Assembly: GCA_041674705.1 (NCBI GenBank) | Contig: JBAYVF010000005.1 | Coordinates: 36,645 to 100,644 of the forward strand | Length of the DNA: 64,000 nt | DNA from: Candidatus Omnitrophota bacterium | GTDB lineage: Bacteria > Omnitrophota > Omnitrophia > Omnitrophales > Aquincolibacteriaceae | Direction: 5' to 3' | In this document: positions 1 to 64,000 of the stretch, in pieces | Position numbering within the stretch: position 1 is the first letter of the stretch | Layout of the letters: each line of letters begins with the position of its first letter | Notes under the pieces: model-generated | Seen by the model: the letters and a program-made list of their open reading frames with translations, nothing else | Database searches by the model: none | What the model was told of the DNA's origin: nothing | Program-made: the position numbers and the translations under genes

Positions 1-10
1 TAAGGGGCCG

Positions 11-3000
11 GTGATGGACCGTATGAAAGACTCGGTTCTGGAGCATTTCAAGGGACGCTCGGATTTTGCGTATGCGCCGGATTGGGAAGCCGATTATGAG
101 GCGGGAATGAAGCCGTATACTCTGATCAACATTGAAGGGGTTTCCCACCTCCTGACCCCGATGGGCGAGATCTTCTGGGGACAGTCCAACACATCGCCGA
201 AGGTCGCTTTTGGGGCGCAGAGCACCTCAGCCGAAAATACCCGGAAACTGGCCGGTATCGTGGCCGCTCTGATGATCCATGCGCGCGAAGAAGTGGCGCC
301 GCAGGCTCCCAAGTTACATCCTTTGGAAACCTCGGAATTGTTCAAGGCATGGCTGCCCGAGACGCACAAACTTTCTTATGCGGATTTTTCAAAAACAACG
401 GAAGGCGCATCTGGAAAAACGTACGAGGCGTGGCAGAGCAATGGTCTGGAAGCCAATGTTCTTGCGGCTTATCCAACCGCGGAAGCCGCGCTTTCCGAAT
501 TCACGGCTCGTGCTGAGATCCGGGATTTAGATAACGAAGCTTCGGAATTTTTTATCGATGATAAGAAGCCCGCTCATGAAGACAAACAGCCTGCCACGAT
601 CTACTATCACACTCCTAAGGAAATGACTTCATCTCCGAGTTATGGCGTCATTACATTTCTCTCGGGTATTGCCGTCCTGTTTGTTGTGGTCGGTCTGATC
701 GCCGGATTGGTTGCTGTGGCCAAAGGAATGAATAACCCGATTTACGGGGCGGGTGATCCGATGGCCCGTATGATCCTGTGGACCGCGGGCGGAGTTTTAA
801 TTGTAGCGGCCGTGATTGCCGCCTGGATGTGGCATGGATTTTCGAAGCAAAAAAATTATGAAATGATGGGCCCGACGACGCTTAAAGGTCCGATTACCCC
901 GGAAAACCAGCCCTATTCATTCACCGAGCAGCCTTCCAAGGCTCCGGAAAAGGTCGGCTCTCCGGAGCGTTCGGAGGCACGCAGTAGCCTCCGCACTGAG
1001 AGGAGCCGCGAAGCAGCTCCCGTACGTGCTGAAATGCGGAATTTCGAATCCATGATAGAAAAACATCTGTCTTCCGATTTCGGGATGAAAGTTTTTTGGG
1101 ACGTCGTTTGGGCTGAAATGAATCGAAATGAAGGGATGAACCCTCTGGATCCTTCGCGGACTTTCCAGCAGTGGGTTTTGGAGGCGGACCATGCGGACGA
1201 GCTTGTTGATGTGGTGGAGGCGACAGGAGAGATTTCCTTGCGTCTGAAAAAGGCGCTGGATTCGCAAAAGAACTTGGCGGCTCAAGAAGAAAGCCGCCGT
1301 TTTAAGAACAAGATCCTTTTTGGCGGGGCGGCCGCAGCGGTGATCCTTGCGAATGTTGTTTTCCTGAAGATCATTTCACCGGGATTAGCTCTTCACTTCC
1401 TTTCGCCTGCCGTATCGTTGCTTTTACTTGCGCTGTTGATGCCAGAAAATATTTACATACGGAAAAGTTTAAGCCTTGAAGATGCAGTTCGTCGCCCCAA
1501 ATTGATCGAACATTACAGCCCCTTGATCCTGACCGCTTTTGAACAGGCAAGGAAGGAAATGTTCCGCATTGTTCGGGAAGAGAGCGACGAGAGGGAGAGG
1601 CATTCGCCCGTCCTGGAAGCTTGGGTGAGACAGACTCGTCCCGACGAAGTCAAGCGGGCGGAGATGAGGGATATCGAGGCGGATCTTGCGCAGATTCCCG
1701 AGCCGCTTCGAACGAATGTGCGGGAGTTTCTGACCTTGGGAGAAGCGGATGCAGAAGGTTGGCAGGGTTCTAAGTCTTTGCTCATGCGATGTGCGAAGGG
1801 TTCGCTTTTCCGGTTTGATCTAGGCGTTCGTACTATCGCCAATGGTTCCGAGCGCTGGGTCAAGATCGATGTGACCGATATAACGCCCGGGACGGATCAG
1901 AAAGAAGTCGGCTTTTACAAGTTCCGTATGGGGCTCCCGGTGGGCGGCAAAATCGTGGCTATCGGGGAATATGACATGGATGCCGAGCGTCAACAAGAGC
2001 ACGAACCCACGATGCGGGTCGGGCCCGATTATGAAGGTCGCTATATAGGGAGCGCTCTTCTTGTGCTGGGGTTGTATTTGGCGAAGAAATACGGGAACGA
2101 GAGCTTTATCGCCCGTGACATAGTGGCGAAAGGATTTTTTGATGCCAATCACATGGGTTTTAGTCCTAACGGGAATGGTTGGGAGAGTATTTTCGATCTT
2201 GTGGAAATGCCGCTTCCGAAGCTGCCTTCGCTCAAGCCCCAGGACCCGATTCGTGTAAAGTTAAACCGCGAAATCGCTCATTGGAAGAATCGTTACGCAA
2301 GCATTGCCGGGTCGAAGAACCGGGAGTACGGTTTTAATATCAGCGTCCGGAGGTTCGAAAAGATCGATCTGACCATGGAAAAAGTTTACGGGGATCCTCT
2401 CCTTAACGAGGAAGAGCGAGTGATCGTCGCCAAGGCGATCGCGTTCGGCAAAGGCGGGATCTTCCACTTCTGGAAAGAACTCGACAAGGCTGCGAAAAGG
2501 CGCTTGCTCGATCAGCTGAACGCCATAGACCGGATTGATATCCGTCTGAACATCCAGACCTCTCGCACAGGCATTGAGAGTTTACAGGAGCTTTTTCAAA
2601 AATTCATTATCAACGGAGAAGCGGGAGCGGATTTAAAGCCGGCTCCTGAGCAGATCCAAGCCCCTGGGATGTTTGACCTCGCGGATGAAAACAGTCCTCA
2701 GGCCATGGAGGCGATTATGCTGGGAGATGCAGCTAGGTCGCGTGGAGAAGTTGCTGTACTGGAACTTGCCGGGGGAAGCGGGTCTCGTCTTGGTTTTGAC
2801 AAGCCTAAAATAGAATATCCTGCGAGCCCTATCCGGCATAAGTCTCTGGGGAGACTCCGAGCCGAAAAGATCGCTGCCTACGCTCAGGACGCGCTTCGGC
2901 TGGGTGCTTTTCTGACAAAAGTACCCCACAGCGGGCAAGAAGCCGAAGAGATGGCTGCCGGTTTGAAAAAAGCTTCCGCAAAAACGGGGATACCGATCCC

Positions 3001-6000
3001 TTGGATCATCATGACAAGTGATGTAACTCATGCCCAGACGCTTGCGTATTTTAATGATCGAATGAGGGACGGAAAGTATTTCGGGCTTATTCCAAAGGAT
3101 TGGGTTCGCTTCAAGGAGCAGCGCGTTCTACCCGTCTTTACGGATCGCGGTGAATGGGTCCTGGAAGCAAAAGACAAAATCTCCGTAAGTGGCTTCGGGC
3201 ACGGGGACGCGCGCGAGTGGATCATGATGGATCCCGAGACCCAGGAATGGCTCCGCGGTGTTTTCGGGATCAAGTATGTTGCTGTGGCGAACGTGGACAA
3301 TGCAATGTTGCCGGCCCTTGGTTCTCGAGCCATTGGTTATCACATTCTGGCCACCCGGGATAATGCGCTCGGGGCAGAACCCCTGAGCAAGGTTGTGGTG
3401 GACAAACGAGGCCCCGGGGAAAAGGTCGGTGTTTCGGTCCTTCTTGACGGGAACGACGCCGTGATCGAGTACAACCAATTTACGAGAGACATTCTGACTT
3501 TCAAATATGCTTATGTTTTTGAAAACCGGCGAATCGTTTTCTATAAAGCGGATGACGGGACCTACCAGATCTACGGCTTATCGGAATTTAACGATTTTGT
3601 TAAAGGCACGCAGTCGCTTGCGGCCATGGATTTCAAACAGTTTGAAACGTGGGTCTCCGAGCATCTTGCAAACCTGAATGAGGTCCCGCAGGATGCCAAA
3701 ATTTATTGGAGCGGGGAACCCTATCTGAAGGAAAGATTAAAAGGCCTGAAGTTGTGGCTCAACCTAGGAAGTATTAACGGGCTTATTTGGACTTTGGATT
3801 CTTTCATGAATAAGGAGCACCCTTTGGCGCCTCTTCCGGTGGTCGTTGCCAAGGGAAAAAATGTTGATGGATTCCATCCTGAGAATTTTAAGCCTTACAC
3901 AAAAGACCAAGAGGTCATTAAAGTCAATAAATTCGAGACCATGGCGTTCCACGGATTTTTGAGGGGGCCTTCCCATGGTGCGCACATTCTGGCCCGCCGC
4001 GAAGATGCTTTTTCTCCTATCAAAGAGCCAGAAAAAGAGGGGCCGGATAACCCCGTGGAAGCCGCGCGGATCTATAGTGAAAGACATATCCGCTGGCTAA
4101 GGGGGCGTGTCGACGCTGAAGTCATGCCAGGTGCTGTGGTGGAATTGGCGGATCCTTTCGCGGGAGTCGATGGTAGGGAGCTCTTTCAGAGGATTGGAAA
4201 AGGTTTGTTTCTTTCTGAAAAATCGCAATTCAGCGTTAGCGGTCCGAATACACGTATCGGGCAAAACTTCCGGGTGGAAAATTCGTCTGCTTTTATCTTG
4301 CGTCATGACATCGAATCCCGTTCTCAATCGGAGGTCCAAATTGGTCCTGATGTGACGGTTAAGGCACATGTGTATTTCCGCTTGAAAGGCAATGCGACGG
4401 TCCTGGTGGATCCTGGCGTTGTTTTTAACTATCCCGTGGCCTTTGTGCTGGACGACGGAGAATATCTTCATATCCGGCAGGAGCTTCTGGACGAGGTGTA
4501 CAGGCTTTTGAGCAGCGGAAATGAGGCCGACATATCTCAGGTTTTTGAGATGTATCGGAAAAGCAAGGAAGCTTCCAAAGGAAAAACAGAAGAATCGCGA
4601 ACAGACGGGCAAAAGAAATACGATTCCTTTTTGGTCTATAAGCTGGTGGAGTCTATTTCCAAGCGATTTCCGGATTTTAGCCCTGCCAAGAAAAACGCAC
4701 AGAGGGTCCTCGCGCAGATCGTTGATTGGCAGCTCAAGCTTAAGCCGGAACAAAAAGAGGCTTTGGCACGGGCCCAAGATGTTTACCTTGAAAAATACAA
4801 GGAGCCGATGAGTCCCGCCTACGCGGCCTATGTGACCGCGATGATTCTTAGGGCCGACCGTGAAAAGTTGAAGATCGCGGTTCGTGGTTCTGACGGGAGT
4901 GTGATCGGGGAACAATCCAACTTCGTTCTCGCATCTCAATTGACCGATGAAGAGAAGGAGAGGCTCTTAGGGGCTTTTGACTATAAAACCATTGTCGCAG
5001 ATTCTGAAAACGAGCCGGAGGCCGCCAAAGCTTTTGTGACGATTCATTCCCTGGATGGCGGGTTGGGGGAGAAACTGGTCCGCTATGTTTATAAGCAGAT
5101 TCTTGTCGACGAAAATCTTGTGCCGCGCGAAGAAGTGGAATTTGACGAAAACGGGAAGGTCAAGAACGGAGCAAAGGGGACGGATACCGGCTTTGTGATC
5201 CATCATGAAGGGCAGCGTGTGTTTGTAAGTGTCGCCGAAGTCAAGATCTTGCAGATGATCGAACGGGTGCGGACCGGCAAGATAGGCGGTGTTGGGTTTA
5301 CGCCGCTTGTGAACAAGGATTCCAAGCCTTCTTATGAAAAACTTCTGGATCGCATTTGTCTCGAAGATCGTTTCAAAAGCACCGGGGATAAAAGGACTTA
5401 TCGTCAGCTGCTTCAGGAACTTGGAGCGGAGGTCAATCCTCTTTATCTTCAACAGGACTTACCGGGGATCGATGTGGAGACCAATCGTCCTGCCACAAAT
5501 CCGGACGGTCTTTGGCAACCTGGCGGGCACGGACAGTTGGGTTTCAGTTTCCTTTATAAACCGGAAGATTGGAAGCCCCGCCATGATGGGAAGTTCGACG
5601 TCCTTGCTTTTGTGAACGGGGACAATGTTAACGCGAGTCAGCTGGATCCTTCCATGATCGGGATGATGGCCCGGAAAAAAATGCCGGTTGTCAAACTGAC
5701 AACCATGGCGATGCCGATCGATAAAAAAGGCGGGAAAGATGGGCTCTTGCTTGAAAACGGCAGTTTGAGAATCCCCCAGCAGATGGAGATCGCGGATGCT
5801 CAGGCATGGGGGAAGACCGAAGAAAATCTTTTTATTAAAGCTGGCCAGGAAGAAGGCTCCAAAATCTTCGGTGCAACCTCTGTCGGGAACCAGCCTTTCA
5901 ACACCAATACGATCTATGTGGTGAAGGATTTTCTGTTTCCACTGCTGGCGGAAGTCAAAAAACTTTTGGGGGACGAACGCTATTATGCGGAAGTGATCGC

Positions 6001-9000
6001 GCCGACACTGATAAGCAAAGATACAAAAAAAGCCAAGGATGGGCGTAATTACAGGCCTCTGGATGCGGCGATCGGAACGGTTATCCACAACATGAACGAA
6101 TTTTTCCTGAGACGCTTAGCGGTTCCCACGGGATGGCGTTCTATTGAAGACAAAAAAATCGCTGAGGTCATGAAAAAATACAGGTATGACCGGGTTCTTT
6201 ACTTTTTTAACGTACCCCGGAGATTTTTTACGCCTCAAAAGAACCCGTTGGATGCCTATCTGCAGGCCTACGGCAATTATTTCAGTTTGGACCAAAAGGT
6301 CTGGATTTTGAGGGAAACATCTGAAGGGCTTGTTCCTCCCGAGTTTTCTGTTACCGCGCGGCAGAAGGCGAAGCCTGATGATGAGCGTGGTTTTTCATTC
6401 GATTCTGGGAAAGGTTATTGGAGCGAACTTCAGAACGTGATCGATTCGTTCGGAAAAAATTCGGATTGGTCATTTTTGAAAAAACTCGATATCGACGGGG
6501 ATGTTTTGATTCGGGATGCCGTTTTGGCTGGAGATATTCATATTCAATCGGCCTTTGACGGCGTCTTCGCTCTTGACCAAGCTCCCGAAATGCAGCCGTT
6601 GCGAGGTGCCGATGGCCGTATTCGATTGAAAAACATCAAGGTGAGCATCTCGAAGCAGGGAGGGGTCTCTGTCACTCCGCGTTCGGAAATGCGGACGGGG
6701 AATGAGCTTGAGAGAGCCATTGCCCTCAGCCAGTTAGCGCTTTCGGAGCTTAAGCGGGATCTCAAAGAGGCCAAGAAGGCGGGGACTCTGGCCTTAATCC
6801 CGGGTCTGGAGCAAACGATCCGGCAAAAGGTGAATGACATTGTTCGGTATCAATGGACATTGTCGGAAAACACAGTTGTTCAAGAGATCGTTCCGGAAAT
6901 GATGAAGAAAATTTCTGAAAGAGAAATGGCTGTTCAAAAGAAGGATCTGAATAAGGCCGCACGCCTTGAGGTGGAACGGGCCTACTATGCGATAGCTCCC
7001 GTGGCTATTTCCATGGGGGTTGATCCGATCGGCATGTTGCGATTCTTATATGGGATGGTACCTCTTAGCGAAGATCCGAATAAGAAGTTTATGGATATTT
7101 ACGCGGCGTTTTTAACCGGGGACCAGGACAAGATCAAAGCTTCGAACCTTCAGATCATTGGCCGGCCCATCAAGGATCTGGAAACGGCCCGTGAAATCTT
7201 TGCGGAAAAATTCGCTCCCTGGATCGCTGTTTTGCTCGAATTGCCCAAAGAAAAGAGTGCCGGGGTCAAGGTTTTCGCCCTCAAAAATTTTCTAGGGAAC
7301 ATGACAGGTTTTTATTTCGGGAATCGTGAAAAGGCCCTTCTCCCGGAGGCGGGGCGTCTCTTGACTGCGTGGGACAACTGGGTGAATCCCTCCAGAGTTC
7401 TCCCTGTGGCTCCTAGCATGCTTCAAGTGGGCGGGCTTAAGGTCGTAGTGCCGAACGTCTCGAAAACTATTCCGCCGCAGCAGCGCCAATCGTCGGCGCG
7501 TGCCGAGGCGAGAGATACTGAAGTCGATTATTCTGCCATCGAAGAATCCGTACAGCAGTTGAGGTTCGAAGGTGCCGAAGCCCGTCGAAGGACCCTCCTT
7601 GAAAAGCTTGTGGCTTTGTCCCTTGGCGCGCTTTACAAACCAACCCAGGTAGAATTGACGCCGGGAGCATTGAGAGAACTTGGAAAGATCTTCGGGAAAC
7701 TGCCGTCTGAGTTAACGCAAGAATGGTGTTTTGGCTTGATGCTGATGGTGGTGAGCCAGGGCATTCCTGCGAAAGGGGAAATATACGAACGTCCGGAAGT
7801 GCTTATCACGTTCGTTTCCGAAAAGTATCGGCTTGGTGCCGGTAAGGAGATCGCAACGGATGAGGCTTTGGCGAAGTTTATCCAAGCCGAGCAGGAAAGG
7901 ATCTCCAAAGAAGCAGCGAAGATCCGGGTACTTGAAAAACGTAAAAATTCCAGCCGCTCCGAAATCCGGGGTGGCGACAACGGTTATACAATTGAGTCGT
8001 TGACGCCCAGAGAACAGCTGGTTCGGGGGCAGATCAAGCGGGAAATGATAGAAAGAACGGCGTCGCCCAAGATCTTATGGTCCCAGGGAGAATTGAAGAA
8101 TTTAAAGACGCTGGAAATAGAGGCCTTGAAGATCTGGACGCCCCGGTTGTATGTTTCTGGGAAGCCGGATGTCCAAAGAGCCAAAGCCACTCGCGATCGG
8201 TTGCGTGAAAATTATTACAGCTATGACGTGCAGGTTGCGGCGCATATGCTGAAAAAAATGGCCCTTGAACTAAGCTATGAGGAAATCAATGAGCAGCTCA
8301 CCCGGGAGCAGCTAAAAGAAGTGACGGAGGTTTTGAGCGCGGCCGTCCACAATGGTGAGTACCTCCAGGATCACCGGGTGAGTTCTTGGGGGCATTATGA
8401 TCAGCTGAAGCTTATCGCAAGTTCGCCCGCCTACCTTAAAGATATTTTGAGGAAGTTAAAGGCTCTTTATGAACATGAAGCTAGGCTCGCGGCCTCAAAA
8501 ACAAGCCGAGCCGAGGTTCGTGCCGTTCCTGCGATCTCGCAGGCCACTGTCATGAATTCGATGAACAGGGAAGAACGGCCATTCGATCTCCGCAGCGTTA
8601 CGCAGTTATCCTTTTTGAATTACCTCAAACTGCGTTTCGGGATTCTGCCGCAAGCCATGGCGGAAGCGCTTTCAAAGAGCTTCACGAATGTTCGCGGAAT
8701 AGTGAATCGGTTGATGACCCATGCGGGCATTGCGGCGCCGGCTGTGGCCTCCAAGACAGCTGAGAGTGCCAATGCGGTGAAGATGAAATCAGCTCGTGCG
8801 GTCTTTGGTGAAACGACGCTCAACAAGACCTCCGATGCGTTCATTATTGGCGCGACGTTTGCATTCGATCGTTGGGCGATCGCGGCGATGCGCGCGGTTT
8901 TTGGCGATGCTTCGATGGTCGTACTGGTCCGAAATGACGAGGATCGGGCGAAGCTTGCAAAGATGAATGCCGAACTCGCAAAGGCGGGGCGGCCTGAGAT

Positions 9001-9262
9001 CCTGCAAGCAGAGGATTCCAATGGGGTGAAGGCGTTCATGGCTCAGGAGAAAGTTCGTCAGCGCGGTATCGGCCGCAACCTGAGATTTAAGGCGATCGTG
9101 GACGTAAACGATCCGATGGCGATCGCGCTTAAGGAAATGATCCCGGATTTTGTCTGGGTCAACGATGGGAACTTCGGAAGTTTCATGTTCCAGGCCGGCG
9201 AAGCGATCCGGATGTTGGTTGCCGACTTCCAGAAGAATTTCGCCCTCGCCAAATCCGCGTAA
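11..9262 (+). CDS. Giant (3,083 aa) membrane-anchored multidomain protein: 4 predicted TM helices, GNAT-like fold, two UDPGP-family (eukaryote-type UDP-sugar pyrophosphorylase) domains, long helical C-terminal modules
   Basis: Single uninterrupted ORF. LELAGGSGSRLG..IMTS..GHGD..NVDN..EKVGV (aa ~915-1140) and SLDGGLGEKL..PGGHGQ..NGDNVNA..KKGGKDG..FNTNT (aa ~1680-1960) match UDPGP-family signatures. VGPDYEGRYIGSALL (aa ~670) resembles GNAT motif A. Hydrophobic pairs lie at aa ~211-277 and ~434-480. An RBS-like AGGGG (3-7) precedes ATG 14, but the frame is also open to position 2, so the N-terminus could lie upstream. Confidence 0.85.
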   Translation: MMDRMKDSVLEHFKGRSDFAYAPDWEADYEAGMKPYTLINIEGVSHLLTPMGEIFWGQSNTSPKVAFGAQSTSAENTRKLAGIVAALMIHAREEVAPQAPKLHPLETSELFKAWLPETHKLSYADFSKTTEGASGKTYEAWQSNGLEANVLAAYPTAEAALSEFTARAEIRDLDNEASEFFIDDKKPAHEDKQPATIYYHTPKEMTSSPSYGVITFLSGIAVLFVVVGLIAGLVAVAKGMNNPIYGAGDPMARMILWTAGGVLIVAAVIAAWMWHGFSKQKNYEMMGPTTLKGPITPENQPYSFTEQPSKAPEKVGSPERSEARSSLRTERSREAAPVRAEMRNFESMIEKHLSSDFGMKVFWDVVWAEMNRNEGMNPLDPSRTFQQWVLEADHADELVDVVEATGEISLRLKKALDSQKNLAAQEESRRFKNKILFGGAAAAVILANVVFLKIISPGLALHFLSPAVSLLLLALLMPENIYIRKSLSLEDAVRRPKLIEHYSPLILTAFEQARKEMFRIVREESDERERHSPVLEAWVRQTRPDEVKRAEMRDIEADLAQIPEPLRTNVREFLTLGEADAEGWQGSKSLLMRCAKGSLFRFDLGVRTIANGSERWVKIDVTDITPGTDQKEVGFYKFRMGLPVGGKIVAIGEYDMDAERQQEHEPTMRVGPDYEGRYIGSALLVLGLYLAKKYGNESFIARDIVAKGFFDANHMGFSPNGNGWESIFDLVEMPLPKLPSLKPQDPIRVKLNREIAHWKNRYASIAGSKNREYGFNISVRRFEKIDLTMEKVYGDPLLNEEERVIVAKAIAFGKGGIFHFWKELDKAAKRRLLDQLNAIDRIDIRLNIQTSRTGIESLQELFQKFIINGEAGADLKPAPEQIQAPGMFDLADENSPQAMEAIMLGDAARSRGEVAVLELAGGSGSRLGFDKPKIEYPASPIRHKSLGRLRAEKIAAYAQDALRLGAFLTKVPHSGQEAEEMAAGLKKASAKTGIPIPWIIMTSDVTHAQTLAYFNDRMRDGKYFGLIPKDWVRFKEQRVLPVFTDRGEWVLEAKDKISVSGFGHGDAREWIMMDPETQEWLRGVFGIKYVAVANVDNAMLPALGSRAIGYHILATRDNALGAEPLSKVVVDKRGPGEKVGVSVLLDGNDAVIEYNQFTRDILTFKYAYVFENRRIVFYKADDGTYQIYGLSEFNDFVKGTQSLAAMDFKQFETWVSEHLANLNEVPQDAKIYWSGEPYLKERLKGLKLWLNLGSINGLIWTLDSFMNKEHPLAPLPVVVAKGKNVDGFHPENFKPYTKDQEVIKVNKFETMAFHGFLRGPSHGAHILARREDAFSPIKEPEKEGPDNPVEAARIYSERHIRWLRGRVDAEVMPGAVVELADPFAGVDGRELFQRIGKGLFLSEKSQFSVSGPNTRIGQNFRVENSSAFILRHDIESRSQSEVQIGPDVTVKAHVYFRLKGNATVLVDPGVVFNYPVAFVLDDGEYLHIRQELLDEVYRLLSSGNEADISQVFEMYRKSKEASKGKTEESRTDGQKKYDSFLVYKLVESISKRFPDFSPAKKNAQRVLAQIVDWQLKLKPEQKEALARAQDVYLEKYKEPMSPAYAAYVTAMILRADREKLKIAVRGSDGSVIGEQSNFVLASQLTDEEKERLLGAFDYKTIVADSENEPEAAKAFVTIHSLDGGLGEKLVRYVYKQILVDENLVPREEVEFDENGKVKNGAKGTDTGFVIHHEGQRVFVSVAEVKILQMIERVRTGKIGGVGFTPLVNKDSKPSYEKLLDRICLEDRFKSTGDKRTYRQLLQELGAEVNPLYLQQDLPGIDVETNRPATNPDGLWQPGGHGQLGFSFLYKPEDWKPRHDGKFDVLAFVNGDNVNASQLDPSMIGMMARKKMPVVKLTTMAMPIDKKGGKDGLLLENGSLRIPQQMEIADAQAWGKTEENLFIKAGQEEGSKIFGATSVGNQPFNTNTIYVVKDFLFPLLAEVKKLLGDERYYAEVIAPTLISKDTKKAKDGRNYRPLDAAIGTVIHNMNEFFLRRLAVPTGWRSIEDKKIAEVMKKYRYDRVLYFFNVPRRFFTPQKNPLDAYLQAYGNYFSLDQKVWILRETSEGLVPPEFSVTARQKAKPDDERGFSFDSGKGYWSELQNVIDSFGKNSDWSFLKKLDIDGDVLIRDAVLAGDIHIQSAFDGVFALDQAPEMQPLRGADGRIRLKNIKVSISKQGGVSVTPRSEMRTGNELERAIALSQLALSELKRDLKEAKKAGTLALIPGLEQTIRQKVNDIVRYQWTLSENTVVQEIVPEMMKKISEREMAVQKKDLNKAARLEVERAYYAIAPVAISMGVDPIGMLRFLYGMVPLSEDPNKKFMDIYAAFLTGDQDKIKASNLQIIGRPIKDLETAREIFAEKFAPWIAVLLELPKEKSAGVKVFALKNFLGNMTGFYFGNREKALLPEAGRLLTAWDNWVNPSRVLPVAPSMLQVGGLKVVVPNVSKTIPPQQRQSSARAEARDTEVDYSAIEESVQQLRFEGAEARRRTLLEKLVALSLGALYKPTQVELTPGALRELGKIFGKLPSELTQEWCFGLMLMVVSQGIPAKGEIYERPEVLITFVSEKYRLGAGKEIATDEALAKFIQAEQERISKEAAKIRVLEKRKNSSRSEIRGGDNGYTIESLTPREQLVRGQIKREMIERTASPKILWSQGELKNLKTLEIEALKIWTPRLYVSGKPDVQRAKATRDRLRENYYSYDVQVAAHMLKKMALELSYEEINEQLTREQLKEVTEVLSAAVHNGEYLQDHRVSSWGHYDQLKLIASSPAYLKDILRKLKALYEHEARLAASKTSRAEVRAVPAISQATVMNSMNREERPFDLRSVTQLSFLNYLKLRFGILPQAMAEALSKSFTNVRGIVNRLMTHAGIAAPAVASKTAESANAVKMKSARAVFGETTLNKTSDAFIIGATFAFDRWAIAAMRAVFGDASMVVLVRNDEDRAKLAKMNAELAKAGRPEILQAEDSNGVKAFMAQEKVRQRGIGRNLRFKAIVDVNDPMAIALKEMIPDFVWVNDGNFGSFMFQAGEAIRMLVADFQKNFALAKSA

Positions 9263-9267
9263 CGCAG

Positions 9268-9366
9268 GACATAGTACTTTGTACTTGGTACATAGTACTT
9301 GGCATATAGCAAAAAACTTCCCCCATTTTGTTTTGCTCCAAGTACCATGTGCTATGTACTATGTGC
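9268..9366. repeat. Heptamer-array hairpin, ACATAGT/ACTTGGT word family, copy 1
   Basis: Left arm 9268-9310 reads acatagt actttgt acttggt acatagt acttggc atatagc. Right arm 9335-9366 is the imperfect complement. Loop ~24 nt. Starts 6 nt after the giant-ORF stop. Confidence 0.75.
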
Positions 9367-9437
9367 TTTCATTTCAGTCCCTTCATTGCTAAAATACTCT
9401 CCAAGTTTGTAACCCGTTGAATCAAGGGGGGATAGCA

Positions 9438-10652
9438 GTGTTTCCATCCGTCAAAGAGCAGCTAGAGGTTTTTAAAGAAAATCTCGTCGAGCTTATCTCC
9501 GAGCGTGAGCTGACGATGAAGCTTGAAGCTTCCCTCAAGAATAAATGTCCTCTTCGTATCAAATACGGCGCCGATCCTTCGGCCCCCGATCTTCATTTGG
9601 GGCATACGGTCCCTCTTCGTAAACTTCGACAGCTTCAGGATTTAGGTCATCTCGTCGTTTTCATTATCGGCGATTTCACCGCGCGTATTGGGGATCCTTC
9701 CGGGAAATCGGAAACGCGGCCCATGCTTTCCGAAGAGCAGGTTCAGACGAACGCCAAAACCTATCAGGAGCAGGTGTTCCGCATCCTCGATAAAAAGAAG
9801 ACGGAGGTGCGCTACAACTCCGAATGGCTGGGTACCATGAGTTCCGCGGATTTTCTCAAACTCACGGCGCAGTACACGGTCGCCAGGATCCTTGAACGCG
9901 ATGATTTTTCAAAGCGCTATAAATCAGGGGAGCCCATTGCGGTCGTGGAGCTTCTTTATCCCCTCATGCAAGGCCATGATTCCGTGGAGATCGAATCCGA
10001 TATCGAGATCGGCGGAACGGATCAAAAATTCAATCTTCTGGTCGGACGGGAACTTCAAAAGACCGATGGCCAGGAGCCTCAGGTTGTGATGACGCTTCCT
10101 CTGATCGAAGGGTTGGATGGCGTTCAGAAGATGTCAAAAAGCCTCGGAAATCATATTGCGCTGAAAGACAGTCCCCGGGAAATGTTCGGCAAGGTGATGT
10201 CAATCCCGGATGCTCTGATGGAACGGTATTACCGGTACGCGGCCGCGCTTTCTCCCAAAGAAGTCGAAAAGATCCTCGCAAGTCTAAAAAACGGAGAACT
10301 CCATCCTCGCGACGCCAAGGCGCAACTCGCGGAGCGGATCGTGTCTCTTTTTCATTCGGAAGCGGAAGGAAAAAGCGCGCGCGAAGAATTCGATGAGATC
10401 TTCAAGAATAAAGGCATGCCGGATGAGATCCCCACCGTCAAGATCGGTCAAAAGACGATCGATATCGTGAGCCTCCTGGTCGAGGCGGGGCTTGTGACGA
10501 GCAAATCCGAAGCTCGTCGTCTTATGGAACAGGGCGGGGTGAAGATCGGACACGAAAAGATCACGGACCCGAAGGCGGTCATGACGATCGGAGCGCCGTT
10601 TGTTCTCCAGTGCGGTAAGCGGAAATTCGTAAAGATAGTAAGTAGTATGTAG
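9438..10652 (+). CDS. tyrS: Tyrosyl-tRNA synthetase
   Basis: HIGH-type motif (DLHLGH), KMSKS (KMSKSLGN) and a C-terminal S4-like domain. The ORF track starts at TTG 9417; GTG 9438 is preferred because AAGGGGGG sits at 9424-9431. Confidence 0.93.
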
Positions 10653-10722
10653 TAGGTAGTATGTGGGGAAGGGAACGGCGGAACAGATTTTTGGCTTTTA
10701 CCTATCACCTACTACCTACCCC
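10637..10722. repeat. Heptamer-array inverted repeat, AGTAAGT/AGTATGT/AGTAGGT word family
   Basis: Left array 10637-10668 overlaps the last tyrS codons. Right array 10696-10722 (acctatc acctact acctacc) is its imperfect complement. Only a 9-bp core (gtagtaggt) pairs perfectly. Confidence 0.6.
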
Positions 10723-10747
10723 AATATGATTTTTCATAGAAAGATCC

Positions 10748-11731
10748 ATGGATAAAACACACTCCGGTGCTTTAATACAGTTCCAAAGTGTCTCCAAGAA
10801 CTACGGGTCTTTCCATGCGCTTCGCGATGTCTCCTTTGACGTTAAGGAAGGGGAGATCGTCGGATTCCTGGGGCCGAATGGCGCGGGCAAGACCACGGCG
10901 ATGCGCATTCTTTCCGGATTTTTTCCTCCCTCAAGCGGCCGTGTTTTTGTCTGTGGCACGGACATGTCAAAACATCCCCACAAGGCGAAGCGTGCCATTG
11001 GCTATCTTCCGGAAACGGTGAGTCTCTATCCGGATATGAAGGTGATCGAATATTTAAAGTTCGTGGCAAAGCTTAAAGGCGTGCCGGCCCATGAACTGGA
11101 CGGGCATGTCCGGAGCAAAATGTCGTTTTGCGGGCTTCTCGAGAACGGGCACCGTTTGATCGGGAGACTTTCCAAGGGGTACCGGCAGCGTGTCGGGCTT
11201 GCCCAGGCGCTTATGGGTGATCCTCAGGTCCTGGTCTTGGATGAACCGACGACCGGGCTTGATCCGACGCAGATCAAGGAGATCCGGGAGCTGATCCGCG
11301 CGCTTGGGCAGAACCGCGCCGTGATCCTTTCAACGCATATCCTGCCTGAGGTTTCGATGCTTTGCAGCCGCGTCATGATGATCAATCAGGGCGAGATCCT
11401 GGCAAGCGGGACTGTTCCGGAGCTTGCCTCCTGTCTGAAAGACCGCGAGGCGATCCACATCAAGATCAAGGACAAAAAAGACCAGCACCGCGCGCTCGGG
11501 ATCCTGGGTTCGATGCCGGGGGTCGAGTCCCTGGAGGTCGCGGAGGAAGTCAGGGGAGAGACTTTTATTACTTTTGAAACTTCGCCGGACGAGGACTTGC
11601 GGCCCCGGATCATGAAAAAATTTTTGGAGCAGGGGATTTCACTCACCGAGATCCAACGCTTGCAGTTGTCGCTCGAGGATATTTTTCTGGGGCTTTTGAA
11701 AAACGGGAAAGTGGGGAGACGTTTTCCATGA
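10748..11731 (+). CDS. ABC transporter ATP-binding protein (GldA-like, ABC-2 type)
   Basis: Walker A GPNGAGKTT, signature LSKGYRQR, Walker B LVLDEPTTGLD. Confidence 0.9.
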   Translation: MDKTHSGALIQFQSVSKNYGSFHALRDVSFDVKEGEIVGFLGPNGAGKTTAMRILSGFFPPSSGRVFVCGTDMSKHPHKAKRAIGYLPETVSLYPDMKVIEYLKFVAKLKGVPAHELDGHVRSKMSFCGLLENGHRLIGRLSKGYRQRVGLAQALMGDPQVLVLDEPTTGLDPTQIKEIRELIRALGQNRAVILSTHILPEVSMLCSRVMMINQGEILASGTVPELASCLKDREAIHIKIKDKKDQHRALGILGSMPGVESLEVAEEVRGETFITFETSPDEDLRPRIMKKFLEQGISLTEIQRLQLSLEDIFLGLLKNGKVGRRFP

Positions 11732-12504
11732 GAAAAGTCCTAACGATCGCGCGTAGGGAGTTCAGTAGCTGTTTTCACTCCTGGCTGGGGGTGCTCGTCG
11801 CGTCGCTTTTTTTCCTGGCCGCAGGGATCTTTTTTGTGATCCTGGTGCTGAACTATTCGAAGATCTCCATGAACCCGGAGCAGTACGGGCTCTCGAATTT
11901 TTCGGGGATCAATCAAACACATTATATCTTCGGGTCCTTTTTTTCAAACCTGAGCATTATGCTTCTTTTTCTGGTGCCGATCCTCACGATGCGTTCCTTC
12001 GCGGAAGAAAAACGGCAAGAAACGCTGGAGCTTCTCTTTACCTATCCTTTGTCCGATCTTGAGATCGTGGCCGGAAAACAGTTGGGGATCCTATTGTTTT
12101 TTGGGGCGCTTCTCTTGCCCCTGGCGGGATATTTGGCGGTGTTCCATGGAATTGGCGGAGAATTCGATTGGGGGCCGGTGGGGCTTGGATTTCTCGGATT
12201 CTGGCTTTTGGGGGCAGCCTACTCGGCGGCCGGGGTCTTTATCTCGAGCCTGACAAAAAATCCGATTGTGAGCGCGTTCGGAACTTTCAGCGTTTTGCTC
12301 GTGTTCTGGATCTTTGATTGGGTGGATGAGGTCGTGACGGGGCCCTGGGGGCATATCTTTTCCGAGCTTTCGCCGCTTGCTCATTATAAAAATTTCGCGC
12401 TGGGGATCCTGGATGTCCAGGATGTGGTTTATTTTGGTTTCTTTTTCTTTTATTTTCTTTTTCTCACGCTCCGTTCGACCGAAACAAGAAATTGGAAAAG
12501 CTGA
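11728..12504 (+). CDS. ABC-2 type transporter permease (GldF-like)
   Basis: Multi-TM protein. ATGA start/stop overlap with the upstream ATPase gene. Confidence 0.8.
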   Translation: MRKVLTIARREFSSCFHSWLGVLVASLFFLAAGIFFVILVLNYSKISMNPEQYGLSNFSGINQTHYIFGSFFSNLSIMLLFLVPILTMRSFAEEKRQETLELLFTYPLSDLEIVAGKQLGILLFFGALLLPLAGYLAVFHGIGGEFDWGPVGLGFLGFWLLGAAYSAAGVFISSLTKNPIVSAFGTFSVLLVFWIFDWVDEVVTGPWGHIFSELSPLAHYKNFALGILDVQDVVYFGFFFFYFLFLTLRSTETRNWKS

Positions 12505-12511
12505 ACAATAA

Positions 12512-12933
12512 GTTCGGAGTCTGGAGCTGGGAGTTCGGAGATTGAAACATGGAAGATAAATTTTCATTCGAGAATCTGTTGGTCTATAGGAAAGCGTTGG
12601 ATTATGTGGATTGCGTCTATGAATGGACCCAGGTATTCCCAAAAGAAGAAAAGTTTGGACTGACAAGCCAATTTCAGAGGGCAGCGCAGTCCATAGCGTT
12701 AAATATCGGGGAGGGAAGCGGCGGCACCAAGGCCGAATTCCAGCATTTCGTAAAGATAGCCAGACGATCTGTAAGGGAATGTATTGTTTGTACAACGCTT
12801 GCAAGAAGAAGGAATTATCTATCTGAAAAGGATGAGGCGAAATCGCGAGAAAGAGCTTCGGAATTATCAAAAATGCTGAGTGGGCTGTTTAAGGCTATTT
12901 GATGCTCCGAACTCCAAACTCATGACTCAAAAC
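12512..12933 (+). repeat. GTTCGGA-word hairpin cassette enclosing the four-helix-bundle ORF
   Basis: The 29-nt arms 12512-12540 (gttcgga gtctgga gctggga gttcgga g) and 12905-12933 are complementary at 23/29 positions (hand count). They abut the ORF at 12549-12902. Confidence 0.8.
12549..12902 (+). CDS. Four-helix-bundle protein (23S rRNA intervening-sequence protein / Avd-like family)
   Basis: 117 aa. LVYRKALDY..LTSQFQRAAQSIALNIGEG..F..IARRSVRE pattern typical of the PF05635/TIGR02436 family. GGAG RBS lies in the flanking repeat arm. Confidence 0.8.
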   Translation: MEDKFSFENLLVYRKALDYVDCVYEWTQVFPKEEKFGLTSQFQRAAQSIALNIGEGSGGTKAEFQHFVKIARRSVRECIVCTTLARRRNYLSEKDEAKSRERASELSKMLSGLFKAI

Positions 12934-12938
12934 TAAAA

Positions 12939-14351
12939 ATGAGACAGTTTTTTTTAAAGTTCCAGATTTTGTTCGAGGCGGCGATCCTTTTGGCAACGCT
13001 GACGCTGGTTTATGTGGTGATCCAGCCCTTTCATGAGCGGTGGGACATGACCCGTGAAAAGATCTATTCGCTTCCTCGGGCGACCACCGGAGTTTTGCGC
13101 GATTTGAAAGATCATAGAGTCGATCTTCTTCTTTTCTTTCCACAGGATGATCCCACGCGAAAAGGGCTGGAAGTTTTTCTGAAAGAGTGTAGCCGGCATC
13201 ACCCGGATTTTCATTTCGATTTCTATGACCCGAACCGGAGGCCGCAACTTGCGCGTAAGTTCAATGTCTCGGTCGCCAAGACGGTGATCTTCCGCTCCGG
13301 TGATCGGGAAGAACGTCTGATAGGTCCGACCGAAGAAGGCTTTACGAATGCGTTCCTGCGGCTACTCCATCCCAAGGATCTGGATGTCTGCTTCGTGTCG
13401 GGTCATGGAGAGGTGGAGCTCGATGATGAAACGACCGGCGGGTACCTGCGTTTCAGAGACACACTTTTAGGATATAACGCCAAGGTCCACGGGATCGTGC
13501 TCGCGCGTGACCATGTGCCGGATGCCTGCCAGGTAGTGGTTGTGGGCGGTCCGCGTTGGGATTTGACGGCCGAAGAGTTTGCGGATCTGGACAAGGCCTT
13601 CCAAAAAGGGAAGGGTGTGCTGCTTTTGGTCGATCCGATGGACCCGGGTGCGGGAGGTGCATTCACGGAATTTGCGAAAAAATATGGTGTGGCGCTTGGG
13701 CAGAACGTGATCGTGGATAAGGTCAGCCGTATGGTGGGCGGAGATTTTTTGATGCCGCTCGTGAGTCAGTATCTCGTGACGAATTCCATCACGAAGACCA
13801 TGAAACAAGCGACTTTTTTTCCGTTGGTGCGTACGGTGCAACCGTCCGCGGATGTTATCCCGGGGCTTGAGGTGACGCCTCTGGCCATGACCAGCGAGGG
13901 GAGTTGGGGAGAAACGGATCTTTCAGCCCTTGAGAATGGGAATGCGGCGTTTGATATGAAAACAGATATCGCGGGGCCTTTGCCGGTGGCCGTGGCGATC
14001 GAGAAAACCAGCGATAAGCTGTCAGCGTTAAGCGGTAAGGAAAAAACCTCTAACGCTTATAACTTAGCGCTTTTCGCTGGAGGCCGGATGATCGTTGTGG
14101 GGGACGGGGATTTTTTGACGAATGGCTATCTGGATCTTTCCGGGAATAAGGAGCTGGGACTGAATATGATCCGCTGGCTCGCCCGCGATGATCGTTTTAT
14201 GGACGTGAAGCGTCCGGAGCTTCGTTTTAAGCCGCTCCTGCTTGACGTGCCGCATCGGACCCAGCTGATCATCCTTTTGCTCGGAGTCTATCCCTTGGCG
14301 CTCCTTGTGCTTGGTGGGACCTATCTTGTGATCCGTTCCAGGACGTCATGA
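12939..14351 (+). CDS. GldG-like ABC-transporter auxiliary protein
   Basis: N- and C-terminal TM anchors. Sequence and operon position resemble the GldG / ABC-type uncharacterized transport system family. Confidence 0.75.
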   Translation: MRQFFLKFQILFEAAILLATLTLVYVVIQPFHERWDMTREKIYSLPRATTGVLRDLKDHRVDLLLFFPQDDPTRKGLEVFLKECSRHHPDFHFDFYDPNRRPQLARKFNVSVAKTVIFRSGDREERLIGPTEEGFTNAFLRLLHPKDLDVCFVSGHGEVELDDETTGGYLRFRDTLLGYNAKVHGIVLARDHVPDACQVVVVGGPRWDLTAEEFADLDKAFQKGKGVLLLVDPMDPGAGGAFTEFAKKYGVALGQNVIVDKVSRMVGGDFLMPLVSQYLVTNSITKTMKQATFFPLVRTVQPSADVIPGLEVTPLAMTSEGSWGETDLSALENGNAAFDMKTDIAGPLPVAVAIEKTSDKLSALSGKEKTSNAYNLALFAGGRMIVVGDGDFLTNGYLDLSGNKELGLNMIRWLARDDRFMDVKRPELRFKPLLLDVPHRTQLIILLLGVYPLALLVLGGTYLVIRSRTS

Positions 14352-14428
14352 TTCTCCTCATTGAAAAAAATAAACGGGTAATCATGACAGCCCAAGTCAC
14401 CATCCAAGAAAAGAAAATAAAGACTTGG
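14347..14428 (+). repeat. Conserved ~80-nt intergenic element with short ORF start, copy 1
   Basis: Shares catgattctc and an identical 38-mer (14366-14403 = 52703-52740) with copy 2. Contains ATG 14384 opening MTAQVTIQE... Confidence 0.8.
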
Positions 14429-15489
14429 ACGTCATGAAGCTCGTCCGGACATTCGTTTTTATCCTTCTTTTTGCCGCCGTTGCGACGATCTATTTTTTTC
14501 AGGTGCGTCTCGCCAAACAAACTCTCGCGATCATTCCCGACGAAGTGAATCGAACGGTCGCCATCTCAAAAAACGATCCAATCGATCGCGTGGAATTGTG
14601 CGACAACGTCCAAAAGACAAAGATCAAGCTTCGAAAAGTAAATGGGGCCTGGGAGATCGAGCGGCCCGTTCACTACCCGGCGGAGAACCAGGTCGCGGAG
14701 GGATTTGTGGTCGCGGCCCGGATGGCATCCCAACAGCCGCGTTTGCGGGCTGAGAAAGAATGGGGAGAGTATGGGCTCGAAAAGCCTGAGCTCGAGATCC
14801 TGTTTGGACTTCCCGGGAAAAGAGCGGTAACCCTTCTGATCGGAGCCCAAGCGCCCGTCGGAAAGGCGATTTTTGCCCGGTGGGCGGAGGAGCGTGGATT
14901 TTTTCTCCTGCCTCCCGAAATGAAAGCGATGTTTCGTCAGACGGTTTACGGGTTACGTCAAAAGCGGTTGTTCCGTACTCCGGCCGACAGGATCCAGAAG
15001 ATCTCGGTGGAAATGGGGGAATACAGTTGTCAGTGGAAAAAGGACGGCGGGACATGGTATTGGCTTGAACCTGTTCAAAAATTAGGCCAGAAAGTCCCGG
15101 CCGGGCGCATCGATCTTGTCGTGGGAGGCCTGGAGAGCCTTCATGTAAGAGAATTTCTGGACAGCAATAAGAAGTCCAAAGCCGAGCTCGGATTTTTCAT
15201 GATCCATGACCTTATTCAGGTCGAAGCTGAAGATGGCCCGCCTGGAAAACGGGACGAGGCTCGCCCGTCTTCGCAGGGCGGCAAGAAGGAAACGTTTTAT
15301 TTCGGGAATGAGGTCCCGGAGAAGAATGCCTATTACGGATTTCGCGAAGGCGAGGATGTGGTTTTTCTTGTGGATCGCGTCAATGTGGTAGAGCTTTTTG
15401 ATTTTATACGCAAGATCCAGGCCGAAGATCTAAAACCCGAGACCAAGGATCTGAGCCCGAAGACCGGGACCGTGGAACCCAAGGTATGA
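14425..15489 (+). CDS. DUF4340-like membrane-anchored protein
   Basis: N-terminal TM helix. Follows the gldG-like gene, as DUF4340 proteins commonly do. Start is TTG 14425 or ATG 14434. Confidence 0.6.
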   Translation: MDVMKLVRTFVFILLFAAVATIYFFQVRLAKQTLAIIPDEVNRTVAISKNDPIDRVELCDNVQKTKIKLRKVNGAWEIERPVHYPAENQVAEGFVVAARMASQQPRLRAEKEWGEYGLEKPELEILFGLPGKRAVTLLIGAQAPVGKAIFARWAEERGFFLLPPEMKAMFRQTVYGLRQKRLFRTPADRIQKISVEMGEYSCQWKKDGGTWYWLEPVQKLGQKVPAGRIDLVVGGLESLHVREFLDSNKKSKAELGFFMIHDLIQVEAEDGPPGKRDEARPSSQGGKKETFYFGNEVPEKNAYYGFREGEDVVFLVDRVNVVELFDFIRKIQAEDLKPETKDLSPKTGTVEPKV

Positions 15490-16178
15490 GTATCCCGCAG
15501 GCCATTAAAGACCTTCGCAATTCCATGGACAAGACGGCTTTGCAAGCGGGACGTGATCCGGGAGATGTCCGGCTTGTTCTTGTGACGAAGACCGTCGAGC
15601 CCAAGCGCGTTCTGGAGGCCTATCAGGCGGGCGAAAGGGATTTCGGAGAGAATCGTGTCCAGGAGTGGCAGGAGAAGAAGGACGCGCTCCCGTCGGATGT
15701 CCGTTGGCATTTGATCGGGCATCTCCAAACGAACAAAGTAAAACATGTCATCGGCCAGGTCGCGCTCATTCATTCGCTGGACCGGTTCGAGCTCGCGGAC
15801 GCGATCGAGAAACAGGCAAAGGTTAAAGGAATCGCTGAAGTGCCGTGTCTCGTGCAAGTGAACATGTCCGGGGAAGAAAGTAAGTTTGGTCTTGATCCGG
15901 CCCAGGTCGAAGATTTCGTAAGGCAAATGTCTTCCCGGCCGTCAATCAAGCTCCTCGGGCTTATGAGCATCGGGCCGCTTACGGAAGATGAGGGGAAGAT
16001 CCGGGAATGTTTCCGAAAGACCCGGGAGCTTCGGGACGAGCTGAAGAAGAAATTCGCGCAATATGGCTGGGGCATCCTTTCCATGGGAATGTCGGCTGAT
16101 TACAGAATAGCTATTGAAGAAGGCGCAAATATGCTTAGAATTGGCTCTTTAGTCTTTCCGAGGGATATCAAAAAATGA
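15486..16178 (+). CDS. yggS: YggS-family pyridoxal-phosphate homeostasis protein
   Basis: KTVEPKRV..FGENRVQE..HLIGHLQTNK motifs of the YggS/PROSC barrel. Confidence 0.9.
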   Translation: MSIPQAIKDLRNSMDKTALQAGRDPGDVRLVLVTKTVEPKRVLEAYQAGERDFGENRVQEWQEKKDALPSDVRWHLIGHLQTNKVKHVIGQVALIHSLDRFELADAIEKQAKVKGIAEVPCLVQVNMSGEESKFGLDPAQVEDFVRQMSSRPSIKLLGLMSIGPLTEDEGKIRECFRKTRELRDELKKKFAQYGWGILSMGMSADYRIAIEEGANMLRIGSLVFPRDIKK

Positions 16179-16987
16179 AGACACTAGGCAATAAGAAGAT
16201 CGGCGTGATCGGCGTGGGGAACATGGGCGCTTCGATCCTGGAAGGTGTGCTCGCTAAGAGTCTTACAACCCCTTCCCGTGTATGGGTTTATGACAAGGCT
16301 TTGGCGAAGGCCAAGTCCTTTGCTCGCCGGAACCGCGTGAATCAGGCATCTTCGATCGTAGAATTGTTAAAGAAAACGGACGTGGTGCTTTTGGCCATGA
16401 AGCCGCAGGATTTTGTGACCTTCGCGCTAGAACATCGGTTGTCCTTTAGGCCCGGGCAAAACGTTATTTCGATCCTGGCCGGAATGACGACGGAAAAGAT
16501 CACAAAGGCTCTTGGCAAAAATGTCACGGTGGTTCGAGCCATGCCGAATCTGGGAGCGAAGGTGGGGCAATCGATGACCGTGATCTGCGGAAAAAACAGA
16601 ACAGCGCTTTCTTGGGCTGAAACGCTTTTTGCCGGCTGCGGGGAAGTGGTGACGCTCCCGGAAAAGAGATTGGACCTTGTGACCGCGATGAGCGGCAGCG
16701 GACCGGCCTATTTTTTTCATCTGATGGAACTTTTGACGGATTTTGGCGTGAAACAGGGGCTTCCTGCCAAGGTTGCCCAAGCGCTAGCCGTTCAGACGGG
16801 ATTAGGGGCCGCGCTTCTGGCAAAAGGCTCTGAGGAATCCTGTGGAGAGCTGCGGCAGCGGGTAACCTCCAAAAAAGGAACGACGGAGGCCGCTCTGAAA
16901 ACTTTACAGCGTGGAAAATTCGGGAAGATCTTTCAGCGAGCGCTTGGGGCCGCGGTGAAGAGGAGTCGGGAATTACGGAAAGGATGA
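16175..16987 (+). CDS. proC: Pyrroline-5-carboxylate reductase
   Basis: IGVIGVGNMG dinucleotide fold and a P5CR C-terminal region. Classic yggS-proC-yggT neighbourhood. Confidence 0.9.
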   Translation: MKTLGNKKIGVIGVGNMGASILEGVLAKSLTTPSRVWVYDKALAKAKSFARRNRVNQASSIVELLKKTDVVLLAMKPQDFVTFALEHRLSFRPGQNVISILAGMTTEKITKALGKNVTVVRAMPNLGAKVGQSMTVICGKNRTALSWAETLFAGCGEVVTLPEKRLDLVTAMSGSGPAYFFHLMELLTDFGVKQGLPAKVAQALAVQTGLGAALLAKGSEESCGELRQRVTSKKGTTEAALKTLQRGKFGKIFQRALGAAVKRSRELRKG

Positions 16988-16996
16988 GTTTTGGAT

Positions 16997-17056
16997 GTCA
17001 TCCCCGAATGTTTTAGTCGGGGATCCAGCCTGGATTCCCGCTTCCGCGGGAATGAC
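16997..17056 (+). repeat. Structured 60-nt repeat (twin-hairpin element), copy 1
   Basis: gtcat-CCCCGA-loop-TCGGGG-atcca..tggat-TCCCGC-loop-GCGGGA-atgac, 10 nt after the proC stop. Confidence 0.8.
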
Positions 17057-17091
17057 AATGTTAACAATAACCCGTAGGTAGGGAGAATAAA

Positions 17092-17394
17092 ATGTTCATT
17101 TTCGGGATCGTGTTCCAGGGATTGGCCATGCTCGTGAACGGGATCTGTACGATCCTCTATTGGCTGCTTTTCGCGAGGATCCTCGTCTCGTGGTTTCCCG
17201 TGGACCCTTTCTCGAGTCCGATGCGGTTTTTGATCCAGGTCACGGACCCGATCCTGGAACCGTTGCGCCGGCTTCCGATCCGGATCGGGATGATGGATTT
17301 TTCGCCGCTTCTCGCTTTTTTCATGCTTTATATTACGAACAAGATCCTTGTCACCATTCTTTTAAAGCTTGCTTACCAATTCGGCGGAGGCTGA
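17092..17394 (+). CDS. yggT: YggT family membrane protein
   Basis: 100 aa, two hydrophobic helices, YggT-like sequence and gene context. Confidence 0.8.
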   Translation: MFIFGIVFQGLAMLVNGICTILYWLLFARILVSWFPVDPFSSPMRFLIQVTDPILEPLRRLPIRIGMMDFSPLLAFFMLYITNKILVTILLKLAYQFGGG

Positions 17395-17497
17395 CCCCGT
17401 TAGAAATTCAACCAATGATCTTTTGAGAACATGCCGTGGCAGGTAATACGAAATGGAAGTTAGTGACAGGCGATCCAAAATTGTATTTCTAACGGGG
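17395..17497. repeat. 13-bp perfect inverted repeat pair CCCCGTTAGAAAT / ATTTCTAACGGGG enclosing 77 nt
   Basis: Arms 17395-17407 and 17485-17497. Begins right after the yggT TGA. A third partial copy cccgttaga lies at 17513-17521. Confidence 0.8.
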
Positions 17498-17602
17498 CAA
17501 GTGACCACCTGTCCCGTTAGACATTTGATGAGGCGAAAGAATCAAGCAGGTGTTCGAAGTTTATATAAAGAAAAGTTCTTGCGAATATAAAGGAGAAAAT
17601 TA

Positions 17603-18457
17603 ATGTCTAACGGGATGAAACGTACCCAGAAACCTTCGAACGAACTTCTTGAGAAGATCGATGCCTGCGTCGCGGCGATCCGTAAAGAAACGGATTTTAT
17701 TCCCGAGATCGCGCTGGTCCTTGGCACGGGGCTCGGGAATCTCGCGGGGCGCGTGAAGGCGGAAAAGGTTCTGACGTATGACAAGCTGCCGCATTTTTCG
17801 AAGTCGACCGTGGAATCCCATAAAGGGCAGCTCGTGCTCGGGGAACTTTCCGGAAAAAAGATCGCGGTGATGGAAGGACGATTCCATTTTTATGAAGGGT
17901 ACTCGCTTGAGGAGGTGACGTTCGGGGTGCGCGTGCTCCGCGAGCTGGGGGCAAAGATCCTGATCGTTTCAAACGCGGCCGGCGGATTGAATTTGAGCTA
18001 CAAAAAAGGAGAGATCGTGATCATCACCGACCAGATAAATTTTATGGGGGTGAATCCGCTGATCGGCCCTAATCTTAATAAGCTGGGGCCCCGCTTTCCG
18101 GATATGTATGAGCCTTATTCCAAGCGTTTGAACGACCTGACACTTGCCGCGGCGAAAGAAGTCAAAGTCCCGGTGAATCAGGGGGTTTATGTCGGAGTGA
18201 CGGGGCCGTGCCTTGAAACCCGCGCGGAGTACCGGATGATGCGTAATTTCGGCGCAGATCTTGTGGGGATGTCCACGGTGCCGGAGGTGATCGTGGGGGT
18301 GCACATGGGGATGGAGATCCTGGGCTTGAGCATTGTGACAGACACTTGTGATCCGGACCATCTCGAGCCATGCAATATCCAGGAGATCATCAAGACGGCG
18401 AACGAAGCCGGGCCGAAGTTAGACAAACTTATTACAGCCGCGATTTCCAAGTTCTAA
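17603..18457 (+). CDS. punA: Purine nucleoside phosphorylase (PunA/PNP-I type)
   Basis: STVESHKGQLVLG..GRFHFYEGY..SNAAGG..GMSTVPE closely parallel PunA-family sequences. Confidence 0.88.
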   Translation: MSNGMKRTQKPSNELLEKIDACVAAIRKETDFIPEIALVLGTGLGNLAGRVKAEKVLTYDKLPHFSKSTVESHKGQLVLGELSGKKIAVMEGRFHFYEGYSLEEVTFGVRVLRELGAKILIVSNAAGGLNLSYKKGEIVIITDQINFMGVNPLIGPNLNKLGPRFPDMYEPYSKRLNDLTLAAAKEVKVPVNQGVYVGVTGPCLETRAEYRMMRNFGADLVGMSTVPEVIVGVHMGMEILGLSIVTDTCDPDHLEPCNIQEIIKTANEAGPKLDKLITAAISKF

Positions 18458-18524
18458 GTGCCATGTACTATGTACCAAGTACGGAGGCATAACGAGTACT
18501 TAGCATATAGTACATAGTACTTAG
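18458..18524. repeat. Heptamer-array hairpin, ACATAGT/ACTTGGT word family, copy 2 (opposite orientation)
   Basis: Arms 18458-18482 and 18496-18524, ~17/20 complementary by hand. The 18-mer gtacttggtacatagtac at 9281-9298 recurs as its reverse complement at 18465-18482. Confidence 0.8.
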
Positions 18525-18535
18525 TGAAAGAAAAA

Positions 18536-21364
18536 ATGACCGAAGCGAAGAATTATAAAGATACACTCAATCTTCCGCAAACTTCCTTTCCCATGAAAGC
18601 GAATCTGGCCGAGCGTGAGCCGGAGATGCTTAAAAGTTGGGAAGCGGAAGGGGTGTATGCTGCGATCCGCGCGAAGTCTGCGGGGAAACCCAAGTATGTG
18701 CTTCACGACGGTCCTCCTTATGCGAATGGCCACATCCATATCGGTCACGCGCTCAATAAAGTCCTCAAAGATCTCATTGTGAAATATCAGACCATGCGCG
18801 GCCATGACGCGCTCTATGTGCCGGGCTGGGACTGCCACGGCCTGCCGATCGAACACGCCTGCCTTAAAGAAATGGGCAAGCGCAAGGAGGAAGTGGATCG
18901 GGTCGAGTTCCGCAAGCACGCGCGTCAATACGCGGAAAAATTTGTCGGGATCCAACGCGACGGGTTTAAAAGGCTCGGTATCTTCGGGGAATGGGACAAG
19001 CCTTATCTCACCATGAACTACGGGTATCAGGCGGCTATTGCAGATTCTTTCCTTCGGCTTTACGAGGATGGGTTCATCGAACAGCGCCTGAAACCTGTTC
19101 CGTGGTGCTATGACTGCGACACAGCGTTGGCTGAAGCGGAGCTTGAGTATGAAGACAAGATCTCCAAGTCCGTCTATGTGAAATTTCCCTTGGAGGATTC
19201 CAAGAATGTTTTGAAGCTTCCCGCCGGGACTTCAGCTTGTTTACTGGTATGGACCACGACGCCTTGGACGTTGCCGGCGAACGTTGGCGCGGCCGTGCAT
19301 CCGGAGCTCGAATACGGAATTTTCCAAAAAGGGAACGAGGTTTATGTTTTCGCCAAAGAACTTGAGGCGAAACTAAAAGACAAGATCGACCTCGGCGGTT
19401 TCAGCCGTATCAAGTCTCTGACGGGGCAAACGCTTCAAGGGATGGAATACCAACATCCGTTCCTTGATCGCAAAGGCAAAGTCATTACGGCGGATTATGT
19501 CTCCAGTGAAGATGGCACCGGGATCGTCCATATCGCACCGGGGCATGGGGAAGACGACTACAAACACGGACATCTGGAACACGGCCTGCCGATCCTTTCG
19601 CCCGTGGATTCACGGGGGAAATTCACCGAGGAATTTCCTTTTTGCAAAGGCGAGCATGTTTTTAAAGCCAATCCCAAGATCACAGCGCTTTTAAGCGAAA
19701 AAGGATTACTCCTTAAAGAAGAAGATTATCCGCACAGCTACCCGCATTGCTGGCGTTGCAAAAAACCGATCCTTTTTCGCGCGACCACGCAATGGTTCAT
19801 GAAGATCGATCACAAAGATCTCCGTAAGCGCATGCAGGGAGCCATCGAAAAAAACATCCAGTTCATTCCGGACTGGGGCAAGAATCGTATCGGAGCGATG
19901 GTGGAGTCGCGGCCGGAATGGTGTTTGTCCCGTCAGCGCCTCTGGGGCGTGCCGATCCCGGTGATCCGTTGTAAGCATTGCGCGGGGGTGCACTTCGTCA
20001 AGGAATCCAAGACGAAGATCCTGGAACTTTTTGAGAAGGAAGGCACGGATGCGTGGTTTTCGCATCCGGCGGAAGCGTTTCTCCCTGCGGGCCTCAAGTG
20101 TCCGAAATGCCACAAAAGCGAATTTGAAAAAGAAACCGATATCATTGATGTTTGGTTCGATTCGGGCGTGAGTCATCAGGCCGTGCTTCGCCGGCATCCG
20201 GGTCTTAAATATCCCGCGGACCTGTACCTTGAAGGCTCCGACCAGCATCGGGGTTGGTTTCAAAGCGCTCTTACCACTTCGATGGCGCTTGAAAATAAAA
20301 GCCCGTTCAAAAGTGTCCTGACGCACGGGTTCGTGATGGACGGGCAGGGGAAGAAGATGTCGAAATCCGCGGGGAATGTCGTTACCCCGCAGGATGTGAT
20401 GAAGGAGTTTGGCGCGGACGTCCTTCGCCTTTGGGTGACCTCCTGCGATTACCAGTTCGATGTCCGCCTTTCCAACGAGATTCTGAAACAACTTGTGGAT
20501 ACTTATCGCAAGATCCGTAATACGTTCCGTTATTTTCTCTCCAATCTTTTTGATTTTGATCCCGCGAAGCATTCCGTGCCGTATGAGAAATTGCATCCTC
20601 TGGATCGCTGGGCGATGGCCAAGGCGGATCTCCTGGTCGCGTCGGTGACGGGCCTCTACGAGCGTTTTGAATTCCATGAGATCTACCGCGAGGTCTACGA
20701 TTTTTGCGTGGTGGATTTGAGCGCCTATTATCTGGACGCGCTGAAGGACACGCTTTACACCGCGGCGCCGGATTCCTGGCTTCGCCGCTCCGCCCAAACA
20801 GCGTTTTTTTATATCCTGTCGCGTCTCGTGAAGATCGTGGCGCCTATTCTTCCCTTTACAGCCGACGAGGTGTGGAAATCGTATAAGCTCGAAGAAGGAG
20901 TCGCGACGGTGCATGCAAGCGCCTGGCCCGTGGCACCGGTCATAAAGACGGGGAATGAATTCCGGGATTGGGAGCATCTCCGGGAGGTCCGTAACGCGAT
21001 CACCCCTTTCCTTGAAAAAAAGCGTGAGGCCAAGGAGATCGGCGCGGGGCTCGAGGCGAAGGTGATCTTCACTGCAGAAGATCCGGAATCAGCCGAAATA
21101 CTACATAGATATGAAAAAGAACTCACTCGCGTTTTTGTCGTGTCCCAGGTCACCCTGGAGACAAAGGCCGTGGAGGGTATGGAGGCCGCAGAAGGTGTTT
21201 CCGCGGTGCTCCAGAAGAAATTCGGATTGAAGGTCCTTGTGACCAAAGCGGACGGTGCCAAATGCGTCCGTTGCTGGAATTACTCCTCCGCTGTCGGCCG
21301 GGATCCCGAGCATGGGTCTCTTTGCCCCAAATGTGTTGAAGCGATCCGGGGAGCAAAATCATAA
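18536..21364 (+). CDS. ileS: Isoleucyl-tRNA synthetase
   Basis: [11 protein letters not shown] (HIGH), KMSKSAGN (KMSKS), C-terminal CxxC..CxxC zinc ribbon. ATG 18536 preferred over GTG 18524. Confidence 0.95.
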
Positions 21365-21397
21365 AACCAAAGGGATGGTCCCATTTTTAAAAGAGAT

Positions 21398-22993
21398 ATG
21401 TCGTTCCATGTAAGAACCCCAAAGACCTTCCTGAAAAAAGTGCTGGTCGGTCTCGTCCTTTTCTCGCTCGGAGCTTTCGCCGCCTACCTGCTTCCTTTCC
21501 TGATACCCTCTTCCGGGATTTCGGATCCTTGGGTCCATCATCCGCTGCTTCCGATCCTTGTGATGACCGTGATCTTTGTAGCGGCCTATAAATCCACCGA
21601 ACGGTGGGTGAAGAAATTCCTCGAGAAATATTTTTTTCATAAGAAAACATTCGCCCAGATGACTCTGATGGATCTGGCGGGCGACCTGGCGGTCAATCTG
21701 GACCTCCAGGAGATCGCAAACCTGGTGGTGAACACGTTCGGAGAGGTGCTGCAATTAAAGACCGTGGCCTTGCTCGTTCCGGACTTGCTTCAGAATAATT
21801 TTGAGGTCGCATCAGCTTATGGATGGACGATCTCGGCTTCCAAGCGGGTCCGTCTCGCGGCTGAGACGCCGCTTTTGAGAATGATCCATCAAACGGGGCC
21901 GCATGTCTTGATGCGCGGGCCGGTCCTTCAGAGCCTTACATGGCAGGAAGCGAATGCGCTGGCGCGTGATCTTGATTCTTTGCAGGCCGCCTGGATCATT
22001 CCGCTGTTCGTTAAAGGAGAATTGGCGGGGCTTCTCGCGTTCGGGGCGCTTGTGCCGGATACGGTATTTGACCAGGGCGACTTCCATTTTTTCAGGGAAT
22101 TTGCGGCGGCGATCGCGCCTTGTGTTCATAATGCCATGGTCGTGAAGCGGTTGAGGCAGTTTAATTTTGAGCTCCAGGATACCCAGTCCCAGTGGGTCCA
22201 GAAGACCAAGTTGAACGCGATCGAAAAACTAGCCGCCGGGATCGCCCATGAGATCCATAATCCTCTGGCAATTATTTCCGGAAAAGCCCAAGTCCTGCTC
22301 ATGCAGAAGGGCCCCAAGCAACTGGAGCCCAATGTTCAGGACGCGCTCAATACGATAGTGAAGCAAACGCGACGGGCGGCCGATATAACAAGGAAGCTTT
22401 TGATGTATTCTCAAGGTTCCCGGGGACCGCAAGAGTGGATCTCGCTGGAAAGAGTCCTGGATGAGACGCTTTCACTTCTCGCGTATCAGGCTTCGATCGA
22501 TAAGATCGAGATCGTAAGGAACCTGGATCCGGAGTTGCCGGCGTTTTTTGCAAATATGCAGGAGATCCGGGAGATTTTCCTCAATCTGCTTCTGAATGCC
22601 GTGGAGGCCGTGGGGTCGGAAGGGAAGATCGTGGTGGAATTGAAGTATCACCGCGATGAAGAGTTGATCGAGATCGTGTGTTCGGATACGGGGAAGGGGA
22701 TCCCGGCCGAGCATCTTGATAAGGTGTTTAATCCTTTTTATACCACGCGCCATGAAGCGGTGGGACTCGGGCTTTTCGTGACCAAGCAGATCGCGCATCG
22801 TTACGGCGGTTCGATTCGCGTTGAAAGCCAGGTGGGGATCGGCAGCATGTTCATTCTTCAGCTGCCCTATGTCGCGGAAACGGTTCGCCTTCAGCGGGCC
22901 TCGTCTTCGCCACAACAAGGAAAAGAAGCGGCGCGAAATTCGGAAGCAAAAAGGACCGGTGCGACGGTTGCGGGTGCTCATACAGAGCCATGA
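21398..22993 (+). CDS. Sensor histidine kinase (TM + GAF-like + HisKA + HATPase)
   Basis: H-box AAGIAHEIHNPL, N box LLLNAVEA, G boxes DTGKGIP / GLGL. N-terminal hydrophobic helices. Confidence 0.88.
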   Translation: MSFHVRTPKTFLKKVLVGLVLFSLGAFAAYLLPFLIPSSGISDPWVHHPLLPILVMTVIFVAAYKSTERWVKKFLEKYFFHKKTFAQMTLMDLAGDLAVNLDLQEIANLVVNTFGEVLQLKTVALLVPDLLQNNFEVASAYGWTISASKRVRLAAETPLLRMIHQTGPHVLMRGPVLQSLTWQEANALARDLDSLQAAWIIPLFVKGELAGLLAFGALVPDTVFDQGDFHFFREFAAAIAPCVHNAMVVKRLRQFNFELQDTQSQWVQKTKLNAIEKLAAGIAHEIHNPLAIISGKAQVLLMQKGPKQLEPNVQDALNTIVKQTRRAADITRKLLMYSQGSRGPQEWISLERVLDETLSLLAYQASIDKIEIVRNLDPELPAFFANMQEIREIFLNLLLNAVEAVGSEGKIVVELKYHRDEELIEIVCSDTGKGIPAEHLDKVFNPFYTTRHEAVGLGLFVTKQIAHRYGGSIRVESQVGIGSMFILQLPYVAETVRLQRASSSPQQGKEAARNSEAKRTGATVAGAHTEP

Positions 22994-23055
22994 ACAGGAT
23001 CTTGGAATTTTTAAATCAATGCCGTATCAAACTTATACAGGGAGGGAATGCAACC

Positions 23056-23430
23056 ATGAATAAATTATTGATCGTGGATGATGAAATCGAGATCTGTGAA
23101 TTCTTAAAATCCTTTTTTGAAGACCGCGATTTCAAGGTCGCCGTTGCGCATGACGGGACCAAAGCCCTGGAGCAAATGGGCCTTTTCAATCCCGAAGTCG
23201 TTCTTTTGGATATTCAGATGCCGGGCATGGACGGTCTTCAGACCCTGAAGAAGATCAAAGAAGCTTATCCCAAAGCGAAAGTCATCATGGTAACCGCCGT
23301 GGAGACCCAGGAGAAGATCGAAGAAGCCATGCGGTTGGGTGCCGATAATTACATCACCAAACCCTTGAGCCTTGAATATCTCGAAAAAGACGTTCAGGAT
23401 AAGATCGATATTCTTGCCAAAGGCTCCTAA
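23056..23430 (+). CDS. Response regulator, receiver domain only
   Basis: LIVDDE..LLDIQMPGMDG..ITKP receiver pattern. GGAGGGA RBS at 23041-23047. The ORF-track start 22990 is rejected. Confidence 0.88.
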   Translation: MNKLLIVDDEIEICEFLKSFFEDRDFKVAVAHDGTKALEQMGLFNPEVVLLDIQMPGMDGLQTLKKIKEAYPKAKVIMVTAVETQEKIEEAMRLGADNYITKPLSLEYLEKDVQDKIDILAKGS

Positions 23431-23574
23431 TACCACGGTCTTATAGATTTTGGAAACAGGCTCTCGGAGCTGTTTCTCTGGTCAAGGCCTTTGTTGCCGA
23501 GATCATCAAGCCGGAGTCCTCGACGTGACACGGTGAGGACTCAGAAAGCGGTCCCGCGAAACGGGAAGATTTTT

Positions 23575-24849
23575 ATGCCAACAAAATCAGATTCTCCAAA
23601 CTCTCAAAAATTTGACTATCAAGAAGTCTTGCGGGATGTGGCCCGCAGTATGGTCCGCCTTAAAAGGCCGGACCGGCTTCTCCAGCTCATCACTCGTTTC
23701 ATCGACCGCCGGTTCGGCCTCGCCCATGCCTCGCTCCTGATCCTTGATCCCAAAAAGGAGCATTATGTCTTCGTCAATTCAAAAGGAGCCAAACGTCTTC
23801 CGATGGGGCTTGTGAAATTCGACGCAGATCATCCGCTTGTCCAGTGGTTTTCGGGATCCAAAAAAAAGCTGCCATTCCAAAAGGATTTTCTTTTTTTCTC
23901 CGATGTGAAAAAAATGCTCTCGCGCGCTGAATTCCGGCTGGCCTCGAATTCCAAGGCGGACCATCTCGCAGGGATCCAGAAAACGATGCAGAATCTGAAA
24001 GTGGAGCTCCTGGTGCCCGGTTATTTCAAGGATACGCTCGTGGGCCTTTTGATGCTCGGGCGGCGCGTGAATGGCCGCTGTTTTACCACACAGGAGGTCA
24101 CTTTTTTTCAGACGCTGGCCAACGATTGCTCGATGGCGGTCAAGACCGCGGAATACAACCAGAATCTTGTTGAGCAGAACCAGGAACTTGCGAAGAGGCT
24201 TGAAGAGATCGAAAGAATGCGCAACAAGGAACAGCGGACCTATTATGAGATCATGCGTTCCTTGGCTGAAGAAGTTCACGCCAAGGAGCCCTATATTTTT
24301 GGGCATGTTTCGGAAGTGGAACGCCTGGGTATGATGACCGCCCGCGAAATGGGGATGGATCTTTCCGGAAAAACCAAGGACCTGCTTTCTGCAGCGCTTA
24401 TTCTTCATGACGTCGGAAAGATCGGGATCCCGGACAACATTCTCTGCAAACCGGGACAATTGACCCAGGAAGAATGGAAAGTCATGAAAACCCATGTGGA
24501 AAAAGGTGCCCGGATCCTGGAGCCCCTGACGGATTTTAAAAAGGTACGTGAGATCATCATGGCGCATCACGAGCGTTTCGACGGAACCGGCTACCCGCGG
24601 GGTCTCAAGGGGGATGAAATCTCGATCGAAGCACGTATCATCTGCGTGGTGGACAGTTTCCACGCTATTGTTTCGTCCCGGTGCTACCGGGAAGGGCGCT
24701 CCATTGACTTTGCCATCCATGAGGTCCGGAATTGCGCGGGGACCCAGTTCGATCCGGTTGTGGTCGATGCGTTCCTGAAGGCTTTGAAGAAGGAACTTCA
24801 GAAAAAAGGCGAGATTCCCAGCTCTTTGGCGGAATACGCTACGGACTGA
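23575..24849 (+). CDS. HD-GYP domain c-di-GMP phosphodiesterase-like protein with N-terminal GAF-like region
   Basis: LHDVGKIGIP and HHERFDGTGYPRG signatures. ATG 23575 preferred over the ORF-track start 23491. Confidence 0.85.
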   Translation: MPTKSDSPNSQKFDYQEVLRDVARSMVRLKRPDRLLQLITRFIDRRFGLAHASLLILDPKKEHYVFVNSKGAKRLPMGLVKFDADHPLVQWFSGSKKKLPFQKDFLFFSDVKKMLSRAEFRLASNSKADHLAGIQKTMQNLKVELLVPGYFKDTLVGLLMLGRRVNGRCFTTQEVTFFQTLANDCSMAVKTAEYNQNLVEQNQELAKRLEEIERMRNKEQRTYYEIMRSLAEEVHAKEPYIFGHVSEVERLGMMTAREMGMDLSGKTKDLLSAALILHDVGKIGIPDNILCKPGQLTQEEWKVMKTHVEKGARILEPLTDFKKVREIIMAHHERFDGTGYPRGLKGDEISIEARIICVVDSFHAIVSSRCYREGRSIDFAIHEVRNCAGTQFDPVVVDAFLKALKKELQKKGEIPSSLAEYATD

Positions 24850-24877
24850 GTTTGTTTCATTTTTATGGACTTATCGC

Positions 24878-24906
24878 TTGCGTCGCCAGGGGGGCATCAG
24901 TATAAT
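24878..24906 (+). promoter_or_regulatory. Sigma-70-type promoter upstream of the dksA-like gene (TTGCGT-N17-TATAAT)
   Basis: TTGCGT 24878-24883, TATAAT 24901-24906. Confidence 0.55.
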
Positions 24907-24979
24907 GCCGCCTCAATTATACAAGGGCGAAGGCGAGCTTCGCGTTGTCTCAATTCCAAGGAAAGTGAGTTAAAATTTT

Positions 24980-25456
24980 ATGGCAAAATCTAAGAGAACT
25001 TCTAAAAAATCCTCAAAAAAGTCTTCCAAGAAATCTGTGAGAAAGTCTGCTAAAAAACCGGCCAAGGCGCTGAAGATTAAAAAGCTTCCTAAAAAGGAGC
25101 TGGATATTTATAAGAAGATGCTTCTTCAGCTGCGCGGAAAGATCGCCGGAGATCTCCAGCAGATCGAAGGGGATTCCCTGAGCGGGAATCAGCCCAGCAG
25201 TTCCGGGGAACTCTCGGATGTGGCGGATATGGCGACCGATAATTATGACCGGGAACTGAATATCGGTTTGGCGACCAACGAGCAGCAGCTTTTAAACGAC
25301 ATTGACGTTGCCCTCAAGAGGATCGAGGATGGGACTTACGGCACTTGCGAGATCTATGGAACACCGATCCCCAAGAAACGTCTTATGGCCATGCCCTATA
25401 CGCGTCTTTCGATGAAAGCCCAGGAAGAAGAGGAGAAGAACCAACGTCCTCAGTAA
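24980..25456 (+). CDS. DksA/TraR-family protein lacking the Cys4 zinc finger, with Lys/Ser-rich N-terminal tail
   Basis: The C-terminus YGTCEIYGTPIPKKRLMAMPYTRLSMKAQ aligns to the DksA CxxC..CxxC region but keeps only one Cys. The N-terminus is KKSSKKSSKKSVRKSAKKPAK. Confidence 0.7.
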   Translation: MAKSKRTSKKSSKKSSKKSVRKSAKKPAKALKIKKLPKKELDIYKKMLLQLRGKIAGDLQQIEGDSLSGNQPSSSGELSDVADMATDNYDRELNIGLATNEQQLLNDIDVALKRIEDGTYGTCEIYGTPIPKKRLMAMPYTRLSMKAQEEEEKNQRPQ

Positions 25457-25896
25457 TGTTCTTTTACGTTCTTGTAGGGTCCGTGGTTCTCACGGACCAA
25501 CTTTCAAAATTTCTTGCCCTTCACTATCTTTCTTCCCAAGCGTCGGTTTCTCTCATTCCGCAAGTTCTGGATCTGACGCTCGTCAAGAATCCGGGGGTTG
25601 CTTTCGGGCTTTTCAGCGATTATACGCCCATCCTTTTTGCCGTGATCACGATCAGCCTTGTGTTCCTCTTCCTGATCGCCAACCGTTCTCATGGAACCTC
25701 GGTCACGGACCGTTGGGCGCTTAGCCTGATCCTGGGGGGTGCGATCGGAAACTGGATCGACCGGCTGCGTTTCGGAGCGGTGATCGATTTTCTGGATTTC
25801 AGGATCTGGCCGGTCTTCAACCTTGCAGATACTGCGATCACGATCGGTGTCGGGCTCTATTTTATCCGCGTGTTTACGTCTAAAGGAAAAACATGA
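25456..25896 (+). CDS. lspA: Lipoprotein signal peptidase II
   Basis: DQLSK, NPGVAFG, GGAIGNWIDR, FNLAD motifs. The ATG overlaps the upstream TAA by 1 nt. The ORF-track start 25345 is rejected. Confidence 0.9.
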   Translation: MFFYVLVGSVVLTDQLSKFLALHYLSSQASVSLIPQVLDLTLVKNPGVAFGLFSDYTPILFAVITISLVFLFLIANRSHGTSVTDRWALSLILGGAIGNWIDRLRFGAVIDFLDFRIWPVFNLADTAITIGVGLYFIRVFTSKGKT

Positions 25897-26630
25897 AACC
25901 CGTGCTGTTTTCTCTCGGATCGATCCACCTCTACTCGTATGGCTTCTGCATTGCCCTCGGCGTTCTTCTCTCTCTTCTTCTGATGAAACGACGCGCGCTT
26001 AAAGAAGGATTCCCCAAACCTGATGAAGTGTTCGACATAGCTTTTGTTGTCCTGGTGTGGGGATTTCTCGGGGCTCGTCTTTTTTATGTGATCCAGAATT
26101 TTTCCTATTACAGTGCCGAACCGCTCAAGATCTTTGCCGTTTGGGAAGGCGGGCTGATTTTCTACGGGGGCGCGATCTCAGGCTTTTTGGGGTTGAGGCT
26201 GATGGTTTGGAAGAAAAAGTGGTCTTTTTGGAAGATCCTGGATTTTATCGTCCCCTACACCGCTTTGACCCATGCCTTTGGGCGGGTCGGATGTTTTTTG
26301 AACGGATGCTGTTTCGGTAAAGTTTGTGATCTTCCCTGGGCCGTCCGGTTTCCCGGGCTTCCGTACGCCGTGCACCCTGCCCAGCTTTATGAAGCGTTTT
26401 ATGACCTCGTGCTTTTTGCATTTCTCATCCAACGCCGGAAGCGGATCCGTTTTGAGGGGGAGATCGCTCTTCTTTATTTTCTTCTGTACGCAATAGGCCG
26501 CTACACGATCGAGTTTCTGCGAGAGCCGGGTTGGATGTGGATGGGGTTCACCTCGAACCAGTGGTTGAGCATCACGATCATCGTGGCGTCCTTTCTGGTC
26601 TTTCAATCCCGCCGGCGCAAAGCTTCCTGA
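25893..26630 (+). CDS. lgt: Prolipoprotein diacylglyceryl transferase
   Basis: GRVGCFLNGCCFG and HPAQLYE motifs. Multi-TM. Confidence 0.92.
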   Translation: MKPVLFSLGSIHLYSYGFCIALGVLLSLLLMKRRALKEGFPKPDEVFDIAFVVLVWGFLGARLFYVIQNFSYYSAEPLKIFAVWEGGLIFYGGAISGFLGLRLMVWKKKWSFWKILDFIVPYTALTHAFGRVGCFLNGCCFGKVCDLPWAVRFPGLPYAVHPAQLYEAFYDLVLFAFLIQRRKRIRFEGEIALLYFLLYAIGRYTIEFLREPGWMWMGFTSNQWLSITIIVASFLVFQSRRRKAS

Positions 26631-26631
26631 T

Positions 26632-27555
26632 ATGCCCAAAAACCGTTTTACGGAATTTGTGGTGGAGGCCATGGAGGCTGAACAGCGTCTCGACGTTTTC
26701 CTTGCTGAAAAGATGTCCCACCAACATTCCCGGGCGCACCTTCAAAAGATGATCAAAAACGGCGCGGTGATCGTGGATGGGAAACATGTAACGCCTCATT
26801 ATCCGGTTAAAGCCGGGGAACGGATCCGCGTCGAAAAACTTGATATGCCGGTGGAGGAACTTCCCGCGGAGGCGATCCCGCTCGATATCGTTTATGAAGA
26901 TGACGATTGTTTGGTAGTGAACAAGAAGGCAGGTATGGTTGTCCATCCGGCGCACGGCAATCCCAACCACACGCTTGTGAACGCGCTTCTTTTTCATGTG
27001 CAACAGCTTGGGAAAGCCGAGGATAAGGTGAGGCCCGGGATCGTGCATCGCCTTGATAAGGACACCTCGGGTCTTCTGGTGGTCGCCAAGAATGACTACG
27101 CGCACGACAAACTCGCGCGTCAGTTCAAGGACCACACGATCGATCGCGTCTATAACGCGATTGTTCGCGGAGTGGTCCAACACGACGAAGGAGTCTGCGA
27201 AGAGCCCGTGGGTCGCGCTTTTCTCAACCGTAAAAAAGTGGTGATCCGTCCCTCGGGAGGCAAGGATGCCGTCACTTTTTTTCGCGTGCTGAAGCGGTTC
27301 CCCAACGCGACTTTTGTGGAGATCCGTCCGAAGACCGGCCGTACCCATCAGATCCGTGTGCATTTCGCGCACATGGGGCATCCGGTGCTGGGGGACGCCC
27401 TCTACGGCGTTCAGTTCCCGCCGATCAAACGGCAGGCGCTTCATGCCTTGACGCTCGGGTTCGAGCATCCCCGTACGAAGAAGTGGATCCACCTGACAAG
27501 CGAGTTACCTGAGGATATGCAGGGCCTCCTGCGCTTCCTTGAAACACACCCCTAA
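26632..27555 (+). CDS. rluD: RluA/RluD-family 23S rRNA pseudouridine synthase
   Basis: N-terminal S4 domain and the catalytic HRLDKDTSGLLVVAK motif. Confidence 0.9.
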   Translation: MPKNRFTEFVVEAMEAEQRLDVFLAEKMSHQHSRAHLQKMIKNGAVIVDGKHVTPHYPVKAGERIRVEKLDMPVEELPAEAIPLDIVYEDDDCLVVNKKAGMVVHPAHGNPNHTLVNALLFHVQQLGKAEDKVRPGIVHRLDKDTSGLLVVAKNDYAHDKLARQFKDHTIDRVYNAIVRGVVQHDEGVCEEPVGRAFLNRKKVVIRPSGGKDAVTFFRVLKRFPNATFVEIRPKTGRTHQIRVHFAHMGHPVLGDALYGVQFPPIKRQALHALTLGFEHPRTKKWIHLTSELPEDMQGLLRFLETHP

Positions 27556-27662
27556 TGGTTCGACTCTCCGCCAAGTTTTTGGGCGGATTCGCTCACCATG
27601 GCACTGAGCTTCCTCTATAAAATAATAGAGTCGAAGTGCTAATTCGCTTATAATCGAAAACC

Positions 27663-28340
27663 GTGAATCCTGTCCATTGGCTTTTCTTCATCGGGACCGT
27701 CGTTGTCTCTCTGGGTTTTGCGCTCTACGGGCAGTGGGTGCTCTGGAAGTATAAAGCGCCCTCTTACAGGACGATCGTGACCGGTTGCGAGATGGCGCGT
27801 TTTGTTCTGGATAAAGCGGGCCTCTTCCAGGTTCCGGTGACTCCGATCGAGCCCTCCGGGGACTATCCTTCCGTAGAAGGTCTTTTCCTGGAACCCAAGG
27901 TCTATGAAGGGCGCGATTTCCTTTCCATCCTTCAGGCGGCACGTCAGGCGTTCCTCAAAAGCCAACTCTCCAACATGACCTTTTGGGTGCGTCTCAAAAA
28001 GCGCATGACTTTTGTGATCCGCTTCACTGTTTTGGCTGGATGGATCCTGTTGGTGCTGGGGAGTTTTATTCCCGGCTTGCGGTTTCTGGTTAATCTCGGC
28101 CTCGGGTCTTTTACCGTCGTCATGGCCCTCGTGATCTTTGACCTGCCCTTCGAGCTGGAGGTTGAAGAAAAAGCGTCCAAGCTTCTAAAAACTTCCGGAC
28201 ATTTTCAACCGAATGAAATGGTTCACTTGAAAAAACTCGGCCAGGCGATCGCGCTTATGGGGCTTGCGGCTATCGTCTACGCGCCTTTTAATAAATGTCT
28301 TTGTCTCCTGGGAAGGAAGGGGAGCGATTATGGGCTTTAA
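27663..28340 (+). CDS. YugP-like membrane protein (putative zinc-metallopeptidase family) with degenerate active site
   Basis: N-terminal TM, then ..TGCEMARFVLDKAGLFQVPV.., and C-terminal DLPFELEVEEKASKLL, parallel to YugP-type proteins as I remember them. The position of HExxH reads ARQAF. Confidence 0.5.
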   Translation: MNPVHWLFFIGTVVVSLGFALYGQWVLWKYKAPSYRTIVTGCEMARFVLDKAGLFQVPVTPIEPSGDYPSVEGLFLEPKVYEGRDFLSILQAARQAFLKSQLSNMTFWVRLKKRMTFVIRFTVLAGWILLVLGSFIPGLRFLVNLGLGSFTVVMALVIFDLPFELEVEEKASKLLKTSGHFQPNEMVHLKKLGQAIALMGLAAIVYAPFNKCLCLLGRKGSDYGL

Positions 28341-29799
28341 GAATCTCGGGGAATTTTTGAAGGCGCTTCGTGAAGCGGACGAACTTGTCGAAGTGAAAGC
28401 GCCGGTCGATCCGGTGCTCGAGGTGACCGAGATCTATGACCGTGTGGTGAAAAAGGACGGACCCGCGCTCCTTTTCACGAATGTCCGCGGTTCTTCAATG
28501 CCGCTGGTGATCAATCTTTTCGGCTCTTCCAAGCGCATGAGTATGGCCCTGGGCGTAAAAAACATTTCGGAGATCGCCGAACGCATCCATTCCTTTCTGG
28601 ACCTTAAGCCGCCCCAGGGTCTTTTTGAAAAACTCGCGATGATTCCCAAGCTTTCTGAACTTCATGCCGTCCTCCCGAAATTCGTCAAACACGCGCCTTG
28701 CCAGGAGAAAGTTATCCTCGCAGGCGAAGCAAGGATGCTCGAACAGCTTCCTCTTATCCAGTGCTGGCCCAAGGATGGCGGAAAATTTATTACGTTCCCG
28801 CTCGTGATCACCAAGGATCCGGAGACGAACCAGCGTAATGTCGGGCTTTACCGGATGCATGTTTATGATGACCGGACGACCGGTATGCATTGGCAGATCC
28901 ACAAGGACGGAGCCGGACATTTTCGGAAGCTTGGCAAGGGAAGTAAGAGGCGTTTGCCTGTCGCGTGCGTCATTGGTGCGGATCCCGCGACCATGTTTGC
29001 GGCCGCGTGCCCGCTCCCAAGCGGTATGGATGAACTGATGCTTGCGGGATTCCTGCGGAAAAAGTCTGTGGAGCTTGTGAAATGTAAAACGATCGATCTG
29101 GAAGTGCCGGCCGAGGCTGAGATCGTGCTGGAAGGTTATGTGGACGAAGGGGAGATGCGTCTCGAAGGTCCTTTTGGCGACCACACTGGTTTTTATTCCC
29201 GCGCGAAGGACTTTCCCGTGTTCCATGTTACCTGCATGACGCATCGCAAGAACCCGGTGTATGTCACGACCGTTGTGGGCCGTGCGCCCATGGAAGATTG
29301 TTACATGGGAAAGGCGATCGAACGGATCTTCCTGCCCATGATCCAGAAACAGTTTCCCGAGATTGTGGATATTTGTCTGCCGTGGGAAGGTGCGTTCCAT
29401 AATTGTCTGATCGTTTCGATTAAGAAAAGTTATCCCGAACAGGGGAAAAAGATCATCCACGGCATTTGGGGGCTCGGACAGATGATGTTCTCAAAAATGA
29501 TCGTGGTGCTGGACCATGATACGAATATCCAGGACTTGAAAGAAGTCTCATGGCGCGTCTTGAACAATATGGATCCCAAACGCGACATGGTGTTCGGGGA
29601 AGGGCCCTTGGATGAGCTGGATCACGCGGCGCCCAAAGATTTCGGAGGCTCCAAGATCGGGATCGATGCCACGCGTAAGGGCGCGGCCGAAGGCATGGAA
29701 CGCCCCTGGCCCGAAGACATCATCATGACGGATGAAATTAAACGCCGTGTCGAAACGCGCTGGCGCGAGTATGGGCTGGATGAAAAATATCTTCGCTAA
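28330..29799 (+). CDS. ubiD: UbiD-family decarboxylase (menaquinone/ubiquinone biosynthesis type)
   Basis: Full-length UbiD-like sequence including LEGPFGDHTGFYS. ATG 28330 preferred over the ORF-track start 28264. Confidence 0.88.
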   Translation: MGFKNLGEFLKALREADELVEVKAPVDPVLEVTEIYDRVVKKDGPALLFTNVRGSSMPLVINLFGSSKRMSMALGVKNISEIAERIHSFLDLKPPQGLFEKLAMIPKLSELHAVLPKFVKHAPCQEKVILAGEARMLEQLPLIQCWPKDGGKFITFPLVITKDPETNQRNVGLYRMHVYDDRTTGMHWQIHKDGAGHFRKLGKGSKRRLPVACVIGADPATMFAAACPLPSGMDELMLAGFLRKKSVELVKCKTIDLEVPAEAEIVLEGYVDEGEMRLEGPFGDHTGFYSRAKDFPVFHVTCMTHRKNPVYVTTVVGRAPMEDCYMGKAIERIFLPMIQKQFPEIVDICLPWEGAFHNCLIVSIKKSYPEQGKKIIHGIWGLGQMMFSKMIVVLDHDTNIQDLKEVSWRVLNNMDPKRDMVFGEGPLDELDHAAPKDFGGSKIGIDATRKGAAEGMERPWPEDIIMTDEIKRRVETRWREYGLDEKYLR

Positions 29800-30640
29800 G
29801 TTCTGGTTGTTCCTTGAGATGATCAAGTTCGAGCATTCGATCTTCGCGCTTCCTTTTGCCTATCTCGGTCTTTTCTTTGCCGAGAAAAAAGTTCCGAGCC
29901 TTTTTCTTTTCTTCTGGATCACCATCGCGATGGTAAGCTTCAGAACCCTGGCAATGGCGCTGAACCGCTTGCTGGATCGAAAGATCGATGCGGAAAATCC
30001 GAGGACTTCAGGACGTGCATTGCCGCAAAAAAAGATACGAACAAGCTTCGTTTGGTTGGCGGCGCTTGTCTCGCTTCTTATTTTTGAAGTGAGCGCCTAC
30101 AAGCTTGGATCTTTATGCTTTTGGCTTTCACCGGTTCCCGTGGCGTTGGCGTGGATCTATCCTTTGACCAAGCGTTTCACTTGGGCTTCGCATTTTGTGC
30201 TGGGACTGGTTCTCGGTATCGCGCCTTACGGCGCCTGGATCGCGGTTACCGGGCAATTCGCGTGGGCGCCGGCATTCCTGACCGCGGGAGTGATCTGCTG
30301 GGTCGCGGGTTTCGATATGATCTATGCGCTTCAGGATGTGGATTTTGACCGGAGGCGCGGACTTTATTCCGTTCCGGCCAAGTTTGGCGAGGTTCGGACG
30401 CTTCAGCTTACCCGGGGGCTTCACGCGTTGGCGGTTCTTTGCTGGGCTGCGGCAGGTTTCTTGAACGGGGCAGGACGGGTCTATGGTCTGGGGCTGATTC
30501 TAGTGGTGTATTTCCTGATCCGTGAGCATCAACTGATTCGCTCCTTCGGCATCGCAAAGATGAACGAAGCTTTTTTTGTGATGAATGCGGTGGTCAGTCT
30601 CGCACTCTTTTTGGCCGTTGTCCTGGACGTTGTTTTATAA
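29771..30640 (+). CDS. ubiA: UbiA-family aromatic prenyltransferase
   Basis: NRLLDRKIDAENPRT and DVDFDRRRG Asp-rich motifs. Multi-TM. Start is ATG 29771 or 29780. Confidence 0.88.
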   Translation: MGWMKNIFAKFWLFLEMIKFEHSIFALPFAYLGLFFAEKKVPSLFLFFWITIAMVSFRTLAMALNRLLDRKIDAENPRTSGRALPQKKIRTSFVWLAALVSLLIFEVSAYKLGSLCFWLSPVPVALAWIYPLTKRFTWASHFVLGLVLGIAPYGAWIAVTGQFAWAPAFLTAGVICWVAGFDMIYALQDVDFDRRRGLYSVPAKFGEVRTLQLTRGLHALAVLCWAAAGFLNGAGRVYGLGLILVVYFLIREHQLIRSFGIAKMNEAFFVMNAVVSLALFLAVVLDVVL

Positions 30641-30654
30641 AAAGGAGTTTTATT

Positions 30655-31251
30655 TTGAAACCTTGGATTCTTGCCATAACAGGAGCGAGCGGAGTCGTTT
30701 ACGGGATGCGTCTGCTCGAGATGCTGGGAGAGCAGAGAATCCCTGTGGAGTTTGTGATCTCGGACACAGCAAAGATCGTGATGAAGGAAGAGCTGGGGAG
30801 TGAGGCAAGGTTTCCGGAGGCTTCTCATTTGTTCCGTATTCACGATTTCCACGATTTTACCGCGTCGATCGCGAGCGGATCTTACCCGACGGAAGGTATG
30901 GTGATCGTGCCGTGCAGTATGGGAACGCTCGGGGCGATCGCCTCAGGCCTCAGCCAGAATCTTATCCACCGCGCTGCGGATTGTACGATCAAGGAAGGAC
31001 GCAAACTTATCCTCGTGCCGCGCGAAACGCCGCTTTCCGCGATCCATCTTGAAAATATGCTGAAGCTTTCTCGCCTCGGAGTGAAGATCGTTCCGCCGAT
31101 GCCGGCTTTTTATTCCGAACAAAAGAGTATTCAAGACCTCGTGGATTTCGTGGTGGGGAAGGTGCTCGATCAGATGGGTGTTTCGCACATGCTCTACCCG
31201 CGGTGGGTGGGGAAAATAGACTACAGACCGCAGACTACAGACAATAGCTAG
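30655..31251 (+). CDS. ubiX: UbiX-family flavin prenyltransferase
   Basis: ITGASG..VPCSMGTLGAIA..PAFY pattern of the UbiX/Pad1 family. TTG start. Confidence 0.88.
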   Translation: MKPWILAITGASGVVYGMRLLEMLGEQRIPVEFVISDTAKIVMKEELGSEARFPEASHLFRIHDFHDFTASIASGSYPTEGMVIVPCSMGTLGAIASGLSQNLIHRAADCTIKEGRKLILVPRETPLSAIHLENMLKLSRLGVKIVPPMPAFYSEQKSIQDLVDFVVGKVLDQMGVSHMLYPRWVGKIDYRPQTTDNS

Positions 31252-31277
31252 AAGCGAAAAGCTCTACGAAAGATTTC

Positions 31278-32126
31278 ATGAAAGATCAAACGAAACTTCG
31301 TATCGGAAAAATAAAGTATCTCAACTGCCTTCCGTTCTATTTTGGTCTCGTGGAAATGCTTCGCGCAAAAGGGCTTGAACCGGAGATGAGTTTTTTTGAA
31401 TCCCATCCGGCCGAGATCAGCCAGGCTATGGACCGTGGAGAGATCGACGCGGCGCCGATGTCTTCTTTAGAATATCTCCAGCATCAGGACAAGTACCTTC
31501 TTCTTCCGGACCTTGCGATCGGGACGCGGCTTTTTGCTCGCAGCGTGCTGCTCCTTTCCAAGAAAAAAATCGAACAGCTCAATGGCGCAGTGATCGCGCT
31601 TTCCCGAGAAAGTTTAAGCTCCGCGGGTCTGGTGCGTATCCTCCTCGCGAAAAAATACAATCACCAGAACACGTTCGAGCTAGTCGATCAGGACCCGGAG
31701 GCCATGCTCCAAAAATATCCGGCCGCGCTCGTGATCGGGGATCAGGCGCTTTTCTGCCAGCCCAAGGAACTGATCTATAAATATGATCTTGGCGAGCTAT
31801 GGCAGTCCTGGACGGGAAAGCCCTTCGTGTTTGCGCTTTGGGCCGTGCGTAAGGATTTTGCGGCCCGTCATCCGGAAACGCTCAAGGCTTTTCTTGAAAC
31901 GCTGAAAGAAAACCTTCAAAAAAAATTGGCGGATCCGGAAGGTCTTCTGAAACAGTCGCTTGGCATTGCCCCCTCGGACAAGCGGTTCTGTCAGTTGCTT
32001 GGTTATCTTGTGAATCTTCAATACACGCTGGACCAGGACATGCAAGAAGGCGTGATGCGTTTTTTTGAACTCGCCCATGAGCAAAATCTTGCGCCCGCGC
32101 CAAAACCGCTTCACTTTTTTGAATAA
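31278..32126 (+). CDS. mqnA: Chorismate dehydratase MqnA (futalosine pathway)
   Basis: RIGKIKYLNCLPF N-terminus and overall MqnA-like sequence. Adjacent to a radical-SAM mqn gene. Confidence 0.82.
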   Translation: MKDQTKLRIGKIKYLNCLPFYFGLVEMLRAKGLEPEMSFFESHPAEISQAMDRGEIDAAPMSSLEYLQHQDKYLLLPDLAIGTRLFARSVLLLSKKKIEQLNGAVIALSRESLSSAGLVRILLAKKYNHQNTFELVDQDPEAMLQKYPAALVIGDQALFCQPKELIYKYDLGELWQSWTGKPFVFALWAVRKDFAARHPETLKAFLETLKENLQKKLADPEGLLKQSLGIAPSDKRFCQLLGYLVNLQYTLDQDMQEGVMRFFELAHEQNLAPAPKPLHFFE

Positions 32127-33238
32127 TGGATATTCACGACACAATCCTCGAAAAACGTCTGAGCGGTGGACGGCTCACGTTTGAAGACGGCGTTCAGCTC
32201 TACACCTGCGATCTTTTGAGGTTGGGCGAGGCTGCCCGAAAACTGACGCCGCGGCTCCTGACCAATGCCGTGACGTTTATTGTGGATCGCAATATCAGTT
32301 ACACAAATGTTTGCACGATTGGCTGTGACTTCTGTGCGTTCCATTGCGCCCCAGGAGCCCCAGAAGCGTATGTGCTTTCCAGAGAAAAGATCCTAGCCAA
32401 GGTTCTTGAGCTCGTGGGCTTAGGAGGAACACAGGTCTTGATTCAGGGGGGCATTCATCCGGACCTAAAACTTGATTACTACCTGGACATAGTCCGAGCC
32501 ATTCATGAGAAATTTCCGCAGGTTGCGATCCACTCTTTTTCCGCGATTGAGATGGATGTGTTGTCACAAAAGTCGGGGGTCGCTTTGTCCAAATTGTTCA
32601 GGAGGTTCAAAGAAGCCGGACTGAACTCGCTTCCGGGGGGCGGGGCGGAGATCCTTGTGGAGCGCGTGCGCAAACTGATCAGCCCGAAAAAGATCTCATC
32701 CGATCGGTGGCTTGAAGTGATGCGAACGGCCCACGAGGCGGGGCTTAAGACCACCGCGACCATGGTTTTCGGACACGTTGAAACGATCGAGGAAAGGATC
32801 TTTCATTTGATCAAACTGAGGGATCTTCAGGATCAGACCCAAGGCTTTCGGTCCTTCATCCCCTGGAGTTTTGTTCCATTCGCAAATAAGGGGACAGTCC
32901 CTTTAAATGCGTTAGAGGGACTGTCCCCATCAGGCGGGGACGACTATCTCAAGACGGTTGCGATATCGCGGCTTATGCTCGATAATTTCGAGCATATTCA
33001 AAGCGGCTGGCTTACCGAAGGGCTCAAGCTCGGCCAGATCGCTCTCGCATTCGGTTGCGACGACTTGGGCGGCACTTTGATCGAGGACAAGATCCTGGAG
33101 CCCACAGGGATCAAGGTGAATACTCGCAGGGATGATCTTATTCGTCTTATCAGAGACGCCGGGTTCATTCCCGTTCAGCGCGACACAAATTACAAAATTC
33201 TAAAAATTTTTAAGGAGGTGACCGATGCCGGCGCCTGA
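32126..33238 (+). CDS. Radical SAM enzyme of the CofH/MqnC/MqnE family (futalosine pathway)
   Basis: CTIGCDFCAF CxxxCxxC cluster motif. Family-typical GGIHP and FIPWSF segments. MqnC versus MqnE cannot be resolved by eye. Confidence 0.85.
   Translation: MDIHDTILEKRLSGGRLTFEDGVQLYTCDLLRLGEAARKLTPRLLTNAVTFIVDRNISYTNVCTIGCDFCAFHCAPGAPEAYVLSREKILAKVLELVGLGGTQVLIQGGIHPDLKLDYYLDIVRAIHEKFPQVAIHSFSAIEMDVLSQKSGVALSKLFRRFKEAGLNSLPGGGAEILVERVRKLISPKKISSDRWLEVMRTAHEAGLKTTATMVFGHVETIEERIFHLIKLRDLQDQTQGFRSFIPWSFVPFANKGTVPLNALEGLSPSGGDDYLKTVAISRLMLDNFEHIQSGWLTEGLKLGQIALAFGCDDLGGTLIEDKILEPTGIKVNTRRDDLIRLIRDAGFIPVQRDTNYKILKIFKEVTDAGA
32890..32928. repeat. Perfect 13-bp palindromic hairpin inside the mqnC/E-like CDS
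   Basis: ggggacagtccct (32890-32902) / agggactgtcccc (32916-32928) with a 13-nt loop. In frame, it encodes GTVPLNALEGLSP. Confidence 0.85.
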
Positions 33239-33920
33239 TAAAAAATTTATTCGTGAAGCTTTTAATTCGATCACGCCGCGCTACGATCTGCTGAATCAGG
33301 TCCTGAGTTTCGGAATGGCGGAAGCTTGGCGCAAGCGGTCAGCGGAAATCCTTCTGAGCGATCCTCGTTTTTCTCCCAAAACCATTTTAGACCTCGGCTG
33401 CGGGACGGGAAAGTTCCTCGAATGTTTCCTCTTGAAAAAATCCTGGGAAAGCGCGACGGGAGTGGATTTTTCGGTCGCTATGCTCGAAAAGGCACGCGCG
33501 ACGGTTCCGGGGAATGTGATGTGGCTCAAAGAGGATTTTGATGCCTTGCCGTTCCTGGAAGCCAGCTTTGATCTCGTGATCTCGGGGTTCACGCTGAGGA
33601 GCGTTCAAAAACTTCCGGAGTTCCTGAGTCGCGTAAATCGCATCCTGACGCCGGGCGGGAAAGCGGCATTTCTCGATCTGACGCGACCGCGGAATTTTTG
33701 GGCGAGGCTTCTCTTTTATCCGTACTTGAAATTCATCCTGCCCCTTTTGGGCTGGCTTATTTCAGGTCATTTAAAGGCCTATGGTTTCCTCTCCGGTTCG
33801 GTGCGGAGGTTCCAGGCCCCCGAGGAAACGATCCGTTTGATGCAAACCGCCGGGTACCGCGAGTGCACGAGTAAAAGCTTTGCTTTTGGCGCCGCTACGC
33901 TTATCATAGGGAAAAAATAA
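33225..33920 (+). CDS. ubiE: Demethylmenaquinone/ubiquinone methyltransferase
   Basis: FNSITPRYDLLN N-terminus and SAM motif I LDLGCGTG. Confidence 0.88.
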   Translation: MPAPDKKFIREAFNSITPRYDLLNQVLSFGMAEAWRKRSAEILLSDPRFSPKTILDLGCGTGKFLECFLLKKSWESATGVDFSVAMLEKARATVPGNVMWLKEDFDALPFLEASFDLVISGFTLRSVQKLPEFLSRVNRILTPGGKAAFLDLTRPRNFWARLLFYPYLKFILPLLGWLISGHLKAYGFLSGSVRRFQAPEETIRLMQTAGYRECTSKSFAFGAATLIIGKK

Positions 33921-33927
33921 CCCCAAA

Positions 33928-34386
33928 ATGATGACTCCAGAAGAAAAAATCACGCAATTAGGCCTGTTTTTGCCGCCCGCGCCCAAGCCTGTGGGGCTTT
34001 ATCAGCCCTTCGTGGTGGCGGGGAAGCTGGCCTTTTTAAGCGGCCAGCTTTCGAAGGACGCCCAAGGCAAGCTTTTGACGGGGAAGGTCGGCAAAGACCT
34101 TTCTCTGGCCGAGGGACAGGCGGCGGCGCGTCTTGCGGCGCTGAACGTCCTGAGCATTATGAAGCACCTGATCGGTTTTAAAAAGATCCGGCGCGTGGTG
34201 AAAATGACCGGTTTTGTTCAGGCCGCGCCTGATTTTTATGAAATTCCGGCGGTCGTGAACGGGGCCTCGGAACTTTTTGCCGAAGTAATGGGAGAACAAG
34301 GAGCGCACGCGCGTTCTGCCGTAGGGATGGCGAGCCTTCCCATGAATGCCGCAGTCGAGATCGAACTCGTCTTGGAATTAAAATGA
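33928..34386 (+). CDS. RidA/YjgF-family protein
   Basis: 152 aa with an overall YjgF/RidA-like sequence (..SGQLS.., ..ARSAVGMASLP..VEIE). Confidence 0.8.
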   Translation: MMTPEEKITQLGLFLPPAPKPVGLYQPFVVAGKLAFLSGQLSKDAQGKLLTGKVGKDLSLAEGQAAARLAALNVLSIMKHLIGFKKIRRVVKMTGFVQAAPDFYEIPAVVNGASELFAEVMGEQGAHARSAVGMASLPMNAAVEIELVLELK

Positions 34387-34398
34387 CGTGATTTTTGC

Positions 34399-34460
34399 GT
34401 CATCCCCGAACGTTTTAATCGGGGATCCATGGATTCCCGCTAAAAACATGCGGGAATGAC
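34399..34460 (+). repeat. Structured 62-nt repeat (twin-hairpin element), copy 2
   Basis: Same stems as 16997-17056. All differences fall in loops. Lies 13 nt after the ridA-like stop. Confidence 0.8.
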
Positions 34461-34490
34461 AGAGCTATTAAATATTCTGAAAGGAACACC

Positions 34491-35363
34491 GTGAAAGGTT
34501 TTCTTAAATTCATCCTTGTTTTTGCAAGCATCCTTCTTCTGAGCGCGGTCCTCGCGCCCGTACTTCATTCTTTCTTACCTTACAGTTTTTCGCGTATCTT
34601 CAACCGGGTTGTCATGGTCACCGCGTTGCTTGCGGTTGTGATTTTTGTAAGATTCCGGAAAGAAATATTCGTGCGGTTCGGGATGGACTGGAGAAAGGAC
34701 AGCCGGCGGCTTTTTTGGGCCGGATTTTTGACTGTGTCGGCCGTGCTGGTGCTTTTTACGGTCATCCAGCTTCTCATGGGGAATGCCCACGTTTCGTTGC
34801 GGGACTATACAGGGCAAAAGTGGGCGTACAAAATTTTCAGCTGCATCGGCGGAGCGCTTCTGATCGGGACCATGGAAGAGTTTTTCTTCCGGGGGTTCAT
34901 TTTCACCTCGTTGCGTGACAAAACGTTCCGGGGGAGCGTTCCGCTGGCGATGGTCGTGACGAGTCTTTTTTATTCGGCCCTTCATTTTGTCAGTATCCGT
35001 AAGCCCGTGATCAGCCAGGATCCGGGATTCCTGGACAGCCTGAAAATGATCGCAGCTCCGATCCAGTCGTTCGCGGACTGGCAGGCCGTATGGCCCGCGG
35101 CGATCGGGCTTTTCCTCTTCGGGATGGTCCTGAATTATTGCGTCGTACGTGCACGATCGCTTTATGCTTCGATCGGGTTGCATGCGGGGGCGGTTCTTTT
35201 TGTACGGACGGTCGGACTCTTTATCGCGTTTTCCGAAAAAAATGTTCTTCTTTGGAGTACAAAAAAAGTCTACGACGGCGCGTTGGGCTGGCTCTGCCTG
35301 CTTTTGACCGGTTGGATCCTGAGCAAGCTTCTCAAAAAAGCTGATGCCCCAGTAACCCCCTAG
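34491..35363 (+). CDS. CPBP-family intramembrane metalloprotease (CAAX protease-like)
   Basis: EEFFFRGFIF and SALHF motifs. Multi-TM. Confidence 0.82.
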   Translation: MKGFLKFILVFASILLLSAVLAPVLHSFLPYSFSRIFNRVVMVTALLAVVIFVRFRKEIFVRFGMDWRKDSRRLFWAGFLTVSAVLVLFTVIQLLMGNAHVSLRDYTGQKWAYKIFSCIGGALLIGTMEEFFFRGFIFTSLRDKTFRGSVPLAMVVTSLFYSALHFVSIRKPVISQDPGFLDSLKMIAAPIQSFADWQAVWPAAIGLFLFGMVLNYCVVRARSLYASIGLHAGAVLFVRTVGLFIAFSEKNVLLWSTKKVYDGALGWLCLLLTGWILSKLLKKADAPVTP

Positions 35364-35380
35364 CGGAAACAATTTTCTTT

Positions 35381-36403
35381 ATGACCACATTCAATAAGAT
35401 CACTCGCGAGAAAGTCCTCGAATGCCTCAAACAGGTCCAGGAGCCTGTCCTGAACGAGGACGTTGTTTCCCTCGGGCTTGTCCGCGAGATCGAGATCGAC
35501 AAGAACCATGCTTTCGTTCATCTGGAATCTTCAGTCGAGGATCCTTCCTTGCAGGAAAAATTGCGCGGGGCGATCGCTCAGGCGGTGCTCAAGGCGGGCG
35601 CGAGCGGCTGTGATGTTCACTTTTCCGGGAAACCGAAATGCGGGATGAACGCTTCGGCGATTCAACCCATTTCCGGCGTGAAGCATGTGATCGCCGTGGC
35701 AAGCGGGAAGGGCGGCGTCGGGAAATCGACTGTGGCTGTGAATCTGGCGCTTGCTTTAAAACAACTTGGCGCCAAAGTGGGATTGATGGATGCGGATATT
35801 TACGGCCCGAATATTCCGATCATGTTGGGCATCTCGCCTGAAAAACGTCCCGAGGGAAATGCGGAAGCCAAAATAATTCCTCTTGCCGCCCATGGCGTGA
35901 AAGCGATCTCGATCGGATTTTTTGCAAATCCCGAGCAACCGGTGATCTGGCGCGGGCCGCTTCTCCATAAAACTATGGAGCAGTTCCTGCACCGGGTGGA
36001 TTGGGGGGAGTTGGATTATTTGGTGGTGGACCTGCCGCCCGGAACGGGGGACGTGCAACTTTCCTTATCCCAATGGGTAAGCCTGTCGGGCGCGGTGGTA
36101 GTGACGACGCCCCAGGAAGTGGCTTTGAGCGATGTCCGGAAAGCGGTGAATATGTTCCGTCAGCTCGAGGTGCGGATCCTGGGAGTAGTCGAAAATATGA
36201 CAGGACCGATCTTTGGCAAGGGGGGCGGCGAAAAAATGGCCGATGTGTTTCAAATCCCTTTTCTTGGAAGTATTCCGCTCGAGGCTCAAGTGCGGGAATG
36301 CGGGGATTTGGGGCTTCCGGTCGTGATCGGACATCCCAAAAGCCCCATCAGCGAACGATTCGTGAAGATCGCGGAAGCGGTGCGGAAAACATTAAAAGCT
36401 TAA
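35381..36403 (+). CDS. Mrp/NBP35/ApbC-family Fe-S cluster carrier ATPase
   Basis: N-terminal DUF59-like region and a deviant Walker A SGKGGVGKST. Confidence 0.9.
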   Translation: MTTFNKITREKVLECLKQVQEPVLNEDVVSLGLVREIEIDKNHAFVHLESSVEDPSLQEKLRGAIAQAVLKAGASGCDVHFSGKPKCGMNASAIQPISGVKHVIAVASGKGGVGKSTVAVNLALALKQLGAKVGLMDADIYGPNIPIMLGISPEKRPEGNAEAKIIPLAAHGVKAISIGFFANPEQPVIWRGPLLHKTMEQFLHRVDWGELDYLVVDLPPGTGDVQLSLSQWVSLSGAVVVTTPQEVALSDVRKAVNMFRQLEVRILGVVENMTGPIFGKGGGEKMADVFQIPFLGSIPLEAQVRECGDLGLPVVIGHPKSPISERFVKIAEAVRKTLKA

Positions 36404-36405
36404 AT

Positions 36406-36508
36406 GGCTGAAAAGGCTAAAAGGGCTAAAAACGCTTTAAAACTTCCGGGTTGATTTTTTAAAGCATCTTAAGCCTGTTTAGCTTTTTTTGCTTGTTTAG
36501 CCTTGGCC
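36406..36508. repeat. GGCTAAAA-word array hairpin (mrp-folE spacer)
   Basis: Left array is ggctgaaaa ggctaaaa gggctaaaa acgctttaaaa. The right arm 36455-36508 carries the complementary tttagc/ttaagcc words. Loop cttccgggttga. Confidence 0.6.
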
Positions 36509-36529
36509 TACAATTAAGGAGATGAATTC

Positions 36530-37120
36530 ATGAAAAAGAAGACGGTAGCGAAGGACGAAGATAGATTCGAAGGACTGGTCAAAGAGATGCTCACGCTTCT
36601 TGGCGAAAACCCCAAGCGCGAAGGCCTTGAAAGGACGCCAGTGCGTGTGGCGAAATCCCTCCGGTATCTGACGCAAGGATACCAGATGGATCCGAAGGAG
36701 ATCCTCGCTCACGCGGTCTTCAAAGAGCCCTACGATGAAATGGTGATCGTCAAGGACATCGAGATCTTCTCGCTTTGTGAGCACCACATGCTTCCGTTCT
36801 ACGGGAAAGCCCACATTGCTTACATTCCGAACGGAAAGATCATCGGCCTTTCCAAGATTCCGCGTCTTGTGGAAGTATTTTCCAAGCGGCTGCAGGTCCA
36901 GGAGCGCCTTACGACCCAGATTGCCGAATGTCTTATGGAAGCCCTAAAACCAAAAGGGGTTGCGGTTGTGATCGAGGCGCTTCACCTCTGTATGTCCATG
37001 CGCGGCGTCAAGAAAGCCGATGCCTACACCATCACCAGCTCCATGCTCGGGGCCTTCCGTAAAGACGCCCGTTCCCGTAGCGAATTCCTCAGTCTGATAC
37101 GGCTGAAGAGAGAAGAATAG
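36530..37120 (+). CDS. folE: GTP cyclohydrolase I
   Basis: [20 protein letters not shown] and RLQVQERLT motifs. Confidence 0.93.
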
Positions 37121-37122
37121 TT

Positions 37123-37187
37123 GGCGGAAGGTGTACGGCGAAGCTAGGAAGTTTGCGCCGTACGCCTTACTCCGTACGTCGTTTTTT
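37123..37187. terminator. GTACGGCG-word hairpin followed by T-run between convergent folE and lpxD
   Basis: Arms 37123-37140 and 37155-37179 (~13/15 pairing in the core), then gttttttg. Sits between the stop codons of convergent genes. Confidence 0.7.
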
Positions 37188-37190
37188 GAA

Positions 37191-38240
37191 TTACTTTTCG
37201 GAAGGGATGCCTAGCTTTGCTTCAAGCGCCGCGACTTTCTTTCTGAGAGCGCGGACATCGTCGAGGGTTTCTGCGGCGCGAAGCTGGGCGCCAAACTGTT
37301 TTCTCATTTCCGCGTAGGGCCTGGCGGGCTGGCCGAAATAGATCTGTTTTCCGGGGACTTTCTTGTTGGAAGGAAATCCCGCGCCGGCGCCGATCATGGC
37401 CCAATCGCCGATCTCCACGTGATCTCCAAGACCAACACTTCCGCCCATTGTCACGTGAGAACCTACCTTGCAGCTTCCGGAGATCCCGGTTTGCGCGGAA
37501 ATGACCGTATGCTGGCCGAGCACGACATTGTGGGCGATCTGGACGAGATTATCGATCTTGCAGCCTTTGCCGATGCGTGTGGAACCGATGGCTGCGCGGT
37601 CGATCGTGGAACAAGCGCCGATTTCCACGTCATCCTCGATCACGACATTCCCGATCTGGGGGAGCTTTTCGTGGGCGCCGGGGGTCGCGACATAGCCGAA
37701 GCCATCCGCGCCGATCACCGTGCCTGCATGGATCACAACGTTCATTCCTAATTCGCAATTCTCATAAAGGGTGACATTCGGATGAATCACGGAGTTCGCG
37801 CCGATCTTCGCGTTCTCGCCCACAAAAACATGCGAGCAAAGAACCGCACCGTCTCCGATCACGACATTCTCGCCGATCGTCACGAAGGATTCGACCGTGA
37901 CATTCTTGCCGAGTTTCGCGGTCTTGGCGATCGAGGCGTGCGGCGAGATTGTCCCAGGGAATTTCCGGGCAGGGAAGAGCTCCCGGAGGATCTGGGCCCA
38001 CGCCCGTTTGGGATATTCAACCTGGATCAGGACTTTGGAGGATTGAGCGATCTGTTTCGGGACGATCATGCAACTGATCTCGGAAGCTTCAAGGGCTTTA
38101 AAGCCTTTTTCATCCTGTACAAATGAGATATGACCCTTGAGGGGATTCTCGAAATTCGTGATTCCCTCGATCACAACTTTTCCGTCACCGATCAAAACGC
38201 CGCCCACCATTTTTGCGAAATCTTCAGCTGTTCTTTTCAT
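37191..38240 (-). CDS. lpxD: UDP-3-O-acylglucosamine N-acyltransferase
   Basis: LpxD N-terminal domain plus a long hexapeptide-repeat left-handed beta-helix region. Confidence 0.9.
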
Positions 38241-38247
38241 AAGGCCT

Positions 38248-38928
38248 TTATTTTTTTGCCGCAGGAGATTCGGTTTGAGGAGGTTCTACTTCTTCAGGCA
38301 GGGGTTCTTCCTGCCGAGCTCCTTGAAGAGCAAGATAGTCTTTTAAGGCAGCGCGTTTATTGACATCGTTGGTCCAGGCTATGAACGCCATTTTTTGTTT
38401 CGTCGCGGCTTCTTCCTTCGCCTTCGGATCCGTCAGCTTATCGGCCCCGGCTGGTACGAAACTTGCGATCTGGAGGCGCAAAAGTTTTTGAATACGTATG
38501 AACTCCCTTAGTCCTTCCTCGAATTCACGAGGGGAGAGGTGAAGGGTGCGGGTGAGCCAGAGTTTGTATTGTTCGGTCGTTGGGCTAACCAGGCCTTGCT
38601 GTTTGAGGAGATTCGCTATCTCGCCACGGACTTCTTCATCCGCGATCTTGATGCCACGGCGTTTCGCCTCGCGGGCATAAATAATATTTTGCCAGGTGTA
38701 ATCACGCAGAAGCTGCGGTTCATCGATCGGTTTTTCAGCCGGCATGAAAAGCTGCGTGGCGCGGTAGAATTGATTGTATTCCTGGAAGGTGACAGCTTGA
38801 CCGAAGGCTTCGCCCGCGAACCGCCCTTCTTTCTTGAGAGCGCTCACCGAATAGCCGCCCCACAGGATGAAGGAACCCACGACGATCCAGATAATGACTT
38901 TAGTGTATTGCCGAAAAATCTTTAGCAT
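38248..38928 (-). CDS. SurA-N/PpiD-like periplasmic chaperone, membrane anchored
   Basis: [18 protein letters not shown].. N-terminal anchor typical of PpiD-like proteins. No parvulin domain seen. ATG 38928 preferred over 38955. Confidence 0.65.
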
Positions 38929-39164
38929 AATGGGGCATAATGTAGCACAGAGCAAAAAATAGGGAAAGGGGAAAAGCCCTTTTAAGCCGGAGAGGCGGAG
39001 GGAGGCTGGTGGATGACGCCCGCCCCGTTTTTTTCACCATCCGCCTTCCGCCATTCTTCTTGAATTGCCGTCTCTTGGCATTCAGACGAAAAGTGAGTTC
39101 AAGATACGTTGCAGAGTGTGATTTATTTCTTGATGCTCCTATTCAAAGGAGATATCATTGCCGC

Positions 39165-39635
39165 ATGAGCGAAAAAGGAGTGGGTCTGATTGAGATCGTG
39201 GTGAGCATGATCCTCCTGGCGGTTTGTGTCCTGGCGGCGACGGCAACGATTTCCATGGTGAGCGGCAAAGAGCATAGAAGTGCCGGTGGCAGCAGTCTGG
39301 ATCTTCAAGCCCTGAGCTTTGCGAGAGAAACGGTCGAGCAATTGAAAAATGCTGTGAGTACGAACTCGACGACCGCGTTAAAATTAAGTGATAATAGTTA
39401 TACAGCTCCATGCGCCACGGCGATAGGGGTTCCCTGCGGAGCTGGACAGGTACACTCCACCGAAGGGCTCCCCTTGACAGGACTTCCTGCGGGGAGTGAT
39501 CTTCTGACCAAAGTGAGCGGTACCAGCACCCGCACTTATAAGGTCTGGGACATTTCCAGTGGGACCAACACTGTGGGAACTGATGTGGCCTACAAAAAAG
39601 TGACTGTGACTGTGGCATGGACCGATCCCGCTTGA
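39165..39635 (+). CDS. Prepilin-type N-terminal domain protein (minor pilin, PilV-like position)
   Basis: MSEKG|VGLIEIVVSMILLAV: short leader, Gly -1, Glu +5, hydrophobic helix. The ORF-track start 39009 is rejected. Confidence 0.75.
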   Translation: MSEKGVGLIEIVVSMILLAVCVLAATATISMVSGKEHRSAGGSSLDLQALSFARETVEQLKNAVSTNSTTALKLSDNSYTAPCATAIGVPCGAGQVHSTEGLPLTGLPAGSDLLTKVSGTSTRTYKVWDISSGTNTVGTDVAYKKVTVTVAWTDPA

Positions 39636-39640
39636 AAAAC

Positions 39641-40216
39641 ATGGAAAGAGGGTTTACCCTTCTCGAACTTATTATTGCTGTAGCTCTCGCTGTCATTATC
39701 CTGCTTTCCGCTTCCACTCTTTTGATCCATTTCGGGAAATTTTCAGTGAATGTCGTCAAGAACGAAGCCTCTCTTATGGGGACGGCACTCGGTGCTTTCG
39801 AAGAAATAACCGGTAAGATCACGGAAGCCAATGAGGTAGCCATCAATAAAGCCAGCCCCGATGTTATACTCAATTCCATTGCCTATCCTGCGGGTTGCTT
39901 AGCCAATGGTAGTTGTATTCAAATAAGAGTCAGTCCCACGGGCTCAGGAGCTTCTTCCGATCATTCACTCGATACGGTCTACACTTATTGGCAGTCCGCA
40001 ACTCGATTATTTAAATCCGTAGGTGCGGCGGCGGGGACCGCGATCGCGGAAAATCTTCTTGCCAATTCTTTGTCCTTTGTCAGGGATGCGACCAACAGGA
40101 ATCACATCAAAGTTACTTTGAAGGCTGAGACGACGGGGGGGCACATTGCCGGCGTGACAAAGGAGCATTTGGAAACTACAGCCATCATGCGGTCAAGGAG
40201 CGCAAATTTAACATGA
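39641..40216 (+). CDS. Prepilin-type N-terminal domain protein (minor pilin, PilW-like position)
   Basis: MERG|FTLLELIIAVALAVIIL is a canonical class III signal. Confidence 0.8.
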   Translation: MERGFTLLELIIAVALAVIILLSASTLLIHFGKFSVNVVKNEASLMGTALGAFEEITGKITEANEVAINKASPDVILNSIAYPAGCLANGSCIQIRVSPTGSGASSDHSLDTVYTYWQSATRLFKSVGAAAGTAIAENLLANSLSFVRDATNRNHIKVTLKAETTGGHIAGVTKEHLETTAIMRSRSANLT

Positions 40217-40542
40217 AAAGAGGATTCGCATTGATCACGGTTTTGGCGGTTTTGATGCTGATCGCGTTGGGCACTGCGACCATCCTTCAATCGGTGGGAA
40301 CTCACACTAGCCTGAAGGCAAAAAACGTCCAGGAGGTCAAGGCCCAGGACCTTGCCGAAGCCGGCATGCAACATGCCTTGCAGATATGCAGAAAAAACAA
40401 CGGGGACTGTTCTTTAGCGAACATCACTCTCCTGAAAGCGGACACGCTCCTGGAACAAGACATTAAAATCACAACGGTTCCGGCAACTTCCGGGGCAGCA
40501 TCCTACACGATCAAAGTAGAAGTCAACTATCCTGATGTTTGA
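40213..40542 (+). CDS. PilX/GspK-like pseudopilin (no Glu +5)
   Basis: MKRG|FALITVLAVLMLIALG N-terminus. Start overlaps the upstream stop. Confidence 0.7.
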   Translation: MKRGFALITVLAVLMLIALGTATILQSVGTHTSLKAKNVQEVKAQDLAEAGMQHALQICRKNNGDCSLANITLLKADTLLEQDIKITTVPATSGAASYTIKVEVNYPDV

Positions 40543-40589
40543 AATGGCAGAGTCCCGCAAGGGAATGCCCTAAGGAGGGGAATGTGATC

Positions 40590-41000
40590 ATGAAAAAAGG
40601 GTTCACGCTGGCTGAGCTTTTAGTAACGATCGTGATCTTGTCCGTTCTTGCGGCGATCGCGATTCCCGGATTTTCCAAGTCAAGGGACAAAGCCGCGGCA
40701 GCTCAGGCGGTTGCCTATCTCCGGACCCTCAGAGTCGGCGAAAAAATGTATTATGCCAAGAATGCGATTTATGTGGGTTGCGCCAATGCCACAGCCGTCA
40801 AGACCAATCTCGGGGTTGAGGTGACAGAAGAGAATTACAAATTTAATGTGTTGGCCCCCACCAATTCAACTTTTTTTGCAAGAGCACGCAAGGGCACGGC
40901 TCCTACCGATTGCACTTCCACCGATGTGATTTGCGTCGATCAGACTGGAAATTGGTCCGGGACTTCGACTTACGTGAATTTCACAAAGCTCAACAGCTGA
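40590..41000 (+). CDS. Type IV pilin-like protein (PilA/PilE-like)
   Basis: MKKG|FTLAELLVTIVILSVLAAIAIPGF. AAGGAGGGG RBS at 40572-40580. The ORF-track start 40539 is rejected. Confidence 0.82.
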   Translation: MKKGFTLAELLVTIVILSVLAAIAIPGFSKSRDKAAAAQAVAYLRTLRVGEKMYYAKNAIYVGCANATAVKTNLGVEVTEENYKFNVLAPTNSTFFARARKGTAPTDCTSTDVICVDQTGNWSGTSTYVNFTKLNS

Positions 41001-41044
41001 TCGTGCGTGTTTTTTAAATCACAAACCATATCCTGAGGTGAAAC

Positions 41045-42343
41045 ATGGTTTACAAAAATATTTTAGGGATTGTTTCCATTTCAATTTTCATGGTTGCCTC
41101 CATCGCGTATGCCGGCAAAGTGGAACTCACCACTTACTATCCCGCGCCGTATGGGGAGTATAAGGAACTAAGAACCACAGAAAATGCTTATTTTGGGACG
41201 GACGCCCCGACCGCTAAAAGACCTAGCCAAAATACAGACTGGACGATGGCTAGATTTGTCGGTATTGGAACGACGACCCCGAATGAAGCCCACTACAAAG
41301 GGAACGGCCTGACCGTCCAAACGATTGGTAACCCTTCTTACCTGGAACTCTATCGAGACGATAGCTTTGTTGCTTCGGGTGCTGGCGATGGGGGCGTGGG
41401 GTGGGACTCTCTCGTTGGCGCGTGGCGGGCCGGGCATCGTACTAACTCTGCTATCGCCGGGATCGACTTTCTGACCGGCGCGACAGAGAAGTCTGGCGCG
41501 ATCGTATTCAGAGTCTATAAAAGAACATCCGCCACTACTTCGTATCTTAGCGATTCTGTAAATGAAGCCATGCGTATCGATGACTATGGGAACGTCGGCA
41601 TCGGGACGGATGATCCAATTGCCATGCTTAATGTCGCTGGAGTTACGGCATTACAATCAGGAGACTCAAACGGCGCTTTGCAAATTGGCGCCGATGTGCT
41701 GGCGACAACGCTTACGGCTAATGTCAGAAAATTGGGGAGAGTTACCTCTCCCTCCTATAGCAAGAATTATTACTATTCATTGTTGTCCGCGGATAGTGAT
41801 GTCGGTGGCGACGGGGTTGAATTTGGAGGCCGGGCAGGAGCGCTTAACCCGTCTCCCACTTATATTACTTTTGCCACTACATCTGTAAGAGGAGATCAAA
41901 CTAAAAATGCAGAACGTATGAGAATTGATACTAATGGCAATGTCGGCATCGGGGTGGCTCCGTCGTCGACGTATAAGTTAGATGTTGCCGGAACGCTACA
42001 CAGCACTACGGTTCCCTGGACTTCTTCGGATAGTCGCTTCAAAAAGGAAGTGACTCCGCTTACGGGGGCACTGGCAACGGTTGAGCGTTTGCAGGGCGTC
42101 AATTTTGAGTGGAGAGTTGAGGATTTTCCAAGTCGCGGGTTTGAGAAGGGAAAGCAAATCGGGTTAATTGCCCAAGATGTTGAAAAAGTCGTGCCGGAAA
42201 TGGTTAGCACGGACAAGAGCCCCGAAGGGTATAAATCTTTGGCTTATGAGAAAGCTATTCCCATCTTGATTGAAGCCGTTAAGGAACAGCAGCAGCAAAT
42301 CGATTTATTGAAAAAGGAAATTGCGGAACTGAAAAAGGGTTAG
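41045..42343 (+). CDS. Secreted tail-fibre-like protein with C-terminal intramolecular-chaperone (Peptidase S74) domain
   Basis: Signal peptide ..MVASIAYA|GK. The C-terminal 106 aa (nt 42023-42340) carry SSDSRFKKEV, LQGVNFEW, GLIAQDVEKVVPEMV and a terminal coiled coil, all hallmarks of the endosialidase/tail-spike chaperone domain. Confidence 0.8.
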   Translation: MVYKNILGIVSISIFMVASIAYAGKVELTTYYPAPYGEYKELRTTENAYFGTDAPTAKRPSQNTDWTMARFVGIGTTTPNEAHYKGNGLTVQTIGNPSYLELYRDDSFVASGAGDGGVGWDSLVGAWRAGHRTNSAIAGIDFLTGATEKSGAIVFRVYKRTSATTSYLSDSVNEAMRIDDYGNVGIGTDDPIAMLNVAGVTALQSGDSNGALQIGADVLATTLTANVRKLGRVTSPSYSKNYYYSLLSADSDVGGDGVEFGGRAGALNPSPTYITFATTSVRGDQTKNAERMRIDTNGNVGIGVAPSSTYKLDVAGTLHSTTVPWTSSDSRFKKEVTPLTGALATVERLQGVNFEWRVEDFPSRGFEKGKQIGLIAQDVEKVVPEMVSTDKSPEGYKSLAYEKAIPILIEAVKEQQQQIDLLKKEIAELKKG

Positions 42344-42383
42344 GGCGATTCGGAGTTTCTCTGAGACCCGGAGTTGCCCGTAA

Positions 42384-42421
42384 CGGGGAAGGCACCTCAT
42401 GGAAGCCTTCCCCGTTTTTTT
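42384..42421 (+). terminator. Rho-independent terminator after the tail-fibre-like gene
   Basis: 10-bp stem cggggaaggc / gccttccccg, 11-nt loop, then ttttttt. Confidence 0.8.
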
Positions 42422-42436
42422 GTTCTTTTGAGTTTA

Positions 42437-42465
42437 TTGACATTCCCGAAATGCTTTTGTATGAT
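42437..42465 (+). promoter_or_regulatory. Sigma-70-type promoter (TTGACA-N17-TATGAT)
   Basis: TTGACA 42437-42442, 17-nt spacer, TATGAT 42460-42465. Confidence 0.6.
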
Positions 42466-42471
42466 ACCGCA

Positions 42472-42553
42472 AATGGGACACCTATCAGTTCAACTTACCC
42501 GTATTTTTAAGGCACAAAACGACGCGAAGCGCGTTCGTCTTTGTGCTTTTTTT
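42472..42553 (+). ncRNA. Candidate ~80-nt small RNA or terminator-type leader upstream of guaB3
   Basis: Lies between the near-consensus promoter and a strong hairpin (gcacaaaacgacgcg / cgcgttcgtctttgtgc, 42512-42546) plus a T-run (42547-42553). The guaB3 RBS TAAGGAG follows. Confidence 0.4.
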
Positions 42554-42586
42554 ATTTTCAACACCTTCCAGTAAGGAGAAATCACT

Positions 42587-43747
42587 ATGTCAGTTTTCAT
42601 TGGAAAAGATCGCAAGGCACGCAGGGCCTATGGTTTTGACGAGATCGCTTTGGTGCCCGGCGATGTGACCATCAACCCGGATGAAGTGGATATCAAGATG
42701 CCCTTGGGGGACATGACCCTCGATATTCCTTTTCTGGCCTCTGCCATGGACGGCGTCGTGGACCCGAAGTTCGCCATCGCCATGGGAAAGCTCGGCGGCC
42801 TTGCCGTGCTAAATCTCGAAGGGATCTATACCCGCTACGACGACTATGAATCGATCCTCGAGGAGATCGCCAAAGCGACGCCGGAAAAGGCGACCCAACT
42901 CGTTCAAAAACTTTATGTCAAACCGATCAACGAAAAGCTGATCGTCAAACGTATCCGGGAGATCAAAAAGGCGAAGGTCCTTTGCGCCGTGAGCGCGATC
43001 CCTCAGCGTGCCGAACGGTTCGGGAAGATCGCCGAAGAAGCCGGCGCGGATATTTTTGTGGTTCAGTCGACGGTCACTTCGGTGAAGCACATCTCGAAAG
43101 CTTATCAAGTGGTTGATTTTTCCAAGTTTTGTAAAAAAATGAAGATCCCGGTCATCTTGGGGAACTGCGTGACTTACAAAGTCGCTCTGGAGCTCGCGGA
43201 AACCGGTTGCGCGGGGCTTCTGATCGGCATCGGGCCCGGGTCGGCCTGCACGAGCCGAGGTGTTTTGGGGATCGGAGTTCCGCAGGTGACCGCGATCGCG
43301 GATTGTGCTGCTGCACGGGAGTTCTACCGAAAGAAAACCGGTAAATACGTTTCGATCATCGCGGACGGCGGCATGTCTACCGGCGGCGATATTTGCAAAT
43401 CCATCGCCTCCGGCGCGGATGGCGTGATGGTTGGTTCCGCGTTCGCGCGGACCAAAGAAGCGCCCGGCCGCGGGTTCCATTGGGGCATGGCCACGCCGCA
43501 CGCGAACCTGCCGCGAGGCACGAGAATTCATGTCGGGACGACCGGGACTTTGGAAGAGATCCTTCTGGGTCCCGCGCATCTGGATGACGGAACGCAGAAT
43601 CTGGTCGGCGCCCTTCGCACTTCCATGGGGAATCTCGGTGCCGCCAACATCCGTGAGATGCAGATGACCGAGATCGTGATCGCTCCAGCCATCAAGACGG
43701 AAGGCAAACTATTTCAAACCGCGCAAAAACTGGGAATGTGCAAATAG
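42587..43747 (+). CDS. GuaB3-type IMP dehydrogenase-related protein (no CBS pair)
   Basis: IMPDH/GMPR TIM-barrel sequence (YGFDEIALVPG.., ..GIGPGSACTSR..) of ~386 aa without a CBS insertion. Confidence 0.8.
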   Translation: MSVFIGKDRKARRAYGFDEIALVPGDVTINPDEVDIKMPLGDMTLDIPFLASAMDGVVDPKFAIAMGKLGGLAVLNLEGIYTRYDDYESILEEIAKATPEKATQLVQKLYVKPINEKLIVKRIREIKKAKVLCAVSAIPQRAERFGKIAEEAGADIFVVQSTVTSVKHISKAYQVVDFSKFCKKMKIPVILGNCVTYKVALELAETGCAGLLIGIGPGSACTSRGVLGIGVPQVTAIADCAAAREFYRKKTGKYVSIIADGGMSTGGDICKSIASGADGVMVGSAFARTKEAPGRGFHWGMATPHANLPRGTRIHVGTTGTLEEILLGPAHLDDGTQNLVGALRTSMGNLGAANIREMQMTEIVIAPAIKTEGKLFQTAQKLGMCK

Positions 43748-43753
43748 CGTAAC

Positions 43754-43809
43754 GAGTACGGCGCAAGGCGTACGGCGTTTTATTTCGCCGTACTCCGTAC
43801 GCCGTACAC
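43754..43809. repeat. GTACGGCG-word hairpin, copy 2 (guaB3-guaA spacer)
   Basis: Arms 43754-43777 / 43786-43809 are complementary at 20/24 positions. 8-nt loop ttttattt. Confidence 0.8.
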
Positions 43810-43822
43810 AGGACTCAAAAGC

Positions 43823-45364
43823 ATGGAAGAAAACATCGTCGTTCTGGATTTTGGATCGCAGTACACGCAGCTAATTGCTCGCCGTGTCCGTGAGAATAAG
43901 GTCTTCTCAAAAGTCCTTCCGTTCAATGCGCCGCTTGAAAAGGTGCTTGCTGAAAAGCCCACAGGCATCATCCTTTCCGGGTCGCCCGCCAATGTGTACG
44001 CCAAGGGTTCTCCGATCCCGGATGAACGGCTTTTGCTTTGCGGGGTCCCCATTCTCGGCATTTGTTACGGGATGCAGGTGACGGCGCACCTCTTTGGCGG
44101 TCGCGTTCACAAATCCAATAAACGCGAATATGGATTCTCCGAACTCCAAATCGACAAACTCCAAAGCCCTCTTTTTAAGGGACTCCCGAAACGACTGACC
44201 TGTTGGATGAGCCATGGGGATAAACTCGAGCGTCTTCCCAAAGGATTTGAACGCCTTGCGCATACGGAAAACGCCCCGTTTGCGGCGATGGGCGATGCCA
44301 AGCGAAAGATCTATTGCATCCAGTTCCATGCCGAAGTCGCGCACACCCCGCTTGGTTCCAAGATCCTCAAGAATTTCCTTTCCCGCATTTGCGGTTGCCG
44401 GATGACCTGGACGCCGGAATCCTTTATTACCGAAAGTATCCGGCATATCCGCCGGCAGGTGGGCAAAGACCGCGTGGTGCTTGGACTTTCCGGAGGCGTC
44501 GATTCCTCGGTCGCGGCAGTACTCCTTCACAAGGCAATCGGTAAAAAACTCAACTGCATTTTTGTGGATAACGGACTCCTCAGGCTTGGCGAAGCGGAGA
44601 AAGTCGAAAAGACTTTTCGCGGCCATTTCAAAATGAATCTCAAGGTCGTCGATGCCGAAAAAATTTTTCTGGACCGGTTGAAAGAAGTGATCGATCCTGA
44701 AAAAAAACGCAAGATCATCGGCAAGGCTTTTATCGATGTATTCACCACTGAGGCAAAAAAACTCGGGAAAGTTCCGTTCCTCGCGCAGGGGACGCTTTAT
44801 CCGGACGTGATCGAATCGGTCTCTTATCACGGCGGACCCACGAGTGTTATCAAGAGCCATCATAATGTCGGCGGTCTTCCGAAGGATATGAAATTCAAGT
44901 TGGTTGAACCCCTGAAGGAACTTTTTAAAGACGAGGTCCGTGCGGTCGGGCGTGCGCTCGGGATCGATAAGGATATTGTCGGGCGTCAGCCTTTTCCGGG
45001 GCCGGGACTTGCGGTGCGTATTCTGGGCGAGGTCCGCAAGGATCGCTGCGAGCTTCTTCGGAAAGCCGACTGGATCGTGATCGATGAAATTAAAAAGGCC
45101 GGTTATTATGACAAGGTGTGGCAATCTTTTGCCGTGCTGCTTCCGATCCAGAGCGTCGGGGTGATGGGGGATGAACGCACGTATGAGAACGCCGTGGCAG
45201 TGCGCGCCGTGACCTCCCAGGATGGTATGACCGCAGACTGGGCGAAACTCCCTCCGGAACTTTTGGGCCGGATCTCCAACCGTATTATCAACGAAGTGCG
45301 CGGCATCAACCGCGTTTGTTACGATATTTCCTCGAAGCCTCCGGCCACGATCGAGTGGGAATAA
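43823..45364 (+). CDS. guaA: GMP synthase (glutamine-hydrolysing)
   Basis: GATase-1 domain, [10 protein letters not shown]-loop, conserved C-terminal ..ATIEWE. Confidence 0.95.
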
Positions 45365-45371
45365 CACCAGT

Positions 45372-45457
45372 GCGGCGTACGGAGTATCGCGTACGGCGTA
45401 AAAGCACAAAATGATTTTAAAGTTCAACGCGAGACGCCGTACTCCGTACGCCGTACG
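45372..45457. repeat. GTACGGCG-word hairpin, copy 3 (guaA-dnaE spacer)
   Basis: Arms 45372-45398 / 45435-45457 are ~19/23 complementary. 36-nt loop. The 22-mer cgccgtactccgtacgccgtac is identical at 43786-43807 and 45435-45456. Confidence 0.8.
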
Positions 45458-45460
45458 AAA

Positions 45461-48400
45461 ATGAGCCACAGCGACTTCGTCCATCTTCATTGTCATACCG
45501 AATACAGTCTTCTTGACGCGACCTGCAAGATCGATGAGCTCATGACGCGCGCCAAGGAGCTTCGTTTTCCGGCGCTTGCCATGACCGACAACGGCAATCT
45601 CTTCGGTGCTATCCAGTTCTACTCCAAGGCCATGAAAGAAGGGATCAAACCCATTATCGGTTTGAGCACGTACGTGGCCCCCGGATCCCGGCTTGAGAAA
45701 CAAGCGCATGGCATCAAGGAAGCTTCCTTCCATCTCACCCTTTTGGCTACGAACGAGAAGGGGTACCGGAATCTTATGAAGCTCGCAAGCATTGGATACA
45801 CCGAAGGTTTTTATTACCGGCCGCGCGTGGATAAGGAAATCCTTAAGGAATATTCGGAAGGTCTGATCGCGCTCTCGGGCGGGCTCAAGGGCGAGGTTCC
45901 GTATTATCTTTATCATGATCAGATGCATGATGCGCGAAAGGTCACGGAGGAATACGCGGGGATCTTTGGCCAGGACCGGTTCTTTCTTGAGATCATGGAT
46001 CATGGGCTGGAACCGCAGAAAAAGGTCACCCTGGGCTCCCAGAAGCTTGCCAAGGATCTCAAGGTCGGCATTGTGGCGACCAATGACGTGCATTACATTC
46101 ATCAGAACCAGGCGATGGCGCATGACGCGTTGATCTGCATCGGGACCGGCGCGAAGCTCGATGAGCCGAATCGCATGCGCTATCAGGGCGATCAATATTA
46201 TCTTCGGTCCGCGGAAGAGATGAAAAGCCTCTTCAAGGATATTCCACAGGCGATCCGGTCCACGATCGAGATCGCCGAGCGATGCAATCTGGAACTCGAT
46301 TTTCACAAGATCTTTTTGCCCCAATTCGCGCCGCCCGACGGAAAGACGCAAGTTCAGTACATGGAAGAGCTTTGCTTCAGGTTCCTGCGTGAGCGTTTTG
46401 CCGGAGAGATCCCTCCCGAATATGAAACCCGTCTTCGTACCGAGATCACGCTGATCAATAAAATGGGTTATATCAGTTATTTCCTGATCGTTTGGGATTT
46501 CATCCGGTTTGCCCGGGAAAAGGGGATCCCTGTGGGGCCGGGGCGTGGATCGGCGGCGGGGAGCCTTGTCGCTTACGCGCTTTACATTACGGACATCGAT
46601 CCCATCAAGTACCATCTTTATTTCGAGCGATTCCTCAACCCCGAACGCGTGAGCATGCCGGATATTGATATCGACTTCTGTTATGAGCGCCGCGACGAGG
46701 TGATCGATTATGTGAAACGCAAGTATGGCACGGCGAACGTGGCACAGATCATCACGTTCGGGACCATGGCGGCCAAGGCCGCGGTGCGTGACGTGGGACG
46801 GGTGATGGGGATTCCCTACGGTGAGGTGGATCGCATCGCGAAGCTGATCCCTCTGGAGCTCAAGATCACGCTCAAGCAAGCCCTGGAGCGTGAGCCTCAG
46901 CTTAAGGAAATGGTGGCCACCGACGTGCGGATGGCGCAACTGATTGAGACTGCCCAGGCCCTTGAGGGGCTCTCGCGCCACGCATCGATCCACGCGGCCG
47001 GTGTGGTGATTTCGGATGTACCGCTCACGGATCATGTGCCGCTTTACAAGACCGAGGACCAGATCTGCACACAATACACCATGAAAGATCTCGAGAAGAT
47101 CGGGCTCCTTAAAATGGATTTTCTGGGTCTCAAGACGCTTACCGTGATCGATGAAGCGGTCAAGATCGTTCAGAAGATGCACGGCGTGAAAGTCGATATC
47201 GCGAGGCTTCCGGAAGACGATCCCCAGACTTATGAGATGCTCGCCAAGGGCGATGCCTTGGGCGTGTTCCAGCTTGAAAGTTCGGGGATGCGCGATCTTC
47301 TCAAGAAAATGAAGCCGAATAAATTCGAGCATCTTGTGGCGCTCCTCGCCCTTTATCGCCCGGGACCTCTCGGCAGCGGCATGGTGGATGATTTCATCAA
47401 GCGTATGAGGGACCCCAAGCTCATCAAGTACGATCATCCGGCGCTAGAACCCAGTCTGAAAGAAACTTACGGCGTTATTCTTTACCAGGAACAAGTCATG
47501 CGTATTGTGAGCGATCTCGCAGGCTTCACGCTCGCTCAGGCCGATTCACTCCGTCGCGCCATCGGGAAAAAGATCCCCGAGGTCATGGCGAAAGAGAAAA
47601 AGGCGTTCATGGATGGCGCGATGAAACGTGGCGCCAAGGAGAAAGTCGCAGAGAAGATCTGGGAGCTCATTGATTTCTTCTCGGGTTATGGCTTTAACAA
47701 ATCCCATTCCACGGCGTACGCAGCGGTGTCTTATCAGACCGCCTATCTCAAGGCGCATTATCCGGTAGAATTCATGACGGCTCTTCTGACCTCGGAAATG
47801 AACAACACCGATAAAGTGGTGCAATATATCGAGGCCTCCAAAAAGATGGGGATCGATGTCCTGCCGCCCGCGGTCAATGAAAGTTTTTCGGATTTCACTT
47901 GTGTGGGAAATCACATCCGGTTCGGGCTCGCGGCCATCAAAAACGTCGGTTCGACCGCCATTGAGTCGATTATCGCGACCCGGCTAAAGGATGGCCCGTT
48001 TAAATCGCTTTTTGATTTTGTTCAGCGTGTGGAGCTTCGGACCTGCAATCACAAGGTGATGGAAAGCCTTATTAAATGCGGCGCTTTTGATGAATGGAAG
48101 CTTCACCGTTCTCAGCTCATGGCGATGCTCGATGGCGTGTTGGATATGGGAGCGAATGTTCAGAAGGACCGAAGCCGCGGGCAGCTTTCTTTTTTTGAGA
48201 ATAGCGGAGGGGAAAGTTTTCATGACCAGCAAGCTTCTGTGCCGGATATTCCGGAATGGCCGGAGAACCAAAGATTGGCTTATGAGCGCGAGCTGATCGG
48301 TTTTTATGTTTCCTCGCATCCGCTTTCCAAATACGCCAAGATCCTGAAAAGTTATGCGACGGCGACCACGGCCAACCTTTCGGAATTCAATCACCAGGCC

Positions 48401-48898
48401 GAGGTGACGATTGGCGGGATCATTGACACGATGAAAGAGATCCTGACGAAAAAAGGGGACAAGATGGCGTTCCTGAGCCTCCAGGATCTGAACGGCTCCT
48501 GTGAGACTGTGGTGTTTCCGAGCGTGTACAAAGCGGCGGGGACTCTGATCCAGAAGGATGCGCTGGTCTTCATCAAAGGCAAGGTCGATGCGCGCGATGA
48601 TGTGGCGAAACTCTTGGCTGATGAGATCATTCCTTTGGAAGAAGTGCCAAAACGGTACACCCGTATGATCGCGGTTAACCTCAAAACCGCAGGGCTGGGC
48701 GCCGAGGTTTTGAAGGAAGTGCGCAGGATCCTTATGGCGCACAAGGGAAGCACACCTGTTTATCTTACTCTTCAGGATCCCAAAGGGCGCATGACCGTTC
48801 TGGATTCCGGCGACAACCTTAAAGTAGAAACCTCCGATGTTCTCTTCGAGGAACTCGAGCGTCTCCTCGGCGAAAATTCTGTCAAAATACGTTCGTAG
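45461..48898 (+). CDS. dnaE: DNA polymerase III alpha subunit
   Basis: PHP domain FVHLHCHTEYS, pol III alpha core and a C-terminal OB fold. 1,145 aa. Confidence 0.95.
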   Translation: MSHSDFVHLHCHTEYSLLDATCKIDELMTRAKELRFPALAMTDNGNLFGAIQFYSKAMKEGIKPIIGLSTYVAPGSRLEKQAHGIKEASFHLTLLATNEKGYRNLMKLASIGYTEGFYYRPRVDKEILKEYSEGLIALSGGLKGEVPYYLYHDQMHDARKVTEEYAGIFGQDRFFLEIMDHGLEPQKKVTLGSQKLAKDLKVGIVATNDVHYIHQNQAMAHDALICIGTGAKLDEPNRMRYQGDQYYLRSAEEMKSLFKDIPQAIRSTIEIAERCNLELDFHKIFLPQFAPPDGKTQVQYMEELCFRFLRERFAGEIPPEYETRLRTEITLINKMGYISYFLIVWDFIRFAREKGIPVGPGRGSAAGSLVAYALYITDIDPIKYHLYFERFLNPERVSMPDIDIDFCYERRDEVIDYVKRKYGTANVAQIITFGTMAAKAAVRDVGRVMGIPYGEVDRIAKLIPLELKITLKQALEREPQLKEMVATDVRMAQLIETAQALEGLSRHASIHAAGVVISDVPLTDHVPLYKTEDQICTQYTMKDLEKIGLLKMDFLGLKTLTVIDEAVKIVQKMHGVKVDIARLPEDDPQTYEMLAKGDALGVFQLESSGMRDLLKKMKPNKFEHLVALLALYRPGPLGSGMVDDFIKRMRDPKLIKYDHPALEPSLKETYGVILYQEQVMRIVSDLAGFTLAQADSLRRAIGKKIPEVMAKEKKAFMDGAMKRGAKEKVAEKIWELIDFFSGYGFNKSHSTAYAAVSYQTAYLKAHYPVEFMTALLTSEMNNTDKVVQYIEASKKMGIDVLPPAVNESFSDFTCVGNHIRFGLAAIKNVGSTAIESIIATRLKDGPFKSLFDFVQRVELRTCNHKVMESLIKCGAFDEWKLHRSQLMAMLDGVLDMGANVQKDRSRGQLSFFENSGGESFHDQQASVPDIPEWPENQRLAYERELIGFYVSSHPLSKYAKILKSYATATTANLSEFNHQAEVTIGGIIDTMKEILTKKGDKMAFLSLQDLNGSCETVVFPSVYKAAGTLIQKDALVFIKGKVDARDDVAKLLADEIIPLEEVPKRYTRMIAVNLKTAGLGAEVLKEVRRILMAHKGSTPVYLTLQDPKGRMTVLDSGDNLKVETSDVLFEELERLLGENSVKIRS

Positions 48899-48951
48899 AG
48901 ATAATTCTTTCGTTAAACCTTGATATGGCTTGAGGTTACATCTTAAATCGC

Positions 48952-48980
48952 TTGACAAGGCCTCCGAGATTTGCTATTTT
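48952..48980 (+). promoter_or_regulatory. Candidate promoter upstream of hup (TTGACA-N17-TATTTT)
   Basis: TTGACA 48952-48957, TATTTT 48975-48980. Confidence 0.45.
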
Positions 48981-49049
48981 TTTGCATCTTCAAACAGGAC
49001 AAGCAGTTGGGTAAAAACTCCCTTGCTTCTTCGTTACAGGAGGTGACAC

Positions 49050-49322
49050 TTGACTAAAAAAGATATTGTGATGAAAGTTTCGAATGAAACGAATCTCACC
49101 CAGATCGATGTCAAGAAGATCGTCCAGAAAACCCTCGATGTCATTTCCGATAGCCTCCAGCGCGGCGAAACTGTGGAGCTCAGGAATTTCGGTGTGTTCA
49201 AAGTGAAAAACCGGCGCGGTCGTTTGGGACGCAATCCCCGGACTGGCGAAGAAGTGACGGTCCCCGAAAAAAAAGTCGTGGTGTTCAAACCCGGACTTAT
49301 CTTAAAGATCAAGGTGAAGTAG
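49050..49322 (+). CDS. hup: HU/IHF-family DNA-binding protein
   Basis: ..LRNFGVFKVKNRRGRLGRNPRTGEEV.. arm motif. 90 aa, TTG start. Confidence 0.88.
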   Translation: MTKKDIVMKVSNETNLTQIDVKKIVQKTLDVISDSLQRGETVELRNFGVFKVKNRRGRLGRNPRTGEEVTVPEKKVVVFKPGLILKIKVK

Positions 49323-49391
49323 AGAAGTGCTGGACGCGCCCGGATATTCTGCGGCGCGAAAGTGATTTTCAAAGATTTTAAGGAGGCGGGT

Positions 49392-49682
49392 ATGGCAGAA
49401 AAAGGCAAAGTGAAATGGTTCTCCAACGTCAAGGGTTTTGGATTCCTTCGTAAAGAAGGGGAAGAGAAGGATATCTTCGTCCATTATTCCGTGATCCAGG
49501 GGGATGGCTATAAGCGCCTCAATCCCGACGAAGAAGTCGAGTTCGAGATCATTCAGGGAGACAAGGGACCTCTTGCCCAGAACGTTGTCCGCCATAAAAA
49601 GCCGAAAGAAGAAGGTTCTGCGGAAGCCGCTTCGGAGACCAAGAAGGAAGGCAAGAAGAAGGAAGCCCCGGCCAAGAAATAA
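49392..49682 (+). CDS. Cold-shock domain protein with Lys/Glu-rich C-terminal tail
   Basis: KGKVKWFSNVKGFGFL (RNP1) and IFVHYS (RNP2). AAGGAGG RBS. The ORF-track start 49362 is rejected. Confidence 0.9.
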   Translation: MAEKGKVKWFSNVKGFGFLRKEGEEKDIFVHYSVIQGDGYKRLNPDEEVEFEIIQGDKGPLAQNVVRHKKPKEEGSAEAASETKKEGKKKEAPAKK

Positions 49683-49716
49683 GCCCGCTTTTCAGCGTCA
49701 TTTTAAATGTGAATTA

Positions 49717-49747
49717 ACCCGCGGGAGCTTTCCCGCGGGTTTTTTTC
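49717..49747 (+). terminator. Rho-independent terminator after the csp gene
   Basis: acccgcggga-gctt-tcccgcgggt followed by ttttttt. Confidence 0.85.
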
Positions 49748-49774
49748 TATCCCAGAACGAATACAGGAGGCGCG

Positions 49775-50578
49775 ATGTCCGAAAGACAGAAATCGAAAAA
49801 GTTGCGCCGGTTCTTTACTTCCCAGACCCTCCAGAATGCTCCCCATGATCTCTGGCTCGAGCCTGCCGAGACCCACCATCTTCGGGACAGTATTCGCCTT
49901 AAGCAAGGGGATGCTTGCCTTGTGACGGACGGCCGGGGCGGTGAAGCTGAAGCGGTGGTGGGTGAATTCGCTTCGGACGGCCGGGTGTGTCTTCACATTC
50001 AGGAAGTTTTTGTCAAACCTGGCTCGTTTAACGAGGGGCTTTCTCTCCGGGTCTTTCCGGTGATGTTGCGAAAAGGAAAGACGGACCTTCTTGTCGAAAA
50101 AGCGCAGGAACTCGGAGTCCACGAGTTTTGTCCGATTGTTTCAGAACGCGGTGAAGTCCAGATCGCGAAAGAAAAAACCGGTAAAATCCTTGAGCGATGG
50201 AACCGCATTGCGCGTGAAGCCAGTAAACAGTCTGGGAATCTTAAGATCCTCAGGATCGAAGCCCCTCGAAATTTCAAGGAAGCTCTCGGAAGTATTTCTC
50301 CTGATGAGCCCGTCATCATCTTTCATCCGGGTCCGGAGGTCATCTCTTTCTCGAACTGGCTTGTTGAGGCGCAGAGATTTAAAGGAGCGATCGAAGCGCT
50401 GAATGTCTTTATCGGTCCGGAAGGCGGCTTTTCCCAAGATGAAATTCTTTGGGCGAAATGGCATCGCAAAGAGAAAAACATTTACCTCGTTGGGCTGGGG
50501 GAAGTGATTCTAAAGGCGGATACCGCCTTCATCGGCGTTGTGGCATCCCTCAGGTTTTCCGGCATTCTTTCCGCGTGA
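49775..50578 (+). CDS. rsmE: 16S rRNA (uracil1498-N3)-methyltransferase
   Basis: RRFF.. N-terminus, HHLRDSIRLKQGD and C-terminal GPEGGFS motifs of RsmE. Confidence 0.85.
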   Translation: MSERQKSKKLRRFFTSQTLQNAPHDLWLEPAETHHLRDSIRLKQGDACLVTDGRGGEAEAVVGEFASDGRVCLHIQEVFVKPGSFNEGLSLRVFPVMLRKGKTDLLVEKAQELGVHEFCPIVSERGEVQIAKEKTGKILERWNRIAREASKQSGNLKILRIEAPRNFKEALGSISPDEPVIIFHPGPEVISFSNWLVEAQRFKGAIEALNVFIGPEGGFSQDEILWAKWHRKEKNIYLVGLGEVILKADTAFIGVVASLRFSGILSA

Positions 50579-50580
50579 TC

Positions 50581-51924
50581 ATGGCTTCTCATTCTTCTTC
50601 CAAGAAAAACGTTCGTTTTTACACGCTCGGGTGCAAGGTGAATCAGTACGAGACCCAGGCGATGCGTGAAGCCTTGGAACGAAACGGTTATCAGGATATC
50701 GAAGGGCAAAAAGGAGCTTCTTGCGATCTTGTGGTCGTGAATACTTGCACCGTGACCCAGGACTCGGACCGGACGAACCGGTACTGGATACGGCGTCTCC
50801 GGCGAGAACACCCCCAGGCGCGACTTGCGGTGATCGGTTGTTATGTTGAGAAAAATCGTGCCGAGCTTGAGGGAATGCCCGAAGTAGATCTTATTTTTTC
50901 GAATGACGAGAAGCCATTCCTTGCGGAAAAGCTCCTGGCTCCGGCCGGTATCTGCGGAGCCGCGCGGACGGACAAAGTCCCAACGTTTATGCCGCTTTCG
51001 ATCTCGCGGTCCGAAGGGAAGACCCGTGCTTATGTGAAGATCCAGGACGGATGCAATCATGCCTGCAGTTTCTGCAAAGTGTCGATCGTGCGCGGGCCGT
51101 CGCGCAGTCGCGCATTGGCGGAGATCCTGAAAGAAGTGACCCGGCTCCGGGAGGGTGGTTACCGGGAGATCATCCTGACCGGTATTCAACTCGGGGCTTA
51201 TGGACTTGATCTTGAGCCTCGTTCCGATTCCAAAGAACGCCAATATCTTTTGAGAGATGTAATCGAGGCCAGTGCCCGGGTCGAGGGAATCGAGCGTATT
51301 CGTCTCAGTTCAATCGAGCTTACGGATCTTGGCAAACTCATTCGCGAAGCCTTTGGAGCCATTCCGAAACTTTGTCCGCACATTCATCTTCCCATGCAGA
51401 GCGGGGATAATGAAGTCCTTGCGAGGATGAACCGGCGTTACACGCGAGAGAAATATCGAGATGTTGTTTTGGAATTGAAGGAACGGATCCCGGATTTTGA
51501 ATTTAGTGTGGACGTGATGGCGGGATTCCCCGGTGAAACCGAGGCTCAATTCGAAAACACTTTGGAGCTTCTTGAGATCCTTAAACCGCTCAAGACGCAT
51601 GTTTTTCCGTATAGCTTTCGAGAAGGAACGCGTGCGGCAGAATGGGGAACCCTGCCCGCACAACTAGTTCGTGACCGGGTTCGCCGGCTGATGCAATCGG
51701 CCGAACGGATTTCCGGGGAAGTTCGGAGCCGGTATCTGGGGCGATCGATGGAGATTCTGGCCGAACACAAACATGCGATTACCGGAGTGTCCGAAGGATT
51801 CACGCCGAATTATCTCAAGATCTTTTTTGAGTACCCACAGGACGTGCAAGGGTGTATCATACCGTTCAAATTGACCGAACTTTTTCAGGATGGTTTCCGG
51901 GGAATCCCGGGCTTGCCCCGTTAG
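50581..51924 (+). CDS. mtaB: MiaB/MtaB-family radical SAM methylthiotransferase
   Basis: UPF0004 N-domain (FYTLGCKVNQYE), radical SAM CNHACSFC, C-terminal TRAM-like region. ATG 50581 preferred over the ORF-track start 50449. Confidence 0.85.
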   Translation: MASHSSSKKNVRFYTLGCKVNQYETQAMREALERNGYQDIEGQKGASCDLVVVNTCTVTQDSDRTNRYWIRRLRREHPQARLAVIGCYVEKNRAELEGMPEVDLIFSNDEKPFLAEKLLAPAGICGAARTDKVPTFMPLSISRSEGKTRAYVKIQDGCNHACSFCKVSIVRGPSRSRALAEILKEVTRLREGGYREIILTGIQLGAYGLDLEPRSDSKERQYLLRDVIEASARVEGIERIRLSSIELTDLGKLIREAFGAIPKLCPHIHLPMQSGDNEVLARMNRRYTREKYRDVVLELKERIPDFEFSVDVMAGFPGETEAQFENTLELLEILKPLKTHVFPYSFREGTRAAEWGTLPAQLVRDRVRRLMQSAERISGEVRSRYLGRSMEILAEHKHAITGVSEGFTPNYLKIFFEYPQDVQGCIIPFKLTELFQDGFRGIPGLPR

Positions 51925-52040
51925 AGATTACGGGGAGAGTTGTTGGATCATCGATTAGGAAAGGTAGGGAGACGCTTGAGTTTATCTTCTAAACAATACA
52001 CGGAAGCGCTTTCAAGGAGCGCTTCCTATCTCTAACGGGG
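51916..52040. repeat. 13-bp perfect inverted repeat pair CCCCGTTAGAGAT / ATCTCTAACGGGG enclosing 99 nt
   Basis: Arms 51916-51928 and 52028-52040. The left arm contains the mtaB stop TAG (51922-51924). Confidence 0.8.
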
Positions 52041-52048
52041 TGAACTAG

Positions 52049-52648
52049 ATGGAATGGTTCTGGAAGATGTACGATCATCTCCAAAAAAGCGTTGCGGGCT
52101 CGGCCCTTCAAAACTTTGCACCGACCGACTGGATTTTTTTATGCCTGATCTTTTGGGGCCTGGTGCAGGGAAGCCGTAAGGGTTTTAGCGACATGTTCGG
52201 GAAGTTGTTGGGGATATTCCTTGTGAGCATGCTGACCCTGAGTTTTTACTTAAAGGCGGGCGCCTTTCTCAACGCAAATCTTCCCGTTTTTCCCTTGAAA
52301 GTCGCTGAATCGATTTCTTTTTTTCTGCTGACCCTCTTTCTCTGGCTTTCCGTCTCATGGAGTCTCAATATCGTCGGCAAATTTCTCAGGGTGGAGGCGC
52401 AAGGGATCCTGAAGACCTTGGGCGGAATGATCTTCGGTGTTTTGCGCATGATGCTTTTACTCAGCTTTCTCGCGCAGATGCTTTTGTTCCTTCCGATCGA
52501 ACCCCTGCAGCAGATCTTCAAACAGGGACGTACCTTCACAGGTTATGCGATCGCGCAATTCGTGCCTCATCTTCACACGCTGGTTGTAAGCCCCTTCCGT
52601 AAGCCGGCCCTTAAAAAAGCCGTAGCCTCATACAAGGTCGGCGGGTAG
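52049..52648 (+). CDS. cvpA: CvpA-family membrane protein
   Basis: ..DWIFLCLIFWGLVQGSRKGFSDMFGKLLG.. matches the CvpA N-terminal pattern. 4 TM. Confidence 0.7.
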   Translation: MEWFWKMYDHLQKSVAGSALQNFAPTDWIFLCLIFWGLVQGSRKGFSDMFGKLLGIFLVSMLTLSFYLKAGAFLNANLPVFPLKVAESISFFLLTLFLWLSVSWSLNIVGKFLRVEAQGILKTLGGMIFGVLRMMLLLSFLAQMLLFLPIEPLQQIFKQGRTFTGYAIAQFVPHLHTLVVSPFRKPALKKAVASYKVGG

Positions 52649-52687
52649 CATCGTGTCGATTTTATTTTTGCGGGTGCACAGTACAGC

Positions 52688-52765
52688 CATGATTCTCAAA
52701 TTAAAAATAAACGGGTAATCATGACAGCCCAAGTCACCATTCAGGAAATAAAAATAGAGACTCGG
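52688..52765 (+). repeat. Conserved ~80-nt intergenic element with short ORF start, copy 2
   Basis: See copy 1. ATG 52721 opens a 28-codon ORF ending at TAG 52805-52807, 14 nt before the dnaG ATG. Confidence 0.8.
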
Positions 52766-52821
52766 GCAGTACTGCGAACCATAAAATCAATATTAACGCA
52801 GTACTAGGAAACAGACGCGTT

Positions 52822-54624
52822 ATGGAACAAAAAAACTCCGGGACGCGTTACGAAGAACATGTCGTTGAGCAAGTCAGCGCCGCCAACGATATCGTCGAGA
52901 TCATCTCCCAATATGTGCCTCTGAAGCGCGCCGGCCGTCATCTCAAGGCCTGCTGTCCCTTTCATCAGGAAAAATCCCCTTCGTTCATGGTTCAACCCGA
53001 AAAACAGATGTTCCATTGTTTTGGATGCGGGGCCGGGGGCGATGTGTTCAGTTTTCTTATGCGTCATGAAAATATGACATTTCCAGAGGCGTTAAAGTCG
53101 CTGGCGGAGCGCGCGCATATCACGCTTCCAGAGCGGCGTTCCCATCAGGACGACGGCGGACAGAAAGAAAAACTCTACGAGGTTTGCCAGGTCGCCGCCG
53201 ACATTTATCATGAGCTTCTTTTCAAAGAGACCGGGGCTGAGGCTCGCGCGTATCTGGCCAAGCGGCAGATCACGGAAGAAATTATCCGGGAGTTCAAGCT
53301 CGGCTGGGCGCCGATGGAATGGCGTACTCTTTTTGATCGCATGGTCGCTAAAAAATATCCGGAAGCGCTCCTCAAACAGGCGGCTTTGATCCAGCAGTCC
53401 CCGAAAGGGAATTATTACGACACCTTTCGCGGCCGTCTCATATTCCCGATTTTGAATCTCCAGAACAAGGTGATCGCGTTCGGCGGCCGGCTGATCGCTG
53501 ATCAGGAAGGTCCGAAATATCTCAATTCGCCGGAGACGCCGGTCTTTTTCAAGAGGCGCGAACTTTTTGGTTTGAATCTCGCCAAAAAGCATATCGATCG
53601 CGAATGGCCGACGCTGATCCTGGTGGAAGGCTACATGGATTTTCTCGCTCTTTATCAACACGGCTTCAAAAATGCTGTCGCAACGCTTGGTACCGCGCTC
53701 GGAGAAGATCATGTGCGTCTTATGCGGCGTTTTGTGGAGGAAGTGATCGTGGTCTATGACGGCGACAAAGCAGGAGAAGCCGCGGCCCTCCGCGGACTCG
53801 AGATCCTTCTGGAAGGCGGGATGCAGGTGAAGCTCGTGAGCTTGCCGAAGGGGGAGGACCCGGATGATTTTCTGAATAAGCGCGGGAACGATGCTTTTGC
53901 GGCGCTCTTGAAGAACGCCAAGGATTTTTTTGACTATAAGTTGCAAGCGCTTCTTGCGCGCTATCCGCGTCAAGACGCGCTGGGTGTTTCCAAGATCTGT
54001 CGCGAGATGTTCGAAACCTTTCTTAAGGTGAAAAATACGGTCATGCTTTCGGAATATTTCAAGAGACTCGCCCGCGCGTTACAAGTGGATGAAAACTCTT
54101 TGCGTACGGAGTTCTCTCACCTGAATAAAAAAGATACCGTCTCCCGAGAGAGGTCTCAAGCGGCTCCAGCTATGCCCGCACCGATCAAGCCTGCCCCCGA
54201 AGAATTGTTGCTTTTGGTGCTGATGGCGGAGGTGCCGCCTTTTTGTGATCGGGCCTGCGAAGAACTCAAGGATCTGGATCTCAAAACGCCGGCCTCGCGT
54301 GAGCTTTTTGAATATCTCCGGCAGATGAATGAGCAGGGGAAAAAATGCACGCTTTCGGGGCTTTTGATCCGGATCCAGGATGCTCTCTATCGCGAACAGC
54401 TTGTGGCGGTCATGGCCTCCTTGGATGAGACGGCGGAGCGGGAAAAGATCCTTGAGGACTGCATTGCCAAGATCAAACAAGGTCGTGCCACCGGGAGACT
54501 CGAGGAGTTGCGTCGTCTGATCCTCGCGGCCGAGAACGGACGAGATGAAACCAAAGTTCGAGCGGCTACCCAGGAATACCAGGAGCTTTTGAAGCGGTCC
54601 CGGGAAGCTAAAAAGGGCGAATAA
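52822..54624 (+). CDS. dnaG: DNA primase
   Basis: Zinc finger CPFHQEKSPSF..CFGCG, TOPRIM EGYMD..DGDKAG. Confidence 0.95.
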   Translation: MEQKNSGTRYEEHVVEQVSAANDIVEIISQYVPLKRAGRHLKACCPFHQEKSPSFMVQPEKQMFHCFGCGAGGDVFSFLMRHENMTFPEALKSLAERAHITLPERRSHQDDGGQKEKLYEVCQVAADIYHELLFKETGAEARAYLAKRQITEEIIREFKLGWAPMEWRTLFDRMVAKKYPEALLKQAALIQQSPKGNYYDTFRGRLIFPILNLQNKVIAFGGRLIADQEGPKYLNSPETPVFFKRRELFGLNLAKKHIDREWPTLILVEGYMDFLALYQHGFKNAVATLGTALGEDHVRLMRRFVEEVIVVYDGDKAGEAAALRGLEILLEGGMQVKLVSLPKGEDPDDFLNKRGNDAFAALLKNAKDFFDYKLQALLARYPRQDALGVSKICREMFETFLKVKNTVMLSEYFKRLARALQVDENSLRTEFSHLNKKDTVSRERSQAAPAMPAPIKPAPEELLLLVLMAEVPPFCDRACEELKDLDLKTPASRELFEYLRQMNEQGKKCTLSGLLIRIQDALYREQLVAVMASLDETAEREKILEDCIAKIKQGRATGRLEELRRLILAAENGRDETKVRAATQEYQELLKRSREAKKGE

Positions 54625-54629
54625 ATCGC

Positions 54630-54658
54630 TTGGTTTCAAGAGGCGAGATAACTATAAT
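54630..54658 (+). promoter_or_regulatory. Candidate promoter upstream of rpoD (TTGGTT-N17-TATAAT)
   Basis: TTGGTT 54630-54635, TATAAT 54653-54658. Confidence 0.45.
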
Positions 54659-54830
54659 ACCCAGCTCTATCCTTGTCTAAGATTTGATTTTAAAATGGTT
54701 GACAAGGATTGCCCTAATTTCCGTCCAAGTCTTTTTTCTTTAGATGGCGACTTGGACGGCCCCAATCACAGCGTTGCTGTGATTGATCGGGATTGGGACC
54801 GCTTCGCAAAAATTAAAAGGTTTTAGGACT

Positions 54831-56528
54831 ATGAAAAAAGCACACAAGAAGCCCACGCCCGTATCATCCAAAAAGCCCTCTTCGGCTCACGCCAAGGGGA
54901 AGTCCCTGCCTGTGCCGCCCGCCAAGGCAAAATCGGGTAAAAAGGGGGGCGTCTCGATGAAACTCCAGGGAGAGATGATTCATAAGCTCCTGACCCTCGG
55001 CAAGAAGCAGGGTTTTGTCACGATTGAGCAGATGAAAAAGCAGCTACCCGCGGACATGAACAATCCCGAAAAAGTCGAAGAGATCATTGTGGCTTTGAAT
55101 GAAAAAGGGATCGAAGTGACAAGCGGCGCCCCGGGAGATCCGACCAAGTCCGGTTCCGAAGTGATCCAGGACGTCGAAGTCAAAAAAGGGAAAGACTCCG
55201 AGCTTGAGGAAGATGCGGCCGTTGAAGAATATGAACGCGGGCGCATCGATGATCCGGTCCGCACTTATCTCCGCCAGATGGGACAGATTTCGCTTCTGAC
55301 CCGTGAACAAGAGATCGAGATCTCCAAGAAGATCGAAGCTTGTGAGCATGAGCTGAAGAAAGTGGTCTATCAGACCAAGGCGGCGCGGTTTGAAGTCCTT
55401 GAGCTCGCGAAAAAAATGCTCGAAGGCCAGGTCCAGATCGAGGCGATCATTGAAAGCGAAGAGCAGGCCCAGATCCAGACGCTCAAGAAAAAACTCAAGT
55501 TGTTGATCCGCAAGTTCCGCGCCTCCCGGAAAAAATCAAATGTCGTTGAACTTCTTTTGCAGTTTAATCTCAGTATCGCGATCGTCGAGCAGATCGTTGT
55601 CAGCTTAAGAGCTAAGCTGAAAGAGCTGAAACGGAACCGCGATGATATCAAGAAACTTCGTCGGAGCGGCGTGCGCGGCAAGATCGGCCAGATCGAGGAG
55701 CGGAACCGTCAGATCCTTCACGAGCTCGGCGAGCCGGAAGAAAAACTTCATGAGCATTTTAAAGCGATTATTCGCAAGGAATGGGAACTCACCAAGGCAA
55801 AGAAGGCGCTCGTGGCCGCCAACCTTCGCTTGGTAGTGAGTATTGCCAAAAAATATACGAACCGCGGGCTTTCTTTTCTGGACCTGATCCAGGAAGGGAA
55901 CATCGGCCTGATGAAAGCGGTGGATAAATTCGAATACAAGCGCGGCTATAAGTTTTCAACTTACGCGACCTGGTGGATCCGCCAGGCGATCACGCGCTCG
56001 ATCGCAGATCAGGCCCGTACGATCCGTATCCCGGTCCATATGATCGAAACAATCAACAAGTTTTTCCGAGCGTCGCGTCATCTGGTTCAGGAGACCGGGC
56101 GTGAACCGACCCCGGAAGAAGTTGCGCAGGTCATGAAGATGCCCGTTGAAAAGGTGAAGGGGATCTTGAAGATCGCCCAGGAGCCGATCAGCCTTCAGAC
56201 ACCGATCGGGGATGAGGGAGACACGAGTTTTGGGGATTTTATCGAAGATAAGTCTGCAGTCTCTCCGGCCAATGCGACGGCTTACAGTATGCTTAAGGAA
56301 CAAATGGATGACGTGCTTCTGACGCTTACCGAGCGTGAAGAAAAAGTCCTGCGTTTGCGATTCGGGATCGGCGACGGTTATCCCCGGACCCTGGAAGAGG
56401 TCGGGCATATTTTCAGCGTAACCCGTGAGCGGGTTCGTCAGATCGAGGCCAAGGCGCTTCGTAAGCTGCGTCACCCTACGCGGTCGAGAAAACTTAAGAA
56501 TTTTCTGGATATTAAGCTAAGCGAGTAA
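54831..56528 (+). CDS. rpoD: RNA polymerase sigma factor RpoD (sigma-70)
   Basis: [11 protein letters not shown] (1.2), [12 protein letters not shown] (2.x) and region 4 ..[17 protein letters not shown]. Lys-rich N-terminal tail. ATG 54831 preferred over 54783. Confidence 0.95.
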
Positions 56529-56609
56529 TAGAATCTTTTCGAGTTTGTACGGTCCGCGGGGACCCTTACCAAGCGCGGCGGCGGCGGTTAAATTATTTTT
56601 GAGGCCAAA

Positions 56610-57014
56610 ATGTCAGAGAATAAAAAATGCCTGCTTGTGATCGATGATGAGGATGATGTCGGCCAAATCATCAAGGAGAAGTTCGAGGCTCTTGGTTATA
56701 AGGTTTTGACCGCGCTTGACGGAGCCGAAGGTTTTCAGAAGACTGAAGAAGGTAAGCCCGACGTAGTGCTTCTGGATATCCGCATCCCGAAAGGCGAAGA
56801 CGGATTGACCTATCTTCGCAAACTTCGCTCGTACCGTCACGATGATCTTCAGGAACAGACTCGTATCCGGAAAACTCCCGTCATCATGCTGACCGGCGCC
56901 GGGGCGACGATGCAGTCGCTTTTTGAGCTTGAGGGGATCAGTGGTTTTATTGAAAAACCTTTTGATCTCGCTAATCTTCAGGGCAAAGTCGAGAACATCC
57001 TCCGGACACGTTAG
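56610..57014 (+). CDS. Response regulator, receiver domain only
   Basis: LVIDDEDD..LLDIRIP..MLTG..EKP receiver pattern. Confidence 0.85.
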   Translation: MSENKKCLLVIDDEDDVGQIIKEKFEALGYKVLTALDGAEGFQKTEEGKPDVVLLDIRIPKGEDGLTYLRKLRSYRHDDLQEQTRIRKTPVIMLTGAGATMQSLFELEGISGFIEKPFDLANLQGKVENILRTR

Positions 57015-57084
57015 TTTTCTTTCCCGCCTTATTGTTGATTGCAATTCCTCTTTATCTTCGATATCCTACTTTCGCTTTGCTCTA

Positions 57085-57154
57085 GTTCGGAGTATGGAGT
57101 TTGGAGTTCGGAGTAACATCCTTAGATTTTTTCTCCGAACTCAGGACTCATAAC
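57085..57154. repeat. GTTCGGA-word hairpin without ORF (19-nt loop)
   Basis: Left arm 57085-57113 is 26/29 identical to 12512-12540. Right arm 57133-57154 begins with the same ctccgaactc as 12905-12914. Confidence 0.8.
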
Positions 57155-57252
57155 TTCTAGCTTAATACAAGGGCCTATCCAATTCTCTGTAAGAGATTAA
57201 AAGGTTAATTGGATTGGTCCTGTCGACCATTAAAGAAATAAATAAAAGACAA

Positions 57253-57326
57253 GGGCCTATAGCTCAATCGGTTAGAGCAGAGGACTCATAATCCTTTGGT
57301 TGGAGGTTCGATTCCTCCTGGGCCCA
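57253..57326 (+). tRNA. tRNA with CAU anticodon (elongator Met or lysidine-modified Ile2; not initiator-like)
   Basis: Hand-folded cloverleaf: acceptor GGGCCTA/TGGGCCC, D arm GCTC..GAGC, anticodon arm GAGGA-CTCATAA-TCCTT, T arm GGAGG-TTCGATT-CCTCC. No encoded CCA. No 3 G-C pairs in the anticodon stem. Confidence 0.9.
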
Positions 57327-57340
57327 ATCTTTTTTAGGAA

Positions 57341-57460
57341 GGCCGAGTCCTGGTTCTCCGCCAAAAATCGTGGCGAGACCCGTCCACAAAGCTTCGAAAC
57401 ATCCGTACGATTTTTGAGACGAACCTCGCCAAGCTTTGTGGCGGGGAGTCCAGGTGGGCC
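57341..57460 (+). ncRNA. Candidate structured RNA / long imperfect hairpin downstream of tRNA(CAU)
   Basis: ccacaaagctt (57384-57394) pairs with aagctttgtgg (57431-57441). ggcgag/ctcgcc, cctgg/ccagg and ggcc/ggcc blocks also pair. No convincing coding potential. Confidence 0.3.
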
Positions 57461-57470
57461 AAGTTCTTTC

Positions 57471-57500
57471 TTGACAGTTCTCGCAGGTGAAAAGTAGACT
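57471..57500 (+). promoter_or_regulatory. Candidate promoter upstream of the TPR lipoprotein gene (TTGACA-N18-TAGACT)
   Basis: TTGACA 57471-57476, TAGACT 57495-57500. Confidence 0.4.
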
Positions 57501-57542
57501 TGGGCGTACATTGCTATTCGCCAGATAATGAAGGGGCCTTTT

Positions 57543-57896
57543 ATGAAAAAGATGAAACTTTGGGCGGTGGGGGCACTCTTAAGCGTACTGTTTGCTTCGT
57601 GCGCGTTCCATTCTTCGAAGCATTCTTTCGGACCTTATTCCGCTGCCGAAACTTTTTACAGCAAGGGGAATTATCCCAAAGCGATCGAAAAGTATCAAGA
57701 ATATCTGGCCGAAAATCCCAAGGGAAATCTGGCTGCGACGGCCGAGTACTATGTTGCGAAAAGCTACGCCGCATCCGGAAATCCGGACAGAGCTCGCGAG
57801 AGTTTTGAACGGGTCCTGAAGACATTCCCCGGGACGAGTTGGGCTGCGTTTTCAAAGGAACAACTGGAAGCTTTGGATGGTGTCACGAAAGTTTAA
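57543..57896 (+). CDS. TPR-like lipoprotein (YbgF/BamD-like repeat)
   Basis: Lipobox LFASC after the signal peptide. TPR-like FYSKGNYPKAIEKYQEYL.. repeat. Confidence 0.7.
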   Translation: MKKMKLWAVGALLSVLFASCAFHSSKHSFGPYSAAETFYSKGNYPKAIEKYQEYLAENPKGNLAATAEYYVAKSYAASGNPDRARESFERVLKTFPGTSWAAFSKEQLEALDGVTKV

Positions 57897-57937
57897 CGGT
57901 TTCATTTTTTTGTTCTTTGATTGGAAAATGGGTTTTT

Positions 57938-58426
57938 GAGAAGGTCTTCTCGGATGACCGCGCACAGATGACGAGAGACGGGAAACGTCCTGTCCAACCG
58001 CTGTGGGAGGAAAGTCCGAGCTTCACAGGGCATCGTAGTGGGTAACGCCCACCCCCCCGTCGCTTTGCTTCGCAAAGCGAAGCAGCGGGGGCGGATTAGA
58101 GCCACAGAGACGAGTTCTGCTTCGCCTTGTCCGTAAGGGCAAGGCTACGCAGGAATGAATCCCTCTAGCAATAGGGGGCTAGTTCCTGCGAAACGCCGCC
58201 GTTAAGGACGGCGTGGAGCAGAAGTGAAACGCGGCAATCTCTACGTGAAGAAAGGCTAAACAGGGTGAGGAGCGAAAGCGGGAACTGCCCGTTCCTAGAT
58301 CGCCGCAAGGCGGGAACCTTACCGGGTCAGCCGACCGAGGCCGTCAGTAATGACGGCCCTAGATAGATGGTCATCCATTACCCGCAAGGGTGAGGACAGA
58401 ACTCGGCTTACAGGGAAGACCTTCTC
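57938..58426 (+). ncRNA. rnpB: RNase P RNA, bacterial type A
   Basis: GGAGGAAAGTCCGAGC (P4 5' strand), ACAGAACTCGGCTTACAG (P4 3' strand), GGTAACGCCCACC and CCTAGATAGATGGTCATCC blocks. P1 pairing is GAGAAGGTCTTCTC / GGAAGACCTTCTC. A T-run follows. Confidence 0.9.
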
Positions 58427-58442
58427 ATTTTTTTTACCGGAC

Positions 58443-58595
58443 TTGACAAAAAGCGAACAAACGAGTAGCTTTTGCACAAGCAGATACGATTCGAACTCCT
58501 TTTAAGACGGCGCGGGACGCCGACAAAGGTGGAAAAAATGGAATACAGGACGGAACTCAATAATGACCCTGCACAGACGTGCGGGGTATTTTTTT
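58443..58595 (+). promoter_or_regulatory. pyr operon leader: candidate promoter (TTGACA-N17-TAGCTT) plus attenuator-type terminator
   Basis: TTGACA 58443-58448, TAGCTT 58466-58471. Hairpin ccctgcac-agac-gtgcgggg (58567-58586) is followed by tattttttt, 68 nt before the pyrR ATG. Confidence 0.5.
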
Positions 58596-58662
58596 GCCTG
58601 CCCGCCACTCAAACACTGGCGGGCCTACCTGCCGACGCTTTCGTGTCAGGCCCGGAGTTTTT

Positions 58663-59211
58663 ATGACCCCCTCGGAAAAACAGGTCCTTGATGAGGGAGG
58701 GATCGAACGGGCGCTTGCTCGTATCGCCCATGAGATCGTCGAACGCAATCAGGGAATGGCGAATCTTACCCTGGTCGGTATTCGCAGCCGCGGTGTTTTC
58801 CTCGCTGAGCGGCTCCAAAAAAAACTTTTTGAGATCGAAAAGAAAGAGATCCCCATCGGTATCCTCGATATCACCCTTTATCGTGATGATCTTGGGGAAA
58901 TCGGTCCCAAAGCCGAGCTTCATGAAACGAATATTCCGTTCGATCTCAGCACCAAGATTGTGATCTTGGTCGATGATGTGCTTTTCACGGGACGAACGAT
59001 CCGGGCCGCCCTGGACGGGCTGATCGATTTCGGACGACCCAAGGCCATTCAGCTGGCGGTGCTCGTGGATCGCGGGCATCGGGAATTGCCTATCAAAGCC
59101 GACTACGTGGGCAAGAACGTTCCGACCGCATTCCAGGACAAGGTTATTATCCGATTGAAAGAAACGGAAGGGAAAGACGAAGCCGTGATCTCCGGAGGGG
59201 GCAAACCATGA
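58663..59211 (+). CDS. pyrR: Bifunctional pyr operon regulator / uracil phosphoribosyltransferase PyrR
   Basis: ..[16 protein letters not shown].. and PRPP-binding [16 protein letters not shown] 58663 with a GGAG RBS. The ORF-track start 58579 lies inside a terminator hairpin. Confidence 0.9.
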
Positions 59212-60158
59212 CACAGAACGGCAAACTCAAGTGGAACCGGAAGGATCTTCTCGGACTGCGCGATCTTTCCGCCGAGGAGATCACGTTGATCCTGGATACC
59301 GCAAAATCCTTCAGCGAAGTATCCCAGCGGGAGGTCAAGAAAGTTCCGGTCATGCGCGGCAAAACCGTGGTGAACCTTTTCCTGGAACCCAGCACCCGGA
59401 CGCGGGTGTCTTTCGAACTTGCGGAAAAACGTTTGAGCGCCGACACCATCAGCATGCAAAGCGCCGGCTCTAGCATGACCAAAGGCGAATCCTTGTGGGA
59501 CACGATCGCCAATATTGAAGCTCTCAAAGTCGATATTATCGTGATGCGGCACGGTTCCTCGGGGGCACCGCATCGCGTCTCAAATTACACGAAGTGCGGG
59601 ATCGTAAATGCGGGGGATGGTATTAACGAGCATCCCACGCAAGGCCTTCTGGATATGTTCACGCTTCGCGAGATCAAGGGGAAGATCAAGGGCCTCAAGG
59701 TGGTTTTTGTCGGGGATATTCTGCACTCCCGGGTGGCACGGTCGAATATCTGGGGGCTGACAAAACTTGGGGCGGAAGTGGTTCTGTGCGGTCCCAAGAC
59801 GCTCATTCCTTGGGGGTTTGAGGAACTCGGCGTAAAAGTCATTCATGATGTGAAGAAAGCGATCGATGGCGCGGACGCGGTGACACTTCTCCGGATCCAG
59901 ATGGAGCGGCAGAACGAGACACTGTTCCCGAGTATCCGCGAATATGCGAGCACCTTCGGGATGAATACCGAGCTCTTTAAATGCGCCAAGCCCGACGCGA
60001 TCCTGATGCACCCGGGGCCGGTGAATCGCGGCGTCGAAATTGAAAGCGCGCTTGCCGATAGCCCGCAGTCTTATATCCTCAAACAGGTCACCAACGGGAT
60101 CGCGGTCCGCATGGCGGTCCTTTATCTCTTGAGCGGAGCCATGAAAAATGAAAAATAA
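59208..60158 (+). CDS. pyrB: Aspartate carbamoyltransferase catalytic subunit
   Basis: STRTR and HPTQ motifs. ATCase-length protein. Confidence 0.95.
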
Positions 60159-61449
60159 ACTGAACGGACAATCCGTCAAGAATCTGATCATCCGGAATGC
60201 TCACATCGTGGATCCTGCCAACAAGATCGATGAAGTGATGGATCTTCACATCAAAAGTCACCGGATCGTAAAATGGGGCAAGGATCTCGCGGCGGAAGAG
60301 GCGGAGATCCTGGATGCCAAAAAGCTCCATCTCTTGCCGGGCCTCGTGGATCTGCATGTTCACTTCCGCGAGCCGGGTTACGAGCACAAAGAAACGATCG
60401 AAACAGGAGCCCAAGCGGCCATCGCGGGCGGTTTTGTGGCCTGTGTGACCATGCCGAATACGAAGCCCGCCTGCGATAATGCGCAGGTTGTGAAGTATCA
60501 AATGGAACGCGCGAACGTTCTCAACTTTAATATTTTCCCCTCCGGAACGCTGACGCAGGGACGGGAAGGCAAGAAGATCTCGGAGATGGCCGAGATGAAG
60601 GCCGCGGGAGCTGTGGCTGTGACCGATGACGGTGGATGGGTGGTGGATTCCGGGGTGGCGCGCCGGGCTTATGAATATGCCGCGACGTACGGACTCCCGA
60701 TCATGTCGCATGCCGAGGATCATTCGATCAGCGTCAATGGCGTGATGAACGAAGGGATTGTTTCCTCGAAGCTGGGACTTCGGGGTGCTCCGAATGCGGC
60801 GGAAGACATTGCCACGGCGCGCGACATTGAACTGGTCCGGCTCATCAAGTGCCAGCTTCACTTCCAGCACGTTTCAACCCGCGGGGCTGTGGATATGATC
60901 CGGCGCGCGAAAGCGGAAGGGTTGCCGATCACTGCGGAAGCGACGCCGCATCACATCGCGCTCACCGACGAAGAATTCGTGAAGTACGATACCTTTTATA
61001 AAATGAATCCGCCGCTCCGGACCGAGAAGGACCGGGAGGCGATCCTCCGGGGTCTTGAAGATGGCACGATCGATGCGATCGCGACGGACCACGCGCCCCA
61101 CGCCCTCGAAGAGAAGGACCGGGATATCGAAGTGGCCCCGTTCGGTGCGATCGGACTGGAATCGGCCTTCGGGGTGATCATGACCGAACTTTTTCATGGC
61201 CGGAAATGGAAGCTGGAAGATATTGTGAAGAAGATGAGCCTGACGCCCGCGGAGATCCTGAAAAAATCGAATTTCGGGCGGCTCAAGACCGGAGAACAGG
61301 CGAATTTTATCCTGGTGGATGTGGAGAAGGACTGGGTTTTTTCGGAAGAGGATGTTCATTCGAAATCCCTGAATTCCTGCTTCTACGGCAAGAAGCTCAA
61401 AGGCAAGGTCCTGCATACTTTCGTGAAAGGTTATCAATACGCTCTCTAA
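60148..61449 (+). CDS. pyrC: Dihydroorotase
   Basis: DLHVHFREPG metal-binding motif and ..TDHAPH.. motif. Confidence 0.93.
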   Translation: MKNKLNGQSVKNLIIRNAHIVDPANKIDEVMDLHIKSHRIVKWGKDLAAEEAEILDAKKLHLLPGLVDLHVHFREPGYEHKETIETGAQAAIAGGFVACVTMPNTKPACDNAQVVKYQMERANVLNFNIFPSGTLTQGREGKKISEMAEMKAAGAVAVTDDGGWVVDSGVARRAYEYAATYGLPIMSHAEDHSISVNGVMNEGIVSSKLGLRGAPNAAEDIATARDIELVRLIKCQLHFQHVSTRGAVDMIRRAKAEGLPITAEATPHHIALTDEEFVKYDTFYKMNPPLRTEKDREAILRGLEDGTIDAIATDHAPHALEEKDRDIEVAPFGAIGLESAFGVIMTELFHGRKWKLEDIVKKMSLTPAEILKKSNFGRLKTGEQANFILVDVEKDWVFSEEDVHSKSLNSCFYGKKLKGKVLHTFVKGYQYAL

Positions 61450-61464
61450 AGCGCTTGAGGAAAA

Positions 61465-62235
61465 ATGAAAACAAAAAAGTACGACGAAGAGGCTCTTCTT
61501 CTCGAGAATAAAAAGGTTAATGGTAAATATTTCAAGCTGGCCTTTCGTTCTCAGAATCTTTGTAAGAAGATCAAGCCCGGGCAGTTCCTCCACGTTCGCG
61601 TCAATCAGGGGCAGGATCCCTACCTGAGACGCCCGTTCAGCTACTTCCGGGTTTCGCCCGGCAGGGTGGAGATCCTCTATGAAGTTCTGGGACGCGGCAC
61701 CTCGATTCTTTCCGGCAAGAAAAAAGGAGATGCTCTGAAAGTGATGGGGCCGCTCGGAAATGCTTTTACCGAAAAACTCGGCAAAAAGAAGCGGATCCTG
61801 GTCGCGGGCGGAGTGGGTGTCCCGCCACTTGTTTTTCTTGCCGAACAATATCCCACGGAATATCTTCTGATCGGCACAAAGTCCAAGGCTGAGCTTCTGC
61901 CGAAGTCCGAATTGAAGAAAGTCCGCGCCAAGGTCCTTTGCACTACGGAGGATGGCTCGTACGGCACAAAAGGTCGCGTAACCTTGCTGCTTGAAAAGAT
62001 CCTGAAAGACCAGCACCCCGAAGAATTTTTTATCCAGACCTGCGGGCCCAAGCCCATGATGGAAGCTGTGATCACGCTTGCCCGAAAATACGGCGTCGAT
62101 GGCGAAGCCTCCTGGGATGAGAGTATGGCCTGCGGCGTCGGGGCGTGTTTGGGGTGTATGGTCAAAACAAAAGACGGCTTGAAACGGGCCTGCGCGGATG
62201 GGCCGGTATTTCAATTTAAGGATCTCAAACTGTGA
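61465..62235 (+). CDS. pyrK: Dihydroorotate dehydrogenase B electron-transfer subunit
   Basis: FAD/NAD-binding fold (RPFS) and C-terminal 2Fe-2S cysteines MACGVGACLGC..C. Confidence 0.9.
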   Translation: MKTKKYDEEALLLENKKVNGKYFKLAFRSQNLCKKIKPGQFLHVRVNQGQDPYLRRPFSYFRVSPGRVEILYEVLGRGTSILSGKKKGDALKVMGPLGNAFTEKLGKKKRILVAGGVGVPPLVFLAEQYPTEYLLIGTKSKAELLPKSELKKVRAKVLCTTEDGSYGTKGRVTLLLEKILKDQHPEEFFIQTCGPKPMMEAVITLARKYGVDGEASWDESMACGVGACLGCMVKTKDGLKRACADGPVFQFKDLKL

Positions 62236-63179
62236 AAGTCGATCTGACGACCCGGATCAAAAGCCTGACGCTCAAAAATCCTATCACGGTGGCTTCCGGG
62301 ACTTTCGGCACCACGGATGAATATGCCGGGTATGTGGATGCGAGGAAGCTTGGGGCGATCATCACGAAAACCATTACCGTGAAAGCGCGTGCCGGCAATC
62401 CCATGCCGCGGATCTGTGAAACCTCATCGGGGATGCTCAACGCGATCGGGCTTCAGAATAAAGGCCTTGAGGATTTCATCGAGCACAAGATCCCTTATTT
62501 CAAGAAACTTGGCGTGCCCCTCATCGTCAGCATCGCGGGAGAATCCGCGGAGGAATTTGGGAAGCTTGCCAAGACATTTGACGGGATGAAAGATGTCGTG
62601 AAAGCGCTTGAGGTGAATCTTTCTTGTCCGAACGTGGAGGCCGCCGGAGTGGGCGGCATGAAAAAGCAGGAACGCATTGCGGACGCGGTTAAAGCGGTCC
62701 GGGGTCAGACGAACCTTCTTGCTTTCGCGAAGATCTCTCCCGAACTCGGGGATGTGCTTGAGATCGCCGGAAAAGTTCTGGCGCAGGGAATGGACGGGAT
62801 CAGTTTGATCAATACGTTGCGCGGGATGGCGGTGGATCTCCGGACGCGGAGTTCCAGGATCGCGAAGGATTTCGGGGGGCTGAGCGGCCCAGCGATCAAA
62901 CCGGTCGCGCTTCGCTATGTCTATCAGGTCAAAAAGGAATTTCAAGTGCCGGTCATTGCCTCCGGCGGCATCTCGAACGCCCAGGACGCCCTGGAATTCC
63001 TGATCGTAGGAGCGGATCTCTTGGCGATCGGCACGGCAAATTTCGTGGAGCCGCAAGCGACACTTCAAATTCTGAAAGGGATCGAAGATTTCTGCAAAAA
63101 AGAAAAGATCCGGGGGCTCGACGATCTTCGGGGTAGTTACGAACCTGCCGGAGAAAAAGGGGAAGGATGCAACCGATGA
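62232..63179 (+). CDS. pyrD: Dihydroorotate dehydrogenase B catalytic subunit
   Basis: Class 1B DHOD sequence (..NPITVASGTFG.., ..LSCPNV.., ..GGISN..). GTG start overlapping the pyrK stop. Confidence 0.93.
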   Translation: MKVDLTTRIKSLTLKNPITVASGTFGTTDEYAGYVDARKLGAIITKTITVKARAGNPMPRICETSSGMLNAIGLQNKGLEDFIEHKIPYFKKLGVPLIVSIAGESAEEFGKLAKTFDGMKDVVKALEVNLSCPNVEAAGVGGMKKQERIADAVKAVRGQTNLLAFAKISPELGDVLEIAGKVLAQGMDGISLINTLRGMAVDLRTRSSRIAKDFGGLSGPAIKPVALRYVYQVKKEFQVPVIASGGISNAQDALEFLIVGADLLAIGTANFVEPQATLQILKGIEDFCKKEKIRGLDDLRGSYEPAGEKGEGCNR

Positions 63180-63901
63180 GCACTGTTGATCCAAAAGATC
63201 GTTTGATCGTGGCGCTTGATGCGCCGACGCTTGAAGTGGCCGAGCAGTGGCTGATCGAACTTAAGGGCGTGGTTCATTATTACAAAGTCGGCCTGGAACT
63301 TTTTACGGCGCATAGCTGGAAGGCCGTGAATCTGGTGAAAAATTACGGCGGCAAGGTTTTTCTCGATCTTAAGCTCCATGATATCCCGAACACCGTGAGC
63401 CGGACGCTGGCGTCTGTGTGCGAGCATGAAGTGGACCTCGTGAATGTCCATGCCTTGGGCGGATTTGAAATGATGAAAGCTGCCCGCGAAGCGGTGGACA
63501 AATATTCTTCGGGGCGCGTAATCAAACCGAAACTGATCGCTGTCACGATCCTCACGAGCCATAGCCAGGAGACCTTGAAGAAAGATCTTTGTATCAAGAA
63601 GAACGTCAAAGATGAAGTGATCCATTTGGCAGGTCTCGCCCAAAAAGCCGGGCTCGATGGCGTGGTCTGTTCTCCCCAGGAGACTGCTTGGGTCCGGAAA
63701 AAATGTGGCAAGGATTTTGTGATCGTGACCCCGGGCGTCCGTCCCGTTGGCGCAGCCCTAGGGGACCAGAAAAGAATTGAGACCCCCGAAAAGGCCATCA
63801 AGAGCGGCGCCAGTTATATTGTCGTCGGCCGCCCCATCACCCAAGCCGAAAATCCAAAAAAAACCGCACTTGAGATACTCAGCTCCATAGCTTCTTCCTG
63901 A
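63167..63901 (+). CDS. pyrF: Orotidine 5'-phosphate decarboxylase
   Basis: LIVALD.. and FLDLKLHDIPNT motifs. Start ATG 63167 or 63176. Confidence 0.92.
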   Translation: MQPMSTVDPKDRLIVALDAPTLEVAEQWLIELKGVVHYYKVGLELFTAHSWKAVNLVKNYGGKVFLDLKLHDIPNTVSRTLASVCEHEVDLVNVHALGGFEMMKAAREAVDKYSSGRVIKPKLIAVTILTSHSQETLKKDLCIKKNVKDEVIHLAGLAQKAGLDGVVCSPQETAWVRKKCGKDFVIVTPGVRPVGAALGDQKRIETPEKAIKSGASYIVVGRPITQAENPKKTALEILSSIASS

Positions 63902-63962
63902 CCCTATAAAACATAACCTGTTATAAATAAAGAGCTTATAGAAACAGCCGCCACGGTTTCCC

Positions 63963-63990
63963 TTGACAGCAGAACGGAAACTTTTATAAT
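63963..63990 (+). promoter_or_regulatory. Sigma-70-type promoter at window end (TTGACA-N16-TATAAT)
   Basis: TTGACA 63963-63968, TATAAT 63985-63990. The gene it would drive lies beyond the window. Confidence 0.5.
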
Positions 63991-64000
63991 ACGCGCTCCA

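What the first reader, a model, noticed from the sequence alone, without database searches (positions are those of the whole stretch)
9268..57154. Intergenic hairpins whose arms are inverted arrays of degenerate heptamers: five word families, one architecture
At least nine intergenic sites carry an imperfect long hairpin. In each, the two arms are short tandem arrays of a ~7-nt word and of its complement.

The families are:
- ACATAGT/ACTTGGT words (9268-9366; 18458-18524).
- AGTAAGT/AGTATGT/AGTAGGT words (10637-10722).
- GTTCGGA/GTCTGGA words (12512-12540 with 12905-12933; 57085-57154).
- GCGTACG/GAGTACG words (37123-37179; 43754-43809; 45372-45457).
- An 8-9-nt GGCTAAAA word (36406-36508).

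The word differs between families. The period, the inverted-array layout and the placement are shared: each starts within a few nt of a stop codon, between co-oriented housekeeping genes. Hand counts give 23/29, 20/24 and ~19/23 complementary positions for three of them.

Only one (37123-37187) is followed by a T-run, so most are not ordinary intrinsic terminators. I know of heptamer tandem repeats (STRR) in cyanobacteria. I do not know of this hairpin-of-heptamers layout as a described element class, and that novelty judgement is inference.
Basis: partly seen in the sequence, partly recalled or inferred. Interest (0 to 1): 0.8.

Follow-up and report, generated by a model that had tools for sequence, protein, structure and literature searches.

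The report
IVS-like heptamer-repeat hairpins between genes

Summary
The window has 14 period-7 arrays against 0.3 in shuffles.

The GTTCGGA "hairpin" (12512-12540 / 12905-12933) encloses a 117-aa four-helix-bundle gene (PF05635/TIGR02436, the S23p protein of 23S rRNA intervening sequences).

In 80 loci from at least eight phyla, plus cyanobacterial plasmids, this gene family has a sense heptamer array upstream and the complementary array downstream. This holds on at least one side for 83% of genes and on both sides for 54%, against 21% and 2.9% for other genes. ORF-less hairpins and a truncated-ORF intermediate occur in the same genomes.

In Omnitrophota relatives the same intergenic slots keep such hairpins, but with different words.

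The published Coxiella IVS has heptamer repeats in an RNase III-cleaved stem around S23p.

Best reading: these are IVS-type stem elements sitting in operon spacers. They are probably RNase III substrates and evolve by unit slippage. RNA-level function is inferred, not shown. I rate this a new variant of a known but poorly characterised kind.

The parts
9266..9367 (+). ORF-less heptamer hairpin, word family TAGTACT/TTGTACT/TGGTACA. It lies between the giant ORF (stop 9262) and tyrS.
   Evidence: I3, I11, I13; z -4.68; 19/23
10633..10722 (+). ORF-less heptamer hairpin, words AGTAAGT/AGTATGT/AGTAGGT against TACCTAC-type. The 5' arm overlaps the last tyrS codons and the stop codon (10650-10652).
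   Evidence: z -1.63, weakest. The orthologous hairpin is present in L010 and absent in L003, which keeps the same ...AGCAGTATGTAG gene end.
12511..12547 (+). 5' arm of the ORF-bearing element: AGTTCGG AGTCTGG AGCTGGG AGTTCGG AG. It contains GGAG 9 nt upstream of the ATG.
   Evidence: I5: 37 nt, 76%; 23/29. The same arm type is present in the orthologues L003, L007, L010 and L011.
12549..12902 (+). Four-helix-bundle protein gene (117 aa), TIGR02436 / PF05635 (23S rRNA intervening-sequence protein, S23p; Avd-like). It lies between a GldF-like ABC permease and a GldG-like gene.
   Evidence: E 4e-28; PDB 2gsc XCC0516, E 3.8e-24
12898..12934 (+). 3' arm of the ORF-bearing element: CTCCGAA CTCCAAA CTCATGA CTCAAAA CT, complementary to 12511-12547.
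18454..18524 (+). ORF-less heptamer hairpin of the same GTAC-core family as 9266-9367, in the opposite arm order. It lies between the purine nucleoside phosphorylase gene and ileS.
   Evidence: I8: 29 nt, 83%; z -5.31. The orthologous slot in L011 holds a GCGCAAC-family hairpin and in L003 a non-heptamer hairpin.
31215..31247 (+). Solo direct array AGACTAC AGACCGC AGACTAC AGACAAT, with no inverted partner, at the 3' end of the flavoprotein gene. The same AGACnnn words form hairpins upstream of guaA in L091 and L097.
36395..36504 (+). Hairpin whose arms are arrays of a 9-10-nt word (GGCTAAAAG). It lies between apbC and folE and is absent from the same slot in L091, where the spacer is 22 nt.
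   Evidence: I1: 48 nt, 73%; period 9; z -2.21
37124..37187 (+). GTACGGC-family hairpin followed by TTTTTT (37182-37187), at the convergent folE / lpxD junction. It is terminator-like for folE.
   Evidence: (z -4.39)
43754..43816 (+). ORF-less heptamer hairpin, words GAGTACG/GCGCAAG/GCGTACG, between the IMPDH-family gene and guaA.
   Evidence: I14, I15, I18; z -5.55. The slot is occupied by heptamer hairpins of five different word families in relatives.
45370..45457 (+). ORF-less heptamer hairpin, words GGCGTAC/GGAGTAT/CGCGTAC, filling the guaA-dnaE spacer to within 4 nt of the dnaE ATG.
   Evidence: I2, I12; z -6.95; 20/24. The slot is occupied in every relative with GuaA identity of 80% or more that was examined. 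A near-identical copy is in L178.
57085..57154 (+). ORF-less hairpin with the same AGTTCGG/AGTATGG/AGTTTGG words as the arms of the four-helix-bundle gene. It lies between a response-regulator gene and tRNA-Met.
   Evidence: z -3.88. Orthologous same-family hairpins are in L177 and L180.

Best explanation
The hairpins belong to one element class. Its complete form is a promoter-less cassette: a small four-helix-bundle gene (PF05635, the S23p protein of 23S rRNA intervening sequences, homologous to DGR Avd), bracketed by a sense array of heptamers upstream and the complementary array downstream. The window holds one complete cassette (12511-12934) and eight or nine ORF-less versions, in which the two arms are separated only by a short loop.

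Proposed mechanism:
- The element sits in the spacer between co-transcribed genes and is transcribed as part of the host operon.
- In the RNA the two arms pair into an imperfect duplex of 20-35 bp.
- As in rRNA intervening sequences, this duplex is cut by RNase III. The cut would excise or inactivate the enclosed ORF and separate, or set the ends of, the neighbouring cistrons.
- Where the hairpin spans from stop codon to next start codon, it may also couple translation of the two cistrons.
- The arms evolve fast by gain and loss of 7-nt units (slippage), while the two arms of each element stay matched to each other. The word therefore differs between sites and species while the architecture and the slot persist.

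Shown here: the architecture, its link to PF05635 genes across phyla, operon embedding, persistence of the slot with word turnover, and arm-to-arm co-evolution.

Inferred, not shown: RNA-level pairing in vivo, RNase III cleavage, any benefit to the host, and whether ORF-less copies arise by ORF loss.
For: 1. The gene inside the GTTCGGA arms is TIGR02436/PF05635. Its orthologues in four related assemblies sit at the same site with the same kind of arms, but with differing words and copy numbers.

2. Generality. In 80 GTDB loci the gene is flanked by sense heptamers upstream and their complement downstream. The loci come from Omnitrophota, Actinomycetota, Planctomycetota, Nitrospirota, Deltaproteobacteria, Bacteroidota, Holophagales and Phycisphaerae.
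- A strict detector finds 22 inverted array pairs enclosing the gene and 0 direct pairs.
- 83% of genes have a period-7 array on at least one side and 54% on both, against 21% and 2.9% for other genes in the same loci.
- There are 359 period-7 arrays against 23 in shuffles. Ninety of them lie in the 1.8% of sequence that adjoins the gene.
- The same architecture is seen with deeply divergent paralogues (17-46% identity), each with its own word, and on Nostoc, Aulosira and Picosynechococcus plasmids.

3. Arms of one element pair far better with each other than with arms of other elements: -34.0 vs -23.8 kcal/mol, 74 of 93, p = 3e-11.

4. Operon embedding. The gene is co-oriented with both neighbours in 63 of 81 cases, against 52% expected (p = 3e-6). 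Median spacers are 55 nt upstream and 42 nt downstream.

5. ORF-less hairpins of heptamers occur in the same genomes in other phyla. L025 7580-7793 is an AGTTCGG hairpin enclosing only the first 39 codons of the gene. L140 carries a disrupted copy.

6. Slot behaviour.
- The guaA-dnaE spacer carries a heptamer hairpin in every Omnitrophota relative examined, with at least seven word families.
- In another lineage the same spacer is empty, holds a plain hairpin, or holds the gene with GTGATAA/GTGGTAA arms.
- The neighbouring dnaG-rpoD spacer is conserved in plain sequence between the same genomes, so divergence alone does not explain the word turnover.

7. Published precedent (PMC4990558). The Coxiella 23S IVS has a 28-bp terminal inverted-repeat stem and three tandem GACAGAT heptamers upstream of the S23p ORF. 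The heptamer copy number varies between strains, one strain has a 176-bp ORF deletion, and RNase III cleaves inside the stem at the first repeat.

8. The sense-strand duplex of the gene-flanking arms is somewhat more stable than the antisense one (59 vs 34, p = 0.008).
Against: - No transcript data exist for this organism, so RNA pairing and RNase III cleavage are extrapolated from rRNA IVSs.
- The mismatch spectrum between arms shows no excess of sense-strand G.U over A.C (52 vs 69) and is dominated by transversions (242 of 363).
- ORF-less hairpins are not more stable on the sense strand (17 vs 12, p = 0.49).
- Orthologous same-family hairpins (window with L114, L178, L177 and L180) gave no clean compensatory changes, because repeat registers are ambiguous.
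- Outer repeat units are often poorly complementary.
- One ORF-less hairpin (18454-18524) has the opposite arm order relative to transcription.
- No relative was found with the gene in the slot of an ORF-less hairpin of this window, so derivation by ORF loss rests on L025, L140 and the Coxiella strain, not on these sites.
- Nothing explains why the unit is 7 nt.
Confidence: 0.5

Rival explanations
1. Neutral by-product of mutation. Operon spacers under little sequence constraint accumulate heptamer microsatellites by replication slippage. Template switching across quasi-palindromes keeps copying one arm onto the other. The hairpins would then perpetuate themselves without any function, and the four-helix-bundle gene would simply survive best in such spacers.
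For: - Unit gain and loss is visible between orthologues.
- Long homogeneous runs occur on one arm only, for example 8-11 copies in L032, L051 and L054.
- The tyrS array looks seeded from the gene's own 3' end, which L003 keeps without an array.
- There is no strand asymmetry of stability for ORF-less hairpins and no excess of wobble pairs.
- A solo array exists at 31215-31247.
Against: - Only period 7 is strongly enriched, and the same holds in at least eight phyla.
- The arrays concentrate about tenfold next to one gene family, always in inverted and never in direct arrangement.
- The AGT core is oriented with respect to the gene: 61 AGT against 7 ACT.
- For the gene-bearing form the arms lie about 400 nt apart, which is a poor substrate for quasi-palindrome correction, yet they still match.
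- The slot is kept across species whose synonymous sites are largely saturated.
Confidence: 0.2
2. DNA- or RNA-level protein-binding arrays. Each heptamer would be one binding site for a multimeric protein. The candidates are the pentameric four-helix-bundle protein itself, or nucleoid proteins such as IHF/HU as proposed for Geobacter. The symmetric arrays would form a regulatory or nucleoprotein site, and hairpin formation would be incidental.
For: - Within an array a core is conserved (AGT, GTAC, CAACG, GGGAC) while the other positions vary. This is typical of iterated binding sites.
- The AGT core is strongly oriented relative to this protein subfamily, and other subfamilies carry other words.
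- Mismatches between arms are mostly not pairing-preserving.
- Aklujkar et al. interpreted paired tandem-repeat sites in this way (PMC2700814).
- The family is homologous to the nucleic-acid-binding Avd (PMC10053308) and is a pentamer in PDB 2gsc (PMC4990558).
Against: - No binding data exist.
- Within closely related Flavobacteriaceae proteins the words differ widely.
- ORF-less hairpins in this window use four word families although only one such gene lies in the 64 kb.
- Arms of the same element match each other beyond the shared core, which a pure site array does not need.
Confidence: 0.15
3. Non-autonomous mobile elements (MITE- or REPIN-like). The repeat-built terminal inverted repeats would be recognised by a transposase encoded elsewhere, and the elements would copy themselves between intergenic slots.
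For: - Dispersed families exist within one genome: GTACGGC at 37124, 43754 and 45370; the GTAC-core family at 9266 and 18454; AGTTCGG at 12511 and 57085.
- The same families occur at different slots in different genomes: GCGCAAC at the PNP-ileS slot in L011 and at guaA flanks in L092, L093, L097 and L177.
- Presence/absence polymorphism is seen at 36395-36504 compared with L091, and in L137/L140 compared with L125/L130.
- At the guaA flanks the more similar relative L091 (82% nt over the guaA-dnaE segment) has other families than the window, while L114 (80%) shares them.
Against: - No target-site duplication or conserved element ends could be defined, because the whole spacer differs between filled and alternative states.
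- No near-identical copies were seen, and paralogous genes are 17-82% identical.
- No transposase is associated. However, this was not searched exhaustively, and RAYT genes were not looked for.
- Word families grade into one another (GGGGAAC, GGGCAAC, GCGCAAC, GTACAAC), which fits in-place drift.
Confidence: 0.1
4. Ordinary rho-independent terminators or attenuators.
For: 37124-37175 is followed by TTTTTT and sits at a convergent gene junction.
Against: The other eight sites lack a T-run. They lie inside apparent operons and abut the next start codon; for example, 4 nt separate the hairpin from the dnaE ATG. Stems are much longer and more mismatched than typical terminators.
Confidence: 0.05

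Closest known systems
23S rRNA intervening sequences that carry an S23p ORF (Coxiella burnetii, Leptospira; PMC4990558; Ralph & McClelland 1993 as cited there)
   Same: - A PF05635 four-helix-bundle ORF enclosed by terminal inverted repeats that form a ~28-bp stem.
- Tandem heptamers (GACAGAT) in the arm just upstream of the ORF.
- Heptamer copy number that varies between strains.
- ORF decay or deletion while the stem persists.
- ORF in the sense orientation of the host transcript, with no promoter of its own.
- ORF-less IVS hairpins also exist in other bacteria.
   Different: - The elements here sit in spacers between protein-coding genes (one next to a tRNA gene), not in helices 9, 25 or 45 of 23S rRNA.
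- Most copies have no ORF.
- Both arms are overt heptamer arrays.
- RNase III excision is demonstrated for IVSs but untested here.
Cyanobacterial STRR (short tandemly repeated repetitive) heptamers. Cited from my own knowledge of Mazel 1990, Vioque 1997 and Jackman & Mulligan 1995. The papers were not readable here; only the Vioque reference was seen.
   Same: - Intergenic tandem heptanucleotide arrays.
- Reported (from memory) to build extended helices, for example P12 of RNase P RNA and nif intergenic stem-loops.
- Intergenic regions that are 'highly variable but structured' between close relatives.
- On Nostoc and Aulosira plasmids, AGTCAGG/AGTCAGA arrays flank the four-helix-bundle gene in inverted arrangement.
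   Different: - STRR is defined for heterocystous cyanobacteria with specific consensus words.
- A link to PF05635 genes is, to my knowledge, not part of its description.
- The organism here is a Candidatus Omnitrophota bacterium with other words.
Paired tandem-repeat 'global regulator binding sites' of Geobacter metallireducens (classes 1-3; PMC2700814)
   Same: - Pairs of sites on opposite strands at variable distance.
- Each site is made of 3-5 tandem octa-, nona- or hepta-nucleotide units.
- They are multicopy and intergenic.
- The class 3 word MTYCTGA is the reverse complement of the Nostoc word flanking the gene.
- This also covers the 9-mer variant at 36395-36504.
   Different: The authors interpreted them as IHF/HU sites. 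Neither a structure nor a link to the four-helix-bundle gene was reported in the text I read, and the supplementary tables were not examined.
TAACTGA direct heptamer repeats of Beggiatoaceae, Cyanobacteria and Bacteroidetes (PMC4679880)
   Same: - Intergenic heptamer arrays of 2-6 or more copies, close to start codons.
- A patchy, cross-phylum distribution.
- Related variant units interspersed in the arrays.
   Different: They are described as direct repeats (only one inverted case) of a single word. They were proposed to be translational regulator sites, not hairpins.
REP/BIME/REPIN elements and other bacterial MITEs
   Same: - Short, dispersed, intergenic imperfect palindromes in operon spacers.
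- Several families per genome.
- Presence/absence polymorphism.
- Possible roles in mRNA stability.
   Different: - REP arms are unique sequences, not tandem arrays of a 7-nt word.
- REPINs are tied to RAYT transposases, which were not seen or searched for here.
- No target duplications were found.
- The associated gene here is a 117-aa helical bundle, not a transposase.

Membership tests
rRNA intervening sequence (IVS) with S23p ORF | Terminal inverted repeats that form an extended stem of about 20 bp or more. | tested here: met
   Arms of 22-48 nt at 71-86% complementarity. Folds are far below shuffles for most sites.
rRNA intervening sequence (IVS) with S23p ORF | An ORF of the PF05635/S23p family enclosed by the stem, in the sense orientation of the host transcript. 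| tested here: inconclusive
   Met for 12511-12934. Not met for the other eight sites, whose loops are 8-45 nt. Only one such gene lies in the window. ORF-less IVSs do exist in other bacteria (PMC4990558).
rRNA intervening sequence (IVS) with S23p ORF | Inserted in a helix (9, 25 or 45) of 23S rRNA, or in 16S rRNA. | tested here: not met
   There is no rRNA gene in the window. The elements lie between protein-coding genes or next to tRNA-Met. They are therefore not IVSs in the strict sense.
rRNA intervening sequence (IVS) with S23p ORF | Excised from the precursor by RNase III, cutting within the stem. | not testable with these tools
   This needs RNA end mapping or in vitro digestion.
rRNA intervening sequence (IVS) with S23p ORF | Tandem heptameric repeats upstream of the ORF, with variable copy number (Coxiella). 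| tested here: met
   There are four AGTTCGG-type units upstream of the ATG. Number and words differ in L003, L007, L010 and L011.
Cyanobacterial STRR | Tandem heptanucleotide repeats in intergenic DNA. | tested here: met
Cyanobacterial STRR | Heterocystous cyanobacterial host and the STRR consensus words (CCCCAGT, TTGGTCA, CAACAGT; recalled from memory). | tested here: not met
   The closest genome is a Candidatus Omnitrophota MAG. The words are TAGTACT, AGTATGT, AGTTCGG and GTACGGC.
Intrinsic (rho-independent) terminator | A G+C-rich stem-loop immediately followed by a U-tract. | tested here: not met
   Only 37124-37187 qualifies. The other eight sites have no T-run.
MITE / REPIN | Defined element ends with a target-site duplication, and near-identical dispersed copies. 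| tested here: inconclusive
   Dispersed families exist. However, the whole spacer differs between alternative states, no duplications could be defined, and no near-identical copies were found apart from the orthologous L178.
MITE / REPIN | A cognate transposase or RAYT in the genome. | not tested
   Only 64 kb of the genome is available and no systematic search was made.
Any Rfam family | A match to a curated covariance model. | tested here: not met
   At the gathering threshold and at E<=1 there were only RNase P RNA, tRNA and chance sub-threshold hits.

The most novel reading that the evidence does not exclude
PF05635 four-helix-bundle proteins and inverted heptamer arrays would form one phylum-spanning cis/trans system. 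The pentameric protein would recognise the conserved core of its own flanking repeats; for this subfamily that core is AGT, oriented 61:7 relative to the gene. The ORF-less arrays scattered through operon spacers would be its regulon or its non-autonomous copies. This single explanation would cover cyanobacterial STRRs, the Geobacter paired repeat sites, TAACTGA-type repeats, ORF-bearing rRNA intervening sequences, and the unexplained presence of these genes inside cas operons.
Probability: 0.2. Interest if true: 0.85.

Novelty: new variant of a known kind. Interest (0 to 1): 0.68.

Why it matters
PF05635/TIGR02436 is a widespread family of small bacterial proteins. Some genomes carry several copies, and the family has no established function. 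STRR-type heptamer repeats have been unexplained since they were first described. The origin of rRNA intervening sequences is also open.

This analysis ties the three together. The gene is typically bracketed by inverted heptamer arrays wherever it sits: in rRNA, in cas operons and in housekeeping operons. ORF-less hairpins of the same build fill operon spacers.

That turns a vague 'hypothetical protein' and a vague 'repeat' into one testable unit. The tests are whether RNase III cuts the arms, and whether the protein binds them.

It also has practical consequences:
- 'four helix bundle protein' genes found inside CRISPR-cas or other operons are probably passengers rather than system components.
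- Operon spacers in Omnitrophota and other phyla may carry a conserved processing or coupling structure that sequence-conservation screens miss, because only the architecture is conserved, not the word.

Tried and rejected
- **Rfam.** Searches at the gathering threshold and at E<=1 gave no family for any hairpin.
- **PADLOC.** The protein gave no hit, so there is no support for a defence-system role.
- **G.U wobble test.** I counted mismatch types between gene-flanking arms to test for RNA-level selection. There was no sense-strand excess. Sense versus antisense MFE of ORF-less hairpins was not significant. Only the duplex-energy comparison for gene-flanking arms was mildly positive. I therefore do not claim that RNA-level selection is shown.
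- **Compensatory changes.** I looked for them in orthologous same-family hairpins (window with L114, L178, L177 and L180). Registers are ambiguous in repeat-built stems and no clean covariation emerged. I did not build a covariance model for this reason.
- **Gene in an ORF-less slot.** I searched for a relative carrying the four-helix-bundle gene in the slot of the ORF-less AGTTCGG hairpin (57085). L177 to L180 have the hairpin or other sequence, never the gene.
- **Recent transposition.** I looked for near-identical paralogues and found none.
- **A universal AGT core.** It holds for arrays next to this protein subfamily (61 of 90). It does not hold for ORF-less hairpins (8 of 29) or for other subfamilies.
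- **Stop codons in all three frames.** TAG-containing words would give this, but AGTTCGG-type words have no stop, so I rejected it as a general explanation.
- **Literature.** Searches for a paper describing heptamer arrays around four-helix-bundle genes in general found none in the held library. The library is incomplete, and the key older STRR papers could not be read.

Full report

Yes. Reading the nine sites shows arms made of 3-5 tandem copies of a ~7-nt word, with the complementary words in the other arm.

A lag-7 self-similarity scan (28-nt window, at least 70% matches) finds 14 regions in the 64 kb, against 0.3 in Markov shuffles. Periods 4-6, 8 and 10-11 are at or near background, while period 12 (7 regions against 1.2, all at other coordinates) and period 9 (5 against 0.3) are above it.

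The repeat finder ranks the sites among the longest inverted repeats of the window. The best 24-nt inverted match at each site is reached by 0-1 of 200 shuffles. RNA folding gives z = -3.9 to -6.95 for six sites and weaker values for 10633-10724 (-1.6) and the 9-mer site (-2.2). Only 37124-37175 is followed by a T-run. No Rfam family matches.

**2.

The 'hairpin' 12512-12540 / 12905-12933 has a 350-nt loop that is a gene. ORF 12549-12902 (117 aa) matches TIGR02436 'four helix bundle protein' (E 4e-28) and Pfam PF05635 '23S rRNA intervening sequence protein'. Its closest solved structure is the pentameric XCC0516 (2gsc).

The gene lies 45 nt after a GldF-like ABC permease gene and 36 nt before a GldG-like gene, co-oriented with both. 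The ORF-less hairpin at 57085-57154 uses the same AGTTCGG/AGTTTGG/AGTATGG words as this gene's arms.

**3. Where the window comes from**

The window is part of ENA contig ERZ27247358 k141_2076480 (151 kb). Its nearest reference genome is a Candidatus Omnitrophota MAG (L011, 89% protein identity).

In four related assemblies (L003, L007, L010, L011) the gene sits at the same site and is again bracketed by AGTTCGG-like words upstream and TCCGAAC-like words downstream. The individual words and their number differ.

**4. Generality of the gene-plus-arms cassette**

I fetched 80 loci encoding relatives of the protein (48-89% identity) from GTDB genomes. They come from Omnitrophota, Actinomycetota, Planctomycetota, Nitrospirota, Deltaproteobacteria, many Flavobacteriaceae and other Bacteroidota, Holophagales and Phycisphaerae.

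Printing the 80 nt upstream and the reverse complement of the 80 nt downstream shows the same picture locus after locus. There is a sense array of heptamers before the start codon and the complementary array after the stop codon. The words differ between loci: AGTTCGG, AGTTCGT, CGTTCGG, TAGTCTG, TAGTTTA, GGTTAGT, GGGTAGA, GGAAAGT, GTAAATA and others.

The numbers:
- There are 359 period-7 arrays in 1.54 Mb against 23 in shuffles. Ninety of them lie within ~130 nt of the gene, which is 1.8% of the sequence.
- With a strict detector, 22 inverted array pairs enclose the gene and no direct pair does.
- 83% of the genes have a period-7 array on at least one side and 54% on both. For 928 other genes of the same loci the figures are 21% and 2.9%.
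- The two arms of one element pair much better with each other than with arms of other elements: -34.0 vs -23.8 kcal/mol, 74 of 93, p = 3e-11.

The architecture extends further. It is seen with paralogues only 17-46% identical, each with its own word. Examples are AGTGAAT in L039, GGATTTC/GGATTGC in L041 and AATAGGC in L052. It is also seen on cyanobacterial plasmids. In Nostoc punctiforme pNPUN01 the gene is preceded by eight AGTCAGG/AGTCAGA/ATTCAGG units and followed by TGACTCC TGACTTC TGAATTC. Aulosira shows the same, and in Picosynechococcus the gene sits between cmr2 and cmr3 with GGAGATA words.

**5. Embedding in operons**

The gene is co-oriented with both neighbours in 63 of 81 cases, against 52% expected from adjacent gene pairs in the same loci (p = 3e-6). 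Median spacers are 55 nt upstream and 42 nt downstream, and most of that is the arrays themselves. This fits a promoter-less cassette that rides on host transcription.

**6. ORF-less forms and intermediates**

The same scan finds ORF-less inverted heptamer hairpins (gap under 150 nt) in other phyla. There are four in 10 kb of Deltaproteobacteria RBG_13_43_22 (L027), and others in L049, L031, L015, L032 and L011.

L025 7580-7793 is an AGTTCGG hairpin that encloses only the first 39 codons of the gene (MNDQKFDFENLKVYQKALEYVDFVYK...), followed by a stop. This is a direct intermediate between the two forms. L140 carries a disrupted copy.

**7. Behaviour of the slots**

I fetched 80 loci around guaA homologues and four around rpoD homologues.
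- In every Omnitrophota relative with at least 80% GuaA identity that was examined, the guaA-dnaE spacer is a heptamer hairpin; the spacer upstream of guaA is one in most of them, but is degenerate in L096 and L100 and lacks one in L099.
- The word family differs between them: GTACGGC (window, L114, L178, partly L096 and L100), AGACnnn (L091, L097), GCGCAAC (L092, L093, L097, L177), GGGACTC (L094-L096, L099, L180), GGGGAAC/GGGAAAC (L091, L100), TTCAAAA (L093) and GCCACGT-like (L179).
- At the guaA flanks the more similar relative L091 (82% nt identity over the guaA-dnaE segment) has other families than the window. L114 (80%) shares them.
- The dnaG-rpoD spacer of the same genomes is conserved in plain sequence, including a TTGGTT...TATAAT promoter-like stretch. 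So it is the architecture of the hairpin slots that persists, not their sequence.
- Some hairpins are absent from relatives. The site 36395-36504 corresponds to a 22-nt spacer in L091.
- In a different lineage (GuaA ~64%) the guaA-dnaE spacer takes three forms. It is empty in L125 and L130. It holds an ordinary hairpin in L122, L135, L136 and L141. It holds the four-helix-bundle gene with GTGATAA/GTGGTAA arms in L137 and L140.

**8. How the arrays evolve**

Orthologous hairpins differ by whole units, and single units are sometimes expanded to 8-11 copies on one arm.

The tyrS array begins inside the gene. L003, which has no array, still ends ...AGCAGTATGTAG. The array may therefore have been seeded by duplication of the gene's own 3' end.

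Word families grade into each other (GGGGAAC, GGGCAAC, GCGCAAC, GTACAAC). In-place drift with homogenisation, or copying between slots, could both explain the pattern, and I cannot separate them. No target duplications and no near-identical dispersed copies were found.

**9. Link to published work**

Warrier et al. 2016 (PMC4990558) describe the Coxiella burnetii 23S rRNA intervening sequence as follows:
- It has a 28-bp terminal inverted-repeat stem.
- Three tandem heptamers (GACAGAT, plus a degenerate GACAGAA) lie just upstream of the S23p ORF.
- The heptamer copy number differs between strains.
- One strain has a 176-bp deletion of the ORF.
- RNase III cleaves inside the stem, at the first repeat.

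That is the same cassette in an rRNA context, with the processing step demonstrated.

Other relevant reports:
- Aklujkar et al. 2009 (PMC2700814) catalogued pairs of sites on opposite strands in Geobacter metallireducens. Each site is made of tandem octa-, nona- or hepta-nucleotide units. Class 3, MTYCTGA, is the reverse complement of the Nostoc word. The authors guessed these were IHF/HU sites.
- MacGregor 2015 (PMC4679880) described TAACTGA direct repeats in Beggiatoaceae, Cyanobacteria and Bacteroidetes.
- Zhang & Ye 2013 (PMC3936711) noted PF05635 genes inside cas operons.
- PF05635 ORFs also occur in rRNA insertions of CPR bacteria (PMC11270868).
- The family is homologous to the DGR accessory protein Avd (PMC10053308).

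From my own memory, not verified here, cyanobacterial STRR heptamers were reported to lengthen helix P12 of RNase P RNA (Vioque 1997) and to form stem-loops in nif intergenic regions (Jackman & Mulligan 1995).

I found no paper in the held library that states the general rule shown in section 4.

**10. Mechanism: what is shown and what is inferred**

Shown here:
- the cassette architecture;
- its cross-phylum association with PF05635;
- operon embedding;
- arm co-evolution;
- slot persistence with word turnover;
- ORF-less and truncated forms.

Inferred by homology with rRNA IVSs: the arms pair in the transcript and are cut by RNase III.

Direct sequence tests for RNA-level selection were weak:
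- The sense-strand duplex of gene-flanking arms is somewhat more stable than the antisense one (59 vs 34, p = 0.008).
- Mismatches between arms show no sense G.U excess (52 vs 69) and are mostly transversions.
- ORF-less hairpins show no strand preference (17 vs 12).
- Repeat-register ambiguity prevented a clean covariation test.

An oriented AGT core marks arrays next to this protein subfamily (61 AGT vs 7 ACT of 90). It does not mark ORF-less hairpins in general (8 of 29) or other subfamilies. This keeps open the idea that the protein recognises its own repeats.

**11. Verdict**

The architecture and the non-terminator nature are right. The enclosed gene was missed, and the class is not wholly undescribed.
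- The elements are not IVSs in the strict sense, because they are not in rRNA, and they are not STRRs by definition.
- They are best described as an mRNA-spacer variant, mostly ORF-less, of the S23p/IVS-type heptamer-stem cassette.
- The function and the reason for the 7-nt unit remain open.

Noticed in passing
window 16995-17057 and 34399-34460; also within L003 7990-8195 and L114 13080-13425: A second, unrelated dispersed repeat family: GTCATCCCCGAA(N)TCGGGGATCC...GGATTCCCGC(N)GCGGGAATGAC. It consists of two short hairpins closed by GTCAT/ATGAC and occupies operon spacers. In L003 it fills the tyrS-ABC slot that holds a heptamer hairpin in the window.
   Followed up: partly
window 57942-58426 (extra helix 58115-58223): The RNase P RNA (class A) is 485 nt against a 367-nt model. 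The excess includes a long branched helix (41-nt arms, 71% complementary) that is not built from heptamers. In heterocystous cyanobacteria the corresponding expansions are reported to be STRR arrays (from memory).
   Followed up: no
window 31215-31247: A solo direct array AGACTAC AGACCGC AGACTAC AGACAAT overlaps the 3' end of the flavoprotein gene (30655-31251) and has no complementary partner. The same words form hairpins upstream of guaA in L091 and L097.
   Followed up: partly
window 10633-10652; L003 7990-8010; L010 8085-8110: The last tyrS codons (..V S S M) and the stop codon are encoded by the first units of the heptamer array. L003 lacks the array but keeps the same AGCAGTATGTAG ending. 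This suggests the array was seeded from the gene's own 3' end.
   Followed up: partly
window 11-9262: This is the C-terminal 3,083 codons of a giant gene, called as 10,569 aa on the source contig. The orthologues in related assemblies are also very large (7,830 aa in one).
   Followed up: no
window 54625-54782; L177-L180 upstream of rpoD: The dnaG-rpoD spacer is conserved in plain sequence across relatives, including TTGGTTTCAAGAGGCGAGATAACTATAAT, a likely rpoD promoter. It served as an internal control showing that functional spacers remain alignable at this divergence.
   Followed up: partly
L172 1489-1857 (Anabaena sp. 90 pANA02); L176 1489-1845 (Picosynechococcus PCC 7003 plasmid): Four-helix-bundle genes are inserted inside CRISPR-cas operons (between cas6 and cas4; between cmr2 and cmr3), with repeat arms. 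They are probably passengers rather than cas components, contrary to the suggestion in PMC3936711.
   Followed up: partly
L137 11524-12100 and L140 1834-2500: In these cassettes a second, inner hairpin (AACCCCC...GGGGGTTTT) ends exactly at the ATG of the four-helix-bundle gene and would sequester its purine-rich ribosome-binding stretch.
   Followed up: no
window 17395-17524 and 32890-32928: Other strong non-heptamer hairpins. One is a long-range stem CCCCGTTAGAAAT...ATTTCTAACGGGG followed by a second hairpin in the spacer before the PNP gene. The other is a near-perfect 17-nt palindrome, GGGGACAGTCCCTTTAA/TTAGAGGGACTGTCCCC.
   Followed up: no

Follow-up and report, generated by a model that had tools for sequence, protein, structure and literature searches.

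A four-helix-bundle gene between heptamer arrays

We analyzed a window of 64 kb from an Omnitrophota bacterium, meaning the whole stretch of DNA under study, and examined a small gene lying between two genes of an operon. Its neighbours are tyrS, an ABC ATPase, a permease, GldG-like, DUF4340, YlmE-like and ProC. The features of the junction are as follows.

11728..12504, + strand: gldF-like ABC-2 permease, the host upstream gene (Pfam ABC2_membrane_2, 1.5e-14)
12505..12938, + strand: inserted segment of 434 nt (left arm, ORF and right arm), missing from empty orthologous junctions
12511..12547, + strand: left arm, four tandem AGTNNGG-type heptamers and a short tail (TRF, inverted repeat, MFE and centroid folds)
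12537..12540, + strand: GGAG of the innermost heptamer, likely Shine-Dalgarno, 8 nt 5' of the ORF ATG
12549..12902, + strand: gene for a four-helix-bundle protein of the 23S rRNA-IVS protein family, 117 aa, pI 9.05 (PF05635, TIGR02436)
12898..12934, + strand: right arm, complementary heptamers (inverted repeat, fold, duplex z -8.2)
12939..14351, + strand: gldG-like ABC transporter auxiliary protein, the host downstream gene (Pfam ABC_transp_aux, 7e-24)

The upstream permease also matched the GldF model TIGR03518 (3.3e-36, under the equivalog cut-off), and its TGA stop (12502-12504) lies 6 nt 5' of the stem base. The ORF (12549-12902) starts with ATG and ends with TGA. The right arm begins in the stop-codon region of the ORF and ends 4 nt 5' of the gldG-like ATG, with no Shine-Dalgarno between the arm and that ATG. 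On the + strand of 12505-12938, no promoter-like or terminator-like site was found. An earlier, sequence-only reading of this DNA had given the ORF coordinates, the neighbour's stop (12504), the gldG-like ATG (12939) and the GGAG in the last left-arm word, all of which we confirmed from the sequence. It had also placed the cassette within one operon, and this was borne out by cassette-free relatives, in which the flanking ORFs overlap as TGATG. Rfam found no rRNA at the cassette site; the only Rfam matches in the window were one tRNA and RNase P RNA.

The protein matched PF05635 over the full 106-position model (E 2e-30, 105.5 bits against a cut-off of 33.8) and TIGR02436 (E 4e-28, 97.8 bits against a cut-off of 24). 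PF05635 was its sole domain, and profile searches found no transposase domain in it. An AlphaFold model of the monomer showed four long helices (pLDDT 96.9). The best Foldseek match was 2GSC (Xcc0516; TM 0.93, rmsd about 1 Å), which phmmer also recovered from the PDB (3.2e-15), followed by BT_0352 (2RLD, TM 0.80) and then by Avd (4DWL and 8UB7, TM about 0.78). The family call made from sequence, a four-helix bundle of the 23S-IVS/Avd-like type, is upheld by both profiles and by the 2GSC fold match. Xcc0516 is homopentameric in the crystal (PMC4990558). The R-x3-S-x3-N-x2-E-G motif noted for the family (PMC3936711) is present in helix 2 as R44, S48, N52, E55 and G56; in an alignment of 48 sequences the last four were invariant and R44 nearly so. 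The family comprises 28,396 clusters at 50% identity. A six-frame HMM search found no second member in the window or the syntenic loci, and PADLOC gave no match.

We considered whether a diversity-generating retroelement (DGR) left the gene behind as an orphaned or decayed copy of its accessory gene, Avd. The two proteins have a homologous four-helix-bundle fold and both are basic, Avd being part of an RNA-protein complex, and there were weak matches to PF22296 (22.1 bits), NF033474 (20.9 bits) and PHROG 3206 (1e-5). However, the first two scores are far under their cut-offs of 40 and 80 bits, and Avd genes have not been described in heptamer hairpins. No RT was found among the neighbours in the window or at the syntenic loci, and no TR/VR-like direct repeats were found from 4000 to 22000 (+/-9 kb). 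Viral contigs held a single weak relative (39% identity), which also gives no sign of a phage vector. The absence of RT and TR/VR repeats means that this is not a DGR, as the sequence-only reading had held; combined with the sub-cut-off Avd scores it effectively refutes the Avd explanation, which we regard as highly improbable.

The arms are predicted to form a long-range stem

Positions 12512-12540 of the left arm read GTTCGGA GTCTGGA GCTGGGA GTTCGGA G, or, framed from 12511 as AGTNNGG heptamers, AGTTCGG AGTCTGG AGCTGGG AGTTCGG AG; TRF detected a period of 7 across 12511-12540. The heptamers of the right arm are GCTCCGA ACTCCAA ACTCATG ACTCAAA ACT. The arms had first been read as complementary over 29 nt, and a manual count of 12512-12540 against the reverse complement of 12905-12933 gave the same figure, 23 of 29 matching positions. 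A repeat search widened the arms to 37 nt (12511-12547 and 12898-12934) with 76% complementarity.

The duplex of the two spacers had an energy of -38.7 kcal/mol, compared with -12.8 +/- 3.2 in 1000 shuffles, none of which equalled it (z -8.2); the arms pair far better than shuffled sequence. Folding of 12495-12950 gave the long-range stem in the MFE and centroid structures alike (4+5+3+11 bp; whole-region z -2.6); the outer two-thirds of the stem is broken by 2x2 and 3x3 internal loops. In a window-wide scan of pairs with the same geometry, the site ranked first of 9081, its raw energy being only marginally better than those of G+C-rich coding pairs (-38.7 against -38.2). The stem signal is a composition-corrected colinear helix, not raw energy. 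No Rfam family matched the hairpin or the cassette.

The cassette is an insertion in Omnitrophota operons

The gldF-like gene has 22 orthologues in Omnitrophota. The junctions of L011, L017, L019, L025, L026, L031 and L032 are empty and read ...AAAAGCTGATG..., with stop and start overlapping (TGATG). Other cassette-free junctions have spacers of 6-11 nt, and the gldG orthologues open with the same MRQFF/MKQFF peptide whether the cassette is present or absent. L024 retains a remnant made up of the last codons, AAGGCTATTTGA, and right-arm heptamers, and L018 retains a decayed right arm. The sequence-only reading had proposed looking for empty sites at gldF-gldG junctions, and such sites were found, together with these two decayed remnants. 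The 434 nt at 12505-12938 are therefore an insertion.

The cassette was identified in six distinct orthologous versions (the window, L001-L004, L005-L008, L009, L010 and L016) and was missing or reduced to a remnant at about 20 other orthologous junctions, a patchy distribution on the gldF+gldG tree. All six versions close the stem in the MFE fold despite unequal heptamer numbers. The relatives are thus not uniformly carriers of the gene without flanking complementarity.

With L016 left out because of an in-frame stop, the ORF had a dN/dS of 0.05-0.11 and a dS of 0.68-1.6, equal to that of the flanking genes. The cassette is old rather than a recently arrived invader. The NJ tree of GldF+GldG was star-like, with dS near saturation, and would allow either a single ancient gain with many losses or several gains; the equal dS of cassette and flanks favours the single gain. 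The description of an "IVS-like selfish cassette" given by the sequence-only reading holds for the IVS-like design, while "selfish" has to be tempered in view of vertical inheritance at the site, a dS of about 0.7-1.6 and strong purifying selection. That it has been kept vertically for so long under purifying selection is as much to be expected of a gene that benefits its host as of a selfish one.

The same design surrounds related genes elsewhere

We analyzed 80 metagenomic loci, the best tblastn matches to one subfamily, with 77 same-span controls. Other family members were found in the same kind of heptamer hairpin: a flanking duplex with z <= -2 surrounded 56 of the 80 related genes and none of the 77 controls (Mann-Whitney p 1e-18), a 70% figure that, as the loci represent one subfamily, may not hold for the whole family (>28,000 clusters). 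The autocorrelation of the flanks was 0.41 at lag 7 and about 0.27 at other lags. The usual words were AGTTCGG 5' of the gene and CCGAACT 3' of it. GTTCGGA occurred upstream in 48 of 80 loci and TCCGAAC downstream in 55, with only 5 and 2 cases in the opposite orientation. Upstream and downstream words matched each other, and the heptamer word tracked the protein tree. Of 69 upstream neighbours, 65 ran in the same direction as the gene, as did 62 of 75 downstream neighbours. The median gap was 2.5 nt from arm to neighbour stop and 10 nt from arm to neighbour start, and a GGAG lay 4-12 nt 5' of the start codon in 44 of the 80 related cassettes.

These results bear on the possibility that the repeats arose by chance or by slippage around an ordinary small host gene and form no functional stem. 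The marginal raw energy among the 9081 same-geometry pairs would agree with this. However, it is contradicted by the shuffles (z -8.2), by arms that stay conserved and paired in orthologues with nearly saturated synonymous sites, and by homologues that share the word and its polarity in unrelated settings, against 0 of 77 controls. We consider it scarcely credible.

The same design was also found in named bacteria. In Azospirillum lipoferum it forms an IVS in helix 45 of the 23S rRNA (Rfam LSU, 2145 bits; fold z -8.6), with CAGAGGA/CGGAGGA heptamer termini and a perfect stem of 25+ bp. Other cassettes lie between accB and accC in Xanthomonas (arms GGGAATC), between cas10 and cmr3 in Picosynechococcus and between cas6 and cas4 in Anabaena. 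These comparisons show that the gene and its arms move together, as a single unit, into settings unrelated to one another, 23S rRNA helix 45 among them, and that the arms keep both the heptamer word and their complementarity. The cassette class is very widespread and barely described; apart from the Coxiella IVS, the open-access literature yielded no paper in which PF05635 genes are tied to heptamer arrays at their flanks, an absence that is not proof.

The cassette resembles the ORF-bearing 23S rRNA IVSs of Leptospira, Coxiella and Azospirillum in several respects. The PF05635/S23p family is common to both, the ORF is enclosed by complementary ends that pair in a long stem, these ends are tandem heptamers (Coxiella, Azospirillum) and the occurrence among relatives is sporadic. 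The 5' end of the Coxiella IVS carries GACAGAT heptamers (PMC4990558). In contrast to these elements of rRNA helix 9, 25 or 45, the window cassette occupies a gene junction in an mRNA, and its stem is shorter and interrupted, making it less ideal for RNase III than the Azospirillum stem. RNase III has been demonstrated to excise rRNA IVS stems in Coxiella, Leptospira and Salmonella (PMC4990558), whereas excision of the window copy is predicted. The Coxiella ORF was reported to be decaying and untranslated, unlike the window ORF, which is clearly under purifying selection.

Gene-less heptamer hairpins

Heptamer hairpins also occur in the window without a gene. We found about nine of them at gene junctions (z -1.9 to -7.3), and their presence varies between relatives. 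Only one has the cassette's word:

57081..57159, + strand: gene-less hairpin with the cassette's word (AGTTCGG ... CCGAACT) and a 19-nt loop (fold -32.2 kcal/mol, z -4.1), a short-loop equivalent of the cassette

Most of the window's hairpins use other words (AGTACTT, AGTAGGT, CGTACGG, AGCGNTA). One of the hairpins lies in-frame within gldG (14007-14078). Rickettsia palindromic elements are short and able to insert in-frame in protein-coding genes, and the gldG hairpin looks similar; the sequences are unrelated, and the likeness covers the gene-less hairpins and not the cassette. In the 249 kb flanking other cassettes, 28 gene-less arrays carried the word of the resident cassette.

Intergenic heptamer arrays have been described in several bacteria. 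The Xanthomonas GGGAATC heptamer is enriched genome-wide, with 70-75 inverted pairs (PMC4692102), and other arrays include GGGGA(T/C)T in Nostoc (PMC4692102), TAACTGA in Beggiatoaceae and cyanobacteria (PMC4679880) and the heptanucleotide elements of Geobacter (PMC2700814). Like the arms of the cassette, these are tandem heptamers that often form convergent (inverted) pairs, often end at a start codon and vary in length between close relatives, and the Xanthomonas word is that of the arms of the XCC0516-type cassette. The reports differ from our reading in viewing the arrays as G-quadruplex or regulatory motifs, and they make no mention of a four-helix-bundle gene (PMC4692102, PMC4679880, PMC2700814).

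These hairpins could point to a system resembling REP/RAYT, in which the element chiefly dispersed in these genomes is the heptamer hairpin, the protein is its trans-acting partner in propagation, maintenance or regulation, and the gene for that protein lies within one of the hairpins. The cassette would then count as "autonomous" and the gene-less hairpins as non-autonomous, an account that overlaps the one we prefer rather than opposing it. As in REPtrons/REPINs, the gene is flanked by an inverted short repeat that may also be the one dispersed without a gene in co-directional operon spacers, where it is polymorphic for presence; the likeness is an analogy in possible working. The account is supported by the well-folded gene-less hairpins of the window, one with the cassette's word, by their presence and absence between relatives and the in-frame copy in gldG, by the 28 same-word arrays, by Xanthomonas cassette arms that equal a genome-enriched heptamer (PMC4692102), and by a basic protein (pI about 9) with the Avd fold seen in an RNA-bound DGR reverse transcriptase complex. 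However, most window hairpins use other words and the 64 kb encode only one family member. The same-word arrays near cassettes may be local duplications, their counts coming from gene-bearing genomes only, and a permutation test of word matching beyond the dominant AGTTCGG was underpowered, with 3 usable cassettes, so that word matching rests on the distinct word pairs found to agree. RAYT is an HUH Y1 transposase of known chemistry, whereas the window protein belongs to a family with no recognisable nuclease or recombinase motif and has no known catalytic motif itself. The cassette repeats are tandem heptamer arrays, not single palindromes, and their cognate tie to the dispersed repeats is hypothesised. 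We regard this account as possible if rather doubtful.

A proposed transcript-level cassette of the IVS type

The explanation that we prefer, with a probability of about 0.6, is that the segment is an IVS-type cassette, a promoter-less PF05635 gene between inverted AGTNNGG arrays that was inserted long ago at the TGATG junction of the gldF-like and gldG-like genes. Read-through from the host operon would produce the cassette RNA. Its arms would pair over about 23 bp, looping out the ORF and leaving about 10 unpaired nt between the stop of gldF and the start of gldG. Natural empty junctions have the same distance, so the insertion would do the operon almost no harm. If the rRNA IVSs are a guide, RNase III is likely to cut this stem and free the cassette mRNA, and we infer that it trims the operon mRNA there. 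The innermost GGAG would serve as the Shine-Dalgarno of the ORF and be masked in the closed stem. The protein, basic and Avd-like, most probably binds heptamer arrays, as RNA or DNA, in its own cassette and in gene-less hairpins with the same word.

Alternatively, the element may act at the DNA level, the arrays forming cruciforms or ssDNA hairpins for a recombinase or the replication machinery, with the RNA structure incidental and the gene a passenger. In 45 cassette stems we counted 11 sense G.U pairs and 22 antisense-type mismatches (p 0.08), which gives no support for selection specific to sense RNA; lacking an excess of sense-strand G.U pairs, the stems leave room for a DNA-level role of the inverted arrays. 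The heptamer number varies among orthologues as replication slippage predicts, and the junction has been emptied cleanly or almost so in several lineages, as is known for inserts flanked by inverted repeats. Against this, several features point to a function in the transcript: the co-orientation with the upstream gene (65/69), the purine arm that strictly precedes the ORF, the role of the inner heptamer as Shine-Dalgarno and the RNase III processing of homologous rRNA elements (PMC4990558). We consider an element acting in DNA with an incidental RNA structure to be unlikely, and favour the transcript-level cassette.

Significance

To our knowledge, the function of the 23S rRNA IVS ORF has not been known for decades, and the ORF has been discussed almost only in the context of rRNA. 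Likewise, we know of no explanation for the tandem heptamer arrays in Xanthomonas, cyanobacteria and other bacteria. Our results show the rRNA IVS to be one particular form of a cassette that is much commoner at operon junctions (gldF/gldG, accB/accC, cas10/cmr3, cas6/cas4). Inverted arrays of a conserved heptamer word accompany the gene of this cassette, and the arms would set the stop and start codons of the neighbours side by side. This would explain why the family recurs as "associated" with unrelated operons, cas loci among them (PMC3936711, PMC10910872), and points to a ribozyme-free route to making an insertion nearly harmless in a polycistronic mRNA.

More tentatively, PF05635 proteins and tandem-heptamer hairpins may constitute one previously unrecognised genetic system across many phyla, with the Avd-like pentamer as cognate binder or propagator of arrays whose word matches and the ORF-in-hairpin cassette as the autonomous unit, an idea on which we would not yet rely. 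If true, it would take in the ORF-bearing 23S rRNA IVSs, the "CRISPR-associated" 23S_rRNA_IVP genes, the Xanthomonas GGGAATC and cyanobacterial STRR-like arrays, and the gene-less and in-frame hairpins of this Omnitrophota genome. These hypotheses are testable in culturable organisms, such as Xanthomonas with XCC0516, whose structure is solved. Since the family is large (28,396 clusters), many genomes would be affected.

Sequence and stem of the cassette

The four-helix-bundle ORF lies in a cassette between a gldF-like ABC-2 permease gene and a gldG-like ABC auxiliary gene, and is flanked by arrays of a heptamer word.

Features of the cassette junction
12502-12504: stop codon (TGA) of the ABC-2 permease gene
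12511-12540: 5' spacer with heptamers AGTTCGG AGTCTGG AGCTGGG AGTTCGG AG (TRF period 7)
12549-12902, + strand: four-helix-bundle ORF, 117 aa, between the ABC-2 permease stop and the GldG-like ATG
12939: ATG of the GldG-like gene

The sequence-only reading had placed the ORF, arms, permease stop and gldG-like ATG correctly. The 3' spacer is an imperfect reverse complement of the 5' spacer, and a manual recount of 12512-12540 against 12905-12933 reproduced the claimed match at 23 of 29 positions; an inverted-repeat search gave arms of 37 nt each with 76% complementarity. The arms also pair better than shuffled sequence, with a spacer-spacer duplex of -38.7 kcal/mol compared to -12.8 +/- 3.2 in 1000 shuffles (z -8.2). 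The long-range stem was closed in both the MFE and centroid folds of 12495-12950 as segments of 4+5+3+11 bp, separated by internal loops of 2x2, 2x2, and 3x3. By raw duplex energy the site came first, by a narrow margin only, among 9081 window pairs of equal geometry; its unusual feature is the composition-corrected, colinear helix, not raw energy.

The encoded protein

The ORF protein is a secure member of the PF05635/TIGR02436 family, as had been proposed, with E-values of 2e-30 (covering the whole length of the PF05635 model) and 4e-28, respectively. PF05635-type proteins comprise 28,396 clusters (50% identity) at E <= 0.001. The protein is basic (pI 9.05) and matched Xcc0516 (PDB 2GSC) in sequence at 3.2e-15. 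Its AlphaFold model, built from an alignment of 48 homologues, has four long helices (pLDDT 96.9). Foldseek ranked 2GSC first (TM 0.93), followed by BT_0352 (2RLD) and two Avd structures, 4DWL (the protein alone) and 8UB7 (within the DGR ribonucleoprotein). Identity as Avd itself was rejected, as Avd-specific models scored far under their cut-offs. The cassette was also rejected as part of a diversity-generating retroelement (DGR): neither a reverse transcriptase nor a template/variable repeat was found, which agrees with the earlier view that this is not a DGR Avd in context.

Insertion, loss, and age at the orthologous junction

The window derives from an Omnitrophota bacterium, and we compared its permease/GldG-like junction over orthologous operons of relatives (loci with L numbers). 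Empty sites, which the sequence-only reading had proposed to look for, were present: in seven relatives (L011, L017, L019, L025, L026, L031, and L032) the two genes overlap as TGATG, two more (L013 and L029) have the same kind of overlap with other stop codons, and seven other empty junctions have a gap of 6-11 nt. Occupied junctions were found in five further versions (L001-L004, L005-L008, L009, L010, and L016) with the same gene in the same place and 84-91% protein identity. The closest protein match (91%) was L009, a fully syntenic Omnitrophota-like locus (NCBI GCA_000315315.2, contig AMWB02119464.1). The arms of the orthologous cassettes vary from ~4 to 9 heptamers and the stem closes in every MFE fold. 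Two loci carry remnants: L024 retains just the final ORF codons (AAGGCTATTTGA) and, after them, a string of right-arm heptamers, and L018 a decayed right arm. The ORF of L016 (4828-5178) begins with GTG and is conserved apart from one in-frame stop, at codon 41, which marks either an early stage of pseudogene formation or an error in sequencing.

The ORF is under strong purifying selection (dN/dS 0.05-0.11). Since its dS between lineages (0.68-1.6) is the same as in the flanking genes, pair by pair, the cassette has passed down vertically at this site ever since the lineages split, and is thus an old insertion. Its presence is patchy on the host tree, which is poorly resolved; this is best read as repeated loss. 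The word and the complementarity were kept while synonymous sites came near saturation, which argues for constraint on the arms alongside the protein.

Flank architecture across the family

A metagenome scan with the homologue alignment found 80 loci of 51-88% identity, covering one subfamily. Flank statistics used 80 genes with >= 90 nt on both sides, on contigs from metagenome assemblies or MAGs. Pairing between the upstream and the downstream flank reaches z <= -2 in 56/80 and z <= -3 in 46/80, compared to 0/77 at z <= -2 for control positions of equal span within these loci (Mann-Whitney p ~1e-18). Autocorrelation in both flanks peaks sharply at lag 7 (0.41 vs ~0.27). GTTCGGA was found 5' of the gene in 48/80 and TCCGAAC 3' in 55/80, with only 5 and 2 in the reverse orientation. 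The heptamer word shifts by clade of the protein tree (AGTTCGG, then CGTTCGG, AGTNAGG, AGTCTTT, and others), and with loci ordered by this tree the upstream word is the complement of the downstream word. On the scale of whole repeat units, these matched changes are covariation. Neighboring genes vary from locus to locus, with the cassette gene oriented as its upstream neighbor in 65/69 cases and as its downstream neighbor in 62/75. The arms adjoin the neighbors' stop and start codons (median gaps 2.5 and 10 nt), and GGAG lies 4-12 nt ahead of the start codon in 44/80 cassettes. The hairpin architecture therefore belongs to the family, not to this one locus. In two other cassette-bearing loci, L106 and L066, the downstream flanks hold a second copy of the last ORF codons and right arm (e.g. 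...GATGATTATAAATGCTCCGAAC... twice), left either by a partial tandem duplication or by a neighboring cassette of which only this part remains.

Cassettes in rRNA and in cultured bacteria

Azospirillum lipoferum 4B has a homologue within a 23S rRNA gene on its plasmid AZO_p2 (2145 bits with the Rfam LSU model), at a site that corresponds to helix 45 when its flanks are compared with the E. coli 23S sequence. Inverted CAGAGGA/CGGAGGA heptamers on both sides of it form a long, essentially perfect stem (fold z -8.6). The Coxiella 23S rRNA intervening sequence (IVS) reportedly starts with tandem GACAGAT heptamers, with the RNase III cut at the first repeat (PMC4990558).

Two cas operons also hold a hairpin-flanked gene: in Picosynechococcus PCC 7003 it separates cas10 from cmr3, and in Anabaena sp. 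90 it separates cas6 from cas4. A further example was found on a Nostoc punctiforme plasmid. Cassettes wedged in cas operons are probably the reason why earlier listings describe the family as 'CRISPR-associated' (PMC3936711, PMC10910872).

Xanthomonas carries a gene at its accB/accC junction whose product is closely related (86% identity) to the crystallised Xcc0516, with inverted arrays of the GGGAATC type on either side (duplex z -3.3). Exactly this heptamer, GGGAATC, was reported as highly enriched between Xanthomonas genes, where it forms 70-75 convergent pairs, in a study that does not mention the four-helix-bundle gene (PMC4692102). At the Xanthomonas locus (L122, 2425-2500), the Xcc0516-type reading frame is open upstream through the array; annotated lengths of such proteins range from 109 to 129 aa.

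Gene-less hairpins and other repeats

The 64-kb window holds ~9 short-loop heptamer hairpins without a gene at gene junctions, including one inside gldG, and all fold well (z -1.9 to -7.3).

Gene-less heptamer hairpins
9265-9371
10632-10723
18441-18529
~37120-37183
38994-39061
43747-43817
45369-45460
57081-57159

The hairpin at 57081-57159 has the same word as the cassette, while the others use AGTACTT, AGTAGGT, CGTACGG, GGCGGAG, and further words. Around other cassettes, 28 gene-less arrays bearing the resident cassette's word were found in 249 kb. Among the relatives, L009, L012, and L019 have the tyrS-abcA hairpin, whereas L013, L016, L018, and L026 lack it; it is not evident in L020.

Several further observations concern these repeats. 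A tRNA (57253-57326) and the class A RNase P RNA (57942-58426) lie just downstream of the AGTTCGG hairpin. The stop codon of tyrS comes from the left array at 10632-10668, into which the end of the gene extends. The hairpin at ~37120-37183 has convergent genes on its two sides and a T-run after it. Within the gldG-like ORF (12939-14351), an in-frame hairpin at 14007-14078 (fold z -4.3; words AGCGATA AGCTGTC AGCGTTA AGCGGTA ... TAACGCT TATAACT TAGCGCT TTTCGCT) encodes DKLSALSGKEKTSNAYNLALFA. In the GldG alignment this site is a hypervariable indel, missing in L005, L011, L019, and L028 and up to ~60 aa long in L010; other orthologues have peptides resembling translated GACGGNG/CCGCCNT hairpins.

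A different palindromic element at 34399-34460 (GTCATCCCCGAACGTTTTAATCGGGGATCC...GGATTCCCGC...GCGGGAATGAC) has a related copy in the tyrS-abcA spacer of L005 (~4070-4150), which suggests that these genomes have another family of dispersed, MITE/REP-like repeats. A hairpin of 9-nt repeats (AAAGGCTAA-type; 48-nt arms, 73% complementarity) lies between two + strand ORFs at 36394-36518, and a direct AGACTAC-type heptamer array without an inverted partner (31215-31247) overlaps the end of ORF 30655-31251. The window also contains a giant ORF (11-9262, > 3083 aa, extending past the window start); its orthologue on an ENA contig has a called length of 7830 aa and contains adenylate-kinase domains, and a second orthologue gives PPDK/PEP-utilizer matches.

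Proposed mechanism and relation to known systems

These comparisons show that the gene and its inverted heptamer arrays, as a unit oriented with the host transcript, insert into and are lost from gene junctions and rRNA loops. A scan of the window's cassette found no promoter-like or terminator-like sites on its own strand; the promoter-less cassette would be transcribed by operon read-through. The arms would then pair in the RNA, leaving 6 nt between the gldF stop and the helix base and 4 nt between the helix and the gldG start. These ~10 unpaired nt match the 6-11 nt of natural empty junctions, so folding would bring stop and start back to the close arrangement of the uninterrupted operon. 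RNase III is a candidate for cutting the stem, as it does in rRNA IVSs. The inner GGAG may serve as the ORF's Shine-Dalgarno, masked while the stem is closed, and the Avd-like protein probably binds the heptamer arrays. A test of sense-strand G.U tolerance on cassette stems gave no support for purely RNA-level selection; a DNA-level role of the inverted arrays therefore remains a rival to this RNA-based scheme.

The cassette would work like a 23S rRNA IVS but lacks the defining location in rRNA, and resembles REP/RAYT 'REPtrons' in logic but has no transposase. In the open-access literature, we found no link between PF05635 genes and flanking heptamer arrays beyond the Coxiella IVS. The interest lies in this class-level pattern rather than in the single locus.

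Follow-up and report, generated by a model that had tools for sequence, protein, structure and literature searches.

The DNA analysed here (the window, a 64,000-nt stretch of a Candidatus Omnitrophota genome) contains two closely similar sequences of about 80 nt, at 14347-14428 (copy 1) and 52688-52765 (copy 2), which, as the original prediction held, share an identical 38-mer (14366-14403 = 52703-52740). In a repeat search of the window the pair aligned over 63 nt with 90% identity, and a 35-mer core with up to three mismatches matched exactly the two copy sites and nothing in 100 shuffles. Copy 1 is bracketed by an 11-nt direct repeat, GGACGTCATGA, at 14341-14351 and 14427-14437 (spacing 86, forward strand). 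The left repeat holds the stop codon (TGA, 14349-14351) of an ABC_transp_aux gene (Pfam) and an ATG at 14348, and the right one contains the start codon (14434) of a DUF4340 gene (Pfam). With the empty site of a related locus, L027, as the reference (it reads ...CCAGGACGTCATGAAGCTGG...), the inserted segment measures 86 nt (14352-14437, forward strand) and comprises one unit of two hairpins, H1 and H2, together with the right-hand direct repeat. H1 (14347-14386, forward strand), found by folding, pairs CATGATT(CTC) with (GGG)T-AATCATG around an AT-rich loop and carries in its 3' arm an internal ATG at 14384; H2 (14386-14433, forward strand) pairs 14390-14398 with 14422-14430 around a 23-nt A-rich loop, and matches an H2 covariance model at 61.3 bits (E=7e-13). 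A 29-codon ORF, MILLIEKNKRVIMTAQVTIQEKKIKTWTS, occupies 14348-14437 on the forward strand; its ATG overlaps the TGA of the upstream gene and its own TGA overlaps the DUF4340 ATG. The 17-codon mini-ORF described earlier (14384-14437), with its TGA within the ATGA at 14434-14437, is present as the in-frame 3' part of this longer ORF.

Copy 2 belongs to a composite insertion of 159 nt (52649-52807, forward strand), in which a left part is followed by an H1+H2 unit and a GTAC hairpin, and sits between the stop codon (TAG, 52646-52648) of a cvpA-like gene and the 14-nt leader of dnaG (identified by Pfam). On the forward strand, folding places H1 at 52688-52723; H2 (52723-52770; 58.9 bits with the covariance model) pairs 52727-52735 with 52759-52767, and the third hairpin, AGTACTGCG-20 nt-CGCAGTACT, also found by folding, forms the right part at 52768-52805. 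The same arrangement recurs in the paralogous copies L011 and L018. The internal ATG of copy 2 is at 52721, and the 28-codon ORF that starts there ends at 52807, 14 nt ahead of the dnaG ATG at 52822, as previously described. The element had been taken to exist in two copies only, and this was not borne out: the H2 covariance model detects five strong modules at four window sites. The third site is an insertion of about 162 nt on the minus strand (54671-54832), separating a promoter-like site from the rpoD ATG at 54831, with two H2 modules (54666-54713 and 54720-54761) scoring 41.5 and 40 bits, one module of a hairpin called H3 at 54761-54800, and CTAT on the flanks. The fourth is an H1+H2 unit of a CCAATT subfamily (57167-57260, forward strand; H1 57177-57214, H2 57212-57259, 38.7 bits), flanked by a 12-nt direct repeat, ACAAGGGCCTAT (57167-57178 and 57249-57260), whose second copy includes the 5' end of a tRNA (57253-57326).

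Our results show that both window copies are members of a small, non-autonomous, hairpin-forming repeat family of Omnitrophota that was previously undescribed; a literature search on Omnitrophota and palindromic repeats returned no description of it. The basic unit is AT-rich, about 80 nt long (range 69-90 nt) and consists of two hairpins. The H1 stem is CATGATT/AATCATG, or a covarying equivalent (CCAATT/AATTGG, CCCATT/AATGGG, CATGATC/GATTATG), and encloses an AT-rich loop. H2 has a covarying 9-bp stem, GyCCnnnnC/GnnnnGGrC, around a conserved A-rich loop of about 24 nt, rCCATTnAnGAAAAGAAAATAAA, and the bases 3' of this stem vary (GCGTC, GCAGT, ACATG, GCGG). Covariation is strong in both hairpins: in H2, 90% of the cells are paired, with 49 double-change cells and both sides changed in seven of the nine pairs, and in H1, compared across subfamilies, 97% are paired with 10 double changes, values reached in none of 500 shuffles in either case. 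An optional third hairpin (H3) and inverted copies of H2 combine with H1 and H2 into mosaics, such as H1(+)-H2(-)-H3-H2(+) in L012 and L019 or the minus-strand H2-H2-H3 of the window, and H2 modules are found both along and against the direction of transcription.

In about 274 kb from 26 related Omnitrophota loci the covariance model detected 55 H2 modules, and in seven loci of close relatives (L027-L029 and L032-L035) it detected none. The family is abundant in some Omnitrophota lineages and missing from close relatives. Scans of genomes and metagenomes with the core sequence gave matches only in Omnitrophota or in uncultured contigs; two loci from the metagenome scan, L013 and L023, were left out as chance pattern matches in GC-rich coding DNA. 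A phage origin was considered and rejected, the same core having no match in a scan of viral contigs. A known RNA family was likewise rejected: the Rfam scan of the window at gathering thresholds reported only RNase P RNA and one tRNA, and two permissive scans of both copies (E up to 5) gave nothing save a chance-level 5S-like match (E=0.39). Concerted evolution within the genome is not supported as the cause of the identical 38-mer, copy 1 being 92% identical to the copy at the orthologous site of L014 and 81% identical to copy 2; the 38-mer is the most conserved core of the family.

The internal ATG of both copies opens an ORF beginning MTAQVTIQE, and the only two differences within these nine codons are synonymous. 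On this ground, and from the proximity of the stop codon to the next start, the sequence had been interpreted as a translated leader peptide or uORF, which would have to be conserved, kept by purifying selection and a regulator of the downstream gene; the stop does overlap or adjoin the downstream start in the window and in L003b, L005, L008 and L014. Nevertheless, comparison of 29 distinct copies lends this no support. The ORF starting at the internal ATG is anywhere between 9 and 468 codons long, and MT(A/V) is all that stays constant. The examination of further copies for frameshifts and stops revealed early stops in the mini-ORF of L011, L018 and L017, and 1-nt loop indels that shift its frame in L009, L003a and L011. 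Modules are also found inverted, and copies lying inside genes use each of the three reading frames for the H2 loop (EKKIK, GKENK, KKRNKRK). The conserved codons coincide with the 3' arm of H1 and the 5' arm of H2, and base pairing, not coding, accounts for their conservation, because changes in one arm are compensated on the opposite arm. Two synonymous differences in 27 nt have no statistical weight, and across the family the ORF is not conserved. In close relatives, moreover, neither the DUF4340 gene nor dnaG is preceded by the element, which adjoins many unrelated genes with no constant downstream partner. We therefore regard a regulatory leader peptide as very improbable.

Where does the element come from at these sites? 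Both window copies are insertions. At the junction of the ABC_transp_aux and DUF4340 genes, L027 and L028 are empty, showing a plain ATGA overlap in which GGACGTCATGA is present once and intact, and L029 also lacks the element. A single unit is found there in the window, L008, L014, L030 and L031, a composite plus 3.3 tandem units with a period of 83 in L026, and a complex array in L025; one junction carries 0, 1 or more than 4 units depending on the genome. The cvpA-dnaG spacer measures 8-14 nt in L032-L035 versus 173 nt in the window, the rpoD-side site (between dnaG and rpoD) is empty in L033-L035, and the tRNA site is empty in L032, L033 and L035; the relatives with these empty sites have DnaG proteins 79-92% identical. 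Thus, all four window loci have empty counterparts among relatives. Empty sites exist at both copy loci, and this supports the alternative that had been offered beside the leader peptide, namely a small mobile element landing in front of genes. Not all copies lie directly 5' of start codons, a point that had been suggested for checking: some are in frame inside genes.

The tandem arrays run head-to-tail with a period of 82-83 and units 98-100% identical; ahead of an RnfC-like gene, L004 carries such an array with a period of 82, its units being 100% identical, and its relative L003 has 1.5 units in that place. At individual sites, units have been acquired, lost or multiplied, with short direct repeats (3-12 nt) as the trace. 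These differ from site to site (TAG, 3 nt; CTAT, 4; GACATGC, 7; CGTCATGA, 8; GGACGTCATGA, 11; ACAAGGGCCTAT, 12) and in many cases match the sequence at the element's own end, a pattern at odds with a classical target-site duplication, whose length is constant. The only terminal inverted repeat observed is the palindromic TCATGA (6 nt), at both ends of one subfamily, and there is none in the CCAATT subfamily. Arrays of nearly identical units, with direct repeats falling on unit boundaries, are what slippage or unequal crossing-over would leave behind, and the repeats could be imagined as purely local debris that never spread between distant sites. However, local duplication cannot give dispersed copies, and the same unit is present at unrelated loci of one genome (the four window sites, up to 43 kb apart) and adjoins many unrelated genes across genomes, which contradicts this explanation and leaves it almost no credence.

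Another view is that the hairpins are a cis-acting module of the host, either a structured RNA or a binding site in the DNA, which was repeatedly recruited to gene boundaries, with mobility as a secondary matter; an mRNA stabiliser or processing site, a site for a nucleoid or RNA-binding protein, or an intercistronic tuner of expression would be examples. An H2 loop whose sequence is constant while the stems covary is typical of a hairpin recognised by a protein, and operon junctions and 5' leaders (dnaG, rpoD, tRNA) are the places where such host signals act. The strong conservation of the loop (about 24 nt) suggests that something specific binds it, possibly a host factor, and together with the covarying stems this conservation points to a putative protein that binds or mobilises the element. 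Nonetheless, close relatives lack the element at every tested site, the modules lie in either orientation relative to transcription and also within coding sequence, and no Rfam family matches. Wobble pairs were tried as a signal of the RNA strand and proved unbiased: the sense-strand mismatches comprise 6 G.U (G.T in DNA) and 11 A.C, and this absence of a G.U excess does not indicate selection on one strand at the RNA level. We consider a primary host function unlikely.

The surviving copies are placed where genes stay unbroken: exactly on ATGA overlaps of stop and start codons, on start codons, immediately 5' of a tRNA, or in frame within protein genes. All nine units located between overlapping genes have a frame that stays open between the two flanking ATGA overlaps, and their +1 frame contains 4-7 stops; of the units located elsewhere, 3 of 13 are open. 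The nine come from three gene pairs, several of them from one orthologous junction, and are not independent. Junction units thus retain openness of the frame, not a peptide, and their sequence makes relay translation probable. The idea of translation in the original prediction survives to this extent, that junction units do keep an open frame, but the ORF is longer than was described and its peptide is not conserved. In-frame insertions occur in four enzyme genes, where they split the encoded proteins (RnfC-like, HI0933-like, UvrD-like and DUF3108), and in the HI0933-like and DUF3108 proteins the Pfam match is cut in two by the insertion. In the RnfC-like ORF the ATG of the element is the sole in-frame start codon 5' of the region matching RnfC_N. 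At the left end of the element, CAT is the predicted start codon of two genes, one for a helicase, whose Pfam match begins at residue 3, and one for an enoyl-CoA hydratase, with a match from residue 10. L007, L010 and L016 had also been considered as divergent genes starting at this CAT, a claim that was dropped because their ATG-frame ORFs have only 21-88 codons.

We propose, and think it likely, that these are mobile hairpin repeats which settle at gene boundaries and stay open in frame at ATGA overlaps. At an ATGA overlap the whole unit would be kept open, from an ATG on the upstream stop to a TGA on the downstream start, and ribosomes could relay through the junction unit, so that both genes would remain translationally coupled. 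Read on the opposite strand, the left end is GGAGAATCATG, a putative Shine-Dalgarno sequence plus ATG, which at some loci may provide the start of divergent genes. For mobilisation two candidates seem most likely, an enzyme of the HUH/tyrosine-transposase type acting in trans on the hairpins, and recombination or template switching led by short homology at the H2/H1 boundary. In tblastn searches of 381 kb of fragments with IS200 TnpA, IS608 TnpA and E. coli RAYT, a weak test, no match was better than E=0.35, and the gene lists of 11 annotated loci, which are fragments only, contain no transposase Pfam families.

A more specific version, in which a selfish element has adapted to translation signals and targets start-codon CATG(A) and ATGA overlaps, being 'translationally transparent', is put forward tentatively, and we would sooner doubt than assume it. 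Under it, GGAGAATCATG would face left with its Shine-Dalgarno sequence and ATG, and the internal ATG, with a stop-free relay frame to the ATGA, would face right; the genes on either side would stay expressed after an insertion and even after tandem amplification. The element might also supply proteins with start codons and additional peptide segments, and a putative hairpin-recognising enzyme would move it.

Returning to the family as mobile hairpin repeats, a close likeness is with the Rickettsia palindromic elements (RPEs), which are likewise short dispersed palindromic repeats, inserted in frame in unrelated housekeeping genes, where they add a peptide segment with the protein kept, and likewise also intergenic. 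In R. conorii, 44 RPE insertions in genes have been reported (PMC10969869). The RPEs are about 100-150 nt long and belong to another phylum, whereas the units described here are of about 80 nt and modular, with two or three hairpins and the conserved loop of about 24 nt. Furthermore, an RPE family specifies one conserved peptide, whereas here the H2 loop is read in three frames and no peptide is conserved. To our knowledge, insertion exactly at ATGA overlaps with a relay ORF has not been described for RPEs. If our reading is true, palindromic selfish DNA of the RPE kind, tolerated inside and between genes, also exists in a distant uncultivated phylum; the new part would be the units that bridge overlapping genes and are kept as open relay ORFs, and in compact genomes mobile DNA would find safe harbours at start codons and where stop and start codons overlap.

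The REP, BIME and REPIN repeats of Proteobacteria, mobilised by RAYT, are likewise mostly extragenic hairpin repeats that form two-orientation mosaics and clusters, some of them intragenic. They persist vertically and yet vary between strains (PMC3733652, PMC3116915), and classical REPs are of 20-40 bp with 8-9-bp stems, loops of 4-5 nt and a GTAG or CGTC tag (PMC3733652). H2 has a 9-bp stem but differs from them in its conserved loop of about 24 nt and in having no constant tag. For RAYT, the same weak test gave no match better than E=0.35 in the 381 kb. Bacterial MITEs (Chunjie of Geobacter, Correia of Neisseria, ERIC) are similarly small, AT-rich and non-autonomous, have direct repeats on their flanks, are polymorphic for presence and absence, and can supply expression signals; Chunjie, according to the title of Chen et al. 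2008 (via PMC10969869), is found within operons without destroying them. Several MITE traits apply to our family: it is small, AT-rich and non-coding, and its sites are filled in some relatives and empty in others. A classical MITE was nevertheless rejected: apart from TCATGA the family lacks terminal inverted repeats, and the direct repeats are of unequal length; the head-to-tail tandem arrays are a further difference.

Elements of the IS200/IS605 type transpose as single strands, by 'peel and paste'. The palindrome-associated elements of this type likewise have subterminal hairpins at both ends. In our family the boundary repeats reach 12 nt, as against IS200/IS605 targets of 4-5 nt, the modules occur in both orientations, and TnpA gave no significant match in the weak test mentioned above. 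The element lies directly 3' of ..TCATGA and repeats this sequence at its own right end, so re-insertion beside itself would be possible, and hence the formation of tandem arrays.

The repeats also have practical consequences for Omnitrophota MAGs, in which they inflate predictions of small ORFs and leader peptides. Gene callers are misled into false mini-genes, N-terminal extensions and wrong starts, as for rpoD in this window, and assemblies are broken, with arrays lying at contig ends in L001, L004, L020 and L021.

Our results show that the two look-alike stretches of about 80 nt in the window, copy 1 (from 14347) and copy 2 (from 52688), are both insertions. Re-reading the window sequence confirmed their positions, the identical 38-mer (14366-14403 and 52703-52740), the peptides of the mini-ORF that opens at the internal ATG (14384 in copy 1, 52721 in copy 2) with their two synonymous differences, the overlap between the ATGA of copy 1 and the ATG at 14434, and, in copy 2, the 14 nt that separate the mini-ORF from the ATG at 52822. 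The copies are 90% similar over 63 ungapped nt, and a 35-nt core with up to three mismatches matched only these two places, and none of 100 dinucleotide-preserving shuffles. The neighbours, by Pfam, are an ABC_transp_aux gene (12939-14351) and a DUF4340 gene (14434-15489) for copy 1, and a Colicin_V/CvpA-like gene (52049-52648) and the DnaG gene (52822-54624) for copy 2. We retrieved orthologues of the DUF4340 gene with their surroundings from related loci (numbered with the prefix L; Omnitrophota or uncultured contigs and MAGs). The ABC_transp_aux/DUF4340 junction is a plain 4-nt overlap in L027 (...CCAGGACGTCATGAAGCTGG...) and L028, and a TAA plus 14 nt without the element in L029; it holds a single unit of two hairpins (H1+H2) in the window, L008 and L014, a shorter unit in L030, H1 with an inverted H2 in L031, a 171-nt composite and then 3.3 tandem units (period 83) in L026, and a complex array broken by Ns in L025. 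Comparison of the empty and filled junctions identifies copy 1 as an 86-nt insertion into the ATGA overlap with GGACGTCATGA on either side, an 11-nt direct repeat (14341-14351 and 14427-14437) absent from the original prediction. The cvpA-dnaG spacer measures 8-14 nt in four relatives, whose DnaG is 79-92% identical, against 173 nt in the window, and alignment delimits the copy 2 insertion as 159 nt (52649-52807), in which a left part is followed by H1+H2 and a GTAC hairpin. This composite recurs beside other genes in L011 and L018, as paralogous and not orthologous copies. A small mobile element had been offered as the alternative to a leader peptide, and the empty sites found in relatives for both copies support that reading, which the present results also extend.

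Two further sites were found empty in relatives. Between a promoter-like TTGGTT-17-TATAAT and the rpoD ATG lies a 162-nt minus-strand H2-H2-H3 block that is missing from L033-L035; homology puts the true rpoD ATG at 54831, and the mechanical ORF start, a TTG at 54783, falls inside the repeat. In these relatives (7803-7850) the rpoD ATG is 12 nt past the promoter-like site (54631-54670 in the window), which suggests that their rpoD mRNA may be nearly leaderless. The second site is a tRNA gene (57253-57326), directly 5΄ of which stands an H1+H2 unit with the 12-nt repeat ACAAGGGCCTAT on both sides. The second copy of this repeat (57249-57260) contains the 5΄ end of the tRNA, and the site is empty in L032, L033 and L035. 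A duplicate of the first 8 nt of the tRNA stands 82 nt further upstream, and the H2 3΄ arm is formed partly by the first tRNA bases (GGGCC...), a hairpin that might form in competition with the acceptor stem or RNase P processing; the gene for RNase P RNA is close by (57942-58426).

The element had been described as present in two copies, and it proves to be a large family with many further copies in other Omnitrophota loci. A 22-mer taken from the core, scanned against one genome per species, returned five loci, all from Omnitrophota or uncultured MAGs, and a metagenome scan with the ORF region unconstrained added 19, two of which are chance matches. Three hairpin modules make up the family. 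H1 is CATGATT-CTC, an AT-rich loop of 15-19 nt and GGG-T-AATCATG; H2 has a stem of 9 bp, typically GyCCAAGTC/GACTTGGrC, and an A-rich loop of about 24 nt that is conserved (rCCATTnAnGAAAAGAAAATAAA); and H3 is CCCCAATTTCAAC..GTTGAAATTGATAnGTATTGGG. H2 and H3 occur in both orientations, and modules join as mosaics, for example H1(+)-H2(-)-H3-H2(+) in L012 and L019. A covariance model of H2 found five strong modules in the window (14386-14433, 52723-52770 and 57212-57259 on the plus strand; 54666-54713 and 54720-54761 on the minus strand), 55 across 26 related loci, and none in seven loci of close relatives (118 kb); no Rfam family matched the repeat. In L009 (7548-7730), a tandem pair of the CCAATT subfamily includes a unit with an extra GC-rich hairpin, CCTGCCTGCCGGACAGGCAGG, within H1, and so nests yet another palindrome.

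Selection acts on the pairing of the hairpins. Among 25 diverse H2 modules, standard pairs fill 90% of the stem cells, both sides change in seven of the nine pairs (49 double-change cells), the observed covariation was reached in none of 500 shuffles, and pairing fell to 44-47% when the partner was shifted by one column. Compensated H2 stems include CCCTTGTC/GACAAGG, CCCCAACC/GGTTGGGG, CCAAACT/AGTTTGG and CCTGGC/GCCAGG. The H1 stems covary as well (CATGATT/AATCATG, CCAATT/AATTGG, CCCATT/AATGGG, CATGATC/GATTATG); they are 97% paired, with the observed value again reached in 0/500 shuffles, and single-sequence folds gave z-scores of -2.4 to -6.4. Mismatches on the gene-sense strand showed no wobble bias (6 G.T versus 11 A.C) and modules occur in both orientations, which gives no evidence for a hairpin selected as a one-strand RNA; a DNA-level role or recognition of both strands fits better.

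The original prediction took the mini-ORF for a conserved leader peptide or uORF, a reading that we reject on several grounds. Its length varies among copies (9, 11, 12, 15, 16, 17, 20, 25, 28, 32, 40, 45, 78, 155, 385 and 468 codons), only MT(A/V) is invariant, stops come early in L011, L017 and L018, 1-nt loop indels occur in L009, L003a (a copy within L003) and L011, and the codons held to be conserved are the H1 3΄ arm (AATCATG) and the H2 5΄ arm. A separate translational signal is real: in units between overlapping genes, the frame stays open across the whole unit. Copy 1 is spanned by a previously overlooked 29-codon ORF (14348-14437), whose ATG overlaps the TGA of the upstream gene and whose TGA overlaps the downstream ATG. 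All nine units lying between a left-ATGA gene end and a right-ATGA gene start are a multiple of 3 and stop-free in that frame, a count that is partly non-independent, one orthologous junction contributing several of them: they are found at one gene pair in the window, L008, L014, L030, L031 and L026 (two unit types), between two heptosyltransferase-like genes in L005, and at a third gene pair in L015. In eight of them (all but L015) the +1 frame holds 4-7 stops, shuffled sequence is open in only 2-18%, and outside ATGA-ATGA positions only 3 of 13 units are open. Their differing lengths (23, 29, 30 and 57 codons) indicate that frame and openness were retained through several indel events. We infer from these sequence patterns that junction units would be translated as relay ORFs, with ribosomes passed on from the stop of the first gene to the start of the second, and that selection may act on openness and not on the peptide.

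Modules also stand in frame within four long ORFs. In an RnfC-like protein H3+H2 separates the SLBB from the 4Fe-4S domain, and in an HI0933-like flavoprotein it splits the Pfam match in two; H1+H2, as 28 codons, lies in a UvrD/AddA-like helicase (direct repeat GACATGC) and in a DUF3108 protein (direct repeat AAGCCC), again splitting the Pfam match of the latter. The gene-internal H2 loop reads EKKIK, GKENK or KKRNKRK, so that all three frames are in use. Copies also lie at start codons. The element's ATG is the sole in-frame start upstream of the RnfC_N-matching region of the RnfC-like ORF in L003 and L004, and the ATG of its left end on the bottom strand, GGAGAATCATG, starts the helicase in L009 (Pfam domain from residue 3), an enoyl-CoA hydratase in L012 (domain from residue 10) and probably a 592-aa ORF in L019.

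How do the units move? They are gained, lost and amplified at fixed boundaries, the break point always falling between the H2 3΄ arm and the H1 5΄ arm. At least 3.5 perfectly identical 82-nt units precede the RnfC-like gene in L004 (the array start is in L001), and 1.5 units occupy the same site in the related MAG L003. In independent assemblies, contigs break off within the 82-nt array (L001 and L021 at their ends, L004 and L020 at their starts), showing that the repeats break Omnitrophota assemblies. Units are bordered by direct repeats 3-12 nt long, which often look like the end of the element itself: target GGACGTCATGA can be likened to the end GGGCGTCATGA, and target ACAAGGGCC to the H2 arm GACAAGGGC. 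The sequence at the end of a unit is also the one behind which that unit was inserted, so that a further unit could go in beside an existing one and build head-to-tail arrays. Both hairpin-guided single-strand transposition of the HUH type and Campbell-type recombination or template switching on short homology would fit; approximate IS200 TnpA, IS608 TnpA and RAYT query sequences matched nothing in the available locus fragments.

Closest in behaviour are the Rickettsia palindromic elements, which like the present repeats are palindromic insertions in frame (PMC10969869); the REP/BIME/REPIN sequences, likewise mosaic hairpin repeats (PMC3733652, PMC3116915), also come close. Membership of the GTAG/CGTC REP families was rejected, REP loops being 4-5 nt and REP units 20-40 bp, as was a classical MITE, since terminal inverted repeats and a fixed duplication are both lacking. 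Our literature search returned no account of repeats like these from Omnitrophota. Their novel features are a long loop that is conserved on stems that covary, a preference for translation signals of the CATG/ATGA kind, and the putative relay ORFs.

The window holds other repeats. GTAC-rich intergenic repeats (AGTACTTnGTACTTGGTACATAGTACTT, CGCCGTACTCCGTACGCCGTAC) form direct and inverted pairs between genes (9273-9309, 18454-18522, 37156-37177, 43756-43807 and 45370-45456) and may represent a separate family of repeats or terminators; GTAC hairpins of a similar kind lie on the flanks of the copy 2 composite. Directly after gene ends, at 16979-17027 and 34381-34429, stand two copies of a 49-nt repeat (80% identical) with the hairpin CCCCGAAnGTTTTAnTCGGGG, which could be a terminator or belong to one more family of palindromic repeats. 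Another pair, of simple GGAGTTCGGAG/CTCCGAACTCC-type repeats, is inverted (12900-12935 and 57083-57118), and in L033 and L035 a motif like it stands upstream of the orthologous tRNA. Finally, a giant ORF upstream of tyrS (11-9262, more than 3083 aa within the window) has orthologues of 4906-10496 aa (L025-L030, positions 1 to about 5500), in which Pfam recognises glycolytic and other enzymes (PGI, hexokinase, PGM, Glu/Leu/Phe/Val dehydrogenase, epimerase) and HEAT repeats.
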